Made by a program: the position numbers and the translations under genes. 64,000 nt of DNA from an uncultured bacterium (GTDB taxonomy: Bacteria > UBA8481): the NCBI GenBank assembly GCA_964499705.1, contig CAZCME010000002.1, positions 186,001 to 250,000 of the forward strand. Reading direction: 5' to 3'. Below the pieces are notes generated by a model. That model saw only the letters and a list, made by a program, of their open reading frames with translations, was not told the DNA's origin and did not search any database. Positions 1-64,000 of the stretch are shown here, piece by piece (position 1 is the stretch's first letter; every line of letters begins with the position of its first letter).

Positions 1-3000
1 CAGTCGCTGCCCGGCGGATTCCATTTGGACTGACCGGTGATGTGTCGGCCCAGAACACGCCAGGTGTTTCGGAGCATCATGGTCTCGAATTCCGAGTTGT
101 GATGGCCGGTCGTGTTGAGTTCATCTCCGCGCAGGAAGAAGAAGACGTTGAAGACAGCGCGCATCTCATCATTCGAGATCTGGTTCGCTTTCGCTCTCAG
201 GGGATTGTAGATGTACACCGATGTAGACTTGAAGATGCCGCCCGCCGAATCCGTTCCCGAGGCGCCGATACCGGAGGTGTAGCTGGACGATGTGTCATTA
301 CCCGTTCCGACCGACAAGGCCGCGATGATTCTTCCGCGAAGGCCTGCGATCTCCTGGGAGTAAGTTCCGATCGTGCCATTACCGTCGTAGTCGGCTGCAG
401 CGGGGGGATTGTCCCCGATCAACTGTCCCGTCGTGCGGGAGATGCCCCACGTGGTTCCAAAGCCGTTCCCGGTGGAAGCTGAGGTTCTCACAGGGTTCGA
501 CGTATTCCCCGTGTAATTAGCGTCGTGGCAGACGCCGCAGGCGCGCAAATCGAGTTTCCAGCTATGCCCGACATCCTCCATTGTTGCGGTTCCGGTTGCA
601 GATACTCCATCCTTCTGGGAATACATGTGGCAGGTCACGCAGGTGAACCGCACGTTCGTCTTCATGAGCGGAGCGCTGTTTCTGGTTACCAGCCTGGGTT
701 GACCGTTCTCATAAACATACGCCTGGAAGCTCAGGAGCTGACCCCATGAGTCCGCATGCGCGCCGATTCGAGGCGTATCGATAACCGCCCCGAGGGCGTT
801 CGTGTCGACGCCGTAGAAAAGGGTGTCAAAACGGATGACCGCTTCGGAGAACGTATCCATGAATGTAGCGGGTTTGAGGTTGCCGCCGTCCCCCACGATC
901 CCGAAGAACGCAGACGTGGTCACGCCATAGTGCGGCACGCTCGTTGCCTGAATGGAATCCGAACCGCTCGTCTTGATGCCGGCGCCTGCGCCGTTCGAGA
1001 GAGGACTACGTGCATAGGCTTGATAAGCCGGGTTATGGCAGTGGACGCAGGTCGCGGCCTCATACGAAACTGGATATGGCATGGATTTGTTAGTCGTCAC
1101 GGAACCCGAAATAGTGGAGACATAAGACGAGTCGCCGAAGTAGCCATACTCAAAAGCTGTTGTGCCGTTGTACATCCTGAGCGCCTTGTTGGGCGCGGGG
1201 GTGGACATGTGCGGCAAATGGCACGCCTGGCAGGTTTGACCTTCCTGCGATTGTGCGGGCCGGACGGCGACGACGGTTCCGCCGGTTAAGTTCTGCCTGG
1301 TGTCGGTGTTCGTCAGATAAGTCTGAGCCCCTAAAGCTTCATGGCATCGCATGCAACTGGTTGTCCAGTTACGCGCGACAAGTTTCCCACCATGTCCTGT
1401 ATGACCGTTGAAGACATACGTTTCATTGTTCACCTGTGAAGGCAGGATGGCGTCGAATCCGGTGCTTCTCCACTGAGCGCCATAACCGGCGCCATGGCAG
1501 GCCATGCATCGGGTCGGCTTCACGAGCGCGGTTGCTCCTCCGGCCGCCAGCAACGTAATATTCTGCACCAATGTTGCCGGTGAGTCCGATCCTAGAGTTA
1601 TGGTCAACGTCGCCGACTCACGCCCGTCCTTCATCGCCGTAATCGTGTAGCGACCCGGTGAATCCAAAAGCAAGGAGTACTTGCCGTTCGGACCTGTAAC
1701 CGTGCCTCGCGTGGTATGGTCAACCGTCACCCAAGCACCCGCGGTGTCGTCCAGATTGACGGCGCCGGTAACGAAAATGGTTCCTTGGACGAGCGCCAGG
1801 CTACTATCCGGCACCCTGTGAAGCCGATTAAGGAGATAGGAGTCATATGCCTGAGCTGCGGCTAGTGCGGCTGCAGTGCCGTCGCCGAAGCTCGTGCCCA
1901 GCGTCGAACTCGGATTATGACACGCCGACTGGCACGAGTTGGGCATTGTCTCCGAAGCGCTGGCATTGTAGAAACGCCGCGTGTTGTGCGGCCGGATCGC
2001 GCGGAACGTATGCGAGCGCACGTCGTAGTTGACAGCCGACTTCGCTGTGTAAGGCATGTGGCATGAGATACAGCGCCCCGCGCCGGTTCCCGCGGGATCG
2101 TACGAAGTATGTGTGCTCGGCATGTGATCCAGAACCGCCGCAGCCGTGGCAAATGTCTGCTTGGCTGTTCCTCCGGGGCCGTGGCATGCGAGACACGCCG
2201 AGTTGTCGTCGGCGGAGAGTTTCAACTGCCGCTTATTCCCGACAGGGCCATGCACGTCATGGCACGATCCGCAGGTCACTTCAACCGCCGCTCCCGGAGC
2301 CGTGTGTGCCGACTGGTTGAAGTCGTTCGACTGCTGGTGGTGCTGTTTCGAGGTCTTGATCTCTGCGTAACGAGTGTCCCAATAATTAGCCTCGACGCCG
2401 CCCGTGTAGAACGAGGTCAAGGTGTCGCCGGGCCTGAAAGTACGCGAGCCGTTGTACCAGAACTCAAGTGAAAACGTGTCGCTGGAAACATTGTTGGTGT
2501 CCGAGGCCTGGCCGAAGAGCTTTGCGATCGAAAGACCGCGTGAATGGCACTGGCCGCAGACGTCGTTCTTGCGCGCCGCGGAGAGTCTTGACGGATTGAC
2601 GATATTCGGATTTGACGCGTCGCCGATGGCGCCGTTCGCCCAGACGTGCGCGGAGCCGGGACCATGGCACATCTCGCAGCCGATTCCCTTTTCGAGAAAG
2701 TCCGCGCGGTGCTGCATGATGCCGGATGTGGGGCTTGCCGAGTACTCGAGCTTCAGGATGCCGGTCACCGAGTGGCATCCGATGCATTTCCGTTCCCAGG
2801 AGTGCCGCTTGTAGACGCCGGTCTCGGCGTCGGCCCAAGCCGTCAAGATCGGGGTCTTGTCCGACTTGTAGACCCAGTCCGTCGCGTTGTACACCACCCA
2901 TTCGCTGTTGACGGTGTTGAACTGGACTGGCAGAACGTAGTGCGCGTCGCCGATCTTGGTGATGTATCGCTGCTTCCACTGATAACCCATGGAGTACACG

Positions 3001-3683
3001 ACAGGGTAGGCAATATTTCCGATCGTAATGAGATAGGTGTCGCCGGATTTCGAAAGCTTCGGAGCGTTTGCTCCGTAGGATGCCCAGGCCGTCGTGATCG
3101 CCAGGTCGTATCCTGCTTCGAACTGCGCCTTGGGAATCGCGAGAATGCCAGGGGAGTCGCCCGGCGAGGAGATGCCGAAGCGGTGAGGAGAATTGATCCA
3201 GCGCGTGTGCTGCGTGGAGTGGCAGAGCTTGCACTGGCTCGATCCGACGTAGGTCTTCTCGCCGGCGGGGAGCAATTCGGTGAACCGCAGCGAAACGCTT
3301 TCGTTTTCGCCCACGTTGACGCGCAAGCCTTCGGCGACCACGGTCTTGTAACCGTTAAAGGTTGCGTAGACGTTGTAGGTCTTGTCGCCGGCTACCGCCA
3401 GCGAGAAGTTTCCGCTCGCGTCGGTCGTCGTGGAATAGTCGCCGCGGTCGGTCGCGACGCGTACGCCGGCGAGGAGCGCCTGGCCCGAGGCCATACCGAG
3501 TCCTCCAGCCGTGCCCGCGGTTCCTGAGATAGTCGCATTGGTCGCGCCGAGGCTCGCGTTCGGAGAATCCGGCGCCTTGTCATTGCCGGAGACGCATGCC
3601 ACACCAGCCGCGAAAAACAGCAGCAGCGCCGCTATCGACTGCCCAACAACTTTCCTGTCAGGGTTGATCCTCAATGTGAACAT
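1..3683 (-). CDS. Large multiheme c-type cytochrome, probable surface lipoprotein (>1,227 aa; stop codon lies just outside the window)
   Basis: Hand translation from ATG 3683 (SD AAGGAGGTG) gives MFTLRINPDRKVVGQSIAALLLFFAAGVAC (lipobox-like). The frame is open to position 1. It has 13 CxxCH (CKLCH, CIGCH, CEMCH, CGQCH, CGSCH, CLACH, CISCH, CMACH, CMRCH, CQACH, CVHCH, CVTCH, CGVCH) plus CQSACH. Two carboxypeptidase-regulatory-like beta-sandwich segments (TTTDASGNFSL; TVTGPNGKYSL). Not in the ORF track. Confidence 0.9.
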   Translation of the reverse strand, partial: MFTLRINPDRKVVGQSIAALLLFFAAGVACVSGNDKAPDSPNASLGATNATISGTAGTAGGLGMASGQALLAGVRVATDRGDYSTTTDASGNFSLAVAGDKTYNVYATFNGYKTVVAEGLRVNVGENESVSLRFTELLPAGEKTYVGSSQCKLCHSTQHTRWINSPHRFGISSPGDSPGILAIPKAQFEAGYDLAITTAWASYGANAPKLSKSGDTYLITIGNIAYPVVYSMGYQWKQRYITKIGDAHYVLPVQFNTVNSEWVVYNATDWVYKSDKTPILTAWADAETGVYKRHSWERKCIGCHSVTGILKLEYSASPTSGIMQHRADFLEKGIGCEMCHGPGSAHVWANGAIGDASNPNIVNPSRLSAARKNDVCGQCHSRGLSIAKLFGQASDTNNVSSDTFSLEFWYNGSRTFRPGDTLTSFYTGGVEANYWDTRYAEIKTSKQHHQQSNDFNQSAHTAPGAAVEVTCGSCHDVHGPVGNKRQLKLSADDNSACLACHGPGGTAKQTFATAAAVLDHMPSTHTSYDPAGTGAGRCISCHMPYTAKSAVNYDVRSHTFRAIRPHNTRRFYNASASETMPNSCQSACHNPSSTLGTSFGDGTAAALAAAQAYDSYLLNRLHRVPDSSLALVQGTIFVTGAVNLDDTAGAWVTVDHTTRGTVTGPNGKYSLLLDSPGRYTITAMKDGRESATLTITLGSDSPATLVQNITLLAAGGATALVKPTRCMACHGAGYGAQWRSTGFDAILPSQVNNETYVFNGHTGHGGKLVARNWTTSCMRCHEALGAQTYLTNTDTRQNLTGGTVVAVRPAQSQEGQTCQACHLPHMSTPAPNKALRMYNGTTAFEYGYFGDSSYVSTISGSVTTNKSMPYPVSYEAATCVHCHNPAYQAYARSPLSNGAGAGIKTSGSDSIQATSVPHYGVTTSAFFGIVGDGGNLKPATFMDTFSEAVIRFDTLFYGVDTNALGAVIDTPRIGAHADSWGQLLSFQAYVYENGQPRLVTRNSAPLMKTNVRFTCVTCHMYSQKDGVSATGTATMEDVGHSWKLDLRACGVCHDANYTGNTSNPVRTSASTGNGFGTTWGISRTTGQLIGDNPPAAADYDGNGTIGTYSQEIAGLRGRIIAALSVGTGNDTSSSYTSGIGASGTDSAGGIFKSTSVYIYNPLRAKANQISNDEMRAVFNVFFFLRGDELNTTGHHNSEFETMMLRNTWRVLGRHITGQSKWNPPGSD

Positions 3684-3732
3684 ACGCCTCACCTCCTTAG
3701 GGTCCTTCGCGTCAAGATTCCGCTCGTGCTCG

Positions 3733-4770
3733 TCATTTCGCATGACATGTCTCGCAATTGTCGCCGTTGTCCGGATGATTCAGTCCCGCTCCGATGCCCC
3801 GATGGCAGGCGCGGCAGTCCGCTCCGCTTACGTGCGTGGCGTTGGTGGGCCAGGCCGGAGCGGATTTGTGTTGCGCGCTCGTGTGGCAGGTCGCGCAGTT
3901 GTTGTTCTGGAGCGGAAGATGGCAGCTGTTGCAGTGCGTCCATCGGTTGACGCCCTTCCAGATCGATGTGTGTGAAATGGGTTGCGTGCCCAGGTGGCAC
4001 GTGGAGCAGTAATTCTCCTTGTGGCACGTGAGGCACTTTTCGCGATCGGCCTGGGCGATGACGCCGTGGCCTCGCAGGCGGAAGTGCTGGTTGTGGTTCT
4101 GCGGCTTCGAAGTCCGGTGGCAGGAGAAACACGTCTCCTCGGTGTGGCAGGTCTTGCAGTCCTGCGATCCCGCCGATGCGACGCCGCCATGCCGCATCTT
4201 CCATCCCGTCGCGTGTGAAACCGGCTGGCCCTTCGCGTCCAGTTGCGAATGGCACGAGTTGCAGGAGAGGGGATAGGAGGCTTTCACGCCGTGACAGGCA
4301 TCGAGGCAAGTCGCCATCGCGGGCCGGCTCATCTTGCCGTTCGTCGCCGTGTGGCAGGTCGCGCAATCGAGACCTTCGTGCTTCGGATGCGAGAACGTCA
4401 GGCCGAAAGAACCGGGCAGGGGATGCCGCGACGCGAGAATCTCCTCCACGTCTTTCGGCGTCACAGTCTCCAGAGCTTCCGCATGGCAGGTCTTGCAGGT
4501 TTCGATGGTCGGGATCTCGCCGCCCTTCGTGTGGCAATCCGCGCAGGCGATCCCGAGCTTGGCATGGACTTCATGCTTGAACTCCAGCTTCGGAGCGCCT
4601 TCGTCGCGGCAGGAGGACGCGGAAGAGATCGCAATGCCGAAAATCAATATCGTCGCAAATTTCGCGATGAGAAGAAATTCACCACGAAATACACGAAACA
4701 CACGAAAGGAATTCAAGAATATATTTCGTGTGCTTCGTGTGCTTCGTGGTGAAAAGAAATTAAAAATCAT
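3733..4770 (-). CDS. Multiheme cytochrome c (12 CxxCH + 1 CxxxCH); periplasmic or lipoprotein, MtrA-like position in a porin-cytochrome complex
   Basis: 13 heme motifs in about 290 aa, c3/c7-type HxxH-CxxCH units, hydrophobic signal ending ASSC. Start codon uncertain. Confidence 0.88.
   Translation of the reverse strand: MIFNFFSPRSTRSTRNIFLNSFRVFRVFRGEFLLIAKFATILIFGIAISSASSCRDEGAPKLEFKHEVHAKLGIACADCHTKGGEIPTIETCKTCHAEALETVTPKDVEEILASRHPLPGSFGLTFSHPKHEGLDCATCHTATNGKMSRPAMATCLDACHGVKASYPLSCNSCHSQLDAKGQPVSHATGWKMRHGGVASAGSQDCKTCHTEETCFSCHRTSKPQNHNQHFRLRGHGVIAQADREKCLTCHKENYCSTCHLGTQPISHTSIWKGVNRWTHCNSCHLPLQNNNCATCHTSAQHKSAPAWPTNATHVSGADCRACHRGIGAGLNHPDNGDNCETCHAK
4678..4753. repeat. Inverted repeat built from 9-nt tandem units (CACGAAAnA x3 / TTCGTG x3), inside the cytochrome N-terminus
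   Basis: ttcaccacgaaatacacgaaacacacgaaa ... tttcgtgtgcttcgtgtgcttcgtggtgaa; arms of about 30 bp. Confidence 0.9.
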
Positions 4771-6199
4771 ATCGAAAACCCAGCCTTCCGAAGTGGTGCA
4801 ACCGCTGATCGTCGTGCTCCGCGTCGTATCGGGCGTCGATTCTCAGCGAGTCCGTTGTCTTCCAGGTCAGGCGTGCGGTCGCGAGCCTGACATCGTCGCG
4901 GACGGTGTTGGAGATGTAGTCGTAGGAGAAGATGGCGAACGTCGTTCCGACGGATCCGGTCAGGCGTGGTGTGAGCTCCAGAGACAACTCGCCGGATGCG
5001 GTTCGGGTCCAGTCCGTCGGAGTTTCGTAGGCTTCTCCGGTGACCGAGGCGTCGGCTTTTCTGCCAAGGAACTGGAAATCGGAGAGCATCGCGGTCGCGA
5101 AATACCGGTCGAACGTGATGTTGTTCTGGTCCACGGGCCCCGGCATCCTTCGCGCGGTCGCTCCGACGTCGAACGAGAGCTGGCTCGAGAGGGGGAAGTA
5201 CACATCCGCGCCGTACTCGTGCCACGCGCGTCGAGTCGCGCCGATGGATCGGCCCATGACGAGGGATGCCGCGTCCAGTTCCGTCGCGTGCGGTCCGCGT
5301 TCTCCGGACTGGCCGCGGTAATCGAGGCGGAGCTGCATATTCCGGGGAAGCATGATGGTGAGCCGGGCACGACCGTCGATCTCCGTGTCGTCGATGAGGC
5401 GCGCGGATCCGTGGAAGAAGACGGAATCATGAAGAGGCGCGGCCAGCGTCGCGCGGAAGACGTCGTCATTCCGTGTGAATCCGAAGCGGGTTTTCTCGCT
5501 GACGTGATAGGCTTCGAGGCCGAGCCGGGCTTTCTGAATGGGAATCGAGACCCCGCCGCCCGCGAGCCAGTCGCCGCTGGCGCTCTCGAAGAGGCGAACC
5601 GGCACGCCGCCGAAAAAGTTGAACGAAATGGGCCGCTCCGGCCATCCCTGGCCTCCCGCGGCACTTCCCCCATCCCTGGGGGTCGGGCTCCCGAACATCG
5701 CGCTGCCGTTACCGCGCGATTTGATGGCGCCCGAGAGCTCCATTCCGTCGAACCAGAGGAAGTCTCCGTCGGTGTGATACTGCCTGCCGAGACGGAGCTT
5801 GGTAAGCCGAACCTGGCCCGTTGTCTGGTCCAGCAGCCGCTCCGCGACCGCCTTGTAAAGCCACGGCTGGATGTTGTCCTTGTAGGTTTCCTGGATGCCG
5901 TTGTAGATTCCCGGCTCCTCGGCCGGCCGCCGGCCGTCGATGTCGAAGAGCGTGCGCGCGGAGAGCGCGAAGGCCCAGGTGTCGCGATCGGTCTCGCCGT
6001 AACGGAGATCGAGATCGGTCGTGACATCCTGGTCCTGCCGGACATTTGTCGATTGGTGCGCCGCTCTCACGTCGATGTAGCTGGTGAATGTGCCGTGAAA
6101 CTTGGACTTGTTGTTCTCCGCGGCGACTGTGCTATTCATCACACCGAGGATGAGGAGAGCGAGCGCCGCGCGGGCAGCGCGCCGCGCGGTCGCTCGCAT
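4760..6199 (-). CDS. Outer-membrane beta-barrel protein (porin of a porin-cytochrome conduit)
   Basis: Start at ATG 6199 (MRATARRAARAALALLILG... signal peptide). Alternating amphipathic beta strands, C-terminal GFRYDF Bam-type signature, flanked by multiheme cytochromes. Confidence 0.8.
   Translation of the reverse strand: MRATARRAARAALALLILGVMNSTVAAENNKSKFHGTFTSYIDVRAAHQSTNVRQDQDVTTDLDLRYGETDRDTWAFALSARTLFDIDGRRPAEEPGIYNGIQETYKDNIQPWLYKAVAERLLDQTTGQVRLTKLRLGRQYHTDGDFLWFDGMELSGAIKSRGNGSAMFGSPTPRDGGSAAGGQGWPERPISFNFFGGVPVRLFESASGDWLAGGGVSIPIQKARLGLEAYHVSEKTRFGFTRNDDVFRATLAAPLHDSVFFHGSARLIDDTEIDGRARLTIMLPRNMQLRLDYRGQSGERGPHATELDAASLVMGRSIGATRRAWHEYGADVYFPLSSQLSFDVGATARRMPGPVDQNNITFDRYFATAMLSDFQFLGRKADASVTGEAYETPTDWTRTASGELSLELTPRLTGSVGTTFAIFSYDYISNTVRDDVRLATARLTWKTTDSLRIDARYDAEHDDQRLHHFGRLGFRYDF
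5631..5686. repeat. Twin-hairpin GGA-loop element in frame within the porin gene
   Basis: Minus strand reads CCCCCA-GGGA-TGGGGG and GGCCA-GGGA-TGGCC; encodes PTPRDGGSAAGGQGWPERP. Confidence 0.6.
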
Positions 6200-6204
6200 C
6201 GTCC

Positions 6205-6795
6205 TTACTTTTCGCTTCCGGCTCGGGCCGCGGCGGCCTTGTCCGGCACGTGCGGCGAATGGCATCCACGGCAATCCTGGATGTGCTTGTTGATCGTGGA
6301 TTTCCTGACGGCGGGATCCTTCTGCGAGATCGGAAGCGCGACGTGTGCTCCGCCCGGCCCATGGCAGGTTTCGCATTGAACGCCCAGAAGGTTCGGTGTC
6401 GCTTCCACGCTCGTGAATCCGCCGGGACGGCCGTAACCGGTCGTATGGCAGGCAACGCACTTTTCCTTGTCCGGAGCTTCCTTGATCCGCTCGTAGGCCT
6501 TCGCCATTCCTGTCGCGGCCCATGTCTTGTATTGAGTCAGATGGCACATCTTGCATTTTTCCGCGCCGACATAGGCGGGTGTCGTCTCCGCGGCCGGCGC
6601 GGCAGGTTCTTCCGCGTAAGCAGGGGAGGTGAAGAGGAGATAAACGCAGGCGGCCATCATGAGGGCCATGACAATGATGAGAATGCTGTCCCACGCGGCC
6701 GAGCGACACTCATCCGTCGTCGATCCGCCGTCGTAGCTTTCACTCGACGGATTGTAAAATGGAGTCACACTTCTCGGACTGAGCCTCATGATCAA
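6205..6795 (-). CDS. Small tetraheme cytochrome c (c554-like domain)
   Basis: YVGAEKCKMCH, CVACH, VQCETCHGPG, CRGCH; hydrophobic segment ending in an AYA cleavage site. Confidence 0.85.
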   Translation of the reverse strand: MIMRLSPRSVTPFYNPSSESYDGGSTTDECRSAAWDSILIIVMALMMAACVYLLFTSPAYAEEPAAPAAETTPAYVGAEKCKMCHLTQYKTWAATGMAKAYERIKEAPDKEKCVACHTTGYGRPGGFTSVEATPNLLGVQCETCHGPGGAHVALPISQKDPAVRKSTINKHIQDCRGCHSPHVPDKAAAARAGSEK

Positions 6796-7400
6796 CCTCC
6801 TTGCTCTTCCTTGCTGAGCTGTTCAACCGCTCGCTTGATGATCTCCGCATTGGGTGCATCCGGAGCCACCGCGAGATATCTTGTCCAGTAACTGACCGCG
6901 CGTTTCTTGTCGCCGAGATTGTGGAAGGCGAGCAGCCCGGCCCGATAAAGAGCCTCGCTGTCCTTCGGTTTCTCCACGAGCGCCTTTTCGAATGCCGCGA
7001 AGGCTTTCTCGGACTCGGCGGACTTCGCGAGCGCGATGCCGGCTTCCACGAGCTGCTTCGCGTCCGTGGAAAGCATGACCGCCTGGGAAAGGCGTTCGAC
7101 GCCCTGCTGCGGATTGCCCATGTCGAGATCGCACGCGCCGAGAGCGATGAGCGCTTCGATATCCTTCGGATTCTTCGCAAGGCGCGCTTCAAGCTCGGGG
7201 CGCTCCTTCGCGCAATCCATTCCGCACGCGTCGCCTTCAGCGGGCATGCCGTGAGCTTCATCCTGAGGTGCTGGTTGCGACGCGGGGGAGGCAACGACCG
7301 GGGCCGCGCCGGCTTCTGTCTTCGGAATCAACTGCCCTGCTCCGACTCCAAGAACGAATCCGACGACTACTCCGACTGCGATATATTTCCTGTTGTTCAT
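6792..7400 (-). CDS. Membrane-anchored TPR protein (CcmI/NrfG-like)
   Basis: N-terminal TM; TPR repeats (LAKNPKDIEALIALG...; EKPKDSEALYRAG...); next to ccmF/H. Confidence 0.75.
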   Translation of the reverse strand: MNNRKYIAVGVVVGFVLGVGAGQLIPKTEAGAAPVVASPASQPAPQDEAHGMPAEGDACGMDCAKERPELEARLAKNPKDIEALIALGACDLDMGNPQQGVERLSQAVMLSTDAKQLVEAGIALAKSAESEKAFAAFEKALVEKPKDSEALYRAGLLAFHNLGDKKRAVSYWTRYLAVAPDAPNAEIIKRAVEQLSKEEQGG

Positions 7401-7431
7401 ATCACATCACCTTTTCTCTTGTGAATTTATG

Positions 7432-7448
7432 AGCAAGAACCGTTCCCA
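7432..7448 (-). promoter_or_regulatory. Sigma54 (-24/-12) promoter for the TPR-cytochrome-porin genes
   Basis: Minus strand TGGGAACGGTTCTTGCT = GG-N10-GC; predicted TSS about 7421, 21 nt before the ATG. Confidence 0.7.
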
Positions 7449-7488
7449 CGATTAACTCACTCATTTCCAGACGATTTCAAACTGCGAT

Positions 7489-7536
7489 TTCCATATGATG
7501 AAAAATGCGACGACTGATGCTTCTCACACATGGGAA
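7489..7536. promoter_or_regulatory. Candidate paired enhancer (UAS) sites
   Basis: TTCCAT-N4-TGAAAA (7489-7504) and TTCTCA-N4-TGGGAA (7521-7536), centres 32 bp apart. Confidence 0.5.
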
Positions 7537-7784
7537 GCACCATTCGCATTTTTCAACGTTCGTGCGGCATCGATCACAAGCTCGTCGCGGATCTTGCGAT
7601 ACGCCTCTTCAGGGATTTTTCCCGCCGCGAATTCCAGGTCGAGATCCTCGATCTGAAATAGGATGGTGTTCTCCGTCCGTTCCGCTTTTGGAGCCGATGT
7701 CGAGGGCGCGGTCAGATCGGACAGAACGGGCCAGATCGCGTAGAGAAGGCCCGCGGCGGCCAATACGGCAAAGAGGAATGTCAT
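7524..7784 (-). CDS. Small CcmI N-terminal-like membrane protein
   Basis: TM followed by ILFQIEDLDLEFAAGKIPEEAYRKIRDEL, a pattern typical of CcmI N-termini; overlaps the ccmF-H stop. Confidence 0.7.
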   Translation of the reverse strand: MTFLFAVLAAAGLLYAIWPVLSDLTAPSTSAPKAERTENTILFQIEDLDLEFAAGKIPEEAYRKIRDELVIDAARTLKNANGASHV

Positions 7785-10306
7785 GGGAGTCGCTCCTTCA
7801 TGGCGGCTTCCACAAGCGCGCGCTCATCGCCGGTTGGAGGCGCCGTATCCGTTGTTGAGGCGCGACGACCCGCGAGATTAGTCCAGAGTAGAAGCGCGGC
7901 TCCGACGATCAAGGCGAAGGGGAGAATCCAGACGGTCAGATGAAATCCCTTCGACGGCGGAGCCGCAAGGATCTGCAATCCGAACTTCGCCGACATGGCC
8001 TTCTTGACCGCTTCGTCATTCATGCCTTCCGCGCGGAATGCCGCGATCTGCGGCAGCAGCTCGCCGCGACCGCTGCAATGCGCATGGTCGCAGACCTGCA
8101 GGATCATCCCGCACCCACAGTTGCAGATGAACGAAGCGGAGACGGGATCGCGATTGCCGATGGCGTCGGAATACTCCCCACGCGTGGGTTCCGCGCGTGC
8201 CGGCAGTCCGGCGAGGAGAACCGCCAGCATCAAGGCGCCCGCGACCGACCGGATGGAGGAAGTGTCGCGAGCGCCATGGATGGCGCAGGAGCGACCGACC
8301 GCCGCGATTTCTCCGGTCGCGCTCTTCGCGTTCGCCCACGCGAAAGGAAGTTTCCACGGGAGAAGCGCAAGGATCGATCCGATGATCGCCAGGAGCGATC
8401 CGTTCCAGACGAACGATACGAGCGGGTGGACCATCATCCTCATGACCGCGTGCTCGCCGTCCGGCTCCACGAAGATCAGGTAGAGATCCTCGAGCAGCCG
8501 CGACCGGATCGCCACTTCGCTCGATCGTTGCTCCCGTTCGGTGCCCGCGAAGTACACGGAGATCGAGGGATCTTCCTTCCCGAGCACGGTTCCATTCTTG
8601 GAGACGACGATGTCGGCCGTCAGGCTCACGCTATGCTCGTCGTTCGATTCCCTGTAGCCGTTATAGAGAATGGAATACTCCCCGAGATCGAGCTTTTCAC
8701 CGGGCGCCATGTGCTTCTCGATCTCGGTCGAGAAGGCGTTGCCGGCCAATCCCACGAGGAGAACGGCCATTCCGAAATGGACGAGAAAGCCGCCGTATCG
8801 GCGGCGATTCCGGTCCATCAGCAGGAAGATGGATCGCGCGATCGATTCGTGCGTGCTCTTCTGACGCGCCCGGGCGCAGATGTAGATGTCCATGAAAATG
8901 GATGCGACGACGAACGCCGCCATCGCGAAGGCGTTCACGGCCAGCCAGTGGCTCGCGCCCAGCATCCACGAAACGCCCGCCGTGATGAAGCCGGCGAGGA
9001 GCGGAAGTCCCAGGTTCTTCTTCAGGCTTTCCGATGACGCGCGGCGCCAGGCGATCATTGGTCCGGCGCCCGTCAGGAGAAAGAGAGCCAGGCCCAGCGG
9101 CAGGATGACGCGGTTGAAGTATGGCGCGGAGACCGTGACCTTGTCGCCCGTCGCGGCTTCGGAGAGGATCGGATAGACCGTTCCCCACATCACCGCTCCG
9201 CAGATCCCCAGCAGCACGAGATTCTGAAAGAGGAAGAACGCTTCCCGGGACATCAGCGAGTCGATCGCGTATCGCGACTCCAGTTCCTTCCAACGGCCCA
9301 GGAAGAAGATCCCACCCAGGATCGCCCACCCGGCCATGAACCAGAGAAAGACGTCGCCGACGCCCGACTGCGCGAAGGAGTGCACCGACTGCAGGACGCC
9401 GCTTCTTGTCAGAAACGTTCCGAAGATGGAGAGAAGGAACGTGAGCATGACGAGGAAGATGTTCCATCGCCGCAGCATCCCGCGCCGCTCCTCGATCATC
9501 ACGGAGTGCAGAAACGCGGTTCCCGTGAGCCACGGCATGAGGCTAGCGTTCTCGACCGGATCCCACGCCCAGTAACCGCCCCATCCCAGCTCGACATACG
9601 CCCATTTCGCTCCGGAGATGATCCCAAGCGAAAGAAACGCCCAGGAGAGGATTGTCCAGACGCGCGTCGTCCGGATCCAGTCGGGCGTGAGATGGCACGA
9701 GGCCAGCGCCGCCATCGCGAAGGCGAACGGGATCGCGAAGCCGACGTAGCCGAGATACAGGAGGGGAGGATGGATGATCATGCCGAAATTCTGGAGCATG
9801 GGATTCAGGCCGTTGCCGTCGGGTATGTGCTGCCCCATCGCATCGGGAAACTTCTGCGACAGGAGCTCGAACGGTTCGGCGACGAAGACGAGGAGCACGA
9901 AGAAGAAGAGCTGGATCGAGGCGAGCACCCAGATGACGTGCGGCACGAGGAGCGGCTGGCGATCCCGGTTCTGTCGGACCGCGATGACGCTCATGACGCC
10001 CAGGACGATCAACCAGAAGAGGAGCGACCCGGACTGTCCGGCCCAGAGGGCCGACGCGGCGTAGATGTCGGGTAGCTCATTGGAAGTGTATTCCCAGACA
10101 TACGAAAGCCTGTAGTCGCGATCGAGGAGAAACTTCAGAAGCATGCCACCGGCCGCGATGGCCGCCACGGTCGCCACATGCAGCCAGCGCTCCGCGGATT
10201 CGCCGCTGCGGGGATGCTGGCGAAAGCCGGCGTAAAGGCCGAAACCGACGCCCGCCGCGGAGGCCAGCAGTCCCAGGCGGAGCAGCCAGATGCCGATCTC
10301 GATCAC
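7781..10306 (-). CDS. ccmF: Cytochrome c heme lyase CcmF/NrfE fused to a C-terminal CcmH/NrfF-like domain
   Basis: WWD motif WGGYWAWDPVENASL, HPPLLYLGY, LTRSGVLQSVHSFA; C-terminal ICNCGC...C...C and FGLQILAAPPSKGFHLTVWILP (CcmH-like). Confidence 0.92.
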   Translation of the reverse strand: MIEIGIWLLRLGLLASAAGVGFGLYAGFRQHPRSGESAERWLHVATVAAIAAGGMLLKFLLDRDYRLSYVWEYTSNELPDIYAASALWAGQSGSLLFWLIVLGVMSVIAVRQNRDRQPLLVPHVIWVLASIQLFFFVLLVFVAEPFELLSQKFPDAMGQHIPDGNGLNPMLQNFGMIIHPPLLYLGYVGFAIPFAFAMAALASCHLTPDWIRTTRVWTILSWAFLSLGIISGAKWAYVELGWGGYWAWDPVENASLMPWLTGTAFLHSVMIEERRGMLRRWNIFLVMLTFLLSIFGTFLTRSGVLQSVHSFAQSGVGDVFLWFMAGWAILGGIFFLGRWKELESRYAIDSLMSREAFFLFQNLVLLGICGAVMWGTVYPILSEAATGDKVTVSAPYFNRVILPLGLALFLLTGAGPMIAWRRASSESLKKNLGLPLLAGFITAGVSWMLGASHWLAVNAFAMAAFVVASIFMDIYICARARQKSTHESIARSIFLLMDRNRRRYGGFLVHFGMAVLLVGLAGNAFSTEIEKHMAPGEKLDLGEYSILYNGYRESNDEHSVSLTADIVVSKNGTVLGKEDPSISVYFAGTEREQRSSEVAIRSRLLEDLYLIFVEPDGEHAVMRMMVHPLVSFVWNGSLLAIIGSILALLPWKLPFAWANAKSATGEIAAVGRSCAIHGARDTSSIRSVAGALMLAVLLAGLPARAEPTRGEYSDAIGNRDPVSASFICNCGCGMILQVCDHAHCSGRGELLPQIAAFRAEGMNDEAVKKAMSAKFGLQILAAPPSKGFHLTVWILPFALIVGAALLLWTNLAGRRASTTDTAPPTGDERALVEAAMKERLP

Positions 10307-10309
10307 GGC

Positions 10310-10636
10310 TTACTTGTCCTCCCCGTCGAAAACCGTGTCGGCCCACGAGAGAGCTGCCATCATGGAAGGGAATCCCCGGGTCGTCGCGGAGAGGATGATG
10401 GCATGGCGGAGTTCTTCCCGCGACAATCCCGCATCCACGCCGCGTCGCACGTGCGCTTTGACCGCTGTTTCAAGGCCGGCTCCGACCGCAACGCCGAGGC
10501 GAACCAGCGCGCGTTCGCTTTCGGAGAGCGGCCCGGTATTCGCGAGAGCATCGCTGAATCTCTCGTAGGCCTGGAAGACGTCCTTGTATTCCTTCTTCAC
10601 TTTCTCATACCGCTTCGGCGGTGTTGACTTTTTCAT
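10310..10636 (-). CDS. Carboxymuconolactone decarboxylase (CMD/AhpD-like) family protein, no CxxC
   Basis: GPLSESERALVRLGVAVG...HVRRGVDAGLSREELRHAI...GFP; SD AAGGAG. Confidence 0.85.
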   Translation of the reverse strand: MKKSTPPKRYEKVKKEYKDVFQAYERFSDALANTGPLSESERALVRLGVAVGAGLETAVKAHVRRGVDAGLSREELRHAIILSATTRGFPSMMAALSWADTVFDGEDK

Positions 10637-10667
10637 CTCTCTCTCCTTGGCCCCCGCTCGTGCCTAG

Positions 10668-10684
10668 TGCACGCCGCGTGCCAA
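10668..10684 (-). promoter_or_regulatory. Sigma54 promoter for the CMD-ccmFH operon
   Basis: Minus strand TTGGCACGCGGCGTGCA, near-consensus TGGCACG-N4-(T)TGC. Confidence 0.85.
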
Positions 10685-10745
10685 GAGTCACGACGCCTTC
10701 TCCCGAAGCCAAATTCATCGCAAAGAGGAAAAACGGATCTCGCCG

Positions 10746-10792
10746 ATCCTAAGGATGAGAAGCAAGTGCCGCCCGTTTGTCACCGATGGGAA
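10746..10792. promoter_or_regulatory. Candidate paired enhancer (UAS) sites between divergent sigma54 promoters
   Basis: ATCCTA-N4-TGAGAA (10746-10761) and TTGTCA-N4-TGGGAA (10777-10792), centres 31 bp apart; the second matches 7521-7536 at 13/16. Confidence 0.55.
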
Positions 10793-10840
10793 GGAAGCGG
10801 TATCTCATCCCGGAAAACTCATCCTTCATCCTTTAACCGA

Positions 10841-10856
10841 GGGCATGCTAATTGCT
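10841..10856 (+). promoter_or_regulatory. Sigma54 promoter for the kinase-regulator-hemerythrin operon
   Basis: GGGCATGCTAATTGCT = GG-N10-GC with TTGCT. Confidence 0.65.
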
Positions 10857-10870
10857 CTTCATCACACGTC

Positions 10871-13066
10871 ATGCAGGATCCGCTCTCATGGATGCCGATT
10901 CGCTACAAGCTCTCGGCGTCCTACATCATCATCTGTCTCCTCGCGTTCGGAGTCGGCGGCTACCTCATCTCCGTTTCCGCCCGCGCGTCGCTCGAGTCGG
11001 AGATCAAGGAGCGACTTCGCTGGCAGGCCGAGGCAAAGGCGCATGCCCTGGAGCGATCACTCGACATGCTGGGACGCCGAACCGAGGATTTCGCATCCGA
11101 CGGTTACATCAGGAGGGAGATGGCGGCGGCTCTTCAGAAAGGGTCGGCGTCGCGGGAGGACGCAATTCGAGCGCTCCGGTTACACCTCCGTGAGAACAAG
11201 CTGCCGCTGGTGGCGGATTTCATCGACCTCCGGTTGTATGACGGGACGGGCGAGCTCGTGGCCGGGGTTCAGCCCGAGCTGACCGGCGAGGCCATGGTCT
11301 TGGACCCGCGGTCGACGGACCTGAGATACGGGAGCATGCGGGGCATGCCCGGGCGTGGCAGGATCTTCGCGATCGAGACGCCGCTCTGGAATCTTGAGCG
11401 GTCAGCGCGTCTCGGCACTCTCGTATCCATCGTGGCCGCGGAGCCGTGGGCGACGCGGATCCTTTCGAGCGCGCCGGATGAAGATGTCCGCATCGCGCTC
11501 GAGGATCGATCGGGTTCGAGCATCGCGATTGCTTCTCCTTCCTCCGCGCGTCCCGCGGAAGTTCCTCCGGCGCTCGCCGAATGGCTGAAGTATGCATACG
11601 TGATCCCGATGAACGGCTGGACGCTCTCCGTGGAGATGAACTCCCGACCCGCCCTGGAACCGGTATCGGCGCTCCAGAGCCGGTTTCTCGCAGCCGCGAT
11701 CCTTACCGTCGCGGCGACGGTGACGCTTCTCTTCTTTCCGATGCGCTTCCTGGTGCGTCCTCTTTCACGGATGCAGACCGCGGCACGGCGCATCGCGGCC
11801 GGAGATTTTTCCGCGCGGGTGGAGATCGCATCCACGGACGAAGTGGGCGATCTCGCCAGCTCCTTCAACGTCATGGCCGGCGCCGTGCAGGAGCGTACGT
11901 TGCGGCTCGAAAAGACCGCGGAGGATCTCTCCAAGCGCGGGCACGAACTCTCCGTGGAGAAAGACCGCCTGCGCACCGTGGTGCAGTCCATGAAGGACGG
12001 ACTCGTTCTGCTGGACGAGTCCGGGAAGATCGAGATCGCAAATGAAGCGGCCGCGCCCGTCGTCGCGTATCTCTCAGGCCAGGTGGAGAAGATCGCGCCG
12101 CGCCGCTGTCCTTCCGGCCGGTCCCGCACGCTGGAATGCGATGCCTGTCTCTCCGATCCCTCCGGCGCCGCGCGGACATGCGCGCTCGATATCGGATCCT
12201 CCGTCTTCGAGATTCACGCGACGCGCCTTCCGTCGCCGGGCGGGCGCGGGGGCAGGGTTCTCGTCTCGCGCGATGTCACGCAATACGTCACTCTCGACGA
12301 GCGACAGGCGCACCAGGAGAGGCTCGCCGTTCTCGGGGAAGTGGCCGCCGTCATCGCGCACGAGATGAATAATCCTCTGGCGGCGATATCGATGTACACG
12401 CAGATGATGGAGCAGGAGATGCCCGAGGAGACGCCCTACCGCGAGCATATCGAGGTGATCCGGAGAAATACGGAAGTGTGCAAGGGGACGATCCGCGGGC
12501 TCCTCGATTACGCGACGGCGGCGGAGCCGGACATCCTGGAGCTGGACCTTCACGAAATGGCGCGCGAGGCGGTGCTCTTCCTCCGGCCGCTCATGAAGAA
12601 AGCGCGGGTCGAGGCCGTCTGGAACCTGGACGCGAAGAATCCGGTTGTCGCCGGCGTGGAGACGCATCTCCGGCACGTCTTCGCCAATCTCTTCATCAAC
12701 GCCGTGCACGCGATGCAACGGACCGGCGGAACGCTCACGATTTCCACGCGGGAACCGGAGAACGGAGAGGGAGTGGTGGTGGACGTGTCCGATTCCGGGC
12801 CGGGAATTCCGGAACCGATTCGCGAACGGATCTTCGACGCGTTCTTCACGACGAAGCCGTCCGACACCGGAACAGGCCTGGGGTTGTCCACGTCCCGGAG
12901 AATCGTCGAATCGCTCGGAGGTTCTCTCACGCTTGAAAACGCGGAATCGGGACGAACGACATTCCGCATCGCCCTCCCACGGCGACCCGTGATGCGGTCG
13001 CCACGACCCTTGCCGGAAATCCTCATGGCGGGCCGGAACAAGAACGTCGCGGAGCAGACCTCATGA
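10871..13066 (+). CDS. Membrane sensor histidine kinase (TM-periplasmic-TM-HAMP-PAS-HisKA-HATPase)
   Basis: H-box IAHEMNNPL, N-box NLFINAVHAM, DSGPGI, FFTTK, GTGLGL; 4-Cys cluster in the PAS region. Start moved to ATG 10871, downstream of the promoter. Confidence 0.92.
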   Translation: MQDPLSWMPIRYKLSASYIIICLLAFGVGGYLISVSARASLESEIKERLRWQAEAKAHALERSLDMLGRRTEDFASDGYIRREMAAALQKGSASREDAIRALRLHLRENKLPLVADFIDLRLYDGTGELVAGVQPELTGEAMVLDPRSTDLRYGSMRGMPGRGRIFAIETPLWNLERSARLGTLVSIVAAEPWATRILSSAPDEDVRIALEDRSGSSIAIASPSSARPAEVPPALAEWLKYAYVIPMNGWTLSVEMNSRPALEPVSALQSRFLAAAILTVAATVTLLFFPMRFLVRPLSRMQTAARRIAAGDFSARVEIASTDEVGDLASSFNVMAGAVQERTLRLEKTAEDLSKRGHELSVEKDRLRTVVQSMKDGLVLLDESGKIEIANEAAAPVVAYLSGQVEKIAPRRCPSGRSRTLECDACLSDPSGAARTCALDIGSSVFEIHATRLPSPGGRGGRVLVSRDVTQYVTLDERQAHQERLAVLGEVAAVIAHEMNNPLAAISMYTQMMEQEMPEETPYREHIEVIRRNTEVCKGTIRGLLDYATAAEPDILELDLHEMAREAVLFLRPLMKKARVEAVWNLDAKNPVVAGVETHLRHVFANLFINAVHAMQRTGGTLTISTREPENGEGVVVDVSDSGPGIPEPIRERIFDAFFTTKPSDTGTGLGLSTSRRIVESLGGSLTLENAESGRTTFRIALPRRPVMRSPRPLPEILMAGRNKNVAEQTS

Positions 13067-14529
13067 CAATTTCCCGGGATCGCTTAGCGGCATCGGCATC
13101 GTACGCGGGTTGCCTCGACGGCCTTCGCGTGCTTGTCGTCGACGATGAGGCCGACGTCCGCAACGGAGTCCGAAAGATCGTCGAATCGACCGGCGCTCGC
13201 GTATCCGTGGCGTCATCGGGTGAGGAGGCTCTGGAACATATCGGGAAGAACGAGACGAAACTCGTCATCAGCGATATCCGGATGCGGGGAATGAGCGGCG
13301 TGGAGCTCCTGAAGGCGATTCTCGCCAGAAAACCGGAGACCGCCGTCGTCCTCATCACAGGTTACGGCACGATCGCCCAGGCCGTGGAATGCCTCCAGAT
13401 GGGCGCGCGGCATTTTCTGACGAAACCATTCGACAACGACGAATTGATCCTGCAGGTCATCAGGATCGGACGTTTGCTGCTGGCGCATCATTTGAGGGAC
13501 GAAGTGGTCCCGCAGGAACGTCGACCGGAGGAGACGGGACTGGCGACGCGCGATCCGCGGATGAGGGACGTGGTGGCGCTCGTCGAACAGGCGTCCGCGA
13601 CGCGCGTGCCGGTCCTGATCCAGGGCGAGAGCGGGACCGGTAAGGAACTTGTGGCGCGCGCGATTCACGCGGGAAGTCCCGTGGCGGCGAAGCGGTTTCT
13701 CGCCGTCAACTGCGCGGCGCTGCCGGATTCGCTCATCGAGTCCGAGCTCTTCGGGTACAGAAGAGGCGCGTTCACCGGCGCGCATCGGGATCAACAGGGG
13801 CTCTTTGTCCAGGCTCAGGGAGGAAGCGTCTTTCTCGACGAGATCGCGTCGATGTCGCTGGCGTTCCAGGGCAAGCTGCTACGTGTCCTGCAGGAGCGCG
13901 TCGTGCGTCCGCTCGGTGCGTCCCACGATGAGAAGGCCGACTTCCGCCTGATCTGCGCGACGAATCGCGACCTGAAGGAGATGACGGAGCAGGGATCCTT
14001 CCGGGAGGATCTCTACTACAGGATCTGCGTCGTCGTGATCTCGATTCCTCCGCTCCGGGATCGCGCCGTGGACATCCCGGACCTGGCGATGACACTGCTT
14101 AATCGCGCGGCGCGCGAATGCCTCGCGGAGCCGGCCGCGTGCCCGGATATCTCGGACGCGGCCATGGAGGAACTCGTGGCGCATCCCTGGCCGGGTAATG
14201 TCCGCGAGCTGGAGAACACGATCCAGCGCGCCCTGGTGACCTGCCGAGGCCCGAAAATTCTGCCGCATCATATTAATCTCCGGAGCGGCTCCCGGTGGCC
14301 CGAGATGATGGAAGCGCAGGCCTACGGCGAGGCGAAGGAGCAGGCCGTCGAACGATTCCAGCGCCGGTTCATCGCGCGCGCGCTGGAACGGACGGGCGGC
14401 AATATATCGCGCGCCGCCGAGGAGTGCGGACTGACGCGCGCCGCGATTCAGAAGATCATGAAAACCTTGAACCTGGAGCGGAATGATTTCCGGGAGCGGA
14501 AGAACGAAAGAAAGGATGGAATGGAATGA
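13063..14529 (+). CDS. Sigma54-dependent response regulator (NtrC family)
   Basis: Receiver domain (VVDDE, ISDIRM), GESGTGKE, GAFTGA, FREDLYYR, WPGNVRELEN, Fis-type HTH. Confidence 0.95.
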   Translation: MTISRDRLAASASYAGCLDGLRVLVVDDEADVRNGVRKIVESTGARVSVASSGEEALEHIGKNETKLVISDIRMRGMSGVELLKAILARKPETAVVLITGYGTIAQAVECLQMGARHFLTKPFDNDELILQVIRIGRLLLAHHLRDEVVPQERRPEETGLATRDPRMRDVVALVEQASATRVPVLIQGESGTGKELVARAIHAGSPVAAKRFLAVNCAALPDSLIESELFGYRRGAFTGAHRDQQGLFVQAQGGSVFLDEIASMSLAFQGKLLRVLQERVVRPLGASHDEKADFRLICATNRDLKEMTEQGSFREDLYYRICVVVISIPPLRDRAVDIPDLAMTLLNRAARECLAEPAACPDISDAAMEELVAHPWPGNVRELENTIQRALVTCRGPKILPHHINLRSGSRWPEMMEAQAYGEAKEQAVERFQRRFIARALERTGGNISRAAEECGLTRAAIQKIMKTLNLERNDFRERKNERKDGME

Positions 14530-14978
14530 CGATCACGGATTTGCTGTTCGGAGAACATGGAGTCTTTTATGCCATGTTCAATCACATCGAGGAAAGGCTG
14601 GAGGAGGCGTCGCTGGATGAAATACAGATTCTCACGGCGATCCTGACCTCCTCGCTCGAGTCGCATGCGCAACTGGAGGACGACGCGCTCTTCAAGGTCC
14701 TGGAGCCTCACATCGGCGTCATGGGCCCGATCGGAGTCATGCGCATGGAGCATGACGAGATCGTGAAGTCGCTGGTCGCGATCCTGCAGCAGACGGATCG
14801 CGATGCAGCCGCGAAGCTGATGCGACACGCCATAGAAGTGGCGCGCTCGCATTTCTCCAAGGAGGAGAACATTCTCTTTCCCATGGCCGTCAATGTGCTC
14901 GGCGAGGACGAATTGGCGAGCCTCACATCGAGATGGACCGCGCTGAGACTCTCCGGTGCCCAGGCGTGCTCCTGCTGA
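14526..14978 (+). CDS. Hemerythrin/HHE cation-binding domain protein
   Basis: EH..., HAQLEDDALF, MRMEHDEI, HFSKEENILFPMA. Confidence 0.88.
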   Translation: MTITDLLFGEHGVFYAMFNHIEERLEEASLDEIQILTAILTSSLESHAQLEDDALFKVLEPHIGVMGPIGVMRMEHDEIVKSLVAILQQTDRDAAAKLMRHAIEVARSHFSKEENILFPMAVNVLGEDELASLTSRWTALRLSGAQACSC

Positions 14979-15028
14979 GGGCTCATACAAGCCTTCCGCC
15001 AAGGCGCGGGCTATCGAAGCGGGAACAA

Positions 15029-15760
15029 TTACATCCCCAGTTTCCGGGCCGCTTCCACGCAGGATTTCATTTCGCATTGACCGCGCGTGCTGCCCATGCA
15101 GCCGCAGGCCATGGGAGTCGTCGCGCAGACACACCGGCTTGACTTTGAAGTCTGGCAATTCCCATCGGGATAACCGCATTCGCGGATCAATGAGGGTTTG
15201 CTGAAATTTCCGGTCAATTGCCACGCAACTCCGGCGAGGGCGGCGATCGCGACGATCCCGACGACGTTTCGGATGCCGGCTTGCGCCGGTGAAAGGCCGC
15301 GCGATGGCTTATCGCGGCGTGCCTCACGACGGGAATCGAAGCGCGCGCTCTTGCGAAGCCGATTCGACAGCCACATTTCCCGGATTTCCAGTTCCTCGGC
15401 AAAAGGCGTCTCGAGAATCTGCTGGCCCTCTTTCCACGACTCGTGACGGATGAGCGAGTTCGAAGTGATCATTCCGCTTTTGGTGAGGTTGATGATCGCT
15501 TCGCGAGTCAACGGTCCCTGTTCCTTCTTTCCGGGATTGCGATAATACCAGTCGATGGCAGGTTCGATATTGCCCGCGAGCACCTCCGCCAGCGACGCCA
15601 CATTTTTCGCGACGCGCCAGTCATCGAGAGACGGATGAAACACCCAGTGATCCGGCTTCAGAAAGGAAGCCAGTTGATCGAGCCTGTAGGGGCCGTAGCA
15701 CCGCTCATCGACAGCCACGAGCCAGGATGCCGCGGCCTCGTCCGGCGCGACCCGATTCAT
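15029..15760 (-). CDS. Tandem GYF_2 (DUF4339)-like domain membrane protein with a Cys-rich C-terminus
   Basis: Two W...GP...L...W units (WLVAVDERCYGPY; WYYRNPGKKEQGPL), one TM, 8-Cys tail. Confidence 0.7.
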   Translation of the reverse strand: MNRVAPDEAAASWLVAVDERCYGPYRLDQLASFLKPDHWVFHPSLDDWRVAKNVASLAEVLAGNIEPAIDWYYRNPGKKEQGPLTREAIINLTKSGMITSNSLIRHESWKEGQQILETPFAEELEIREMWLSNRLRKSARFDSRREARRDKPSRGLSPAQAGIRNVVGIVAIAALAGVAWQLTGNFSKPSLIRECGYPDGNCQTSKSSRCVCATTPMACGCMGSTRGQCEMKSCVEAARKLGM

Positions 15761-16605
15761 CGTGAACCCGGTTCCCTGGTAGTTCCGCGCGCGATAAATG
15801 CGGGAGTGAGCGGCAGGGATCGGTCATCTCCGTTCTCCAGGAGAACCAGCATGCGTTCCGCGGCAGCCCGACCGATGGCGGACTTGGAGACGTGAACCGT
15901 GGAGATGTCGGAATTCCTGGTGGGCAGATTATCGCAACCGATCACCTGCACTTCCTGCGGAACGCTCACGTTCGAACTGCGGAACCATTGGACTATTTCA
16001 TCGGCGATGTAGTCGTTCACCGCGAAGACTCCAGCCGGCCGCTCGGATTGGGAAAGCAGGATCAGGCCGATCTTGTCGCCGACGGGACGCGATGCCGTGG
16101 CTCCCGACGTGCCGGCGACGTGATGAAAGGGAGCAGTCAGCAATTGCACTGCGCCGCCCGCCGTACGGATGGTTTCCGTGAATCCTTCCACGCGCCTTCG
16201 GTAGGGAACGGGAATCGTTCCATTTTCTTCCTCGCCGGACGCGGCGACGTATTTCATGCCCGGGCCGGACCGCATCTTTTCCGCGGCGATTCGACCGCAT
16301 GCGTCATCATCGACGACGATGCTCGCCGCGAGAACTTCTGATGTGTCCGGAAGGAGCGCGACAACGGGCAGCTTGCGGATCAACTCCTGATACAGGCTCG
16401 ACGATTTCGCCTGCATGTAGATGATCCCCTGGAGGGACTCGATGTCATCGAGCGGCGTGACAGGATTGATGAGTCGCATCCTGTGACCCGCTTCGGAAAG
16501 CCTCGATTCGATCGCGAGTGCGATGGGGGCGCAGAAAACGTCCGAGCGGAGAAAATGCTCCGTTTCCTCGATGAGAAATCCGATCGTGCCCGGTTCGCGA
16601 TTCAT
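15757..16605 (-). CDS. LacI-type effector-binding domain lacking an N-terminal HTH
   Basis: Start MNREPGTIGFLI; VFAVNDYIA, VPQEVQVIGCDN, ISTVHV...IGRAAAERML, RGTT. Confidence 0.75.
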   Translation of the reverse strand: MNREPGTIGFLIEETEHFLRSDVFCAPIALAIESRLSEAGHRMRLINPVTPLDDIESLQGIIYMQAKSSSLYQELIRKLPVVALLPDTSEVLAASIVVDDDACGRIAAEKMRSGPGMKYVAASGEEENGTIPVPYRRRVEGFTETIRTAGGAVQLLTAPFHHVAGTSGATASRPVGDKIGLILLSQSERPAGVFAVNDYIADEIVQWFRSSNVSVPQEVQVIGCDNLPTRNSDISTVHVSKSAIGRAAAERMLVLLENGDDRSLPLTPAFIARGTTREPGSR

Positions 16606-16610
16606 CGCGA

Positions 16611-19600
16611 TTATTGACCCTCGAGCCGCTTCGCCATCTCCGGAGCCAGGACGCCGGGATCGCCTCTCCCGACACCGTAGCCGATCCTGAACGTATCCTT
16701 TTCTCCGGCCTGCAGCGTCTTCTGACCGCGGATCGGCTCCATCGTGAAAAATCCGATTCCTTCCCAGATTCCGATCTCCGTCAGCCCGCCCTGCTGGTAC
16801 AGCAACGCCACGAAATGGCCGCTCGTCCTGTCCTGCGCGGCGGCCCAGCCCCCGGTCGGCCGGAAGAAGGAGACCTTGGCGAGGCGAGGACGATAATCGT
16901 GCTGGCGGAGTCCGCGCTCGGTCGGGACGACGATCCTGTCTTCCTTGCCCGCGCCACCGGGTCCGACCGCGAGATCGGGATGGGCGGCCCAGAGCTGCGT
17001 CACGGGGGACGATGTGGGATTGGCAATCTCGTAGTCGCAGACGAGCACGTTCGAGGACGGCCCGATGGTCATGGCGCGGCGGATCGTGAGCCCTTCGCGG
17101 GACAGGCTCGACAGGACGACATGAACGCCCGACGGATCGGATCGTGTTTCCAGCTTCCACTCGTTGTTCCAGACGTCGCCCGGCCATCCGCGCGGCCACC
17201 AGTCGTTGATGCCTCCCAGTTCGATCCAGGCCCGCGGATCGGCGGGTTTTTCCCTGGGCGGATATTTCGAATGGAGATGGTTGACTCCATCGCTTCCCGC
17301 GAGGAGAAGGATTCGTCCTCCTGCGGCGATGGCGCATTGAGCTTCGAACGTTTCGTGACCGAAAGCGATCTCGTTCAATCCGTCGCCGTTCAAATCGTCC
17401 ATCAGGATGACCGGTTGACCATCCAGTTTCTGATATTTCTCCACGTGCGATATCTCGCCGTCGGGACCGGAGATGCGGACGGTGATCTTTCCGAGCCTGG
17501 CGTCGCCGGGAACGATTCTCACAGGGAGGCTTACTTCGCCGCCCGGCGGGACATTCACGGCGAGACTTGGAGGCGACACTTTCCAGCCGCCTTCCCCCGT
17601 GAAGACGGCGGTTCCCCTGTATCCTCGTCCGGAGGGCGCAGCCAGCAGGAACCGGACCGCCATGCCTTCCGCGGGAATGAGATTGCGTCCCTCGAGATCG
17701 GCCCGCTGCAGCGGTTCGACCGCGTTGATATCAACGGGCGTGCCCGTCACGACGATGCCGTCGGTGGTCTGGAAACGGAGGATGACGCGGTGCGGGCCGC
17801 GAGACAGGGCCGCGGCGGGCATCATGCCCGTCCATGTCCCGCCCGACCTGATCGTGATGTCCGAGGATGTGTAGGGCGTGGTCACCGTGGCGCGGTCGAT
17901 CAGGAGCTCCAGGCGGCCTGTCACATCATGAGTCGTCCTGTTCATGAGCGTGGCCTGGATCGGAACTTCCGTCGCCATGCGCACCACGGTGTCCGCACTC
18001 GCTGCGACGATGAGGCCGGGATCGATCGGTGCCAGCGTCGTCACGGTTTTCTCGCCCCTGTCCGTCATGACCTTCGCGGTGATCCAGAGATATTCGCCCG
18101 GAGTTACATCTTCCGGCACGATCACTTCGAATTCCGATCCTCCCCAGGAATTTGAGGAGAGCTTCAGGGATGTCGCGGAGGTTTTTACGTCCGCATCGCG
18201 AGCAGGCACCGGTCCTGTCCGGTTCACGGTCCATGCGGCGAGACCCGTGGCGGCGATCGCCATCGGATTCCCGCCGGAGTGAATCTCCAGTTTGACACGC
18301 GCGACGGTGCCCGCCGTGACGCGGTTCGGAGCGCGCAGTTGCGCATGCCATTCCTCCGCGCTCGCGCCGGAAGTAACGGCCGCGATCCGATAGCGGCCGA
18401 TCCCGTCGGCGCCCGGCCGATGGAGGAAGACGATAGCGCGATCCGTGAGCGCGTATTCGACGGGCCGATTCGAACCGCCTTCCAGGGATTCGACCGCGAG
18501 GCCTGAATTATTTCGAGCGGACGCGGAACGAGGGATTGCCAGGAGGCCGCGTCGATCGTCCGGGATCGTGACGATGATCGCGTTTCCTTCCTCCTTCAGA
18601 CGCTTCATGATGAGAGCTCGCGGCGTTCCGAAGTCGAACCCGGCAAGCGCGGAAAATATCCCGGCCGTCATTTCGCGTGATCCCGCGATGACGCCGGGCG
18701 CGGGGATCACCGAGCCGGCGAACGCGATCGGAGACCTGCCCAGAAGCGCATACGCGGAGAGGCCGCCCTCATATTGCGTCCAGACGGCTCCATCGGGCAT
18801 CTGCGCCCACTCCGTTAGCCTCCGGCCCGTCGAGAGGGAATTCACTTCCTCCTGGAAGACCTGGCAGATGTCGATCCAGCGCGCGTGCTGGCGCGGGAGG
18901 TTGGCGTGCAGGATCTCGTAGAGATGGAACCCGTAGGCGACGTTCCAGGCGAGCTTCGCGTCGGCGTCCGTGCGGGCTTCGACGGCGAGGTTATGGTGCA
19001 GGAAGTCCGCGAGATCGTGAGCGATCATCGAGGAGACCGGGACGACGCGCCAGTTTCCGCCTCCATATCGCGCATCGAGATCGGCCGGATCGGGCCATGT
19101 GCCGACAGGCCACATGCCGCACAGCGAATGCTCGAACGGAGCAATAGCGTCGAAACCGTTCTCGGTCATCAGGATTCCGCCGCGCGGATTCTCCGCGGCC
19201 CAGCGGACCATTCCCTCCGAATAGGAGTAGGGCGCGGGTGCATTGCGGGAATAATCGTCCTTCCAATCCCGGGCTCCGATCTGATCCTCGAAAACTCCGT
19301 CCATGCCGAGATCCGTGTACACGGTCTCGTGCAGTTGCCGCCGGACGGCGCGGACCTCGTCCGACCACGGCGTCACCATCCAGCCCTTGTTTTCGCCGTA
19401 CACATCCTCGATCGGCTTGTCCTCTTCATCCCGAATCGCGATTTTTTCAAGGCCGACTCGATTCGCGGTCGCGGAGACATTCCACCAGGTGGGATTGACG
19501 TACGGAGCAACGAGCATCTTTCTTGAATGAGCAAGCCCTGTGAGCCGCTTCAGGCCGTTGTTGCCGGAGAATTTGGGATCGGCGGGAAAGAAATCGGGAT

Positions 19601-21776
19601 AGTTGCGGTCGAATCCGCCGGTCCAGTACGTGACCGGATGGAGAAGAACTCCTTCGGGCAGGAGCGCGACATCGTCGAGGATGCGATCGACGCCCGGGTA
19701 ACCGCCGAAGTCGAGCTTCACGAGAGCAGCCCTGGAATATTGCTGGAACAGTTTTTCGCCCATCCTTGCGGCGAGCGGCTTGACGTCGTCCTGGAAGATC
19801 TGCCGTCGATAGAGCGCCGCCGCGGAAGAAAGCGGCAGGCCGGCGGCGATGAGAACATCGCCCGTGGAGAGCGACTGGCCGGGATCGATCCGGGCGGGAA
19901 TCATGCGCGTGACGAATCCCGATCCGAGGGGCGAGCCGCCGACCGAGATGGTGGCGGGCCGCAGTCCCGTCCATTCCCCGTCGACGATTCCTTCTCCGCG
20001 GTACTTCATCAGGTTGCCCCGCCGCTCCGTTCCCGCGAGTCCTCCTCCCATGAGCGCCAAGTTGCCGTTCTGCGAAGCCGCATGGACGAAGTCGGAAAAT
20101 CCGGCGGGATAATTGAAGGAGGCCGTGCGCTCATCCTCGAAGAACGCGGGTTTCAGGCCGATCCCGAGCCACCGGGGAATGACGACCTCCTTCAGCGGCG
20201 CGATCGGGTACAGGAATTTCCCGGGCAGCATCACGCCGAGCACTCGCTGCGACGTCGAGGCGACTTCGGCGGACAGGGCGACGCCTCCCTCGCGCGGTGT
20301 GACGGCGAGATCGATGGCGTAGCCGTCAAAGGCAACATGGTATTTCACCGAGCCCGGCTCGATCGTCACATCGCACTTCGCTTTTCCCGCGCGCACATCC
20401 GCTTCGGCATCGACGAGCCCTCCTTCGACCGTTTCCACGGCGAAGAGCGCGCCGCCGGAAGAGACGCTTCTGGCGGAGGAGAGATCGCGGATATCGATGA
20501 CGGTGGGGATGGTCGCGGAAAGAACCAGCTCCGTCATGCCGCCTCGAACGGTGATCCGATCTCCCTTGGCGGAGACGAGAGCCGCCACCGGCTTCAGAGT
20601 CTCCATGCCCGCGAGCGCCGAATTGAGCGGGCGCAGCTGCGTCGGATCGGGCCAGAGCGAACCGGATGGAATAGGCGGAGCGGATACCGGCACGAGCGGA
20701 GAAGAGATTCTTATCTTGTCGACGGCTCGCAGGGGGGACGCTCCGAAGGCGACGCGCGACAGGACCATCCGTTCGCCTTTCACGCTCGGAGCCGCGCCCT
20801 GGGTCGAGACACCGAGGAGAATCTTGAACGTGACGAGGCCGCTCTTGCCGAGCAGGCGGCGCAGGTCGAAGTTGTAGAGCCCGGGTTTCGTAATCTCCGG
20901 TTGCGCCCGGATGAAACCTCCGGGCAGATCGGTATGCTGGAGAATGACATAGCCCGCGCGGGAGAGTTCCTTCACATCCGCGATGAGTCCTCCGAACCGG
21001 TCGAGATCGACCGTCGCGTTCACGAGCACAGCGCCGAACATGTCCTTCTCGTTCCGGCCCTCGATGACGAGATCGGTCCCGTTCGAGTTCGCTTCGGCTC
21101 CGGTGGGAGTTCCGTCATCCCAGTTTCCAGCAAACCGGTACAGCGAACCATGGCCTTCGCCCGCCGCGTGGATCGCGAATTCATCCCCATCGATCTTTTC
21201 TTCCGCCGCGCGAGGAATGAGCTTGATGGACGCCAGTTTCAGGATGAGCCCAACCGCAGAGCCTTCCGCGGAATTGGTCGTCACGCCGATCTGGAGCCGG
21301 ACGGCGAGCTTTCCGGACGTGTAGCCCGTCTGGAGCCGCAGGTCGTAGCGCGTGACACCCGGGCGGGAAATAGACGGCCCGAGAGAAACATAACCCTCCT
21401 CGAAGGCCGTGCCCTGCAGGAGCAGATACCCTCCTCGGGTGACGGTATCGACGACGACCTCGATGGCGGCGTACTGGTCGAGGTCGATCACGATGTCGGT
21501 ATAGATGGAACCGTACGGCTTGGACTTTTCTGTGCCTGTTATGGTGAGATGATGATCCGCGTCGAGTTCGTATGTGGCGCCCGTCGACCCGCCGTCGTCC
21601 CAGGAGGAACGGAAATCCGGGGTGTGGCCCGCATCGAGGATGAGGGAGTCGGGCGGAGCTGGAGCGCTCTCAGGTTTCAAGAACCAGGCCGCCAGATACG
21701 AGCCTGCCAAACCAAGTCCGATGATGAAGGCCAGGCCCGCGAGGATCGCGGCGAGCGTGCGGACTTTAGATATCAT
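16611..21776 (-). CDS. 1,721-aa membrane-anchored modular putative glycoside hydrolase (two CBM-like repeats, DUF6259-like barrel, Ig-like domains, mutarotase-like C-terminus)
   Basis: N-terminal TM; tandem ~140-aa repeats; GGFDRNYPDFFPADP and DGVFEDQIG motifs shared with the next gene; C-terminal WAAHP supersandwich. Confidence 0.6.
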   Translation of the reverse strand: MISKVRTLAAILAGLAFIIGLGLAGSYLAAWFLKPESAPAPPDSLILDAGHTPDFRSSWDDGGSTGATYELDADHHLTITGTEKSKPYGSIYTDIVIDLDQYAAIEVVVDTVTRGGYLLLQGTAFEEGYVSLGPSISRPGVTRYDLRLQTGYTSGKLAVRLQIGVTTNSAEGSAVGLILKLASIKLIPRAAEEKIDGDEFAIHAAGEGHGSLYRFAGNWDDGTPTGAEANSNGTDLVIEGRNEKDMFGAVLVNATVDLDRFGGLIADVKELSRAGYVILQHTDLPGGFIRAQPEITKPGLYNFDLRRLLGKSGLVTFKILLGVSTQGAAPSVKGERMVLSRVAFGASPLRAVDKIRISSPLVPVSAPPIPSGSLWPDPTQLRPLNSALAGMETLKPVAALVSAKGDRITVRGGMTELVLSATIPTVIDIRDLSSARSVSSGGALFAVETVEGGLVDAEADVRAGKAKCDVTIEPGSVKYHVAFDGYAIDLAVTPREGGVALSAEVASTSQRVLGVMLPGKFLYPIAPLKEVVIPRWLGIGLKPAFFEDERTASFNYPAGFSDFVHAASQNGNLALMGGGLAGTERRGNLMKYRGEGIVDGEWTGLRPATISVGGSPLGSGFVTRMIPARIDPGQSLSTGDVLIAAGLPLSSAAALYRRQIFQDDVKPLAARMGEKLFQQYSRAALVKLDFGGYPGVDRILDDVALLPEGVLLHPVTYWTGGFDRNYPDFFPADPKFSGNNGLKRLTGLAHSRKMLVAPYVNPTWWNVSATANRVGLEKIAIRDEEDKPIEDVYGENKGWMVTPWSDEVRAVRRQLHETVYTDLGMDGVFEDQIGARDWKDDYSRNAPAPYSYSEGMVRWAAENPRGGILMTENGFDAIAPFEHSLCGMWPVGTWPDPADLDARYGGGNWRVVPVSSMIAHDLADFLHHNLAVEARTDADAKLAWNVAYGFHLYEILHANLPRQHARWIDICQVFQEEVNSLSTGRRLTEWAQMPDGAVWTQYEGGLSAYALLGRSPIAFAGSVIPAPGVIAGSREMTAGIFSALAGFDFGTPRALIMKRLKEEGNAIIVTIPDDRRGLLAIPRSASARNNSGLAVESLEGGSNRPVEYALTDRAIVFLHRPGADGIGRYRIAAVTSGASAEEWHAQLRAPNRVTAGTVARVKLEIHSGGNPMAIAATGLAAWTVNRTGPVPARDADVKTSATSLKLSSNSWGGSEFEVIVPEDVTPGEYLWITAKVMTDRGEKTVTTLAPIDPGLIVAASADTVVRMATEVPIQATLMNRTTHDVTGRLELLIDRATVTTPYTSSDITIRSGGTWTGMMPAAALSRGPHRVILRFQTTDGIVVTGTPVDINAVEPLQRADLEGRNLIPAEGMAVRFLLAAPSGRGYRGTAVFTGEGGWKVSPPSLAVNVPPGGEVSLPVRIVPGDARLGKITVRISGPDGEISHVEKYQKLDGQPVILMDDLNGDGLNEIAFGHETFEAQCAIAAGGRILLLAGSDGVNHLHSKYPPREKPADPRAWIELGGINDWWPRGWPGDVWNNEWKLETRSDPSGVHVVLSSLSREGLTIRRAMTIGPSSNVLVCDYEIANPTSSPVTQLWAAHPDLAVGPGGAGKEDRIVVPTERGLRQHDYRPRLAKVSFFRPTGGWAAAQDRTSGHFVALLYQQGGLTEIGIWEGIGFFTMEPIRGQKTLQAGEKDTFRIGYGVGRGDPGVLAPEMAKRLEGQ

Positions 21777-21802
21777 GGGGGTCGATGCTCATGGGCAATA
21801 CG

Positions 21803-21883
21803 ATTTCACATTTCTCATTCCACATTTCTCATTTCACATTTGCTGGTAACCCCATGGTGAACGATCCATGGGAAATGTGAAAT
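21803..21883. repeat. Heptamer tandem repeat (ATTTCAC/ATTTCTC x5) with an inverted copy
   Basis: atttcac atttctc attccac atttctc atttcac ... aaatgtgaaat. Confidence 0.85.
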
Positions 21884-21888
21884 CCGAT

Positions 21889-23934
21889 TCACTTCAGGTC
21901 CCTCACAAGGACAACTCTCTCTCCTCCCGCCAGCGGGAGTTTCCCCGCGAGCGTTTCCCGGCGGGACACTCCATCCGGTGTCAACCGGAAGAGGTTGACG
22001 CAACCGGTGCCCTCCCAGCCGATGTCCGCATCCGTCGAAGCGTTCCGCGTGTTCCACACCAATACCGCATCGCGATCTTCACCGGCGTATCTCGAGATGC
22101 GGACGCCGTCGTTGTCGCACCCGATTCCGTCGCTTCCGCGATAATCTCCTCCCCGCGCGATCGGGTAAACAGCTTTCCTCGCCCTGATGACGGTTTCGAT
22201 CTCCCGGCGCGTCCCATTCATGCGGGCCCGGTATTCCGCCACGGCCCTCTGCCCGGGATCGCAGTCGTAGCAGCGATCGACATGCTCGAATGGCTCGGTC
22301 ATTCTCCAGTATTCCGGCACCAGGCCGATGAGCCACGCATAGCGGACCTCGTCCTCCCGCTGCGCATCGCGCGAGGAGACGGGATGCTCGGGAAACGTGT
22401 AGCGGTACATCTCCGCGAAGGTCGGATGAGGAAATCCGGGATCGGTGAAGTTCGTGCCCTTGGAGTGGCACAGGTCGACGAACTGGACGAAGGCGTCGCA
22501 GGTCAGCTCCAGCATCAACGCGCCTCCGCGGGCGTGGAGACGATCGCGGAGCTGCCGCAGGATCGACACCTTTGAAGCGCCCGCGAGATCCGGGCGGGCA
22601 TGGTCATGATCTCGGCCGAAGCAGAGATACGGCTGATCGCCGCCGATCTGGTCGTACAGCAGGCCGTCCGCGCCGAGATCCATGACGAGCTCGGCCTGCG
22701 CACGCAGCTTATCGCGCCATGATGCGGATCCGGGGCAACCGACCGCGAAGTGTTTGCCCGGATCGATGGTCGACTGGATCGGCCAGGAATAGCGGTCGCA
22801 GTGAGGGTTGCCATCCTCGGCAATGTACGAGGCGTCCCAGCCTTCCCCATCGCGAAAATAACGGCCGGCGATATCCATGAGGCGGCCCTGCGTGTAGAGA
22901 ATCGTGCGTTGTCCGGCGGCCTTGACCGCCGCGAGAGCCTCCTTAAGGGCGGACTCTCCGCCCATCAGGGGATCCGGTTCATACTCCGGAAAACCGGAAT
23001 CGTGTCCAGACTTGTACCAGGAGAAGGGGAAGAGCGGAATGTCGAGACCGGACGCCTTGTGTTCCGCGGCGATTTCGGCGAGCCGTGAATAAGGGAAATA
23101 CTGCCGCTTGTTCTGATGCTTCATGAAGAGGGCGCAGAGCGCGGGCGCTTCGGACAGCCAGGTCTGGCGCGGCGAAAGCCGGTCCATCCATGAGTGCGCA
23201 TAGGCGCGATAGATATTCGATCCGCGGCGCCAATCGCCCGCATGAGCCGCGAGGAGGAATGTGCCCGACTGGGATCGCGATCCGGGTGGAAGGAGCGGAT
23301 ACCGCGAGAAGCCGAGCTGGAAGTCGCCGTGGAGCGGACGGCGGCGCGCCAGGAGCGCGGTGGAGGGGAGCGAGGGATCGTGCGAGCCGAGGTAGAGACC
23401 GGCCGAGCCGGATTCGATGTGCATCCAGGACATCGACGCCGTGCCGGGATAGGTGATGGGGGAATCGGCCCAGCCGATGAGCCAGTGCGGCGGGAGCGCC
23501 TCATGCGGCCTGGACCAGCGCGCGCCGCACCAGAAGGGGAGAGTTGCCTTGTCGGCCTGAAGACCCGAAAGAAAAGGAAAAGAAAATTCGCGCACCGTGT
23601 CGACGGACCGGTTCTCCATGGTCCAGCGGCACTCGATTCCCTGCGGTGCGGCGATGAATTCCAGTTCAAGCCGGATCGGCTGCGTCGCTGCCAGCCCCTT
23701 GATCGCGTCGAACGTGATGAGCACGCGCGAGTCCGTCGCATCGATCCGCCCTTCCTGATCGTGATCGAAGGCGGGATGCTCGGTCCACTCCCCGAGCGAA
23801 GCGATGAGCTTCCATCCTGAGCCCGTGCCGCGGACGAATTCCGTTCCTGTCGGATGATGCAGGATCGAGAGCAAGCGACCGTTGTTATCGATCTCGATGT
23901 CGGTTTCCGCGGCGCGTAGCCTGGCGAGATTCAT
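21889..23934 (-). CDS. Cytoplasmic DUF6259-like putative glycoside hydrolase
   Basis: YPGTASMSW, GLYLGSHDP, GDWRRGSNIYR, GHDSGFPEYEPDP, GADGLLYDQIGG; no signal peptide. Confidence 0.65.
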   Translation of the reverse strand: MNLARLRAAETDIEIDNNGRLLSILHHPTGTEFVRGTGSGWKLIASLGEWTEHPAFDHDQEGRIDATDSRVLITFDAIKGLAATQPIRLELEFIAAPQGIECRWTMENRSVDTVREFSFPFLSGLQADKATLPFWCGARWSRPHEALPPHWLIGWADSPITYPGTASMSWMHIESGSAGLYLGSHDPSLPSTALLARRRPLHGDFQLGFSRYPLLPPGSRSQSGTFLLAAHAGDWRRGSNIYRAYAHSWMDRLSPRQTWLSEAPALCALFMKHQNKRQYFPYSRLAEIAAEHKASGLDIPLFPFSWYKSGHDSGFPEYEPDPLMGGESALKEALAAVKAAGQRTILYTQGRLMDIAGRYFRDGEGWDASYIAEDGNPHCDRYSWPIQSTIDPGKHFAVGCPGSASWRDKLRAQAELVMDLGADGLLYDQIGGDQPYLCFGRDHDHARPDLAGASKVSILRQLRDRLHARGGALMLELTCDAFVQFVDLCHSKGTNFTDPGFPHPTFAEMYRYTFPEHPVSSRDAQREDEVRYAWLIGLVPEYWRMTEPFEHVDRCYDCDPGQRAVAEYRARMNGTRREIETVIRARKAVYPIARGGDYRGSDGIGCDNDGVRISRYAGEDRDAVLVWNTRNASTDADIGWEGTGCVNLFRLTPDGVSRRETLAGKLPLAGGERVVLVRDLK

Positions 23935-23944
23935 GAACCGGATT

Positions 23945-24952
23945 TCAGATATTGGCCAGCGTCGTGCCGGGAATCCAGCGCGGAGCGATTCTCCTTGTGG
24001 CCACGCCGCGTCCGGCGAAGAGGCCGGAGAGCATGTCGATGCCCGCCTGTCCGATTTCGGCGGTGTCGAAGGCCGTGGTGGAGAGGAGCGGATCGCCGTC
24101 CTGGAAGATCCGCTTCAGACCGTCGAAGCCGACGAGAGAAAGATCCTTCGGGATAAAGATGCCGCGCGACTGGAACGCGTCGTACAGGCCCCAGGCGATC
24201 TGGTCGTTCGCGGCGATCACGGCGGTCGCATCCTTCACATCCGCCGCCGCGCGGACGCCGAGCCGATACGAATCGGCCGTGCCGCCATCCAGCGGGAGAG
24301 TGAGCAACTTCGTCCCCGGCATGATCTTGCGGAACGCGGCGGCTCGCGCGGCGTAGGACGGGGCAACGCGCCCTTTCCACGAACCTGCGACAAAGACGAC
24401 ACGGCTATGCCCGGCTTTTTTAACCTGCTGCGCCGCGAGCGTTCCCGCCCGGGCATCATCGAGCTGGACGGTGCTCAGGGAGTTCCTCGCGTCGAGATCG
24501 GAATTGATGAGGACGAAGGGGAGTTTCGAATCCCGCAGGTAATCGACCGCCATCGCGCTCTTGGCGGCCAGATACATCACGCCGTCGACCAGTTGTTCCT
24601 CCACGGCGCGGATCCTGTTCTCCGCGGAGTCGTAGACGGAAAACACGAGCGAGAACTTCGAGGCTTCCGAGGAGGATATGATCGCGGCGAATATGTCGCG
24701 GCAAAAAGGATCGTCCAGGAGAAAGCCGGCCGTCGTGTCGTACACGAAGGCGACCGCGTTCGTCCGTCCCGTCGCCAGCGTTCGCGCGGCGCCGTGCGGC
24801 CTGTAGTTCAGTTCCTTTGCGACATCGAGGACACGCTGCCGTGTCGACTCCGCGATGCGCACGTCCCGTCGGCCCGAGAAGACGATGGAGACCGTCGGCT
24901 GCGACACGCCCGCCTTGTCCGCCACATCCTGCATCCTGACGCTCTTGGTCAT
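23945..24952 (-). CDS. LacI-family transcriptional regulator
   Basis: MQDVADKAGVSQPTVS HTH, LNYRPHGAARTL, IPKDLSLVGFD; SD GGAGG. Confidence 0.95.
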   Translation of the reverse strand: MTKSVRMQDVADKAGVSQPTVSIVFSGRRDVRIAESTRQRVLDVAKELNYRPHGAARTLATGRTNAVAFVYDTTAGFLLDDPFCRDIFAAIISSSEASKFSLVFSVYDSAENRIRAVEEQLVDGVMYLAAKSAMAVDYLRDSKLPFVLINSDLDARNSLSTVQLDDARAGTLAAQQVKKAGHSRVVFVAGSWKGRVAPSYAARAAAFRKIMPGTKLLTLPLDGGTADSYRLGVRAAADVKDATAVIAANDQIAWGLYDAFQSRGIFIPKDLSLVGFDGLKRIFQDGDPLLSTTAFDTAEIGQAGIDMLSGLFAGRGVATRRIAPRWIPGTTLANI

Positions 24953-24980
24953 CGCCCCTCCTCCTTCGATCCGGCTCCCA

Positions 24981-27731
24981 TCATCCCAGCTCCACGTCCA
25001 CAACGTGCTCTCCATCCTTTGATCCGACGAGATCCCCCGCGCCGATCATGACACGCCCGTCGGACGGACTCAACGCGCGCCCGTCGAGCGTTGCGGTCCT
25101 GACGCGACCGGCGCTAACGCCCGCAGGCGATCGGAACCGGATGCGGTATCGCGCTCCACGGAAGGATATTTTGAGAGTCACATCGCGAAAGAGGTCATCA
25201 TCCGGGAGGCAGGGATCGATGAGGAGCCCGCTTTGTGAAGTTCTCCCAGCTGCGACGCCACGCGTCAAGACGCCACGTGTCAAGACACCGCGGACGCCGA
25301 GGAAATGGCGCGGGAAGACCATGCGCGTCCAGGGGCCCGTGCCGGTCAGGAGCGGATATTCGGCGCGGCCGGCGAGGAAGGGGTGATCCGAACCGATCCA
25401 GTATTCGGGGAGATGGGGCCCAGCGGTCGCGGCGCGGTCGCGACCGAGAACGGAGATGCCGCTGAAGACCTTCCAGGCATCCTGGGCGCGGCGGCGCAGG
25501 AGAAGGGCATGGATGAAGTAGAGATTGGCGTGATTGAAGACGGCGCCGTTTTCTTTCGTGCCGGGAGCGAAACCCGTGATGCGGCCGATCTCGGGATCGA
25601 AGCGGGTGTAAGCCGGAGCATTGAGGCGGAGGCCTCCGTGGGCGTCGGAGAGATTCTCGAAGACGGCCTCGATAAGGCGATCCACCTCATTGCCGGAGAC
25701 GGCGTCCGCCAGGAGCGCCCACGTCTGGGGCATGAGATGCATGGGGCATTCTCCGGCTTCCTCGATGGCTTGCCCGTCCGGGCGGATGTAACCGTGAAAG
25801 AACGTTCCATTGTAGGCTTTCTCGCGGACGATCCTGACCAGTGTGTCGGCTTTCGATTCCAGCGATGACTGAAGGCTCCGCGCGTCGACATCGATTCGTC
25901 GGGCGGAAACATCGCCGTCGACCTCGCGGAGAAATTTCCGCATCGCGTCTTGTCTGGTGGGCGCGGCGCCATCGTCAGGCAAAGTCAGTCGCGCGGCGGC
26001 CTCGAAGAGCGCGATCGAGGATGCGCCGTGGCAGGACGCGAGATCGTTGAGCGCCGATGCGAGCAGGCGCAGATTGCGCGCGACGCCGCAGGAGAAGACG
26101 ACGTTTTCGCCGTCATGCAGCTGATCGATGGCGTCATTCCAATCGGCGCGGCGGTGTTTCAGGAGCCCATGCCGACCGCAGTCGTAGTACATCCCGAGAT
26201 TCTGCACGAGGAGATGTTCGATCACTGTTCCCAGGAGCGGCGGACTGTTCTGAGAGAGATTCACATTGGAAACGGCTGTTGCTTCCGCGATCTTACCTGA
26301 CGGCCAGCCTTCCGTTTTTTTATCACCGCGGGAACGGAAGGTATCGCGGAAATAGGGGATGCCGTCCTTCAGGAGGTACGAGAGATCGCCCAGCTCGTCG
26401 CCGATCATGAGCATCGTGGGAAGGGTCCAGTAGGGATGATCGCACCAAAGGCCGTTCACCTCGTCGGAACCGAAGCGGCGCGTGCGCGTGAAGAAGCGCG
26501 TCGCGTTGGTTCCGTCGGGGCGGATGCCCGAGAGCGTATAGACGGATTTGTCGAGGGCTCCGGCGGGATCGAGGGGCGCCCATGCCATCAGGTCCTGCCA
26601 GATCTCCCGCCATCCGGAGAAATCGCTGCCGTAGTCGAACTGGGGATGGCCCGTGTTGCCGAACCAGTGACGGATGAGCGACTGATGCAGCCACCAGCGA
26701 TTCCAGGAGGAGTCGAAGTCGGGATGGCCGGTTTCGATCCGCACTTTCCCGGCGTGTTCGCTCCAGAAGGCGGACACTTCCTCGCGTCGTTTGGCGATCG
26801 CGTCCTTTTCCGCAAGCGCCTCGATCCGGGCCGCGGTCGCGCGATCGGGAGCGACGCCGGCGGAGAGGGAGAGGGAGACGGATTCTCCTGGAGTCAGAGA
26901 TACGCCCCGGAATTCGAAGGCCGCGACCAGTTCTCGACCGAGACCCTGGATCCGCGGCTCGCGATCTTCGATGAGAGCTTCCGGATGATCCCAGCGGTAG
27001 AGAGGCCCGAGGAAATCCTCGCGATCCGACCAGACGCGATCCGGGAGGCGATCCGCTCCCATTCTGGCCGACGCAATATAGCAGAGTGACGACCGGCCGG
27101 TCCTGCCCTCGATCCATTCCAGGCCGTTTTCGACGAGCACATGGCCGGCGGCGTCGATCTTGTTGTACAACCGCACGACATCGCGATGATATTCGACATA
27201 GGCGCGGGATCCCGCGTAGAGCGGAAGGACGAGCGAGACATCGATGCGCCGGGCCGCATCCGAGCGATTCGTGATCCGGACATCCCAGCATTCGCAGGAT
27301 TCGTTCACGGGAACGAAGACCGTCGAGTCCGTTTCCAGGTCGCCGCACTTCGAATGCAATGTCACCTCGCCGAGATCGAGCGTGGATTCGAAGGCGGAAG
27401 GAACAGAGCCGGCGAAGGGGAGAGCGGGGGAACCGGTGGCGCAGAAGAGAGCCGGGCTGGAGGACGCGGCCGGATCCCGGATCCAGACCGCGCGTCCCAT
27501 GTTCTTGGGGAAGAGCGGCCCGTCGAATTCCCCGAGCATGCGCGCGTAGTCCGCTCCGGAATATCCTCTCAGCAGCGCATCGACGACCGCGAAGTATTCG
27601 CTGCCGCAGGCGAGCATCTGGATGGGGACGCGACCGGCCGTGTCCGGTCGCGGGACGACGACGCGACCTTCAGGATCAAACCGCCAGGCGGCTGATCCGG
27701 GAGCGTGCGTCTGGGTGTGTTCGTTCGGCAT
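24981..27731 (-). CDS. GH94 glycoside phosphorylase (resembles the laminaribiose-phosphorylase branch)
   Basis: GWREIWQD, GIRPDGTNAT, WCDH, GTVIEHLLVQ, ADWND catalytic motif, KENGAVFNH, LTGTGPW. Confidence 0.8.
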   Translation of the reverse strand: MPNEHTQTHAPGSAAWRFDPEGRVVVPRPDTAGRVPIQMLACGSEYFAVVDALLRGYSGADYARMLGEFDGPLFPKNMGRAVWIRDPAASSSPALFCATGSPALPFAGSVPSAFESTLDLGEVTLHSKCGDLETDSTVFVPVNESCECWDVRITNRSDAARRIDVSLVLPLYAGSRAYVEYHRDVVRLYNKIDAAGHVLVENGLEWIEGRTGRSSLCYIASARMGADRLPDRVWSDREDFLGPLYRWDHPEALIEDREPRIQGLGRELVAAFEFRGVSLTPGESVSLSLSAGVAPDRATAARIEALAEKDAIAKRREEVSAFWSEHAGKVRIETGHPDFDSSWNRWWLHQSLIRHWFGNTGHPQFDYGSDFSGWREIWQDLMAWAPLDPAGALDKSVYTLSGIRPDGTNATRFFTRTRRFGSDEVNGLWCDHPYWTLPTMLMIGDELGDLSYLLKDGIPYFRDTFRSRGDKKTEGWPSGKIAEATAVSNVNLSQNSPPLLGTVIEHLLVQNLGMYYDCGRHGLLKHRRADWNDAIDQLHDGENVVFSCGVARNLRLLASALNDLASCHGASSIALFEAAARLTLPDDGAAPTRQDAMRKFLREVDGDVSARRIDVDARSLQSSLESKADTLVRIVREKAYNGTFFHGYIRPDGQAIEEAGECPMHLMPQTWALLADAVSGNEVDRLIEAVFENLSDAHGGLRLNAPAYTRFDPEIGRITGFAPGTKENGAVFNHANLYFIHALLLRRRAQDAWKVFSGISVLGRDRAATAGPHLPEYWIGSDHPFLAGRAEYPLLTGTGPWTRMVFPRHFLGVRGVLTRGVLTRGVAAGRTSQSGLLIDPCLPDDDLFRDVTLKISFRGARYRIRFRSPAGVSAGRVRTATLDGRALSPSDGRVMIGAGDLVGSKDGEHVVDVELG

Positions 27732-27738
27732 GCGGAGG

Positions 27739-27768
27739 ATTATGACCCGGCCGTTCACGGAGTGTCAA
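27739..27768 (-). promoter_or_regulatory. Sigma70 promoter, probably leaderless, for the GH94 operon
   Basis: TTGACA-18-CATAAT, then 7 nt to ATG 27731; no SD. Confidence 0.65.
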
Positions 27769-27793
27769 CAGGTAATATGAATAATAATAATCG

Positions 27794-27807
27794 CCAATGC
27801 GGATTAG
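27794..27807. promoter_or_regulatory. LacI-type operator copy
   Basis: CCAATGCGGATTAG, 12/14 match to CTAATGCGCATTAG. Confidence 0.65.
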
Positions 27808-28071
27808 CAGGCGTGCTAATATTTACCCACCTCGGACTGCTCCGCTCCGGAACGCGTCTTTCCTTCGGCGGTGACAGCATCCTGAGAAAGAGTGTTCATG
27901 AGGCGAAGTTCGTTCGTCCATGTTCTTCGAGTGGATGGATGAACGGCGAATGAACAACGGCTGATGACGAACATCATTTCCGCATGCGAATACTCGCAAC
28001 CCCGCACTCCGCGGACGCGCCCTCAATCGCCCGTTCGACCTATGAGCCGGCTTGCAATAGGATGGATCAGC

Positions 28072-28833
28072 ATGCCTGACGAGAAAGTCATAGAGCTGGC
28101 CGGAGTGACGAAGTCTTTTGCCGGCGGATTCTTCGGGAAGATTCCCGTCCTGAAGGGGATTTCCTTCACGGTGACGCGCGGCGAGGCTGTGGGGATCGCG
28201 GGACCGAGCGGCGCGGGCAAAACGACGCTGCTCAAGATTCTGCTGGGACTCGTAAAGCCCTGCGAGGGTGGAGTCAAGCTCTTCGGAGAAAAACCTCTCG
28301 CCGCGTTGACCCATCATGTCGTGGGTTATGTTCCGGATGACCACGGTCTGCCGCCGGGCGTGAAGGTGCGCGAGTCGGTGGCTCTGCACGACGGCCTGCT
28401 GGGCTTGCATGCCGCCGGGATGAATCCTGCGATGAGCGGGCGGCTTGAGGAGGCGCTGGGAATTCGGGATGTCGGCGACGCGCGTGCGGAGACGGTGTCC
28501 ATGGGCACGCGCGCGAGGATCGCATTCGCGCTGGCCTTGAAGGGAGAACCTTCGCTGCTGGTGCTGGATGATCCCTTCATCGGGGTGGATCCCGAGATGC
28601 GCGGATTCATGCGCGATGAACTGCGGGGTTATCTCGTTCGACGCGGCACGCTGGTCGTGACCTCGCATATGCTCCTGGAACTTTCCGATGTCGTGTCCCG
28701 TGTGCTGCTGATCAATGGAGGAATGCTTGCTGCCGACGATTCGGCGCATCGCGTTTATCCAGACGTGGAGCAATGGTACCGTGATGGCACGATGGCATTC
28801 CGGAGGAAGTGCGCAACCGAGGCGGGAACATGA
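28072..28833 (+). CDS. ABC transporter ATP-binding protein (export type, degenerate motifs)
   Basis: GPSGAGKT; signature VSMGT; Walker B LLVLDDP; TSH. Confidence 0.85.
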   Translation: MPDEKVIELAGVTKSFAGGFFGKIPVLKGISFTVTRGEAVGIAGPSGAGKTTLLKILLGLVKPCEGGVKLFGEKPLAALTHHVVGYVPDDHGLPPGVKVRESVALHDGLLGLHAAGMNPAMSGRLEEALGIRDVGDARAETVSMGTRARIAFALALKGEPSLLVLDDPFIGVDPEMRGFMRDELRGYLVRRGTLVVTSHMLLELSDVVSRVLLINGGMLAADDSAHRVYPDVEQWYRDGTMAFRRKCATEAGT

Positions 28834-29504
28834 CGCTGTTCCGAATGGCGCTGCGAGAGGCATCGCGGCTTCATCCCGGATCCGCTCTCCTTGTCCTGTT
28901 CCTGGCTCCGTTCGCCGTCATTCCCTACGCCGCTCTGCTCGCGGTGGAATCTTCGTCGCGCGTCGCTTCCGACATCGCCTACCTCTTCGCTCTGCTCGCG
29001 GCGCACGCGATCGCCATTCAATATGGAGCCGGAGTTCGGCCGCTGGAGAATGGATTTACCGATCTTCTCCGCGTGCGAGGTCTCTCCGCAGGCGCTATCC
29101 TGCGGAGCCGCGCGGCGGGCTTCGGCACCCTTTGCCTGCTGCCGCTCGCGGCTGTTGTGGGAGGCTCCGTGCTGGCCGCCGGGTGGATGGGGGCGCGCGA
29201 TATTCTACGCGTCGCCATTGCTCAGTTGGGCGCCCTCCAGACCTTCGGAGTCGCTGTTTTCTTCGGAGCGATTCTTTCGCGGCAGGCGACGGCGATTTGC
29301 GCGTACGCGGTCGTTCTGATCGGCCAGGTTCCATCAGGACGAGACAATATCCCGTGGATCTTTCCCCGATATGCCGTCTTCGATTTCTGGCCCGGGGATG
29401 TGCCCGGGCCGGGCGAAACGGCAAGTCTTATTCTCGGGGCACTGGCCTATGGCGTTGGCGGCGTGCTTGCCGCTTCAGCGCTCGCGGAAATTCGGGATCG
29501 ATGA
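28830..29504 (+). CDS. ABC-2 type permease-like membrane protein
   Basis: About 6 hydrophobic segments; ATGA coupling to the ATPase. Confidence 0.65.
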   Translation: MTLFRMALREASRLHPGSALLVLFLAPFAVIPYAALLAVESSSRVASDIAYLFALLAAHAIAIQYGAGVRPLENGFTDLLRVRGLSAGAILRSRAAGFGTLCLLPLAAVVGGSVLAAGWMGARDILRVAIAQLGALQTFGVAVFFGAILSRQATAICAYAVVLIGQVPSGRDNIPWIFPRYAVFDFWPGDVPGPGETASLILGALAYGVGGVLAASALAEIRDR

Positions 29505-30136
29505 TGTCTGTCAGGATACCGGCGCGCGGCCTCCTGCGCCGATTCCCGCGGGGAGTCGATTTTCTCCTGGCCGGCATTCTGCTCCTGGCCGCGTCCTCGA
29601 TTCCCGCCGTCAAGCCGGCCGAGACGTCTTCGTCCACCTGGCTCGGTCTCCGTCCTTTCACGGCGGATATCATCAGGATGCATGCTCTTTCCGTCGTCGG
29701 AGTCGCCGGTCTGGATCGGGAATATCCCGGGACCGATCCCACGCGCGGAGCGCTTGCCGAGCGCCTCGAAATGGCGATGCGGCTGACGCCCGATCGACAC
29801 GAGGTCATCTGGGACGACGCGCTTCTCCTGTCCGCGCTGGGAGACTCGGCCGGCGCGAGGCGCTACCTGCGTGCCGCTCGAGAATTTCACCCGCGACCGG
29901 AGGAGATCGACCTGTTCGAGGCCGCATGGTTCCTCTGGATCGACCAGGCGGATACGACGGGGGCTGTGACAATGCTGATGGAGTCCTGGAACAGGGGGGC
30001 GCTATCCCGGCCGGGAAAGCGATTCGCCGTATCCCTTGTCGGAGCCGCAGGTGATCATGCGCAGAGGCTCGCTCTGGAGCGTCGCTTAGCTGAGGAGTCC
30101 GGCAACGGTGAATCGACGGTCCATGGAGCGGAGTGA
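29501..30136 (+). CDS. Membrane-anchored helical/TPR-like protein
   Basis: ATGA coupling; N-terminal TM; LEMAMRLTPD... TPR-like helices. Confidence 0.55.
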   Translation: MMSVRIPARGLLRRFPRGVDFLLAGILLLAASSIPAVKPAETSSSTWLGLRPFTADIIRMHALSVVGVAGLDREYPGTDPTRGALAERLEMAMRLTPDRHEVIWDDALLLSALGDSAGARRYLRAAREFHPRPEEIDLFEAAWFLWIDQADTTGAVTMLMESWNRGALSRPGKRFAVSLVGAAGDHAQRLALERRLAEESGNGESTVHGAE

Positions 30137-30192
30137 AGCATCCGTCTGTTCCCGTGGCTGTTTCCCGACCCGTCGTCGATTTGGATGAACGA

Positions 30193-30828
30193 CTACTTCG
30201 TATAGTTGATATGCAAGGAGTCGAAGATGACCGATTTGTCCCTGCCTTCGATGACAAGGACGAGGTTGAAATTGTCGCGGGGGCTGGTCCACCCGGTCGT
30301 CTGAGCCAGATCCGCCGTGACGGTCCCGGCTCGATTCTGGCTGGGTATGATCGTGTGGTAGGCGGCGTCGCTCCAGGGATTGGAAGTCGCCCCCACGTTC
30401 CATGATGCGCCTTCCTCCACATCGCTGACGACGACCGTGAGAACGGGTCCGCGTGAGAAATCGATCTGAGGGACGACCAGGACGGATTTGCCCCAGTCCG
30501 CTTCGCCGACGGCGGTGAGCGAGCCTTTGCCGGCTGGATTCGACAGGATCCGCGCATTAAAGGAGGCGTCATCGTCGGCATCATAGAAACCGTCGACCGA
30601 TGTGAAGAGGTTATCCCACGCGAGCACATCCACGGCCGGTTTTCCCGGAAAAGGTTCAGGATTCCGCTCCCGGGTCCCCGCCGTCAGATCCGCCGATGCC
30701 GTGGTGACCGGGGCTCCGTCGAGCGTCCCCGCCTGCGGCGTCTTGGATCCGCAACCCGCCATCCCTGCCACAACGACCGTGTACCCCAGTACCGCCGCTC
30801 CCGCCGCAACCACAATCGATCCCCGCAT
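30193..30828 (-). CDS. Lipoprotein carrying one CBM-like domain
   Basis: Lipobox MAGC; SD GGAGGA; domain aligns by eye with the N-terminal repeats of 16611-21776. Confidence 0.7.
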   Translation of the reverse strand: MRGSIVVAAGAAVLGYTVVVAGMAGCGSKTPQAGTLDGAPVTTASADLTAGTRERNPEPFPGKPAVDVLAWDNLFTSVDGFYDADDDASFNARILSNPAGKGSLTAVGEADWGKSVLVVPQIDFSRGPVLTVVVSDVEEGASWNVGATSNPWSDAAYHTIIPSQNRAGTVTADLAQTTGWTSPRDNFNLVLVIEGRDKSVIFDSLHINYTK

Positions 30829-30866
30829 GACCCGTCCTCCGCGCTGAAGAAGTATACTACGAGAAC

Positions 30867-30923
30867 AGTATACTAATGCGCATTAGCGTTGTCAATAGGA
30901 ATAGATATACTAATACGAATTAG
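30867..30923 (-). promoter_or_regulatory. Sigma70 promoter with a LacI-type operator in the spacer and a second upstream operator
   Basis: TTGACA(30895-90)-17-TATACT(30872-67); perfect palindrome CTAATGCGCATTAG 30873-30886; CTAATACGAATTAG 30910-30923. Confidence 0.8.
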
Positions 30924-30947
30924 CGTGCATGTATCCGGGTGAATCGG

Positions 30948-32558
30948 TCATCGGACGTAAACCTTGTATTTGTACCGGATCTCCGCTTTTTGCCCGGCGG
31001 GAAGGTCGATGGTCCAGTCGAGCCTTGTGACGGGATTCAACTGGCGGAGCCCTTCCGCGAGTTTTGTCTCGGTCGCGCCGTGCGAGGCCTCGAGGAGCTG
31101 CCCCTCGAAGGAACGCTCGATTTCCAGCTTCACATCCTCGCGTTTATGGCTCTGCACCGACAGGATGCCCTCGATCGTCACCAGGTCGTAGGAGGAACCC
31201 TGGTAGGTGCGCGCATTTGCCTGGCGGTTGATCTCCGCTTCGCTCCGGTCGGCCCGCAGATCCAGAGCCTTCGTGATCCTGATGCGCGTCTCCGCTTTCG
31301 GGGAGGTGTAACTGAGGATGTCCTGTCCCAGGATCTTTCCGCCGGATACGACGATGACAGGAGCCGTTGTCAGGGGTTGAGAGAAAGGATTATGAATCTT
31401 CAGCTTGTGCCAGACTTCCTCGGTCGATCCGCTCTCCCTTGTTCTCGGGCTGTACGATGGCTCCGCCTGCGCGATATCCCACGTGTAGATATGCTCGTAT
31501 TTCACGGGGCTGTTCAGGAGCTCATAGTATCCGCGCTGGTTCTTTCCGAGCGTGACGTTCTCCAGCGTGTAGAAGAAAAGATCCTCCGCGTAGGCACCTG
31601 CCGTGGTCGAGGAATAGTCCGGTTGCGCGTCTCCGGCTTCCGGGAACCCCATGTAGGCGTTCATGGCGACCTGGGCCATCACGCCGACATTTCTTCGCGA
31701 CGAAGATCCCATGTTTCCCAGGCCGGAGAGGAACGACGAAAGTTCCTGGTCCAGGGAAAAGGGCGATACGACATCCGCGAAGAGGATGTTCGGAAACCCA
31801 CTGATGAAATTCATCCGCACATTCCGAAGATCGGCGGCTTCGTTGATGACGATGCTCTGGAGCCTGATCCGCCCCTCGCCCGCGCCTGTAATATCCAGCT
31901 CATACGCAGGCGCCCATGTGATTCCTTTCGACAGTTGCGTGAGTCGGAAATCCGCGTCGACCTTTGCCTCGTAAGACAGCGTGATTTCCGGCTTCATTTC
32001 CCTGGTCACGCAGGTTGTGTCAAGACTCCCGGCGGATCTCAGGCCATTGATCTCTTCGACCCGGATCGCTTCCTGTTCCGCACCGTCTCCCAGGAGGACG
32101 ATGGAGCCCGAAAACGGGAGGAATGATGTGGAGGCTGTTCGACGATCGAGAATCGTCGGTCCGTCCGCGGACAGGAGCGCCACGATCCGTCCGCGCCTTG
32201 TCGCCTGCGCCGTCGTCAGCTCGATGTCCCGCCCGATGTTGGCCTGCAGCAATTCCGCGAGGCTGCCCGCGGAGCGTACGGAGGAAACTTCCTTCATGGC
32301 GGCGGTCATGGATTCGATCTTGAGGAGCAGCGGATCGTAATGGATCCAGTAGGTGCCGTGTGTGCCGGCGATTTCCGGTGAGAAACGAGCGGACTTCTGG
32401 CTGGAGGGGAGTCTGCCTTCGGCCGTGAAGCAGCCGAGGCCGTTCTTGAAGAGCGACACCTCGGCGATGCGCGGCGCTTCATCGGCGCCGGCGGCGCCGA
32501 CGCAGAGCGTCGAGGCGATGAGGATCCGGAAGTAAAGCTGACGGGATGGTCGGTTCAT
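30948..32558 (-). CDS. Secreted DUF4139-like protein
   Basis: Signal peptide ending AGA; VSLFKNG, ITWAPAYEL, LDWTIDLPAGQKAEIRYKY. Confidence 0.65.
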   Translation of the reverse strand: MNRPSRQLYFRILIASTLCVGAAGADEAPRIAEVSLFKNGLGCFTAEGRLPSSQKSARFSPEIAGTHGTYWIHYDPLLLKIESMTAAMKEVSSVRSAGSLAELLQANIGRDIELTTAQATRRGRIVALLSADGPTILDRRTASTSFLPFSGSIVLLGDGAEQEAIRVEEINGLRSAGSLDTTCVTREMKPEITLSYEAKVDADFRLTQLSKGITWAPAYELDITGAGEGRIRLQSIVINEAADLRNVRMNFISGFPNILFADVVSPFSLDQELSSFLSGLGNMGSSSRRNVGVMAQVAMNAYMGFPEAGDAQPDYSSTTAGAYAEDLFFYTLENVTLGKNQRGYYELLNSPVKYEHIYTWDIAQAEPSYSPRTRESGSTEEVWHKLKIHNPFSQPLTTAPVIVVSGGKILGQDILSYTSPKAETRIRITKALDLRADRSEAEINRQANARTYQGSSYDLVTIEGILSVQSHKREDVKLEIERSFEGQLLEASHGATETKLAEGLRQLNPVTRLDWTIDLPAGQKAEIRYKYKVYVR

Positions 32559-32684
32559 GAAAGTGTCCTTTCCCAAGAAGGCGAGTTGCACTGGCGCTCC
32601 GATCGTATCACATGCCCGGGCAAGTGAATCCAATATCCGTGTTGACAAGTGGTCTTCCAAAGTGATATATAACTGTTCATAGAT

Positions 32685-32880
32685 AAAACACGGATGGGAG
32701 GAGGCTCAATGGAATGAGCTCGCGCCGCGCGCATCGATCGTATCGATGAGGCGTGCCGGTGGCCGGGCATGACATCACACACACAATAGGATATCGGATA
32801 TCGGTTAACCAGGGATGGGCTGATCCTCGTGCGTCCAACACATATACGGACGGTGCGGGCAAACCCAGGGAGGGTTTATC
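32685..32880 (+). promoter_or_regulatory. GGA-rich flagellin leader, candidate CsrA/RsmA target
   Basis: 9 GGA in about 190 nt; AAACCC-AGGGA-GGGTTT hairpin (32861-32877) over the SD. Confidence 0.55.
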
Positions 32881-33726
32881 ATGTTATCACCACGGCTTAC
32901 GGCCTCGAATGAGTCCGCGTTAGTCGCGTTGGGCGGCCTGAAGGACGCCACGCGGCTCTTCTCACTTTCAACATCGCGCCTGTCAACAGGACTGCGCGTT
33001 CAATCTCCATCGGACGATCCCGGCAGCTTCGCCTTCGCCAACCGGCTGCAGGCGCGCCAGCGATCGTATGACCGGCTTCTCATCGACAACCAGGCGTCGC
33101 GTTCGCTCGTGCAGACGGCCAACAGCGGCATTGAAACGATCCTGGATCATCTCCAGACGATCCGCACGCTCGCGGTCAGTTCCTCGAGCGGAGCGTCCAC
33201 GACGGCCGACAGAAACGCCAACCAGGCCACGCTCGACAGCCTGCGCGACGAGATATTGTCCATAGCGCAGACCACCGAATTCAATTCCAAGATTCTCCTG
33301 GGCGGCAGCTACGCATCCGGACAGTCAACACTCACTTTCCAGGTCGGAGCCGACAGCGGGAACACGATTACGCTCAACATCAGGACGTTGACGTCCGCGG
33401 CGCTGGGCATCGACAGCATCAGTGTCTCCACCCAGGCAAGCGCTTCGGGAGCGATCACCGGAATCGACAGCGCGATCAACATCGTCACGAGCGAGTCGGC
33501 GACCACGGGATCGGCGGACGAAAGGCTCGAAATCGGCGCGGATTTTCTGGACAGCGTCAATACCGCGTACAAGAGCGCGATCAACGGAGCCCTGGATGCG
33601 GACCTGGCCGAAGAAACCGTGGCGTTTGCGAAAGCGTCGGTATTGCGGCAGACGTCATCGGCGGCGCTGGCCCAGGCGAACCTGTATCCGCAGAATGTCC
33701 TGGCGGCCATACTGCCCGGAAAATGA
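32881..33726 (+). CDS. fliC: Flagellin-family protein (minimal D0/D1, 281 aa)
   Basis: RLSTGLRVQSPSDDP, TTEFNSKILL, FQVGADSG, DADLAEE, ALAQANLYPQNVL. Confidence 0.88.
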   Translation: MLSPRLTASNESALVALGGLKDATRLFSLSTSRLSTGLRVQSPSDDPGSFAFANRLQARQRSYDRLLIDNQASRSLVQTANSGIETILDHLQTIRTLAVSSSSGASTTADRNANQATLDSLRDEILSIAQTTEFNSKILLGGSYASGQSTLTFQVGADSGNTITLNIRTLTSAALGIDSISVSTQASASGAITGIDSAINIVTSESATTGSADERLEIGADFLDSVNTAYKSAINGALDADLAEETVAFAKASVLRQTSSAALAQANLYPQNVLAAILPGK

Positions 33727-33771
33727 GCGGCATGGCTTTGCAATAGCGGCGTGCTTCTGTAGTATGCGCTC

Positions 33772-34260
33772 ATGAGAACCAAGCGTGGCACCGCGGTCTA
33801 CCCGGGATCCTTCGATCCGGCGACGAACGGCCACATCGACATCGCGCATCGGGCCGCGGAGATCTTCGATCGCGTCATTGTCGCGGTGCTCGATAACTCG
33901 ACGAAGGCGACGCTCTTCACGCCCGATGAGCGTGCCGGGCTGTTGCGAGCCTCGTTGCCGGGTGCTCCGACGATCGAGATCGTGAAATTCTCCGGCCTGC
34001 TCGTGGACCTCATGCATACCATGGGCGCTGGCACCATCATCAGGGGCCTCCGGTTCGTGAGCGATTTCGAATACGAGCTGCAGATGGCTCTCATGAACCA
34101 GGCCCTGGAACCGGGCATCGAGACCGTCTTTCTCGTGGCTGCTCCGGAAAGGACATTCGTCTCGTCCACCCTTGTCAAGGAAGTGGCCCGGCTCGGCCGG
34201 GATATTTCTCAATTCGTGCCACCCGTCGTGGCCGAGGCGATGAGGGCCAAGTTCGCATGA
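33772..34260 (+). CDS. coaD: Phosphopantetheine adenylyltransferase
   Basis: [35 protein letters not shown]. Confidence 0.97.
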
Positions 34261-35249
34261 ATGTCATCGAGGTGGCGCGCGCGAAGGCTCGCGACGTGCG
34301 CCTGGTCTTTCCCGAGGGGGAAGACAAGCGCGTCATCGAGGCGGCGGTCAGGGTCGCGGGGGAGGCGTATTCCCGGAGCGTGACCATCGTCGGATCTCAG
34401 GAGGCGGCGCGCCGCGTCGCTCCCGATCTCGATTATTCCCGCGTCGCGTTTCTTCCGACGTCCCATGCATCGCAGGATCCGGTGCTTTGGGCGTGCCTCA
34501 GGACGAAGAAGAAATACAAGTCCGCATCGGACGCGGAGATCATCGAAGCTCTGGCGGATCCGCTGGCGGTGGGCGCCGCCATGGTCGCGGCAGGTACCGC
34601 AGACGGCGTGGTGTCCGGAGCGGCATCGACAACGGGGGACGTTCTTCGCGCGGCCTTGAGGATCATCGGCATGTCGGAAGGAAATACGACGATCTCTTCC
34701 GTCTTCTTCATGACGCTGCCGGATCCGCGATGGGGCGAGGAGGGCACGCTTGCCTTCGCCGATTGCGCGGTGGTGCCGAATCCTTCTCCGCGCCAGCTCG
34801 CCAATATCGCCATCGCCTCGTCCGAGACGTTCCAGCGCATCCTGGGCCGGAAGCCCCGCGTCGCGATGCTGTCATTCTCGACGCGAGGTTCCGCGTCGCA
34901 TGACGATGTGGAGAAAGTCGCCAGGGCAACCGCGCTCGTCAAAGCCGAGCGGCCGGACATCGAGCTCGACGGGGAGCTTCAGGCGGACGCCGCTTTGATA
35001 CCTAGCATCGGCGAGCGTAAATCTCCGGGATCAACCGTCGCGGGTCGCGCGAATGTTCTTATTTTCCCCGATCTCGACGCGGGAAACATCGGTTATAAGC
35101 TGGTCGAGCGGCTTGCGGGAGCATCGGCGCTGGGGCCGGTGATCCAGGGATTGGCGAAGCCGATGAGCGACTTGTCGCGCGGCTGCAGCGCAGATGATGT
35201 TGTTGGGGTGGCGGCATTGACGGCGGCTATGGCGACGCCCATCCAATGA
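34257..35249 (+). CDS. pta: Phosphate acetyltransferase
   Basis: [48 protein letters not shown]. Confidence 0.95.
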
Positions 35250-35262
35250 GCGGTAAAACGGC

Positions 35263-35607
35263 TCAGGGAAAGTAGGGGCCCCCGGGGCATTTGCACGCGG
35301 CGCCCTTGTTGCCGCATCGGTTGCAATAGTCGAGGAGATCCGCTTCGCGCATACCGGCGGCCTGGGCTTCATCGCGTGCTTTTTGAATCCGGGCTTTGCG
35401 CGTGGCACCGGGTATTGCGGTCAAGAGCTCACGCAGCTTCTTCTCATCGGGCAGGTGCGTCAGGCAGAAGCGCTGTCCGATATAGCGACGTCGTTTTTGA
35501 GTCACGACGGTGACCGCTCGCCCGGAATTCTTCCTTGAGAGGGCTTCGCCGCATTTACTGCAGACCCCCGCCGTCACCACAAGTGTTTTGAACTGCTGTA
35601 TTTTCAA
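35263..35607 (-). CDS. Small Cys-rich hypothetical protein (possible Zn-binding)
   Basis: TTG start with SD AAGGAG; CSKC, FC, CNRC, CKC; consensus promoter upstream. Confidence 0.6.
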   Translation of the reverse strand: MKIQQFKTLVVTAGVCSKCGEALSRKNSGRAVTVVTQKRRRYIGQRFCLTHLPDEKKLRELLTAIPGATRKARIQKARDEAQAAGMREADLLDYCNRCGNKGAACKCPGGPYFP

Positions 35608-35656
35608 TGCTCCTTGCCTTTGCCTCCCTTAGTTTTACCCCAAGAAATGGCTCGGC

Positions 35657-35684
35657 ATTATAAAGGGAAGTCACAATATGTCAA
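35657..35684 (-). promoter_or_regulatory. Consensus sigma70 promoter
   Basis: TTGACA(35684-79)-16-TATAAT(35662-57). Confidence 0.75.
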
Positions 35685-35693
35685 GGTATAATG

Positions 35694-35751
35694 CGGGGAC
35701 AGGATACTATTTTCCGTGAATAAATTCACGGAAAATAGTATCCTGTCCCCG
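35694..35751. repeat. Perfect 28-bp inverted repeat (REP-like palindrome)
   Basis: CGGGGACAGGATACTATTTTCCGTGAAT-AA-ATTCACGGAAAATAGTATCCTGTCCCCG. Confidence 0.92.
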
Positions 35752-35802
35752 TATTTCTCCAGGCCGTTGACTTTCCGGGGCGGAAATGACTACGCTCCCC
35801 GT

Positions 35803-37461
35803 ATGCCGTTCGATTTGAAATTTCGAGCAGCGCCTGCATTTCTCCTCTCGATCTGCATCTTCTCCTGCGCGCCCTCCGATATCGTGACACGCCGGATCGA
35901 CGAAGCGGAGACAAGAATTGCGGAAGCGCGCGCCGTAGAGGCGGCCCGGTTTGCTCCGCTGCATCTCTCCGACGCCGAATCCGCGCTCCGGTTGGCCAGG
36001 ACCTATCATGCTTCAAATAATGCTCAGGCTGCCGATCAAGCGGGAGTCGCCCTGGAGTCAGCCCATAAGGCCTATGAGATCGCTCGCCTGGGCTTCGATC
36101 TGGAACGCACGAGGAAGGAACTCTCCGAGACCCGAGCCAAGGCGAAAGCGGACGCGGAGCGACTGCGTGCCGAGATCTCCGCGCTTGAGGAAGAGAAGAA
36201 GCGTATTCGGGCGGAAGGCGATCGTTACATCGCGGAGCGCGATCGGCTGAGGAACGAAGTCGAAGCGCAGACTCGCGCTCTGGCCACGGCGGCCGCGGCG
36301 AATCGGGCACTCGATTCGGAAGTCGCGTCTCTTGCGACGCAGATCGGGTCCCTGGAAGCCGACCGGACAAAACTTTCTTCGGATCGTGAGCGGCTGACAG
36401 CCGATCTGGCGGACAGGACTGAGGAGATGGCGCGGTTGGCGGCGCGTGGCGATTCCCTCGCTGCGTCCCTCGATGCTCTGGCGCGCGAACGCGCGGCCCT
36501 GGAACTGAAGATCGCGGAGAAGAACAAGGCGCTCGAATCGGCCCGCGCTGATGCCGGATCGCTCCGCTTTGAAATCGCGGCTCGCGAATCCGATATGCAG
36601 GAGGCGAAGGCCGACCTGGATCGGCTGGCGAAGGAACGCGACCAGGCCGCGGCGGAGAAGGATGCGCTGCGCGAGGCGCAGGAGTCCGCCCTCGTGGAGC
36701 TTGCCCGACTGACGGAATCGAACGAAGCGGATCGAACCCGGATGGCCAGGGATCGCGAGTCGGCACTTCTCGAGATGAAGCGGATGACGGCGGATCGGGA
36801 ATCCGCCGCCGCGGAACAGGAACGATTGAGGAAAGCTCAGGAGACATCCGATGCGGAACTGGATGCGCTTCGAAAAGCGAACGCGGCCGAGCTGGAAAGG
36901 TTGCGCGTCCGCGCCGAGGAGCTAGATAGCGGCCGAGCCCAGTATGAATTGGACTTGCTGGCAGCGAATGAAGCGCTGGCTTTAAGGGATTCCGAATTGA
37001 ACGAGATCCGGATCGCCAACGAGAAAATGATGGCCGATCTGAGGGGGCTTTCGTCCGAACAGGTGAAACTCCGAGAGGAGGCCGGCCGTATCATTCTCAC
37101 CTTCGTGGACAAGATCCTCTTCGAATCGGGGAAATCAGACATTCTGCCTGAAGGCGCTGTGGTTCTGCGTCAAGTTGCGAAGGTGCTTTCCGATCACCCC
37201 GATCGCATGATCCAGATCGCGGGACACACGGACACCGTCCCGATCACAAAAAGCGAGAGATTTCCGTCCAACTGGGAATTGTCCGTAGACCGCGCCTCCA
37301 AGGTTTTGCGTTTCCTCCTCGAAGCCGAGCCGAAGCTGGCGCCATCGCGTTTCGTCGCCGCCGGTTTCGGGGAGTTCCATCCTGTCGCGTCGAACCAGAC
37401 GCCGGACGGCCGGCGGGAGAACAGGCGCGTGGAGATCGTCATCCTGCGGGGGAAATTATAG
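35803..37461 (+). CDS. Lipoprotein with a DUF4398-like domain, long coiled coil and C-terminal OmpA/MotB peptidoglycan-binding domain
   Basis: Lipobox IFSC after ATG 35803; ILFESGKS, GHTDTVP, NWELSVDRA, NRRVEI. Confidence 0.85.
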   Translation: MPFDLKFRAAPAFLLSICIFSCAPSDIVTRRIDEAETRIAEARAVEAARFAPLHLSDAESALRLARTYHASNNAQAADQAGVALESAHKAYEIARLGFDLERTRKELSETRAKAKADAERLRAEISALEEEKKRIRAEGDRYIAERDRLRNEVEAQTRALATAAAANRALDSEVASLATQIGSLEADRTKLSSDRERLTADLADRTEEMARLAARGDSLAASLDALARERAALELKIAEKNKALESARADAGSLRFEIAARESDMQEAKADLDRLAKERDQAAAEKDALREAQESALVELARLTESNEADRTRMARDRESALLEMKRMTADRESAAAEQERLRKAQETSDAELDALRKANAAELERLRVRAEELDSGRAQYELDLLAANEALALRDSELNEIRIANEKMMADLRGLSSEQVKLREEAGRIILTFVDKILFESGKSDILPEGAVVLRQVAKVLSDHPDRMIQIAGHTDTVPITKSERFPSNWELSVDRASKVLRFLLEAEPKLAPSRFVAAGFGEFHPVASNQTPDGRRENRRVEIVILRGKL

Positions 37462-37467
37462 AACGAA

Positions 37468-38559
37468 TCAGGCGATGTTGATCTTGATCTTGGAATATTC
37501 CCAGAGCAGCTTGGGGTAATAGACGGGATTGAAGAGAATGTTCATCGTCATGAAGCATTCGTGTGTGCAGTGGCATTTCGTGTCCCAGATCCAGTCGCGG
37601 ATTTCTCCGGCCTTGTCGCTGGCCCAGAGATCCGGCATGGAGAATCCGTAGTCGCGCAGATTGCCGATCGGTTTTTCCAGGATCTCGCAGGGATACACGT
37701 CTCCGTTGGAGTAGGTCACTCCGATCAGTCTTCCTGCATAACAATTCGACTGGAAGCCCTCCTCCACGGTCCTGGGTATGAGTTTTCGCATGATGACGCT
37801 CTTCGCGTTCAGGAATCCGGCTCCGATGAATCCCTTGAAGCAGTCCAGCTCACCCGTCTTCATGCCCGAGGCGATGCGATCGCTGAACAGCCTGTAGTTG
37901 TTCAGGTCGACCGTTTTCATGGCCGGGTCGAGCGGATTCCCCCTGACAAGCGTGCACGAGAGTGTCCTGTATTTGCGCTCCCGCACGAGAAAATCATAGA
38001 TCTTGTCGAGGTGGCCTTCGTTCGCGTGGCTCACCGTGAGGCCGATATCCAGGTCGATGTTGGCTCGGCCGAGGTCCCGCACACGTTCGTACGTGCGAAG
38101 CGCCTTGTTGAAGCCGTCCGAGAGCTTGCGATAGCTGTTGTGAGCGTCGTGAAGATCATCGATGGATGTGAGCATCACGAAATTCCGGTCCGGGTAGGTG
38201 CGGGATAGATAATCGAGGCATTCCACGGTCCGTTCCTCGAAGAAGCCGTTCGTGAAGAGCTGGATCACCTGAACGCCCGTATTCTTCAGATAACATTCGC
38301 AGATTTCCTTCATGTCCTTGCGGAGGAAAATCTCGCCCCCTGTCAGGCTGACATTGTAGAGGTCCTTCCCGATCGACCTGGTCATCAGGTCGATTTCCTC
38401 CAGCGTCATCTGGTTCTTGTCGAAGCGCGGATCGTTTTCCGCGAAGATGAAGCAATGCGGGCATTTCGCATTGCAACGGCTCGTCACGAAGTGGATGAGG
38501 TATACGGGGACGCGAGCGACCTTCCTGGACTGGAACACGTGGGGAAGAAGTTTGAGCAT
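37468..38559 (-). CDS. Radical SAM protein with a SPASM/twitch domain
   Basis: CNAKCPHC, LTGGEIF, CYAG...GDVYPCE...CHCTHEC. Confidence 0.92.
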   Translation of the reverse strand: MLKLLPHVFQSRKVARVPVYLIHFVTSRCNAKCPHCFIFAENDPRFDKNQMTLEEIDLMTRSIGKDLYNVSLTGGEIFLRKDMKEICECYLKNTGVQVIQLFTNGFFEERTVECLDYLSRTYPDRNFVMLTSIDDLHDAHNSYRKLSDGFNKALRTYERVRDLGRANIDLDIGLTVSHANEGHLDKIYDFLVRERKYRTLSCTLVRGNPLDPAMKTVDLNNYRLFSDRIASGMKTGELDCFKGFIGAGFLNAKSVIMRKLIPRTVEEGFQSNCYAGRLIGVTYSNGDVYPCEILEKPIGNLRDYGFSMPDLWASDKAGEIRDWIWDTKCHCTHECFMTMNILFNPVYYPKLLWEYSKIKINIA

Positions 38560-38611
38560 GCGACTTGTGTGATAAAGATTATAGCATGGCGGAGGGGGAG
38601 TGCGAAGCGCG

Positions 38612-39652
38612 TTAAGCTGACCGGTATCCCGCTCGCCTCCAGTAAATCGTCCCGATCAGCGCCTTGCAGAAGCCCGTGACGGCTCCCTTCATCCATGCGA
38701 TCGAGACCATCATGAGGAACGGGTAGGCCGCCGCTGCCAGCCGGAGGCGCATGGCGGGCGTGGCGCCATTCTGGTGGAGATAGCGCACGGTGCCGAAATT
38801 CGTGATGAGAAACGGCAGGCAACCGAAGAGAGCACGAGGAAGGCGGAACGCGGCGGCGGCGCAGAACAGAAAGAGGGCGGATGTGACGATCTGCATCGTT
38901 CCTCCGCCGCGGGAATAGTAAGTCCTGCCCTTCATCATGAAGGGAAATCGGGCATAGGTGACGAGAATGGATTCCACGTATTTGGCCTGCTGAGCGAAAA
39001 AAGCGGGGAGCGTGGCGCGATAGGCATGGAAGACGCCGTTGGACGGGAGCCATGCGACGAATTTCGAGGTGGCGCGCGACAGGAAGCGGGCGAGTTCCTC
39101 ATCTTCGTTCGTGAAGCAGCAGAGTTTTGCTCCCGGCAACCGGTAGGCGGGAAAGCCCCCTACGGCTTCGAAATCGGCTTTCCTGACGGAGAGGTTCGCG
39201 GTGATGCAGGATTCGATCCGCGCGGGGACATGACGTTGATTGAACCGAAGCCAGAAATCGATCAAAACCGTGAGAAAGAGCTTCTCCGTGGTGCCCGCAT
39301 AGGGACCCGTCGCGGCGACGTGGCTTCCGTCCCGAAGCGCCTCGTCGAAGCGGCCGAGCCAGTCGGGCGGCACGGAACAATCGGCATCCGTGAATGCGAG
39401 ATACTCGCCCTCCGCCACGCGGACGCCTTCATTTCTGGCCAGGCCCGGGCCGAGATTTTCGACGAGGCGTACAACGCGGGCTCCATGAGCCCGGGCAATT
39501 TCCGATGTGTCATCTGTGGACGCGTCATCCACGACGATGACCTCGACGGCTCCGGGGTCAAGTCGCCGCAGGGAATCGAGGCACATGGCCATCGTGCGCG
39601 ATGCGTTGCGGGCGGGAATAACGATGCTGAACTTCGGAAACGCGGAATTCAT
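38612..39652 (-). CDS. GT2 glycosyltransferase
   Basis: SIVIPARN, VVDDASTD, FTDADC; C-terminal TMs. Confidence 0.92.
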   Translation of the reverse strand: MNSAFPKFSIVIPARNASRTMAMCLDSLRRLDPGAVEVIVVDDASTDDTSEIARAHGARVVRLVENLGPGLARNEGVRVAEGEYLAFTDADCSVPPDWLGRFDEALRDGSHVAATGPYAGTTEKLFLTVLIDFWLRFNQRHVPARIESCITANLSVRKADFEAVGGFPAYRLPGAKLCCFTNEDEELARFLSRATSKFVAWLPSNGVFHAYRATLPAFFAQQAKYVESILVTYARFPFMMKGRTYYSRGGGTMQIVTSALFLFCAAAAFRLPRALFGCLPFLITNFGTVRYLHQNGATPAMRLRLAAAAYPFLMMVSIAWMKGAVTGFCKALIGTIYWRRAGYRSA

Positions 39653-41169
39653 GGGACGGGCCGGTACAGGCGGATGCGGACACCATTGACATTTTCATCC
39701 CTGTGAACCTCAGCCCCATCCAGATGCTTCGTCAAGGGCCGGATGCGGGTGTAATCGTAGAACGAGTTGCGACCGGTCATCAGGAGAACCCATGACTTGC
39801 TTCTCTTCAACCTTTCCACGATATCACGGCCCGCATCCTCCGTGACGAAGAGGGGATCGAGATAGATCCAGGGAAGTGGTGGGGTGCGACCTGTCAGATA
39901 GTAGTACATCGGATCGGGCGCCGCCACGAAGACCGGTTCGGTTGCGGGCACCGCGCGTAGGATATCGAGCGCCTTGTTGATGATCCCCGCTTCCCATTCC
40001 CTCGTTCGAATGCCGGACGCAATCGGCGCGTCGATCACTCCGGTATATTCGTCGAAGATCATGACCTGCCGGCCCAGGTGGAGCGTGAAGAAGCACGCAG
40101 CGGCCATGACGGCGGCGATTTTTCCGATCCTGGAACCTGAGAATTCCTTCAGGAGAAATGCTCCGGCGATGATCGGTACCGGCTTGACAAAAATGATGTG
40201 CCAGGTTGTCGGCGAATGAACGGCGCCGAGAGCCACGATGGGAGTCATCGTGGCGAGGATGACGAGCGGCCAGGCGGCCTCGCGTCCGCGCGTGCGCGCG
40301 GCGGCGACCATCGGCACGAGCAGCGCGGCGACGATAAACGGGAGGATGAATGAGAAGGAATGCGCCAGCGCATCGAGTCCTCTGGGCGTCGGATGCGACA
40401 AAAACGCCGCCAGCTGGCTCGCCTGGTCGAAAGGATACCAGGTTGCCATATGTTCCGCCTGGTCCACGCCTCCGAGAAATGCCTGCCGCAGCATCGTTCC
40501 AAGAAATCCTTCATACGCTGCCGCCATTCCGAAGAGGAAGAAGACGATTCCGGCGCCGGCGCAGAGAGAAGCCGACAACCGGATACGCGATCGCCACGAA
40601 TCGCCGGCAAAGAAGAGCGCGATGCAGGCGCCGACGAGCGCCAAACCGCCCAGATTCTGCTTGGCCAGAAATGCCAGAGCTCCCACGGCGCCCGATAAGA
40701 ATGCTCCACGAAGATCCCTGACGCCCGACATGCGGAGGAGGATGCATGCGGTCACGATGCATAGAAACATGCTGTAGTTGTTATAGGAAACGTAGCAATG
40801 GTAAGGAAAGGTTGCGACCACGACCGCGGCGCCGGCCGCCGCGGAGCCGCGCGGACCCAGCGAGGATCGGGTGGCGGCCGCGACGCACGCCGCGGCCAGC
40901 GCCGCCAGCAGCACGATGGCGGCCCGGTTGGCCATCAAGCCCCTTCCCACGAGGCGCATCCATGTCGAATGGACGAAGAAGGCGAGCGGCGTGTACGGCG
41001 ACTCGATTTCGGCATAAGGAGTCTGGCCGAGATAAAACTCCTGCGCGTGCATCATCATGACACCTTCGTCGGTCATCGGAAGTCGCTTCGCGACGAAGAA
41101 CGTCATGTAGGCGGCAACGACGATCGCGAGAATCGCGCCGGATAGAATCGTCCCGCGCGCCGTCGTCAT
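39649..41169 (-). CDS. GT-C (ArnT/PMT-like) integral membrane glycosyltransferase
   Basis: TM1 followed by DEG, YTPL, AFLAKQN; many TMs; YYLTGR. Confidence 0.75.
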   Translation of the reverse strand: MTTARGTILSGAILAIVVAAYMTFFVAKRLPMTDEGVMMMHAQEFYLGQTPYAEIESPYTPLAFFVHSTWMRLVGRGLMANRAAIVLLAALAAACVAAATRSSLGPRGSAAAGAAVVVATFPYHCYVSYNNYSMFLCIVTACILLRMSGVRDLRGAFLSGAVGALAFLAKQNLGGLALVGACIALFFAGDSWRSRIRLSASLCAGAGIVFFLFGMAAAYEGFLGTMLRQAFLGGVDQAEHMATWYPFDQASQLAAFLSHPTPRGLDALAHSFSFILPFIVAALLVPMVAAARTRGREAAWPLVILATMTPIVALGAVHSPTTWHIIFVKPVPIIAGAFLLKEFSGSRIGKIAAVMAAACFFTLHLGRQVMIFDEYTGVIDAPIASGIRTREWEAGIINKALDILRAVPATEPVFVAAPDPMYYYLTGRTPPLPWIYLDPLFVTEDAGRDIVERLKRSKSWVLLMTGRNSFYDYTRIRPLTKHLDGAEVHRDENVNGVRIRLYRPVP

Positions 41170-41933
41170 GTTTTGCGGCGGGCGTGAGGCTTCAGCAGAA
41201 CCGAATCCCGCCATTCTTCGAACAGGAGAACGACTCCGCGCAGGAACCGGATCTTCGTCACTCCCTTGGTGCGAAAGATATAGCGAGCCGCCGTTTCCCG
41301 GATGGAAATCCCGAGCCGCATGGAGCACACAACGAGCGGCAGCACGTAGAGAACCCGCGAAAAGGGAGGCATGCCCATGGATTCACCTTCCCCGATGAGG
41401 CGATCCAGCACGTCTCTTCGAATCGCCATGAATCCATTGGTGTGGTCGCATAGGCCGGTCCGAAGAAAATGCCGGTGCCAGAAATTGATCCCGCGAGTCA
41501 CCCTCACTCTGTACCACAACGTGATGAAATCACCGCGCCGGAGAAAACGGGAACCGAGACTCAGCGCTCCTTCCTCGGCTGAGGCGAACAGCCGGGGAAG
41601 GACGTCGGGATGGTGAGAAAAGTCGGCGTCCATGGTGGCGACGCATCGGCCGCGGGAAGCGCGGATGCCATGAAAATAAGCCGAACCGATGCCGCGCTCG
41701 CCGTGCCTTTCGATCAGCCTTGCTTCCGGGACAAGCGCGGATTTCCGGCGGACGACTTCGGCGGTCCCGTCAGGGCTCTCGTCGTCGACGACGATGATCT
41801 CGAAGGATTTCCCCGTGGGCCGGAGCACGCTCGCGATGGCTTCGATGAGAGCGCCGATATTTTCCGCTTCATTATAGGTGATTGTGACGACGGAATAATC
41901 GAGAGGGCGAGTGGCCGCGTCATCCCCGGACAT
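41166..41933 (-). CDS. Polyprenyl-phosphate glycosyltransferase (DPM1/ArnC-like GT2)
   Basis: TYNEAENI, VDDESPDGT, MDADFSH, GSRF. Confidence 0.9.
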   Translation of the reverse strand: MSGDDAATRPLDYSVVTITYNEAENIGALIEAIASVLRPTGKSFEIIVVDDESPDGTAEVVRRKSALVPEARLIERHGERGIGSAYFHGIRASRGRCVATMDADFSHHPDVLPRLFASAEEGALSLGSRFLRRGDFITLWYRVRVTRGINFWHRHFLRTGLCDHTNGFMAIRRDVLDRLIGEGESMGMPPFSRVLYVLPLVVCSMRLGISIRETAARYIFRTKGVTKIRFLRGVVLLFEEWRDSVLLKPHARRKT

Positions 41934-43062
41934 GATCGAGCGCTTTCAACAGGGTCCGGCCGATGCGGCGCGTTTCCACGATCGTCAGATGGGGCGAAGT
42001 CGGGAGATAGAGTCCATGGGATGCGATCCGACGCGCCATGGGGATATCGTGGCGGGATCGTCCGGCGGATCGCATCCAGTAGGGTTGATCGCATTGAGGA
42101 GGAAAGATCGGCCGGGTTTCGATGCCGCGACGATCCAATTCCGCGCGCACCGCAGCCGCGTTTCCGCGCCGCAGCACGACGGGAAAGCAGAAGGGCGCAG
42201 GTTCCATCTCCGGGGGGTGCACCGGCAGGAGGATATCAGGGTGGCTTGAAACGATTTCCCGCAGGATATGCTCCCTCTCGCGGCGCGAGGCGGCCAGACG
42301 CTCGGCTCGCTTCATCTGGGCCGTCCCGAGGGCGCAGAGAATATTGGGCATCTTCCAGTTCAGGCCGAACCTCACGTGATGGAAAGGTCCGTCCTGCCCG
42401 TGATTGCGGATGGATCGCGCCTTGTCCGCGGCGCCTTTGCTCTTGAAGATTACGATGCCTCCCTCGCCCGTCGTGATGAGCTTATTGGCGTAGAAGGAGA
42501 ACGACGCGCTTGCTCCGAATGTTCCGATGCTGCGGCCCCGCCATCTCGCGCCCATGGACTGGCAGCAATCCTCGATCAGCGCGACCTTTCTTTTCCTGGC
42601 GAGCCGCGTGAAGGCGTCCATGTCCGCCGAGGCTCCGAAAAGGTGAGCGACAACGATGGCTTTTGTCCCGGGCGTGATCAGCCGGGCGACGGAGGCGGGG
42701 GAGACCTGCCATGAGTCCGGATCGTGATCGGCGAAGCGAATGCGGCAGCCGGCTGCCAGGAGCGCATTCGCGGTCGCCTGGCAGGAGATTGCGCCCGTGA
42801 CGACTTCCGATCCTTCCAGGCCGAGCGCACGGAGGGAGACTTCGACGGCCGCCGTGCCGCTCGCAACAGACACCGCATGGCGGGACGGAGTGGAACGATG
42901 GGACGCGGGATTTCTCGTTATCCAGAGCTCAAAGCATTTTTCGAACTCGGTGACCGAGCGACCCCTCGAAATTTCACCCCGCCGCATGGCCCGTGTCACG
43001 GCGGCAAGTTCTTCCTCGCCGACCACGGGCTGCGCAATTGCCAATCGCATAGAGGAGCGCAT
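41920..43062 (-). CDS. DegT/DnrJ/EryC1/StrS aminotransferase
   Basis: SGTAA, IEDCCQ, FSFYANKLITTGEGG. The start may be ATG 43050. Confidence 0.92.
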   Translation of the reverse strand: MRSSMRLAIAQPVVGEEELAAVTRAMRRGEISRGRSVTEFEKCFELWITRNPASHRSTPSRHAVSVASGTAAVEVSLRALGLEGSEVVTGAISCQATANALLAAGCRIRFADHDPDSWQVSPASVARLITPGTKAIVVAHLFGASADMDAFTRLARKRKVALIEDCCQSMGARWRGRSIGTFGASASFSFYANKLITTGEGGIVIFKSKGAADKARSIRNHGQDGPFHHVRFGLNWKMPNILCALGTAQMKRAERLAASRREREHILREIVSSHPDILLPVHPPEMEPAPFCFPVVLRRGNAAAVRAELDRRGIETRPIFPPQCDQPYWMRSAGRSRHDIPMARRIASHGLYLPTSPHLTIVETRRIGRTLLKALDHVRG

Positions 43063-43076
43063 AATATACCAGCAAC

Positions 43077-44246
43077 GTGGCCTCGAAAAATCAAATCTAT
43101 GTCTACAGTCCGCTCATTACGGACGAAGACAAGGAGGCTATTGCGGCCACGGCCCGTACCGGCTGGGTCTCCTCCCTTTCACCCCAGGTCGCCGAATTCG
43201 AACGAAGCATCGCGTCGTTCATCGGTGTGAAGGAGGCCGTTTCCACGATGAACGGCACGACCGCCCTGCATCTTATTCTCGCGGGCCTGGGCATCGGGCG
43301 AGGTGACGAAGTGATCGTGCCGGCCCTGACGTTCATAGCGGCGGCCGCTTCGGCCGTATACACCGGAGCCCGGCCGGTGTTCGCGGATGTCTCCGCGACC
43401 GATTGGAATATTTCGCCGGCTGAAATCGAGCGCCTTGTCACGAAGCGCACGCGCGCCGTGATCGTCGTCCATTCGTACGGCAATCCCGCGAACGTTCCGG
43501 CCATCGGAAAAATTCTGCGAGAGCTGCCTCGAACGCGCCACGCGGGTGTTGAGATTGTGGAGGACGCAGCCGAGGCCTTCGGAGCGACGTGTGGCGAGAA
43601 AAAAGTGGGATCACTGGGACGCGCCGGAGCATTTTCCTTCTACGGAAACAAGATCATTACGACCGGGGAGGGCGGGATGGTGACGACGAATGACGTCACG
43701 CTCGCCAAACGCCTTCGATTCCTGCGGGATCATGCGATGGATCCGACCCGGCGATATTATCATCCTGAGATCGGCTGGAATTACCGGATCACGGCCCTGC
43801 AGGCGTCGCTCGGACTTTCCCAGCTTCGGCGCGCCGGATCGATCCTGTCCGCGAAGAAACGAATCGCGGAAGGATACGCGTTGCGGCTGGAACATCTACG
43901 GGAGCTGGAACTTCATCCGCGCGCCTTTCCCCATGGCGAAGGCGTCTTCTGGATGTATTCGATCCTCGCCGAGAATGGCCGCTTCAGGAACAGGCTCATA
44001 AATCACTTGGCATCCGCCGGCATCGACACGAGACCTTTCTTCGAGCCGCTGCCCGGATTGCCGCCTTTTCGCGACGGCCTCGATATGCGCGATTATCCGA
44101 TCGCCCGCGATCTTTCCGCCCGCGGCATCAATCTGCCGTCCGGCGCGGGACTCTCGGACAGCGACCTCGACAGAATCGCCCGATCCATCAGCCGATTCTT
44201 CAAGTCCGGGCGACGAAAACGCCCATCCACGCGAGCGAAGGCTTGA
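43077..44246 (+). CDS. DegT-family aminotransferase (perosamine synthase-like)
   Basis: NGTTALHL, EDAAEA, FSFYGNKIITTGEGG, GINLPS. Confidence 0.93.
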   Translation: MASKNQIYVYSPLITDEDKEAIAATARTGWVSSLSPQVAEFERSIASFIGVKEAVSTMNGTTALHLILAGLGIGRGDEVIVPALTFIAAAASAVYTGARPVFADVSATDWNISPAEIERLVTKRTRAVIVVHSYGNPANVPAIGKILRELPRTRHAGVEIVEDAAEAFGATCGEKKVGSLGRAGAFSFYGNKIITTGEGGMVTTNDVTLAKRLRFLRDHAMDPTRRYYHPEIGWNYRITALQASLGLSQLRRAGSILSAKKRIAEGYALRLEHLRELELHPRAFPHGEGVFWMYSILAENGRFRNRLINHLASAGIDTRPFFEPLPGLPPFRDGLDMRDYPIARDLSARGINLPSGAGLSDSDLDRIARSISRFFKSGRRKRPSTRAKA

Positions 44247-44895
44247 GCTTAAGGATCGCCTGATCCAGCTTCAGGATGCCGCGGAGTCGATTGGGCAGAA
44301 GCGCCAGCGGCGGATTGGCATAGAAAAGCTCGGTCCTGACGGATGAAAACTGCCGCCGCAACTGCTCTTCCACGGCCTCCAGCGAATGCCAGGATGCGAT
44401 CCGGCCGTATGTCGTGTCGAAGCGCCGCCAGAGGCTCATCCAGGGATTTCCCGAAAGCGGCTCCACGATGACGAGTTGTCCTCCGGGAGCCAGAATGCGT
44501 CGGCATTCCCGCACGGCGGATTCCAGATCGAGATGCATGAGCACCGAATCGCAGAACACGAACCGGAACATGCCGTTCCGGAACGGTAGAATCGACCCCG
44601 TGCCCTGCACGGCTCGGAACCGGTCCGATAGAGTGCGCAACAGGAAATGAGAGAGGTCGAGAACGATGACCTCGTGACCGGCTTCTTTCCATTTTTTCGC
44701 GGAGGCGCCCGGCCCGGGTCCGATTTCCAGAAGAAGCCCCGGATTATTCCGGACGGCTTCCGAGACCTCGTTCTCGCCCTTGCTCACGGCTTCCTCCCTC
44801 ATCCGCCCCAGGACGGACGTTTCTCCGAAGGCTTTCCTGCTCTCCTTCGATTCGTAGAATGCGCGAAGCGCGGCTTGATCGACCCTGTTGGACAT
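44200..44895 (-). CDS. Class I SAM-dependent methyltransferase
   Basis: LLEIGPGPG, LPFRNGMF, RILAPGG. Confidence 0.85.
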   Translation of the reverse strand: MSNRVDQAALRAFYESKESRKAFGETSVLGRMREEAVSKGENEVSEAVRNNPGLLLEIGPGPGASAKKWKEAGHEVIVLDLSHFLLRTLSDRFRAVQGTGSILPFRNGMFRFVFCDSVLMHLDLESAVRECRRILAPGGQLVIVEPLSGNPWMSLWRRFDTTYGRIASWHSLEAVEEQLRRQFSSVRTELFYANPPLALLPNRLRGILKLDQAILKLKPSLAWMGVFVART

Positions 44896-44901
44896 GCAGC
44901 C

Positions 44902-45531
44902 CTAGTTCCTGACCGCGGTTGCAACCCAGAAAGGGAAGAGAGAGAAAAAGAATACTTTTCGAACCTGGAGAATGTGGAGGCCGGCCGCGACCAGGTGTTC
45001 GCGCAGGAGAGATTCTTCATAGAGATGATAGTAGTCGCCGGCACCCTGGTAACCCGCTCTCGCCATGATTCGCAGCAGTCCTTCCCATAGTCGGCTCGCT
45101 GCCGGCACAGCCACCATCACATACCCGGCGATGCGTCCCATCTCCTTCAGCACGGGGATGGGATCGATGAAATGCTCCAGAGTGGAGATATTGAAAGCCA
45201 GCCCGATCGAGCCGGTGCGAAAGGGCGCCGCATAGGCATTTCCGACAATGCCTCGGATTCGTCCGCCGCTCTCATCGGCGATGCGTCGCAGCACGAAATG
45301 AGAGAGATCGAGCGCGAAGACAGAACCGCGGCCGGTGTCCGCCAGCCGGAAACCGGCGGCGGCGCGGCCCGAACCGATTTCGCAGGCGGGGAAAACGCGT
45401 GCTTCCCGCGGGAGGGCGTCAAGGACCTGCGAAGCCATGATGTGCTTTCGCACGGGTTGAAGGAGCGGTTCCCAGGCCGAGCGGAGCTGGCGGGTCCAGA
45501 TCGCGTCCCATCGCCGGCGCGAGTTGATCAC
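44902..45531 (-). CDS. Class I SAM-dependent methyltransferase
   Basis: EIGSGRA, ALDLS, STLEHF; GTG 45531 overlaps the gdh stop (TAGTG). Confidence 0.8.
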   Translation of the reverse strand: MINSRRRWDAIWTRQLRSAWEPLLQPVRKHIMASQVLDALPREARVFPACEIGSGRAAAGFRLADTGRGSVFALDLSHFVLRRIADESGGRIRGIVGNAYAAPFRTGSIGLAFNISTLEHFIDPIPVLKEMGRIAGYVMVAVPAASRLWEGLLRIMARAGYQGAGDYYHLYEESLLREHLVAAGLHILQVRKVFFFSLFPFWVATAVRN

Positions 45532-48500
45532 TACAGCGCCGCAAGATTCCGAATCTGTCCGGATATGACGATGAACGGCGCGATGGAATGCGGTTCCTCG
45601 CTCTCGATCCGCGCGATGGCGGACTGGAGCGTTTCCCACGAGCGATAGCGCTGGCCGGTGTATTCGTCGAAGGTGACGCCGAGATCCATGATGCGCGACG
45701 CGATGCGACGGCGCGACTGACGCAATTCCGCGATGACATCTGTCGCTGCCGATCCGTCCCAGTCGCTCCGCAGCGGCATCGATTTCAGGCGGCGAATCAG
45801 GTACTCAAGGCGGAGCCTGTCGCCGATGGCGTAGAGCATCCTGCCGGTGGCGCTGATCGGGCGATCCTGGGCGCGCGCGAGCTGGACGATATCGAGAAGC
45901 GACGGGATGAATTCCAGCAGGCTCATGCGCTCCGCGAAATCCCTCTTCATGCCCGCCAGGATCCGGTTCTGGATCATGCCCTCGAACGACTTCCGCTCGT
46001 CGTCCGGCAGCATCGCGGGCAGGAGCGGAAGAAATCGCTCGGGCAGCCGCGCGAATTCCGGCAGACCTTTTTCCATCCGTCCGCGGAGATCCTTCACGTT
46101 CCTGACGAGCCAGCGGGCGGCCAGGACGACCGCTTCGTCGGCCACGAGGAGCTCATCGTAGCAAAGAGCCGAGGAGAGATTTCCGTCGAGCGCGGAAAGG
46201 CGATCGAAGAGCGGATCGATGCCGAGGATCTCGCGCGCGATCAGGAGGCTTTCGACGACGCGCGACGCGGCCAGCCCGAGTTCGCTCGTCAGCCTGTGAA
46301 TCGCGGTCGCGCCGTGGAAGTTCACGATGGCATTCGTCAGCACGGTCGCGAGGATGTGATCGCGGAGCCGGTGCGCGGGAATGGTCCGCTCGAATTTGCG
46401 GCGCACATCCTCGGAAAAGTAGCGAACGGTGTAGCGGTCCATGCTGGACCGGCTGATGAGGGGCGAATCCAGGAGCCGGGAAGTGAGATCGATCTTGGCA
46501 TAGCTGAGGAGCACGCAGAGCTCCGGTTTCACGAGACCCGTGGAGGCCGCGGTTCGTTCGCGGATGACGTCCTCATCCGGGAGATTTTCGAGCGCGGGAT
46601 CCAGAACGCCCCGGCGCTGGAGGCTGGAGATGGCGGCGGCGAAGGGAGCCAGGCGCCGGCGCGAACGCAGCTCATCGAGGGAGACGGCGAGGGTCTGATG
46701 GAGATTATCCGCGAGAACATCCCGGATGATGGATTCCTTGAAGGCCATCAGATGCCGTGTGCGATCGGCCTCGCCCTGCGCGTGGCCGACCTTTCGCCGC
46801 GCCCGGCCGTCGAGAAGAATCTTGAGATTGACCTCATGATCGGAGAGATCCACGCCCGCGGAATTATCCATGGCGTCGGTGTAGATGCGCCCTCCGCCGC
46901 GCGCGAGCCCGGCCAGCGCGAATTCGATCCGCGCGCTCTGCGTGAACCCGAGATTTCCGCCTTCGCCGACGACGGAGCAGCGAAGCTTCGAGGCATCGAC
47001 CCGGATCTGATCGTTCTGCGGATCGCCGACCTCGGAGTTCGGCTCGTGAGACGCCTTGACGTACGTGCCGATGCCGCCGTTGTAAAGCAGGTCGACACGC
47101 GCCGTCAGGAGGACGCGGATGAGGGAATCGGGATCGAGGGAAACCGCGTCGATGCCGAGGCGGGCGCGGATCTCGGGTGAGAGCGGGATCGATTTCGAGG
47201 AGCGAGAAAAAACGCCGCCTCCCCTGGAAATGATCCTGGAGTTGAAATCGGCCCAGGAAGATCGCGGAAGGGCGAAGAGCCGCCTGCGTTCCTTCCAGGA
47301 TTTATCCGGATCCGGGTCGGGATCGAGGAGGATGTCGCGATGATCGAAGGCGCCGATCAGCATGATCGTGCGGGAAAGGAGAAGACCGTTGCCGAAGACG
47401 TCGCCCGACATGTCGCCGATGCCGATCGCGGTGAACGATTCGCGCTCGATGTTCCGTCCCATGTCGCGAAAATGCCGCATCACGGAAATCCATGCTCCGC
47501 GTGCCGTGATTCCCTCCACCTTGTGGTCGTATCCGTTCGATCCTCCGGAGGCGAAGGCGTCGCCGAGCCAGAAACCGTATTCGAGGGAGAGGGCGTTTGC
47601 CGTGTCGGAAAATTTCGCGGTGCCCTTGTCGGCGGCGACGACGAGATAGGGATCGTCGCCGTCGTGCGCGATGACGCGGTCGGGGCGGACGATGCGACCC
47701 GTGGACCGGTCGATGTTGTCCTGCATGTCGAGCATCGCCCGGATAAGCATCTGGTAGCAGGCGCGGACTTCTTCTCCGAGGGCGGCCCTGTCCACGGGTT
47801 CGCGCTTGACGATGAATCCTCCCTTGGCTCCTGTCGGAACGATCTGTGCGTTCTTGGTGATCTGCGTCTTCATGAGGCCGAGAATTTCGGTGCGGAAATC
47901 CTCGGGCCGTTCCGACCAGCGGATTCCTCCGCGGGCCACCGGCCCGCCGCGCAAGTGACACCCTTCCATGCGCGCGCCGCCGTACACGATGATCTCCCGC
48001 CACGGCCGCGGCGCGGGCATGCGGGAGATCTTCGCGCAATCGATCTTCAGGGCGATCGCCCGGTCGGGCGAGACCGGCCGCATGAAGAAGTTCGTGCGCA
48101 CGGCGGCGTCGATGATGTTGCTGAAAGCGCGGAGCGCCCTGTCGTCGTCGAGGGAGGAGATCTTCGAGAGGCTGTTCTGGAAATCGGCGGAACATTTGTT
48201 CCAGGCCCGTGGGGAGGCGCGGTCCGGATCGAATTTCGCGGCGAAGAGAGCGATGAGGAGGCGCGCCGCATCGGGGTGCGACAGGAGCGTGCGGTTGACG
48301 CTCTTCTTCGCGGGAATGGCGCCGGTCTGGCGGGCGTAATTGCGCATCATCCTGAGGAGATCGATCTCGGCGGTGCTCATGCCGGCGGAGACGATGAGCC
48401 CGCACAGGCTGTCATGATCGATCCTGCCGGTGAAGGAAGCGAGGATGCTCTCCGCGACCGCGCGCCCGCGCTCATCGTCCACGAGCGTCAGTTCGCGGGG

Positions 48501-50381
48501 CGACTTGTCGCGTGGCGACTTGTCTCGCAGAGCTCTGGCGCGCAACCGGAAGATGTGGAGATGAACCGGGCGCGAGGGAATGGAGACGAAAAAGGAATTT
48601 TCCTCGTCGATGATGAAATCGTGATCGACGAGAATCGGCGCGATATCGGAGACGGCCAGCTTGCGGCCGGGGCTGAAGATCTTGAGATAGCTGATGCCGG
48701 AGAATCGCGAAGGCCGTCCCCAGCGCATGACAGGACCGTCGTCGGGATTCTCCAGATCCGCGATGTCGTCCGCGGCCAGGTCCGGGTCCACGATCACCTT
48801 GTAGGATTCATCGAAGGCGGCGGCATAGACCTGGAGGAGCGATTCGGCGCGCGCACCGTATCGGGCGCGCAGCGCGGCTTCGAACCGCTGGTCCCAGGTG
48901 CGCACGGCGGAGAGAATGAGGGGCGCGAGACTGTCGACGATGTCCGCGCGATTCGTGGGAATGTGAAACTGGAGCCGGACGAGACCTCCTTCCGCGGAAT
49001 CCGCGATGACACGCGACTCCAGCGACGAGGCTCCCGTAAGGGGAAGCGCGATTTCCTCGACCCGGTCCCGCATCGACGGGCGATACCTGTCCTGCGGCAT
49101 CACGAGAAGAATGGAAATCCCGCTGCCGGCCGGATCGTAGCGAACGGCGATCTGGACATCGCCCGAAGATCCGCGCTGGCCCGTGATGGAACGGGCCGCG
49201 ACGGAACGGAGCGAAAGTTCGAACTCGCGCGCCAGGTCGGACGTCTGGGTCAGGAGGAGCGAATCGACGCGATAACCGGAGAAAAGGCCAAGCAGCTCCC
49301 GGTCGTCGAAGGAGCCTTTCGCGATGCGCAGCATCTCCCGGATCCGCGCGTACTTTCTCCGGAGGATGGGCGCGTCCACCTTGGATTCGAAATCGGTCCT
49401 GTCGGAATAATGCCCGTAGAAAAGACATTCGCGGGCGATGTTTCCGCGCTTGTCCAGCTCCCGGAACGAGATCATGTCCAGCGATCCCTCCATGTACAGG
49501 GACATGCCGGCCTGCGACTTGGAAAGATGAAGCAGCGGATCGTCGCCCGGGATGGCGGCCGTTTCCTCTCTCCGGAGAAGCTCCGCCGATGGACCGGTGA
49601 GGATGCCGAGCCGGGATCCGCGGATTTCGCGGCAGGTTCTGCGTCGCGCGCTACCGCGGATCGCGGATTCGATCGCGCCGAGAAATACAAAGCGACCGTC
49701 GGCCAGCCAGCGGATGAAGTCCGCGGCCTCGCTGCATTCCGATTCCGCGAGGTTTGACCGCCAGCTTGAAACAACGGACATCATGCGGAGCCAACGGTCG
49801 CGCATCGGGATGAAATCGGCAATGGCCCGTTCGAGATCCTTCATCACGTCCTCGATTCGCGAAGCGAACGTCGCCGGCAGGGCCTGGCCGCCGGTTTCGA
49901 GGATGATGAACGATTCTCGCGGCGCATCCGGTCTTGAATCGGCGGCAATGCGCTGAAGTGCGCCGGAGGCGGAACGTGTGACGGAGATTACGGGGTGAAG
50001 CGCGAGCTCAATCTGAATGTCCTGTCTTCGGCAGAATTCCCTCAGCGTCCTGAGAAGAAACGGGCGATCGTCCTGGAGAATCATGATGATGCGGTCCGAG
50101 ACGCGGATGAGCCGGCGGCCGGATGGGCGCTTCTTGAGGAGCGAGTACGTTATTTCGACGAGTCGCCTGATCCGGCCGCTGTCGCGAGTCTCCAGAATGG
50201 CTTCCGGCATGCTTCCGATGAGGATCCGGGCCCAGGCGCGAAGGGTGTCGCTCATGGCGACATGGCGGGTGATTTCGCGGATGGCGCCATCCCGGGCCGG
50301 ATGCGTCCTCTGGATCTGGTGTTGTTCCACGGGGAGAAGGTGTCGTTTCTGACGGCGCAACGCCATGCGTTTATTCTCCAC
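45531..50381 (-). CDS. gdhB: Large NAD-specific glutamate dehydrogenase
   Basis: ARGGIRWSER, DDPYLVVAADKGTA, GIGDMSGDVFGNG, EGGNLG, DNSAGVDLSDHEVN. Start uncertain (50366 or later). Confidence 0.95.
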   Translation of the reverse strand: MENKRMALRRQKRHLLPVEQHQIQRTHPARDGAIREITRHVAMSDTLRAWARILIGSMPEAILETRDSGRIRRLVEITYSLLKKRPSGRRLIRVSDRIIMILQDDRPFLLRTLREFCRRQDIQIELALHPVISVTRSASGALQRIAADSRPDAPRESFIILETGGQALPATFASRIEDVMKDLERAIADFIPMRDRWLRMMSVVSSWRSNLAESECSEAADFIRWLADGRFVFLGAIESAIRGSARRRTCREIRGSRLGILTGPSAELLRREETAAIPGDDPLLHLSKSQAGMSLYMEGSLDMISFRELDKRGNIARECLFYGHYSDRTDFESKVDAPILRRKYARIREMLRIAKGSFDDRELLGLFSGYRVDSLLLTQTSDLAREFELSLRSVAARSITGQRGSSGDVQIAVRYDPAGSGISILLVMPQDRYRPSMRDRVEEIALPLTGASSLESRVIADSAEGGLVRLQFHIPTNRADIVDSLAPLILSAVRTWDQRFEAALRARYGARAESLLQVYAAAFDESYKVIVDPDLAADDIADLENPDDGPVMRWGRPSRFSGISYLKIFSPGRKLAVSDIAPILVDHDFIIDEENSFFVSIPSRPVHLHIFRLRARALRDKSPRDKSPRELTLVDDERGRAVAESILASFTGRIDHDSLCGLIVSAGMSTAEIDLLRMMRNYARQTGAIPAKKSVNRTLLSHPDAARLLIALFAAKFDPDRASPRAWNKCSADFQNSLSKISSLDDDRALRAFSNIIDAAVRTNFFMRPVSPDRAIALKIDCAKISRMPAPRPWREIIVYGGARMEGCHLRGGPVARGGIRWSERPEDFRTEILGLMKTQITKNAQIVPTGAKGGFIVKREPVDRAALGEEVRACYQMLIRAMLDMQDNIDRSTGRIVRPDRVIAHDGDDPYLVVAADKGTAKFSDTANALSLEYGFWLGDAFASGGSNGYDHKVEGITARGAWISVMRHFRDMGRNIERESFTAIGIGDMSGDVFGNGLLLSRTIMLIGAFDHRDILLDPDPDPDKSWKERRRLFALPRSSWADFNSRIISRGGGVFSRSSKSIPLSPEIRARLGIDAVSLDPDSLIRVLLTARVDLLYNGGIGTYVKASHEPNSEVGDPQNDQIRVDASKLRCSVVGEGGNLGFTQSARIEFALAGLARGGGRIYTDAMDNSAGVDLSDHEVNLKILLDGRARRKVGHAQGEADRTRHLMAFKESIIRDVLADNLHQTLAVSLDELRSRRRLAPFAAAISSLQRRGVLDPALENLPDEDVIRERTAASTGLVKPELCVLLSYAKIDLTSRLLDSPLISRSSMDRYTVRYFSEDVRRKFERTIPAHRLRDHILATVLTNAIVNFHGATAIHRLTSELGLAASRVVESLLIAREILGIDPLFDRLSALDGNLSSALCYDELLVADEAVVLAARWLVRNVKDLRGRMEKGLPEFARLPERFLPLLPAMLPDDERKSFEGMIQNRILAGMKRDFAERMSLLEFIPSLLDIVQLARAQDRPISATGRMLYAIGDRLRLEYLIRRLKSMPLRSDWDGSAATDVIAELRQSRRRIASRIMDLGVTFDEYTGQRYRSWETLQSAIARIESEEPHSIAPFIVISGQIRNLAAL

Positions 50382-50425
50382 GTGTGCGAGGCAGTTGCAA
50401 GATGATTAAGATTTTGGATTTCCCG

Positions 50426-51826
50426 CTATTGGGCGCGGAATGGTTTCGTGAGATTCAACGGTTCCAGAAGTTCCGCGGCGCGCTCCGGCGAGAGGAGGTT
50501 CTCCCGCAGCACGATCGCCTTGACGGTCGTATGCTCCGCCTTCGCGATCTTCGCGATCCGGACCGCTTCATCGTGACCGAGGACGGGAACGAGGGACGTC
50601 GAGAGCGCGGAGGAAGCGTCCGCGAGAGATCGCATCTTCTCCTCGTTCGCCTTGATTCCGTCCACGCACCGGGACGCGAAGCTCTCGGCAGCATTCGCGA
50701 GGAGCATGATCTCATCGAGAAGATTCGCGGCCATCATCGGCATCGCGGTGCAGAGCTCGAAGTTCGCGATGCTGCCCGCGGCGGCGATGGCGGCGTCGTG
50801 GCCGATCACCTGCGCTGAGACCTGCATGACCATTTCCGGGATCACGGGATTGACCTTGCCGGGCATGATGGAGCTACCGGGCTGGAGTGCCGGGAGGAGG
50901 AGCTCGAAGAGACCGCTCTCGGGCCCGGACGACATCCAGCGGATGTCATCCGCGATCTTCCTGAGGGAGACCGCGACAACGCGGAGCTGCCCCGAGAGCT
51001 CCACGATGACATCCCGCGCGGCCTGGGCTTCGAAATGGTTCTTTGCCTCGCGGAATGAAATTCCGGTGTATCGCGATATCTCCGCGATGGTTCTCGCGGG
51101 AAATCCGGGCGCGGTGTTGATTCCGGTGCCGACGGCGGTGCCTCCGAGGGCCAGCTCGTGCAGGCGAGGTTCCGTCGCGCGGATCCGCTCGATGGCGAGT
51201 TCGACCTGGCGCGCGTAACCGGAGAATTCCTGGCCGAGCGTCACCGGAGTGGCGTCCTGGAGATGCGTCCGGCCGATCTTGGGGATCCGGTCGAACTTCG
51301 ACGCCTTCGCGGCGAGGGAAGCGTGGAGCTTTTCGAGCGAGGGAATAAGCGTCGCGCGGATCTGGACGGCGGCGGAGACATTCATCGCGGTCGGAATGAC
51401 ATCGTTGGAGGATTGACAGATATTGACGTCGTCATTCGGATGAACATGTTTTTGTCCGCGCGCTCCGCCCTTGATCTCGGCAGCCCTATTGGCCAGGACC
51501 TCGTTCAGGTTCATGTTGGTGGACGTGCCGGAGCCGGTCTGGAAGACGTCGAGCGGGAACTGACCGGGGTGAAGCCCCTCGATCACTTCATCGGCGGCGG
51601 CGATGATCGCATCGGATATTGTCTCGTCATGCAGGATGTTCATCTCCCGGGCGACGACAGCCGCCGAGCGCTTAATGATCGCGATGGCGCGGATGAATTC
51701 GGGAGGCAGCCGCCACCCGCTGATGCGGAAATTCTCGACGGCTCTCTGCGTTTCCGCGCCCCAGTAGGCCTCCTCAGGCAGGATTACATCCCCCATGGCG
51801 TCATGCTCGATGCGTGAACCGGACAT
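50426..51826 (-). CDS. fumC: Class II fumarate hydratase
   Basis: FQTGSGTSTNMN, GRTHLQDATP, GSSIMPGKVNP. Confidence 0.9.
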   Translation of the reverse strand: MSGSRIEHDAMGDVILPEEAYWGAETQRAVENFRISGWRLPPEFIRAIAIIKRSAAVVAREMNILHDETISDAIIAAADEVIEGLHPGQFPLDVFQTGSGTSTNMNLNEVLANRAAEIKGGARGQKHVHPNDDVNICQSSNDVIPTAMNVSAAVQIRATLIPSLEKLHASLAAKASKFDRIPKIGRTHLQDATPVTLGQEFSGYARQVELAIERIRATEPRLHELALGGTAVGTGINTAPGFPARTIAEISRYTGISFREAKNHFEAQAARDVIVELSGQLRVVAVSLRKIADDIRWMSSGPESGLFELLLPALQPGSSIMPGKVNPVIPEMVMQVSAQVIGHDAAIAAAGSIANFELCTAMPMMAANLLDEIMLLANAAESFASRCVDGIKANEEKMRSLADASSALSTSLVPVLGHDEAVRIAKIAKAEHTTVKAIVLRENLLSPERAAELLEPLNLTKPFRAQ

Positions 51827-51832
51827 AAGATG

Positions 51833-51861
51833 AGGATAAAAGCAAAGGAGTCAGGCTGCAA
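51833..51861 (-). promoter_or_regulatory. Leaderless-type sigma70 promoter of fumC
   Basis: TTGCAG-17-TATCCT, then 6 nt to ATG. Confidence 0.65.
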
Positions 51862-51932
51862 GAATGCCGCAAACCTGCGCTCGTAAGACGTGCAATTCCA
51901 ATGCGCATGAAGGCGGGAGCGAGCCATTTCGC

Positions 51933-51961
51933 TTGATTGCGGGCGACCTTATCCGTATCCT
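51933..51961 (+). promoter_or_regulatory. Leaderless-type sigma70 promoter of lysC
   Basis: TTGATT-17-TATCCT, then 8 nt to ATG. Confidence 0.65.
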
Positions 51962-51969
51962 AGCCGATT

Positions 51970-53184
51970 ATGCTCTTTGTTCAGAAATTCGGCGGCTCCT
52001 CAGTCGCCAATGTGGAACGGATCCAGAACGTGGCTCGCCGCGTCGCCAAGGCCGCATCCGCGGGAAACCAGGTGGTCGTCATCGTCTCCGCCATGGGCGA
52101 CACGACCGACGACCTGATCGACCTCGTGAAGAAATTGTCCGACCGCCCGCCGGAACGCGAATACGACGTTCTCCTTTCCACCGGAGAAATCGTTTCCGCG
52201 GCTTTGCTGGCGACCGCTCTGCAGGCGATGGGCCATAAGGCCGTCTCCATGACGGGGACGCAGATCGGCATCCGGACGGACGGCGTATACACGAAAGCGA
52301 AGATCGTGGACATCGACGCATCCCGCATCAGGAAGGAACTGGACAAGGGTTTCATCGTGACCGTTGCCGGTTTCCAGGGGATGGACGAGCGGGGCGACAT
52401 CACGACGCTGGGCCGCGGCGGATCCGACACGACGGCCGTCGCCCTGGCCGCCGCGCTGAAGGCCGATGTCTGCGAGATATTCACGGACGTGGATGGCGTG
52501 TACACGGCCGATCCGCGGATCGTACCGGCGGCGCAGAAGCTTCCGGCGATCGCGTACGACGAAATGCTGGAACTGGCCACGGCGGGAGCGCGCGTCATGC
52601 AGTCGCGCTCCATCGAGTTCGGCGCCAAGTTCGGCGTCAGGATCCATGTGAGATCGTCATTTCATGAAGGAGAAGGCACCATGATTCAGAGTTCCGGAGC
52701 CGGTATGGAGCAGGTACTCATCCGCGGAGTCGCGCACGACACGGAGGAGGCGAAGATCACGGTGACCGATGTGCCCGACAGGCCGGGTATTGCCGCGGAG
52801 ATATTCGGCGCCCTGGCGGACGCGCGCATCAGCGTCGACGTCATCGTCCAGACGGCGACGGAGAACGACACGAACGACATCTCGTTCACCGTCGGCAAGG
52901 CGGATCTGTCGCGCGCCCTGGATATCGTCAAGGCGGCGACGAAGAAGATCGGCGGGGGAGATGTGGCCGCGGACGAGAATATCGCCAAGGTCTCCATCGT
53001 GGGCGTCGCGATGGCGCAGCACTCGGGCGTCGCCGCGACGATGTTCCGGACGCTGGCGGCCGAGAAGATCAACATCCAGATGATCACGACTTCCGAGATC
53101 CGGATATCCGTCATCATCGACAAGGCGCGCGTGGCGGACGCCGCGCGGGCGCTGCATACCGCGTTCGGGCTGGACAAAAGATAA
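51970..53184 (+). CDS. lysC: Aspartate kinase
   Basis: VQKFGGSSV, TLGRGGSDTTA, DVDGVYTADPR, ACT domains. Confidence 0.97.
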   Translation: MLFVQKFGGSSVANVERIQNVARRVAKAASAGNQVVVIVSAMGDTTDDLIDLVKKLSDRPPEREYDVLLSTGEIVSAALLATALQAMGHKAVSMTGTQIGIRTDGVYTKAKIVDIDASRIRKELDKGFIVTVAGFQGMDERGDITTLGRGGSDTTAVALAAALKADVCEIFTDVDGVYTADPRIVPAAQKLPAIAYDEMLELATAGARVMQSRSIEFGAKFGVRIHVRSSFHEGEGTMIQSSGAGMEQVLIRGVAHDTEEAKITVTDVPDRPGIAAEIFGALADARISVDVIVQTATENDTNDISFTVGKADLSRALDIVKAATKKIGGGDVAADENIAKVSIVGVAMAQHSGVAATMFRTLAAEKINIQMITTSEIRISVIIDKARVADAARALHTAFGLDKR

Positions 53185-53193
53185 GGATAAAGG

Positions 53194-54822
53194 ATGAATA
53201 AGATCTCAGATCAACACGTCGCCATCTACGACACGACTTTGCGCGATGGAACGCAGGCGGAAGGCATCTCCATATCCGTCGACGACAAGGTCCGGATAGC
53301 GCGCCGCCTCGACGCCATGGGCGTTCACTATCTGGAGGGCGGCTGGCCCGGATCGAATCCGAACTCGATCGAGTTCTTCGACAGGATCCGGGGCATGAAG
53401 CTGCACAACATGAAGGTCGCCTCCTTCGGTTCCACCCGGCACGTGAAGAACACGTGCGCGAAGGACGGTAACATCCAGGCTCTCCTGGCCACCAAGACCC
53501 CGGTCGTGACGATCTTCGGCAAATCGTGGGATCTCCACGTGCGCGACGCGCTCCGGATCTCCCTGGAGGAAAACCTGGAGATCATCGAGGATTCCGTCGC
53601 GTATCTGAAGAAGTCCGGAAAAGAAGTCATCTACGACGCGGAGCATTTCTTTGACGCGTTCAAGCGGAACAGGTCGTACGCGCTGGCCTCGGTTGAAGCC
53701 GCTACGCGTGCGGGCGCGGACTGCCTCTGCCTCTGCGAGACGAACGGCGGCGCGATCCCGAACGAAGTCTCGGCCATCATGCGCGAGGTCCGGCAGCACA
53801 TCCCCGGCATTGAGCTCGGCATCCACACGCATAACGACTCCGGCTGCGGCGTCGCGAACGCGCTCGCGGGAATCGCGGAAGGCGCGACGCATGTGCAGGG
53901 AACGATCAACGGCATCGGCGAGCGCTGCGGCAACGCTAACCTCGTGCCGATCATCGCGAATCTCGAGCTGAAGATGAACAGAACGACGATCGGCCGGAAG
54001 AACCTGAAGAGGCTGAACGAGATCGCCCGATTCGTCTGGGAGCTGACGAACCAGATTCCCGACGAGCGGGCTCCGTATGTCGGCAAGAGCGCTTTCGCGC
54101 ACAAGGGCGGCATCCACGTCTCCGCCGTTCTCCGGAATGCGGCGACCTACGAACACATCGTGCCCGAGCTCGTCGGCAACAAGCAGCGCGTCCTCGTCTC
54201 GGATCAGTCCGGAAAGTCGAACCTCGTGTACAAGATCAAGGAGCTGGGATTGAAGGTCGATCCGAGCGCTCCGGAGCTGATTTCCGTCCTGAAGGACATC
54301 AAGGCGCTGGAGAACGAGGGTTATGAGTTCGAGGGGGCCGAGGCGAGCTTTGTCCTCATGATAGAGACAGCCCTGGGCCGCGTCCCGGAATATTTCTCCA
54401 ATGTCACGTGGCGGATCCTCGATGAGTACATCTCCGGGGAGAACTTCGTGATCGCGTCCGTTCACGTCAACGTGGCGGGCAAGGAGATCCACACCGACGC
54501 CGAAGGCGCCGGCCCGTTCAACGCGCTCGACAAGGCCTTCCGCGCCGCGCTGCGTCCGACCTATCCTCAGATCGACCGCATGAAGCTCGTCGATTACAAG
54601 GTGCGCATTCTCCATTCCGAAGCTTCAACGGCGGAACGAGTGCGCGTCCTTATCATGTCCTCCGACGACAAGGAGACGTGGGGCACCGTGGGCGTCTCGT
54701 CCAACCTTCTCGAAGCCTCCTGGACCGCGCTTCTGGATTCCATTCTCTATTACCTGCACAAGCGACTTCGCATGAAGAGCGCAAAAGGCAAAGGACAAAA
54801 GGCAAAGGGCAAACATATTTAA
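53194..54822 (+). CDS. cimA: Citramalate synthase
   Basis: YDTTLRDGTQAEG, EGGWPGSNP, FGKSWDLHV, DAEHFFD, AFAHKGG, DYKVRIL. Confidence 0.93.
   Translation: MNKISDQHVAIYDTTLRDGTQAEGISISVDDKVRIARRLDAMGVHYLEGGWPGSNPNSIEFFDRIRGMKLHNMKVASFGSTRHVKNTCAKDGNIQALLATKTPVVTIFGKSWDLHVRDALRISLEENLEIIEDSVAYLKKSGKEVIYDAEHFFDAFKRNRSYALASVEAATRAGADCLCLCETNGGAIPNEVSAIMREVRQHIPGIELGIHTHNDSGCGVANALAGIAEGATHVQGTINGIGERCGNANLVPIIANLELKMNRTTIGRKNLKRLNEIARFVWELTNQIPDERAPYVGKSAFAHKGGIHVSAVLRNAATYEHIVPELVGNKQRVLVSDQSGKSNLVYKIKELGLKVDPSAPELISVLKDIKALENEGYEFEGAEASFVLMIETALGRVPEYFSNVTWRILDEYISGENFVIASVHVNVAGKEIHTDAEGAGPFNALDKAFRAALRPTYPQIDRMKLVDYKVRILHSEASTAERVRVLIMSSDDKETWGTVGVSSNLLEASWTALLDSILYYLHKRLRMKSAKGKGQKAKGKHI
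54777..54813. repeat. Heptamer repeat (GCAAAAG/GCAAAGG/ACAAAAG) forming the cimA C-terminal tail
   Basis: gcaaaag gcaaagg acaaaag gcaaagg gcaaa encodes AKGKGQKAKGK. Confidence 0.75.
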
Positions 54823-56138
54823 TGGCCGAGAAGTTCACAGCGCCACGGGGGACGCGCGATCTTCACGGCAATGTGGCGGAAGCCTTTCATGCGATCGAAT
54901 CGACGGCGCGCGCCTGCTTCGCCTCGCGCGGATACTCCGAGATCCAGACGCCTCTCTTCGAGTCCCGGCGTCTCTTCGAGCGTTCGGTCGGAGACGAAAC
55001 CGACATCGTCAAGAAGGAACTGTATGCCTTCCGCGACAAGAAGGACCGGGAACTGGCCTTGAGACCGGAGGGGACGGCCGGGGTTGTGCGGGCCTACGTC
55101 GAGCATAATCTCGGCGCCATCGCTGGAGTGACGAAGCTTTGGTACGCCGGGCCGATGTTCCGGTACGAGCGGCCGCAAGGGGGGCGTTACAGGCAATTCC
55201 AGCAACTGGGTTGCGAGGTGTTCGGTTCGAGGAATTTCCTCGCGGATGTGGAAGTCGTCGACATGGCGATGCGGATCGTGGAGCAACTCGGGATCGCGTC
55301 AAAACTGAAGATTAATTTCATCGGGTGCGGAACCTGCCGTGTGAAATATGCGGAATCGGTCCGGCAATTCTTCGCGGCGAAGCAGGAATCGTTGTGTCCG
55401 GACTGCCGCATCCGGCTCGAACGGAATCCGCTGCGCATTCTCGACTGCAAGGTGGCGGGGTGCCGGGCGGCCCGGACCGGAGCGCTGGCGATCGATCTCT
55501 GCGAGGATTGCTCCGGATCGTACGCGGAAATCCGGACCGGGCTTGAGGCGGCGGGCGTGGGTCATGAGGTCGATCCGTCGATCGTCAGGGGGCTGGATTA
55601 TTATACCGGACTGGTTTTCGAGGTTGTATCCGATAAACTCGGGGCGCAGGATGCGGTACTGGGCGGGGGGCGGTATGATGCGCTTGTGGAGGAACTCGGG
55701 GGAGCGTCGACACCGGCCGTGGGGTTCGCGATCGGCATGGACCGGCTGGCGCAGCTCATCATCGAGAACGGATTCGGCGTCAACGATCATCCCTTTTTCT
55801 ATATCATCGGACTGGGAGACGCGAGCCGCCGCGAGGCTTACTCCGCCGTGCGCCGGTTCGAGAAGATGCCGTTGCTGACCGGGCGAAGAATCGAACCGGC
55901 GCTGGCGGACAAGTCGTTGAAGTCGCACCTGAAGGATGCGGATCGCCTGAAGGCCGCATATGCGGTCATAACCGGCGATCGCGAACGCGAAGCGGGGATC
56001 GTGCTCATCCGTGAGATGGGATCTGGAAAACAAGTGGAGATCGCGGTTCGCGGCGTCGATGACGCGAGCCTTGAAGCGAAGTTGAGGAACGAGTTGAGCA
56101 TGGAGCAAACAGCCAATGTGGTACCGAGGAGCGAGTAA
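54822..56138 (+). CDS. hisS: Histidine--tRNA ligase
   Basis: PRGTRD, LRPEGTA, FRYERPQGGRYRQF, RGLDYY, GGGRYD; start at ATG 54822. Confidence 0.97.
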   Translation: MAEKFTAPRGTRDLHGNVAEAFHAIESTARACFASRGYSEIQTPLFESRRLFERSVGDETDIVKKELYAFRDKKDRELALRPEGTAGVVRAYVEHNLGAIAGVTKLWYAGPMFRYERPQGGRYRQFQQLGCEVFGSRNFLADVEVVDMAMRIVEQLGIASKLKINFIGCGTCRVKYAESVRQFFAAKQESLCPDCRIRLERNPLRILDCKVAGCRAARTGALAIDLCEDCSGSYAEIRTGLEAAGVGHEVDPSIVRGLDYYTGLVFEVVSDKLGAQDAVLGGGRYDALVEELGGASTPAVGFAIGMDRLAQLIIENGFGVNDHPFFYIIGLGDASRREAYSAVRRFEKMPLLTGRRIEPALADKSLKSHLKDADRLKAAYAVITGDREREAGIVLIREMGSGKQVEIAVRGVDDASLEAKLRNELSMEQTANVVPRSE

Positions 56139-56141
56139 GAA

Positions 56142-57935
56142 ATGACGACGCAAACGAGTTCGACCTGGACACCCGCCGGAACGGTGCGGGCATCGGATGA
56201 AGGACAAAAGCTGACCGTGCGCGGCTGGGCCGCGACGCGCCGCGACCATGGCGGGCTCATCTTCGTCGATCTCCGGGATCGCACGGGTTTGCTCCAGGTT
56301 GTCTTCAGCCCGGAGCGATCCGGCGAAGCGATCCATAAGGAAGCTCATAAGATCAGGACGGAATATGTGATCCGCGTGACGGGCACCGTGACGCGGCGCT
56401 CCGCGGAGACGATCAACACAAAGCTTCCGACGGGCGAAGTGGAGCTCGTCGCGGACACCCTGGAAATTCTCGCCGTCTCGCGTCCCGTGCCGTTCGATAT
56501 CGTGGACGAGACACCGGCATCCGAGGAGATCCGCCTGAAATACCGGTATCTCGATCTGCGCCGCCCGCTCATGACCAGGAACCTCATGATGCGGCACAAG
56601 CTCTACCAGGCCACGCGCTCCACGCTCGACGGTCTCGGCTTCGTGGAAGTCGAGACGCCGATGCTGACAAAGTCGACGCCGGAGGGGGCGCGCGACTACC
56701 TGGTTCCGTCCCGTGTCCAGCCGGGTTGTTTCTTCGCGCTGCCGCAGTCGCCCCAGCTCTTCAAGCAGATCCTCATGGTCTCCGGCCTCGAACGCTATTA
56801 CCAGATCGTGAAATGTTTCCGCGACGAGGATCTCCGCGCCGACCGGCAGCCGGAATTCACGCAGATCGATATCGAGATGTCGTTTGTCGAGGAGGAGGAT
56901 ATCTTCGCGGTCTCGGAATCCGTCATCAGCGCCCTCTTCGCGACGGTCGGGATCGAAATTCAACGTCCCTTCGCGCGCCTGACCTACGAGGACGCGATGC
57001 GCCGTTTCGGATCGGACAAGCCCGATCTGCGGTACGGGCTGGAGCTGACGGAGCTGACCGACCTGGCGAAGGAAAGTTCGTTCCAGGTCTTCAAGAAAGT
57101 CGCCGAAACCGGAGGCCTTATCGCGGGCCTGCGGATCCCGGGCGGCGGCGACTTGTCCCGCAAGGACATCGAAACGCTGACCGCGCACGCCGCGATCTTC
57201 GGCGCCAAGGGAATGGCTTATTTCTTTGCCCGCAACGGAACGCTGGAGTCGAACATCGGGAAGTATTTCGAGCCGGGACTTCTCCTGAAAATCCGGGAGC
57301 GATTCGGCGCCGAGGACGGCGATCTCGTGGTCTTCGTCGCGGATAAACCGCTCGTCGCGCGGAATGCCCTGGGAGAACTTCGAAAGAAGATCGCCGCCGA
57401 TCGCGGCTACATCGAGAAGGCCGGCAACGCGTATAACCTGCTCTGGGTCACCGATTTTCCGCTCTTCGAGTACGACGCCGAGGCGAAGCGCTGGGTCGCG
57501 ATTCATCACCCGTTCACCTCCCCGAAACCTGCGGACCTGGCGATCCTGGAAACCGACACCGGCAAAGTGACGGCGCGCGCCTACGATTGCGTCCTGAACG
57601 GCACGGAAATCGGAGGAGGCTCCATCCGTATCCATCGCCCCGATGTCCAGTCGCGCGTCTTCAAGCTCCTGGGGATCGACGAGGAATCGGCGCGGGAGAA
57701 GTTCGGATTTCTCCTCGATGCCCTCGATTTCGGCGCCCCTCCGCACGGCGGCATCGCCTTCGGCATGGACCGCCTCGCGATGCTTTTGACCGGCAGTAAG
57801 TCGATCCGCGACGTGATCGCATTTCCCAAGACGCAGAACGCGACCTGCCCTTTGTCTCAGGCACCCGGCGTCGTGTCCGATGCGCAGATGCGGGAGCTGT
57901 ATCTTAAGTCGATATATGATAAGGATGAGGGATGA
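56142..57935 (+). CDS. aspS: Aspartate--tRNA ligase
   Basis: [48 protein letters not shown]. Confidence 0.97.
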
Positions 57936-58014
57936 AGTATGAAGGATGAAGTTGCGCGTGATCCCGGAAGAAAGGTGAAGTACTTCGTCCTTCATCCTTC
58001 ATCCTTCATCCTTT
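57921..58014. repeat. Inverted heptamer repeat (AGGATGA x4 / TTCATCC x4)
   Basis: aaggatgagggatgaagtatgaaggatgaag ... cttcgtccttcatccttcatccttcatccttt; overlaps the aspS stop. Confidence 0.88.
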
Positions 58015-58018
58015 TCCC

Positions 58019-60157
58019 ATGAGCTCCCAGTCGCGGAAGAGCGAGATATCGGCGGAGCTTTCAGCGGAAAAGGCGCAGCTGCGGTCGCCGTTCCGTTACG
58101 ACCGCCTGCTGGTCTTTCTCCTGATGCTGGCCGCGTCCGCGCTCATTCTCTCGCAGGCTCTCCTGGAGCGCCGCGATGAAGTCGCGGCGGGGCAGGTGGC
58201 GGACCAGGAAATATACGCGCCGATGGGATTCGTGTTCCTTGACACCCCGGCCGCCGAGGCGCGCTGGCGGGAGGAATTCGACAAGCTCCCCGCGCCCTAT
58301 GTCTTCGACCTTACGGGCTTTGACGAATCGACGAAGAAGCTGAGGAAATTTCTCCTCCCGGACCAGTCGGAAACTTCCCCGGCGCGCCTCTTCATCTCCG
58401 ATTCCCGGCGGCGCGCGGCGGCTCTCAGGCTGGTGGACGACCTGATTGCGCGGGCGCGCACGGTCGGGCTATTGGAAAAATCCTATGAAACGGAAAGGAC
58501 GCTTTCGATCCGCGACCGGGACGGCGCTATTCGCGAGATCTCCTCCGTCCGCGTGATGCATCCGGGACGCTGGGAAATCCACCTGCACGGCCTCACGGAC
58601 GACGAGATGATCCGCATGTCGGGGCTCCTCGACAAGCATCTGCCGCCCACGTTGAGGTTCGACCAGGAGAGGGCTCGCGAGATATTCGACGTTTTGAAGC
58701 GGAAATATCCGGTCGAAGCGCTGCACTTCCCCTCGGAAAAACCGGTCATCATGGCAGGGCAGGAACTGGACGAGCGACAGGCGGAGATTGTCCGGCAGAT
58801 CGCGCGGCACACCGTGGAGCGCAACTACATCGCGCTCTTCGCGCTTGTTGGTTTTCTCACGCTCACGTATCTCTTCGCGGCGATGTACATGAGGCGATTC
58901 CTGGCGCCGATCTATGAGAAGCTGCGGGACGTCGCCGCCGTTTCCTTCGCGATCGGGATCGTGATGCTGCTCTGCCTCCTCGTGCGCATCGTCATCGGAT
59001 TCGACCTCGGAGTCCTGCAATTCTCGAACGCCGCCATGCCCGTCGCGAGCGCGGCGATGCTGCTGGCGCTCCTTTACGGAGCGCGCCCCGCGATCACGCT
59101 CGCCTTCTTCGCGGCCGTGACGATCGCCGTGGTCACCGCTCCGCGCATCTCCCTGCTCGTCATGTACCTGTTCGGATGCATGACCGGAGCGATCTCCACG
59201 ACGGACGCCCGGCGTCGGTCCGATCTGTTCAAGAGCGGCCTGCTGGTCGCGGTCGTGCAGATTACCGTCGTGGTCCTCATCGGCATGCTTCGCGGCGAAC
59301 CGGTCGCCTCGATTCGCGTCGACATGCTTTCGGCCGTCGTCTCGGGCCTTCTTTCCGCCGTGATCGTGCAGGCCCTGCTGCTGCCCCTGGAGGCGATTTC
59401 ACACAGGATATCGAACTTCACGCTCCTGGAACTCGGCGACCTCAATCATCCACTGTTGCAGGCGCTTCTGCGCAAGGCGCCCGGCACATTCCAGCATTCC
59501 CAGCACGTCGCTCTCCTCTCTCAGTCGGCCGCGGAGGCGATCGGAGCGAACGCGCTGATGGCGCGCGTCGGCGCGTATTTCCATGACATCGGGAAGATGC
59601 GGAAGCCGGAATATTTCACGGAGAACCAGTCGCCCGGCGAGAATCCTCATGACAAGCTGAAGCCCTCCCTGTCCGCCGCGGTTATCAAGGCGCATGTCCT
59701 CGACGGCATCATCATGGCGCAGGAGGAAAAGCTCCCGGAATCGGTCATCGATTTCATCTCGCAGCATCACGGCACGGCCGTCATCTCCGTCTTCTACCAT
59801 CGCGCGCTGGAGACCGTCGGCGAGGAGATCGAGGTCAATCGTGGAGATTACCAGTATCCGGGGCCGAAACCCCAGATTCAGGAAACCGGGATCCTGATGC
59901 TGGCCGACCGGGTCGAGGCGACGTCGCGTTCGATGATGAAGCCCACGGCGAATCGAATCGAGCGGATGGTGAAGAAGACGATCGCGGAGGTCTTCGAGAG
60001 CGGGGAACTGGACGAATGCGAATTGACCCTGAAAGATCTGACGATCATCGCGGACCGCTTTACGCATGTCCTCTGCGGAATCTACCACACGAGGCGCGCG
60101 GAGTATCCCGAGGCGGGAAAGATCGCGGAAGCCGAGAAGAAGGCGAAAGAGAAATGA
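58019..60157 (+). CDS. 7TM-HD (HDIG) phosphohydrolase, PgpH-like
   Basis: APGTFQHS, YFHDIGK, QHHGT, YPGPKP, MLADRVEA; 7TM region. Confidence 0.92.
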   Translation: MSSQSRKSEISAELSAEKAQLRSPFRYDRLLVFLLMLAASALILSQALLERRDEVAAGQVADQEIYAPMGFVFLDTPAAEARWREEFDKLPAPYVFDLTGFDESTKKLRKFLLPDQSETSPARLFISDSRRRAAALRLVDDLIARARTVGLLEKSYETERTLSIRDRDGAIREISSVRVMHPGRWEIHLHGLTDDEMIRMSGLLDKHLPPTLRFDQERAREIFDVLKRKYPVEALHFPSEKPVIMAGQELDERQAEIVRQIARHTVERNYIALFALVGFLTLTYLFAAMYMRRFLAPIYEKLRDVAAVSFAIGIVMLLCLLVRIVIGFDLGVLQFSNAAMPVASAAMLLALLYGARPAITLAFFAAVTIAVVTAPRISLLVMYLFGCMTGAISTTDARRRSDLFKSGLLVAVVQITVVVLIGMLRGEPVASIRVDMLSAVVSGLLSAVIVQALLLPLEAISHRISNFTLLELGDLNHPLLQALLRKAPGTFQHSQHVALLSQSAAEAIGANALMARVGAYFHDIGKMRKPEYFTENQSPGENPHDKLKPSLSAAVIKAHVLDGIIMAQEEKLPESVIDFISQHHGTAVISVFYHRALETVGEEIEVNRGDYQYPGPKPQIQETGILMLADRVEATSRSMMKPTANRIERMVKKTIAEVFESGELDECELTLKDLTIIADRFTHVLCGIYHTRRAEYPEAGKIAEAEKKAKEK

Positions 60158-60200
60158 GACCGTTTCCTCATGCGCGTACGGCATCGCGCGGGATGACGGG

Positions 60201-60608
60201 TTGAAGAGACCGATCGTTCAGAACGAGTCGGGGCGTTCCCTTCCCCGGGGCTTGCGAGACCTTCTTGATGGCGCGTTTCACGAGGCGTGCCGCGCGCATG
60301 GAGATTTGCCGGAGGAAGTCACGGTGCGTTTCGTCGGAAACGGCGAAATCCGCGGGCTCAATCGCCGGTTCAAGAAGAAGGACCGGGCCACCGATGTGCT
60401 GGCGTTCGAGAGCGGCGACATCGTCGTATCCGTTGAGACGGCGGAGCGACAGAGCCGGGAGCAGAGACATTCGCTCCGCAGAGAGCTGATCCACCTGGCC
60501 GTACACGGGCTGCTTCACCTCCGAGGCCATCGCGATGACACGCCCGCCCGCCGCGGCGCCATGGAGAAGGAGACGATCCGCATCCTCGACAAGCGTGGAG
60601 TGATCTGA
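60201..60608 (+). CDS. ybeY: rRNA maturation RNase YbeY
   Basis: LNRRFKKKDRATDVLAF, GDIVVS, HGLLHLRG; TTG start inferred. Confidence 0.88.
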   Translation: MKRPIVQNESGRSLPRGLRDLLDGAFHEACRAHGDLPEEVTVRFVGNGEIRGLNRRFKKKDRATDVLAFESGDIVVSVETAERQSREQRHSLRRELIHLAVHGLLHLRGHRDDTPARRGAMEKETIRILDKRGVI

Positions 60609-61681
60609 TGGAGACGGTCATTCTCATAGGTATCGTCGTCATTCTCTATGGCCTGGCCGCCATCTTTTCCGGATCGGAGGCAGCTCTTTTTTCGCTGAAG
60701 GATCATGAACTGGAGCTGATGGGGAGCGGCGGGTCGCGGATGCGGAAGCTGCTGTCCAGGCCGCGGTCGCTTCTCATTGTCATCCTGGCGTCGAATCTCC
60801 TCGTGAACACCCTTTCTTCGGCGCTCATCGAGGGAATCGCGCACAACCATTTCGGAGATACGGGCATCCTCATCGCCATCGGCGTGGCTTCCTTCCTGCT
60901 CATGGTCTTCGGTGAGATTCTTCCTCAGACCTACGCGCTGCAGCACAACGCTCTATTCTCGCGCTTCGTATCTCCCATCGTCACGCTTCTGCTCTTCATC
61001 TGGAAGCCTGTCACCGTTCTCCTGGTTCCCCTGACAACCCAGCTCACGAAGCATTTCGAAGGAGGGATCGAGGAACGGATCACGGAGGACGACATCAAGA
61101 GCCTGGTGACGCACAGCAAGTCGATCGGAGCGCTGGATGTGTCCGTGCAGCGATGGATCCATTCGATCTTCCAGCTCGACAAGCTCCGCGCCTTCGACAT
61201 CATGATCCCCCGCGACAAGATATTCGCCCTCCCGAAGGATGCCGATTACGTGGCGGCGATGGATGCGATCCGGAAGACACGCTATTCCCGCATCCCCCTG
61301 TACGCGGGGACGCTCGATCAGATCGTCGGCGTCCTGTATGCCAAGGACATGCTGGCCGCCAAGTATCGCGGCGGAGAAGTCAAGCCCGCCCGGATCGCGC
61401 GGGAACCGGTGTTTGTGCCCAGGTGGAAAAGGTGCGATCTCCTTCTTAACGATCTCCGCGGTCTGAAGACGCATATGGCCGTCGTGGTCGATGAATTCGG
61501 AGGCGTCTGCGGGCTCATCACGCTGGAGAGCATTCTCGAGACGATCGTCGGGAAGATGCGGGATGCGCACAGGGAAGGCCGCGGCGCCGCTCATCGGGAC
61601 CACGCCGCGGACCGACTTGCCGCGGAAGAGAGGGAACGCGAGGCGATGGGCGGCTCGACAGGGGAGATGAAGCCTTCATGA
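60608..61681 (+). CDS. CNNM (DUF21)-CBS hemolysin/CorC-family protein
   Basis: FSGSEAALFSL, FGEILP, YSRIPLY, VVDEFGG. Confidence 0.92.
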   Translation: METVILIGIVVILYGLAAIFSGSEAALFSLKDHELELMGSGGSRMRKLLSRPRSLLIVILASNLLVNTLSSALIEGIAHNHFGDTGILIAIGVASFLLMVFGEILPQTYALQHNALFSRFVSPIVTLLLFIWKPVTVLLVPLTTQLTKHFEGGIEERITEDDIKSLVTHSKSIGALDVSVQRWIHSIFQLDKLRAFDIMIPRDKIFALPKDADYVAAMDAIRKTRYSRIPLYAGTLDQIVGVLYAKDMLAAKYRGGEVKPARIAREPVFVPRWKRCDLLLNDLRGLKTHMAVVVDEFGGVCGLITLESILETIVGKMRDAHREGRGAAHRDHAADRLAAEEREREAMGGSTGEMKPS

Positions 61682-62916
61682 TGATCCTCGCGGGAGCCTT
61701 CTTCATCATCCTCATGATCACGACCATCGCCTTTTTCGCGGGAGTGGAAACCGGTTTGTTCTCGGTTTCGCCCGCGAAGATCAGGAGCCTTGCGGAGCAG
61801 GGGAACAGGAGAGCGCACATCATCCAGAAACTCCTGGAGACGCCGGATTTCTTCATCGGCACGGCGCTCGTCGGCATCAACACCGCGCACGTGACGCTCT
61901 CCGTCGTGTCCGCCTGGTTCTTCAGCCGATTCTTCCACGATGAATCCCTCACCGCGCTCGTCACCGCCTGCGTCGTGACACCCACCGTGCTTCTCTTCGG
62001 CGAGATCCTCCCGAAAACCCTGGCGCGCCTCCGGCCGCACGCCACGACACTGCGGTATGCCCGCGTCTTCCGGACATTCAGCATCCTCATGAAGCCGGTC
62101 ACTTCTTCCGTGCTCTGGTTCGCGAACTCCATTCTCCCCGCGACCAAGGCCAGCAGGGAGCAAGAATCGGAGCGAAAAAAGGCCGAGATCCGTTCGCTCA
62201 TCCGGGAAGGCGAGAAGACCGGTGTCGTGGAGGACGATGAGAAGCAGATGATCGAATCGGCGTTCGAGCTCGGTGACAAGACCGTGAAGGAGGTCATGGT
62301 GCCGCGCGTTTCCATGGCGGCCATTTCGCTGCGATCGACTCATGCCGAGATCATGGCTTATGTCGCTCACGAGAATTACACGCGCTATCCCGTCTTCGAC
62401 GAATCTCCGGATGAGATCATCGGCATCCTGCATGTCGCGGATCTCCTCATCGAGAATAAATTCGAGCCGGAGCGGCTCGCGAAGCCCTTCTATGTTCCCG
62501 AGTTCACGGCCGTAGACGAGGCGCTGGAGCAGCTCCGGAGCCAGGGCGGCCACATGGCGATCGTCGTGGACGAATACGGCGGAACGGCCGGGATCGTCAC
62601 GATCGAGGATCTGCTTGAGGAGCTTGTCGGAGAAATCGAGGATGAGCATGACGATTCGCACGCGAAGGTCATGAAGCTCGCCGACGGCCGCTGGTCGATC
62701 GACGCGCGCGCCGATCTCGATGAAGTCGCGGAACAGCTCTCCATCAGCTTCGAGGAGCTTTCGAGCGAGGCGGAGACGATCGGCGGGATGATCCTGGAAC
62801 AGATGGGGAGAATCCCGAGAACGGGCGAGAAGATCGAGCTGATGTCGGCGCGGATCGAAGTGGCGTCCTCCGACGAGCGGCGCATCATGCGGGTGATCGT
62901 GGAAAAAAAGGAGTGA
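61678..62916 (+). CDS. CNNM-CBS-CorC_HlyC protein
   Basis: FFAGVETG, FGEILPK, VDEYGGTAGIVTIEDLLEELVGEIEDE. Confidence 0.93.
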   Translation: MMILAGAFFIILMITTIAFFAGVETGLFSVSPAKIRSLAEQGNRRAHIIQKLLETPDFFIGTALVGINTAHVTLSVVSAWFFSRFFHDESLTALVTACVVTPTVLLFGEILPKTLARLRPHATTLRYARVFRTFSILMKPVTSSVLWFANSILPATKASREQESERKKAEIRSLIREGEKTGVVEDDEKQMIESAFELGDKTVKEVMVPRVSMAAISLRSTHAEIMAYVAHENYTRYPVFDESPDEIIGILHVADLLIENKFEPERLAKPFYVPEFTAVDEALEQLRSQGGHMAIVVDEYGGTAGIVTIEDLLEELVGEIEDEHDDSHAKVMKLADGRWSIDARADLDEVAEQLSISFEELSSEAETIGGMILEQMGRIPRTGEKIELMSARIEVASSDERRIMRVIVEKKE

Positions 62917-64000
62917 CCGTTTCGTCCGCGTGGCGTGTAGCGGTATGGGCACTTCTTGTTTTCATGTATCTGGCTCTCTTTGTTCCTTCCAGAATCGAGA
63001 TCAGGGACGAGGAAATATTCCTGACGATGAGCACGCAGATTCTGGAGACGGGGATCCCGCGATATCCGGTCGGGGGGGAATGGATGATTCCCCGCTTCTC
63101 GCCCGTGTATCCGGCGGTCCTTGCGTCCTACGCGTCCGTCGCGAAGCCGATCGGGATATCGCTGTATGGGTACATGGGTGAAGCGACGGCGGATATGCTC
63201 AACTGGGGAATCGTATCCGCATTCAACCTGATCTTCGTGACCGGCATATTCGTTCTTCTTATGCTCCATGTGAAGCACGACGCCGCGCTCTGGTTCCTGG
63301 CGATCACGTCCTCGATGCTGCTCTTCTACGGCACGACACTTTTCATGGAGCCGTTCCAGGCCTTTCTTCTCCTCGCCGCCGTCGTCGCGTTCTCCGGCAA
63401 GCGCCTGTTTCTGTCGAGCCTGCTCTTGGCACTGCTGATTGGCGCCAAGCTTCCGAACATCGTCTTTGCGCCGATTTTTACACTGGTCCTGATGGTGAGG
63501 CGAAGAACCTGGAAGCCCGCTCTGGCATACCTGATCCTCGCCGGAGTTCTGCCCCTTATGATGCACATGGCCTATAACGCCGCGTTCCGTGGCGCTCCGT
63601 TTGATTTCGGCTATTCGCATGCGTATCCGGATGAAATGACGGGCCGCGCGGTGCAACAGGGCTTCCAGAATCCTTTCGGTCGAAGCCTGATCGGATACTT
63701 GATTTCGCCGGGAAAAAGTTTCTTCCTGTATAATCCGGCGCTTCTTCCGGGATTGGCCGGACTCGTGCTCGGGACGAAAAAAAAGGAATTACTCCCGACT
63801 CTCTGCCTTGCCATGTCGGCGGCCTCGGTTTTACTGTATGCAGGTTGGTCGTCATGGGAAGGCGGGGTCTGCTACGGCCCGCGCTTTCTCGTCGTCATGA
63901 TTCCGCTCGTGATGGTGGGATTCGCCTACATCGATCTTGCGCGTTTTCGAGTTTCCTTCGTCCTCCTTGTCCTGGCCGGCTGGACGATCAACATGATGGC
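62913..64000 (+). CDS. GT-C fold integral membrane glycosyltransferase-like protein (partial, runs off the right edge)
   Basis: Hand translation from GTG 62913: TM1 then RDEE, TLFMEP, YNAAFRG, SPGKSFFLYNP, WEGGVCYGPRFL. Absent from the ORF track. Confidence 0.75.
   Translation, partial: MTVSSAWRVAVWALLVFMYLALFVPSRIEIRDEEIFLTMSTQILETGIPRYPVGGEWMIPRFSPVYPAVLASYASVAKPIGISLYGYMGEATADMLNWGIVSAFNLIFVTGIFVLLMLHVKHDAALWFLAITSSMLLFYGTTLFMEPFQAFLLLAAVVAFSGKRLFLSSLLLALLIGAKLPNIVFAPIFTLVLMVRRRTWKPALAYLILAGVLPLMMHMAYNAAFRGAPFDFGYSHAYPDEMTGRAVQQGFQNPFGRSLIGYLISPGKSFFLYNPALLPGLAGLVLGTKKKELLPTLCLAMSAASVLLYAGWSSWEGGVCYGPRFLVVMIPLVMVGFAYIDLARFRVSFVLLVLAGWTINMM

Follow-up and report, generated by a model that had tools for sequence, protein, structure and literature searches.

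A probable porin–cytochrome conduit encoded with cytochrome maturation and regulatory genes in an uncultured bacterium

Organization of the gene cluster

The DNA analysed here (64,000 nucleotides, hereafter the window) carries a cluster of multiheme cytochrome genes at one end (Table 1). Five minus-strand genes that run from position 7400 to position 3 overlap at their ends or lie 5 nt apart. They encode, in this order, a TPR protein, a c554-like tetraheme cytochrome, a predicted β-barrel protein, a 13-heme cytochrome (MHC13) and a 14-heme cytochrome (MHC14). The TPR gene opens this conduit operon and its stop overlaps the start of the tetraheme gene. Also 5' of the conduit genes are genes for a CcmI-like protein, a fused CcmF–CcmH protein (CcmF-H) and a CMD family protein, and divergent from these, on the plus strand, are the genes for a kinase, a GAFTGA-bearing sigma54 activator and a hemerythrin-domain protein. 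Every gene named by the first-pass annotation was found on the strand given there.

The same annotation counted about 31 heme motifs in four co-oriented genes, and the inventory agrees: 29 CXXCH and two CX3CH motifs occur over 1790 aa. The window has 39 further ORFs (18,677 aa), and CXXCH is absent from all of them. Among the genes elsewhere in the window are heterotroph-type ones, namely GH94, LacI regulators and a phosphotransacetylase.

Table 1. Genes, heme sites and candidate promoter elements of the cluster (positions in the window).
Feature	Position	Strand	Characteristics
MHC14, 14-heme two-module lipoprotein cytochrome, putative cell-surface terminal cytochrome	3..3743	-	13 CXXCH + CQSACH
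CX3CH heme site CQSACH of MHC14	1917..1934	-	motif and orthologue alignment
MHC13, 13-heme cytochrome, putative heme wire in barrel	3733..4770	-	12 CXXCH + CLDACH; conserved lipobox Cys
CX3CH heme site CLDACH of MHC13, clade marker	4291..4308	-	motif and homologue alignment
Outer-membrane β-barrel (porin)	4760..6199	-	479 aa; signal peptide; C-terminal Phe
c554-like tetraheme cytochrome, putative periplasmic electron shuttle	6205..6795	-	4 CXXCH
Membrane-anchored TPR protein, like CcmI/NrfG periplasmic domain	6792..7400	-	TPR Pfam matches
Sigma54-type -24/-12-like site GGGAACGGTTCTTGCT	7432..7447	-	two mismatches; match count not above chance
Small membrane protein, CcmI N-terminus-like	7524..7784	-	86 aa; weak TIGR03142 match
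Fused CcmF/NrfE-type heme lyase with C-terminal CcmH/NrfF-like domain (CcmF-H)	7781..10306	-	Pfam Cytochrom_C_asm, CcmF_C, CcmH
Cys-rich CNCGCG motif of CcmH-like domain	8108..8125	-	comparison of window and L003
CMD (AhpD-like fold) family protein, first gene of lyase operon	10310..10636	-	CMD Pfam E 2.4e-15
Sigma54-type -24/-12 site TGGCACGCGGCGTGCA	10668..10683	-	≤1 mismatch
Membrane sensor histidine kinase	10871..13066	+	HAMP, HisKA, HATPase_c; ORF opens 10667, likely start Met69 at 10871
Sigma54-dependent response regulator (enhancer-binding protein)	13063..14529	+	Response_reg, Sigma54_activat (E 1.2e-66), HTH_8
Hemerythrin-domain protein	14526..14978	+	Hemerythrin Pfam E 4e-16; start overlaps activator stop

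The porin and the 13-heme cytochrome

The first-pass annotation had made its reading depend on a β-barrel fold for the porin. AlphaFold2 predicts a 22-strand barrel for this protein (mean pLDDT 76.5), so the reading survives on this point. Searching with the model in Foldseek returned generic large outer-membrane barrels with a probability of 1.0. The best match was the FimD usher (TMq 0.48-0.49), and MtrB was not among the matches listed. Sequence searches gave no family above cut-off in Pfam and NCBIfam, the MtrB_PioB Pfam family included, and no match at E ≤ 10 among PDB sequences; no curated model or solved structure in these three databases covers the porin. A profile search nevertheless retrieved 681 cluster representatives, and the C-terminal Phe is found in 142 of 147 family representatives.

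MHC13 matches the cytochrome c7, class III and c3 families of Pfam and has 904 homologues, most of them ~340 aa long. Its closest solved relatives are GSU1996 (3ov0, E 1.2e-12) and ActA-type chains of ACIII, all of them partial matches. The structure model of MHC13 is poor (pLDDT 68.6, pTM 0.44), and a fold search with it returned weak partial ActA matches alone and no match at E ≤ 0.001, so a rod-like MtrA-type shape is not supported by the model.

On this sequence evidence, the porin and MHC13 are members of large, widespread and unnamed families; we found no experiments in the literature on any member of either the porin or the cytochrome families. The earlier statement that the system is not Mtr is corroborated by the missing MtrB_PioB match and by NCBIfam scores for DmsE/MtrA and OmcA/MtrC that fall far under the cut-offs. 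Its description as an undescribed conduit family does not hold for families of this size, and Pcc pairs were already described in 2014 (PMC4245776). In that account, the pairs of Anaeromyxobacter and Kuenenia combine a porin with a 338-344-aa cytochrome bearing 12-14 hemes, while Pcc porins are predicted to have 18-22 strands and their periplasmic cytochromes 5-14 hemes (PMC4245776). The pair described here agrees with those of Anaeromyxobacter and Kuenenia in size and heme number, the two features by which we liken them.

One heme site of MHC13 is of the CX3CH type. This motif is found at the site in all 15 closest homologues and in none of 102 relatives with thirteen CXXCH motifs, and three other hits vary. 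In a tree built from 117 of 120 hits, the 15 CX3CH sequences form one clade (support 100), which indicates that the motif is strictly clade-specific. Cys54 is invariant in all 48 aligned sequences and preceded by the consensus AGC; among 120 homologues a lipobox is recognized in 91 by a loose pattern and in 53 by a strict one.

Conservation of the gene order

Four related loci (L001-L004) were confirmed out of 15 pattern matches. The order tetraheme, porin, MHC13, MHC14 is identical in L001, L002 and L003, and this core is thus present in three of the four, one of which is a Candidatus Hydrogenedentes MAG. Tetraheme orthologues with 51-60% identity lie directly 5' of the porin in these three loci. 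In L004, a 2.9-kb Desulfobacterales contig, a 24%-identical porin adjoins a 10-heme relative of MHC13. Protein searches further yielded six porin/MHC13 pairs on equal-sized contigs (12004, 18713, 7639, 55056, 5201 and 9687), which fits the two genes being neighbours. The architecture of porin, cytochrome and lipoprotein cytochrome that was proposed for this region is therefore present, with synteny kept in L001-L003.

It is highly improbable that these are mere neighbours with no shared complex, in which case the barrel would be an ordinary porin and the cytochromes would carry electrons within the periplasm. The generic porin-like fold matches of the barrel would suit such an arrangement, but gene order and overlapping ends are kept at 45-60% identity and across widely differing base composition (third-position G+C of ~0.4 in L002 and ~0.85 in L001 and L003), and the divergent Desulfobacterales porin still adjoins its cytochrome.

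In the relatives, the 14-heme gene is followed by more genes for very large cytochromes and by inner-membrane genes of the quinol-dehydrogenase type. L001 encodes an NrfH-like protein with 26 hemes and a fusion of a 14-heme protein with cytochrome b561. L002 encodes two proteins with 22 and 4 hemes, respectively, and DsrO-/DsrP-like proteins of the NrfC/NrfD type, and L003 encodes 12- and 33-heme NrfH-like proteins. The cluster studied here likewise runs on past position 1 of the window. With the 14-heme gene at the window edge and the clusters of the relatives continuing beyond this gene, the window offers no basis for judging the conduit self-contained, as it had been called.

The 14-heme and tetraheme cytochromes

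MHC14 is 1247 aa long if translation starts at the first ATG and 1227 aa long if it starts at Met21 (position 3683). It is cut by the window edge and, judged from three orthologues, lacks one residue and the stop. The protein has two modules, each with an Ig-like domain and heme. This two-module build distinguishes the clade, as do the CX3CH site of MHC13 and the maturation genes 5' of the core. Pfam recognizes two CarboxypepD_reg domains together with c554, c7 and paired-CXXCH matches, and residues 741-845 pass the cut-off for MtrC/MtrF domain II/IV (51.8 bits, cut-off 30), a point of likeness to surface reductases. Cys50, past the signal-peptide core, is invariant in four of four orthologues; by alignment, both large cytochromes thus carry a conserved lipobox Cys. 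The CX3CH of MHC14 is retained in three of the four orthologues and replaced by CATCH in L001.

The tetraheme cytochrome belongs to the Cytochrome_C554 family (E 2.7e-17) and matches OcwA (E 6.4e-13) and cytochrome c554 (E 3.5e-12) in the PDB. OcwA is also the best solved relative of MHC14 (6i5b, E 3.1e-8, residues 311-488 only). It is described as the cell-surface terminal reductase of Thermincola (PMC6703420).

Since MHC14 and the tetraheme cytochrome match the c554/NrfA/OcwA lineage, MHC14 could instead catalyse the conversion of a soluble or colloidal compound, for example nitrite, hydroxylamine, sulfite, tetrathionate or selenite, with the barrel as substrate passage or anchor. The Geobacter extHIJKL selenite/tellurite cluster would be comparable, as its porin-like ExtI is linked to selenite and tellurite reduction (PMC5877670). 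We consider this improbable. The OcwA match spans a small part of the 1247 residues, there is no CXXCK motif, and the scores obtained with all NCBIfam models for enzymes and decahemes lie far under the cut-offs. The conserved pairing of a barrel with a wire-like 13-heme protein, and the neighbouring giant cytochromes of the relatives, suit conduction better than catalysis.

Cytochrome maturation genes

Maturation genes lie 5' of the core in all three sources with upstream sequence. L003 resembles the window in having CcmF-H, CcmI-like and TPR genes, whereas L001 has ResB, CcsA and HemA. The heme lyase reported in the cluster is indeed of the CcmF/NrfE family and is seen in both the window and L003, where the orthologue is 65% identical. 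CcmF-H has a WWD motif at residue 242 and reaches 408 bits with the NCBIfam NrfE model (cut-off 927) and 394 bits with CcmF (cut-off 569). The pattern IC[NQ]CGCGM...CDHA.C is kept in the CcmH-like domain between the window and L003. CcmH carries CXXC where the fusion has an unusual CxCxC motif.

The 86-aa protein scores under the cut-off of TIGR03142 (E 2e-4, 21.6 bits, cut-off 29.3) and has a 47%-identical counterpart directly after CcmF-H in L003. The TPR protein matches TPR_CcmH_CycH below cut-off (E 1.2e-5), and homologues lie 5' of the core in L001 and, in two copies, in L003. The CMD protein contains zero cysteines and has no counterpart in L001-L004. Neither ccmABCDE nor a second ccmF was seen in the 64-kb window.

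With less certainty, CcmF-H and the CcmI-like and TPR proteins could work together as an accessory lyase of System I, akin to NrfEFG/SirEFG, that matures the clade-specific CX3CH sites or copes with a high heme load. There is a precedent in SirE, a CcmF-like synthetase of the sir cluster on which SirA, a protein with an atypical heme site, depends (PMC6976685). The boldest interpretation of the cluster is a lyase dedicated to CX3CH, and its specificity is doubtful because L001 keeps the CX3CH of MHC13 with System II genes and not CcmF-H.

The chances are about even that the three genes are instead the general cytochrome c maturation genes of the organism, located beside its largest cytochrome cluster. 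That L001 has System II genes and HemA at the same place and still keeps the CX3CH of MHC13 suggests that the need for heme attachment is a general one, the E. coli Ccm system is able to mature CX3CH variants, and standard Ccm handles both CX3CH and CX4CH. Against this, ccmABCDE do not adjoin the CcmF-H gene in the window, the CcmF score and the CxCxC motif set the protein apart, CX3CH is confined to one clade, and NrfEFG/SirEFG accessory lyases sit apart with their substrates (PMC6976685).

Regulatory genes

The kinase has two hydrophobic segments that flank ~235 aa without a Pfam domain, and the GAFTGA motif of the response regulator is at residue 235. Two candidate sigma54 sites precede the minus-strand operons. 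GGGAACGGTTCTTGCT lies 31 nt 5' of the TPR start, and TGGCACGCGGCGTGCA, beside the activator gene, lies 31 nt 5' of the CMD start codon and is the sole match to the consensus with ≤1 mismatch in 64 kb. The number of pattern matches in the window equals chance expectation (17 against 17.7 expected; with ≤1 mismatch, 1 against 1.12). No match within two mismatches occurs at equivalent places in L001-L003, and L001 has 3-mismatch matches alone, 5' of the tetraheme gene. No sigma70-like promoter was found in positions 1-15800, against 3.1 expected.

The proposed sigma54 redox-sensing switch is thus upheld in part. The GAFTGA activator and the placement of the two sites favour a sigma54 switch, while the chance-level count and the lack of a comparable site in L002 and L003 weigh against it. 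Redox sensing had the hemerythrin gene as its sole basis, and this gene has no counterpart in the four related loci. We speculate, less certainly, that the kinase and activator turn on both operons from -24/-12 promoters.

Proposed electron path

Taken together, the region probably encodes a Pcc-type outer-membrane porin–cytochrome conduit for extracellular electron transfer, with a maturation module and a two-component sigma54-type regulator. Electrons would exit the quinol pool via inner-membrane modules encoded outside the window; the relatives have NrfH-like, CbcL-like or NrfCD-like modules of this kind after the 14-heme gene. The soluble tetraheme cytochrome may ferry the electrons through the periplasm, and the hemes of MHC13, placed in the lumen of the barrel as MtrA is in MtrB, could then conduct them over the outer membrane. 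At the cell surface, the two modules of the lipoprotein MHC14 may receive them and pass them on to an acceptor that is insoluble or macromolecular, for example Fe(III)/Mn(IV) oxides, humics or a partner cell.

Electrons could also take this wire in the opposite direction, and the sequence contains nothing that fixes which way they flow. If reversed, the conduit would be no reductive outlet and would draw electrons from outside the cell, for instance from Fe(II) minerals, reduced humics or a syntrophic partner, which is the role proposed for MtoAB, PioAB and PCC3. Porin–cytochrome conduits are described as working both ways (PMC4245776, PMC5566968), and Cyc2-type iron-oxidation candidates are reported in Hydrogenedentota MAGs (PMC9769843). 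We regard uptake as unlikely, given that the nearest solved relative of MHC14 is a terminal reductase (PMC6703420) and that the relatives encode NrfH-, CbcL- and NrfCD-like modules. The heterotroph-type genes of the window, where no carbon-fixation gene was seen in 64 kb, also speak against it, and none of these points is decisive. NrfH-, CbcL- and NrfCD-like modules are usually read as quinol oxidising.

We conclude that the conduit represents an uncharacterised branch within a known type of system and not an isolated new family, and that the cluster most likely carries respiratory electrons over the outer membrane.

Gene content of the locus

ORF calls with translations, together with Pfam and NCBIfam scans, recovered every gene named by the first-pass annotation, which was made from the sequence alone. 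A c554-like tetraheme cytochrome, a porin and two multiheme cytochromes with 13 and 14 heme motifs (MHC13 and MHC14) follow a gene for a membrane-anchored tetratricopeptide repeat (TPR) protein. Because these five genes overlap or lie 5 nt apart, they are predicted to form one operon. A 123-nt gap separates the TPR gene from an upstream group that encodes a CMD-family protein, a fused CcmF-CcmH heme lyase (CcmF-H) and an 86-aa CcmI-like protein. A kinase, a response-regulator-type activator and a hemerythrin are encoded divergently. All 29 CXXCH motifs of the window fall within the three cytochromes (1790 aa); its other 39 ORFs, 18,677 aa in total, are free of them. A 649-aa reading of the porin ORF was rejected, since its 5' part covers tetraheme coding sequence in a different frame and the orthologues begin near Met171.

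The other 49 kb of the window carry ordinary chromosomal genes, including a GH94 glycoside hydrolase, LacI regulators, flagellin, a large NAD-glutamate dehydrogenase, fumarase and aspartate kinase. An Rfam scan of positions 1-64000 found no family up to its gathering score. Two adjacent DUF6259 proteins, one of 1721 aa, are encoded beside LacI-type regulators and the GH94 phosphorylase, and this region may be a glycan-utilization locus. Two long ORFs there share about 730 nt, so one start is mis-called. Three long ORFs are without a Pfam match. Two of these have a third-position G+C of about 0.62-0.64, compared with 0.70-0.84 in most other listed ORFs, so the frame called may not be truly coding.

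Features of the window and of related loci (coordinates refer to the sequence named in the first column)
Sequence	Feature	Position	Strand	Remark
Window	CMD-family protein	10636-10310	minus	heads lyase operon
Window	Fused CcmF/NrfE-type heme lyase with CcmH-like C-terminal domain	10306-7781	minus
Window	CxCxC...C...C cluster of CcmH-like domain	8108-8125
Window	86-aa protein	7784-7524	minus	weak CcmI N-terminus likeness
Window	Membrane-anchored TPR protein	7400-6792	minus
Window	c554-like tetraheme cytochrome	6795-6205	minus
Window	479-aa porin	6199-4760	minus	signal peptide
Window	MHC13	4770-3733	minus	12 CXXCH + CLDACH
Window	MHC14	3743-3	minus	13 CXXCH + CQSACH
Window	649-aa ORF	4760-6709		rejected reading
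Window	HAMP/HisKA kinase, then receiver-AAA+-HTH activator, then hemerythrin		plus, divergent	stops/starts overlapping
Window	HAMP-HisKA linker of kinase	12000-12300		residues ~480-515
Window	sigma54-type site near CMD gene	10668-10683	minus
Window	sigma54-type site near TPR gene	7432-7447	minus
Window	Adjacent DUF6259 proteins	16611-23934
Window	GH94 phosphorylase	24981-27758
Window	ORFs sharing ~730 nt	15757-17337; 16611-21776
Window	Long ORF without Pfam match	28715-30136		lower third-position G+C
Window	Long ORF without Pfam match	30948-32660
Window	Long ORF without Pfam match	55299-57995		lower third-position G+C
L001	sigma54-type activator	175-1670		aligns in two frames (247-753; 873-1670)
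L001	ResB, CcsA, HemA	4395-9005
L001	Genes 3' of MHC14	16521-21177		26-heme NrfH-like cytochrome; 14-heme cytochrome fused to cytochrome b561 domain
L002	Genes 3' of MHC14	7799-12743		22-heme and 4-heme cytochromes, then DsrO-/DsrP-like NrfC/NrfD-type proteins
L003	Genes 3' of MHC14	16800-21163		12- and 33-heme NrfH-like cytochromes

The porin and its family

The porin is predicted to be an outer-membrane barrel, as the first-pass annotation supposed. An AlphaFold2 model built from an alignment of 14 homologues has 22 beta strands (mean pLDDT 76.5). Foldseek matches it to large outer-membrane barrels with a probability of 1.0; the top match is the FimD usher (TMq 0.48-0.49), and MtrB is absent from the matches listed. 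A C-terminal phenylalanine, the usual signature of outer-membrane proteins, is present in 142 of the 147 representatives of the wider family. The porin reaches no Pfam or NCBIfam family above cut-off. At E ≤ 0.01 its sole Pfam match is BBP2_2 (E = 9.6e-4, below the cut-off of that model), with no MtrB/PioB (PF11854), and the family profile finds nothing at E ≤ 10 in a PDB set that includes MtrB.

A word-indexed protein search identified 14 relatives of the porin, 13 of them at 38-100% identity, and a repeat with a 96-sequence alignment returned the identical 14 proteins. When 1.84 billion cluster representatives were searched in full by HMMER with the porin profile, 681 matched at E ≤ 1e-3, and 225 did so at E ≤ 1e-30; only four exceed 380 bits, and the next scores 246. 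For MHC13, 904 homologues were recovered at E ≤ 1e-5, with lengths of about 340 aa in nearly all cases. Given these numbers, the porin/13-heme pair is, judged by homology, a close-knit clade within a large and widespread family and not an isolated one. This wider family has no Pfam or NCBIfam model. The few named members of the MHC13 family come from Planctomycetes and Hydrogenedentes metagenome-assembled genomes (MAGs), and for the porin and MHC13 families together the named members are from Planctomycetes, Omnitrophota (one Candidatus Omnitrophica) and Hydrogenedentes MAGs. The Omnitrophica name was the only one obtained from two sets of ten proteins looked up by cluster, whose other entries were hypothetical proteins or blank. 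Neighbors of the porin in a language-model atlas are clusters from Nitrospirota, Myxococcota and Acidobacteriota, which we treat as a lead only. A tblastn search of 72,556 plasmids with the porin and MHC13 gave no match. One complex prediction run for the porin (residues 30-479) and MHC13 (residues 55-345) gave scores of 0.29, 0.44 and 0.25, to be read against a mark of 0.32, and we take it as evidence neither for nor against binding.

The multiheme cytochromes

MHC13 carries a CX3CH motif at its fourth heme site. Among the best 120 of the 904 homologues, this motif occurs in all 15 of the closest (at least 49% identity), 102 have 13 CXXCH motifs and no CX3CH, and the last three have 23, 17 or 12 CXXCH motifs. 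A maximum likelihood tree of 117 of these proteins (three were left out for lengths below 290 or above 420 aa) places the 15 CX3CH bearers in one clade with a support of 100.

The cysteine that follows the signal-peptide core of MHC13 is invariant in 48 of 48 aligned homologues and is preceded by the consensus AGC. A lipobox is found in 91 of the best 120 homologues by a loose definition and in 53 by a strict one. Because of the invariant cysteine and the frequent lipobox, this 'inner' cytochrome is probably also a lipoprotein. The structural model of MHC13 is of low confidence (pLDDT 68.6, pTM 0.44), and a PDB fold search with it found nothing at E ≤ 0.001, only weak partial matches to ActA of ACIII at E of about 1e-2. 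By sequence, the nearest solved relative is GSU1996, and the decaheme DmsE/MtrA model TIGR03508 does not match MHC13.

MHC14 lacks only its last residue in the window, as judged from its orthologues. It consists of two modules, each with an Ig-like CarboxypepD_reg domain followed by hemes, and its atlas neighbors (again a lead only) are proteins of 620-770 aa with the same domain set. Its lipobox cysteine is invariant, and its single CX3CH is kept in three of four orthologues. Residues 741-845 pass the Pfam cut-off for MtrC/MtrF domain II/IV, the sole Mtr-type model passed; the NCBIfam scores are 50.1 for TIGR03508 (cut-off 192.2) and 30.6 for TIGR03507 (OmcA/MtrC; cut-off 209.3). The nearest solved relative is OcwA (PDB: 6i5b, E = 3.1e-8), which aligns with about 180 of the 1247 residues. 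The tetraheme cytochrome is closest to OcwA (E = 6.4e-13) and cytochrome c554 (E = 3.5e-12). Since all matches to solved structures are partial, these comparisons show no full-length orthology of the cytochromes to a characterized complex or enzyme, the finding that would have refuted the first-pass proposal.

Related loci

A genome scan gave 15 pattern matches, among which four loci were confirmed and form the basis for synteny: two from MAGs (L001 and L003), one (L002) from a MAG of Candidatus Hydrogenedentes, and one (L004) on a Desulfobacterales contig of 2.9 kb. In tblastn comparisons the order tetraheme-porin-MHC13-MHC14 is the same in the first three, at 45-60% identity, and the porin and MHC13 genes are neighbors in all four. 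On the Desulfobacterales contig, a 24%-identical porin adjoins a 10-heme relative of MHC13. For six further pairs of porin and MHC13 homologues, both members are reported on contigs of equal size. This syntenic core and the adjoining lyase gene bear out the proposal that the locus encodes a porin-cytochrome conduit with an attached lyase.

The operon runs on past MHC14 in all three full loci, where giant cytochromes (26, 22 and 33 heme motifs in L001, L002 and L003) and inner-membrane modules follow, the latter comprising NrfH-like N-termini, the cytochrome b561 fusion and the DsrO/DsrP-like proteins. Together they resemble the inner-membrane and periplasmic sections of a pathway that spans the envelope. 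Counterparts would fall beyond window position 1, so the cluster is cut by the window edge, and the description of the conduit as self-contained was too strong.

Cytochrome-maturation genes

Wherever sequence 5' of the core is available (the window, L001 and L003), it contains cytochrome-maturation genes; the L002 contig begins just before the tetraheme gene. The window and L003 share the CcmF-H fusion (65% identical), a CcmI-like protein and TPR proteins. The fusion matches Cytochrom_C_asm (E = 5.6e-39) and CcmF_C (E = 2.8e-56) and has a WWD motif at residue 242. Its NCBIfam scores are below the trusted cut-offs (408 against 927 and 394 against 569), and it is therefore a divergent member of the CcmF/NrfE family. 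A CcmH domain is found at residues 757-832 (Pfam, E = 6.6e-11). Where canonical CcmH has CXXC, the fusion has CxCxC, within a pattern (IC[NQ]CGCGM...CDHA.C) that is conserved between the window and L003. The TPR protein weakly matches TPR_CcmH_CycH and the 86-aa protein weakly matches the N-terminus of CcmI; the CcmH-like domain and both partners are all kept in L003. No other ccm genes occur in the 64-kb window. The CMD/AhpD-fold protein at the head of the group has no cysteine and therefore cannot be a thiol peroxidase or reductase, and it has no counterpart in the related loci.

NrfEFG is an accessory System I heme lyase of E. coli. SirEFG is that of Shewanella (PMC6976685). As in these systems, a CcmF paralogue, a CcmH/NrfF-like part and TPR chaperone-like parts are encoded here beside cytochromes with non-CXXCH sites, namely the CX3CH of MHC13 (15 of 15 clade members) and of MHC14 (three of four orthologues). 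The differences from these systems are that CcmF and the CcmH-like domain form a single protein, that one or two TPR proteins divide the CcmI-like function with a small membrane protein, and that the putative atypical site is CX3CH, not CXXCK or CX12NKGCH. By analogy with SirEFG and NrfEFG, the module could be dedicated to the CX3CH sites, which we consider rather unlikely. L001 encodes ResB, CcsA and HemA in place of the fusion; ResB and CcsA (the latter at 256 bits, NCBIfam cut-off 187) belong to System II, and HemA is a glutamyl-tRNA reductase. Its MHC13 nevertheless keeps the CX3CH, which argues for a general role of the maturation genes in heme attachment. The available part of PMC9084895 holds no statement on CX3CH maturation.

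We tentatively, and with more doubt than belief, sketch a joint reading in which the clade changed the MHC13 site, or also that of MHC14, to CX3CH, recruited its own substrate-specific System I lyase and uses the conduit as the main respiratory outlet of a Hydrogenedentes-type organism. The recruited lyase would, equally doubtfully, consist of the fused CcmF-CcmH, whose thiol motif is CxCxC, together with TPR chaperones and a CcmI in split form. If true, it would add a third class to the dedicated heme lyases, after NrfEFG (CXXCK) and SirEFG (CX12NKGCH), and would be the first tied to CX3CH and to a conduit for extracellular electron transfer.

Regulation

The activator has receiver, AAA+ and HTH domains with GAFTGA at residue 235, and its gene adjoins that of the kinase. 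The site 31 nt before the CMD start, beside the activator, is the sole match in the 64 kb to the sigma54 consensus with at most one mismatch; a second site, with two mismatches, lies 31 nt before the TPR start. However, sigma54 pattern matches are as many in the window as chance gives, and the equivalent places in L001-L003 have no match within two mismatches. When the scan of the relatives was loosened, the only candidates lay upstream of the tetraheme gene in L001, with three mismatches. A sigma70-like promoter pattern is absent from window positions 1-15800, where 3.1 matches are expected. Near the L001 cluster a kinase and a sigma54-type activator are also encoded, but the identity is only about 33%; neither the hemerythrin nor the CMD gene has a counterpart in L001-L004. 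Of the sigma54 redox switch first proposed, sigma54 control of the locus is plausible, and redox sensing is a putative role.

In the kinase, the stretch that joins HAMP to HisKA, where no domain is predicted, has four cysteines (C-x10-C-x2-C-x10-C) that could form a metal or redox site. The L001 activator, encoded upstream of the cluster there, aligns in two frames, which suggests a frameshift or an assembly error.

Comparison with published conduits

The closest published description is that of the Pcc clusters of Anaeromyxobacter and Kuenenia, and the likeness is one of size and heme number only. According to Shi et al. (2014; PMC4245776), each of these clusters has two genes, one for a porin and one for a cytochrome of 338-344 aa that carries 12-14 hemes. 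Pcc porins have 18-22 predicted strands, and Pcc periplasmic cytochromes have 5-14 hemes and co-evolve with the porin. Here too the porin is smaller than MtrB (479 aa, 22 strands), and the adjoining cytochrome has 345 aa and 13 hemes. Many Pcc clusters continue with an outer-membrane cytochrome that bears atypical CX3-15CH motifs (same paper); MHC14, a predicted lipoprotein with one CX3CH, resembles it. Unlike the Anaeromyxobacter and Kuenenia clusters, which have no outer-membrane cytochrome, the window has this 14-heme two-module lipoprotein and a tetraheme cytochrome. A CX3CH also occurs here in the 'periplasmic' component, for which that paper states that no atypical heme motif was known. 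The invariant lipobox cysteine suggests that MHC13 is a lipoprotein, whereas PMC4245776 calls this component periplasmic. With 681 porin and 904 MHC13 homologues, and Pcc pairs of the same size and heme content in that source, the proposal of an undescribed family went too far. We conclude that the locus is of a porin-cytochrome type already known, in a poorly known lineage. Its distinctive oddity is the clade-specific CX3CH site with maturation genes alongside.

OmaB-OmbB-OmcB and ExtABCD of Geobacter sulfurreducens likewise encode a porin, an inner cytochrome and one or more lipoprotein outer cytochromes side by side. They share c7/c3-type cytochromes with the locus, GSU1996 being the nearest solved relative of MHC13. 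OmaB has 8 and OmcB 12 hemes (PMC4245776), compared with 13 and 14 here, and the OrfR/OrfS regulators described there contrast with the maturation genes and sigma54 two-component system attached here. No NCBIfam Geobacter model is reached; the GSU2203 decaheme model scores 55 bits against a cut-off of 325.

MtrCAB, MtoAB and PioAB, of which MtrCAB is from Shewanella, share with the locus the inferred principle of a heme wire in a barrel that leads to a surface lipoprotein cytochrome, and MHC14 passes the cut-off for the MtrC/MtrF domain. The porin has no MtrB_PioB Pfam or PDB sequence match and 22 predicted strands, whereas solved MtrB has 26. MtrB was predicted with 28 strands (PMC4245776). 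Membership of the Mtr group was rejected: there is no MtrB/PioB, MHC13 is no DmsE/MtrA decaheme cytochrome, TIGR03507 and TIGR03508 are far below cut-off and the heme numbers are 13 and 14. OcwA of Thermincola potens, built on a c554 scaffold, acts as a terminal reductase at the cell surface (PMC6703420), but it has nine hemes and no porin, belongs to a Gram-positive cell and matches only part of MHC14.

PCC3 and PCC4 (He et al. 2017; PMC5566968) and a Verrucomicrobia cluster (PMC5615132) are candidates by a porin gene adjoining multiheme genes. In PCC3 the median heme number is 34 for extracellular and 21 for periplasmic cytochromes, and a 5-helix inner-membrane protein that bears two WX3HX13H motifs is conserved (PMC5566968). 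It was rejected on the 14 and 13 hemes found here and on the absence of such a membrane protein within 3-14978. The PCC4 porin is accompanied by three cytochromes, with 4, 5 and 10 hemes, all of which are periplasmic, and by no extracellular one (same source), which does not fit 4, 13 and 14 hemes with a predicted lipoprotein as the 14-heme protein. The Verrucomicrobia clusters have an 8-heme periplasmic cytochrome (PMC5615132) and were rejected against 4 + 13 + 14 here. Recent surveys add many more sequence-divergent porin-multiheme clusters in MAGs (bioRxiv preprints), so another such cluster is unsurprising in itself. Our literature search found no paper describing the present cluster and none proposing such a conduit for Hydrogenedentes. 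Hydrogenedent* with porin, cytochrome and heme occurred together only in PMC9769843, which concerns Cyc2 homologues.

Proposed electron path and implications

We infer a wire of the Pcc/Mtr kind. A quinol dehydrogenase encoded outside the window would feed the tetraheme shuttle, which would reduce MHC13 seated in the 22-strand barrel, and MHC13 would pass electrons to MHC14 on the cell surface.

Through porin-cytochrome conduits, bacteria can use minerals, humic matter, electrodes or partner cells for respiration. To our knowledge, the Mtr complex is the only one of them to be solved. The family here comprises hundreds of cluster representatives without a Pfam or NCBIfam model, and one characterized member would annotate many genomes. 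The strict link between CX3CH and its clade, with maturation genes alongside, provides a system in which the maturation of non-canonical heme sites can be tested directly, which also bears on expressing the conduit in other hosts. As far as we know, Hydrogenedentes-type organisms are known only from metagenomes and enrichments, and the locus would bring extracellular electron transfer into the proposed physiology of this candidate phylum.
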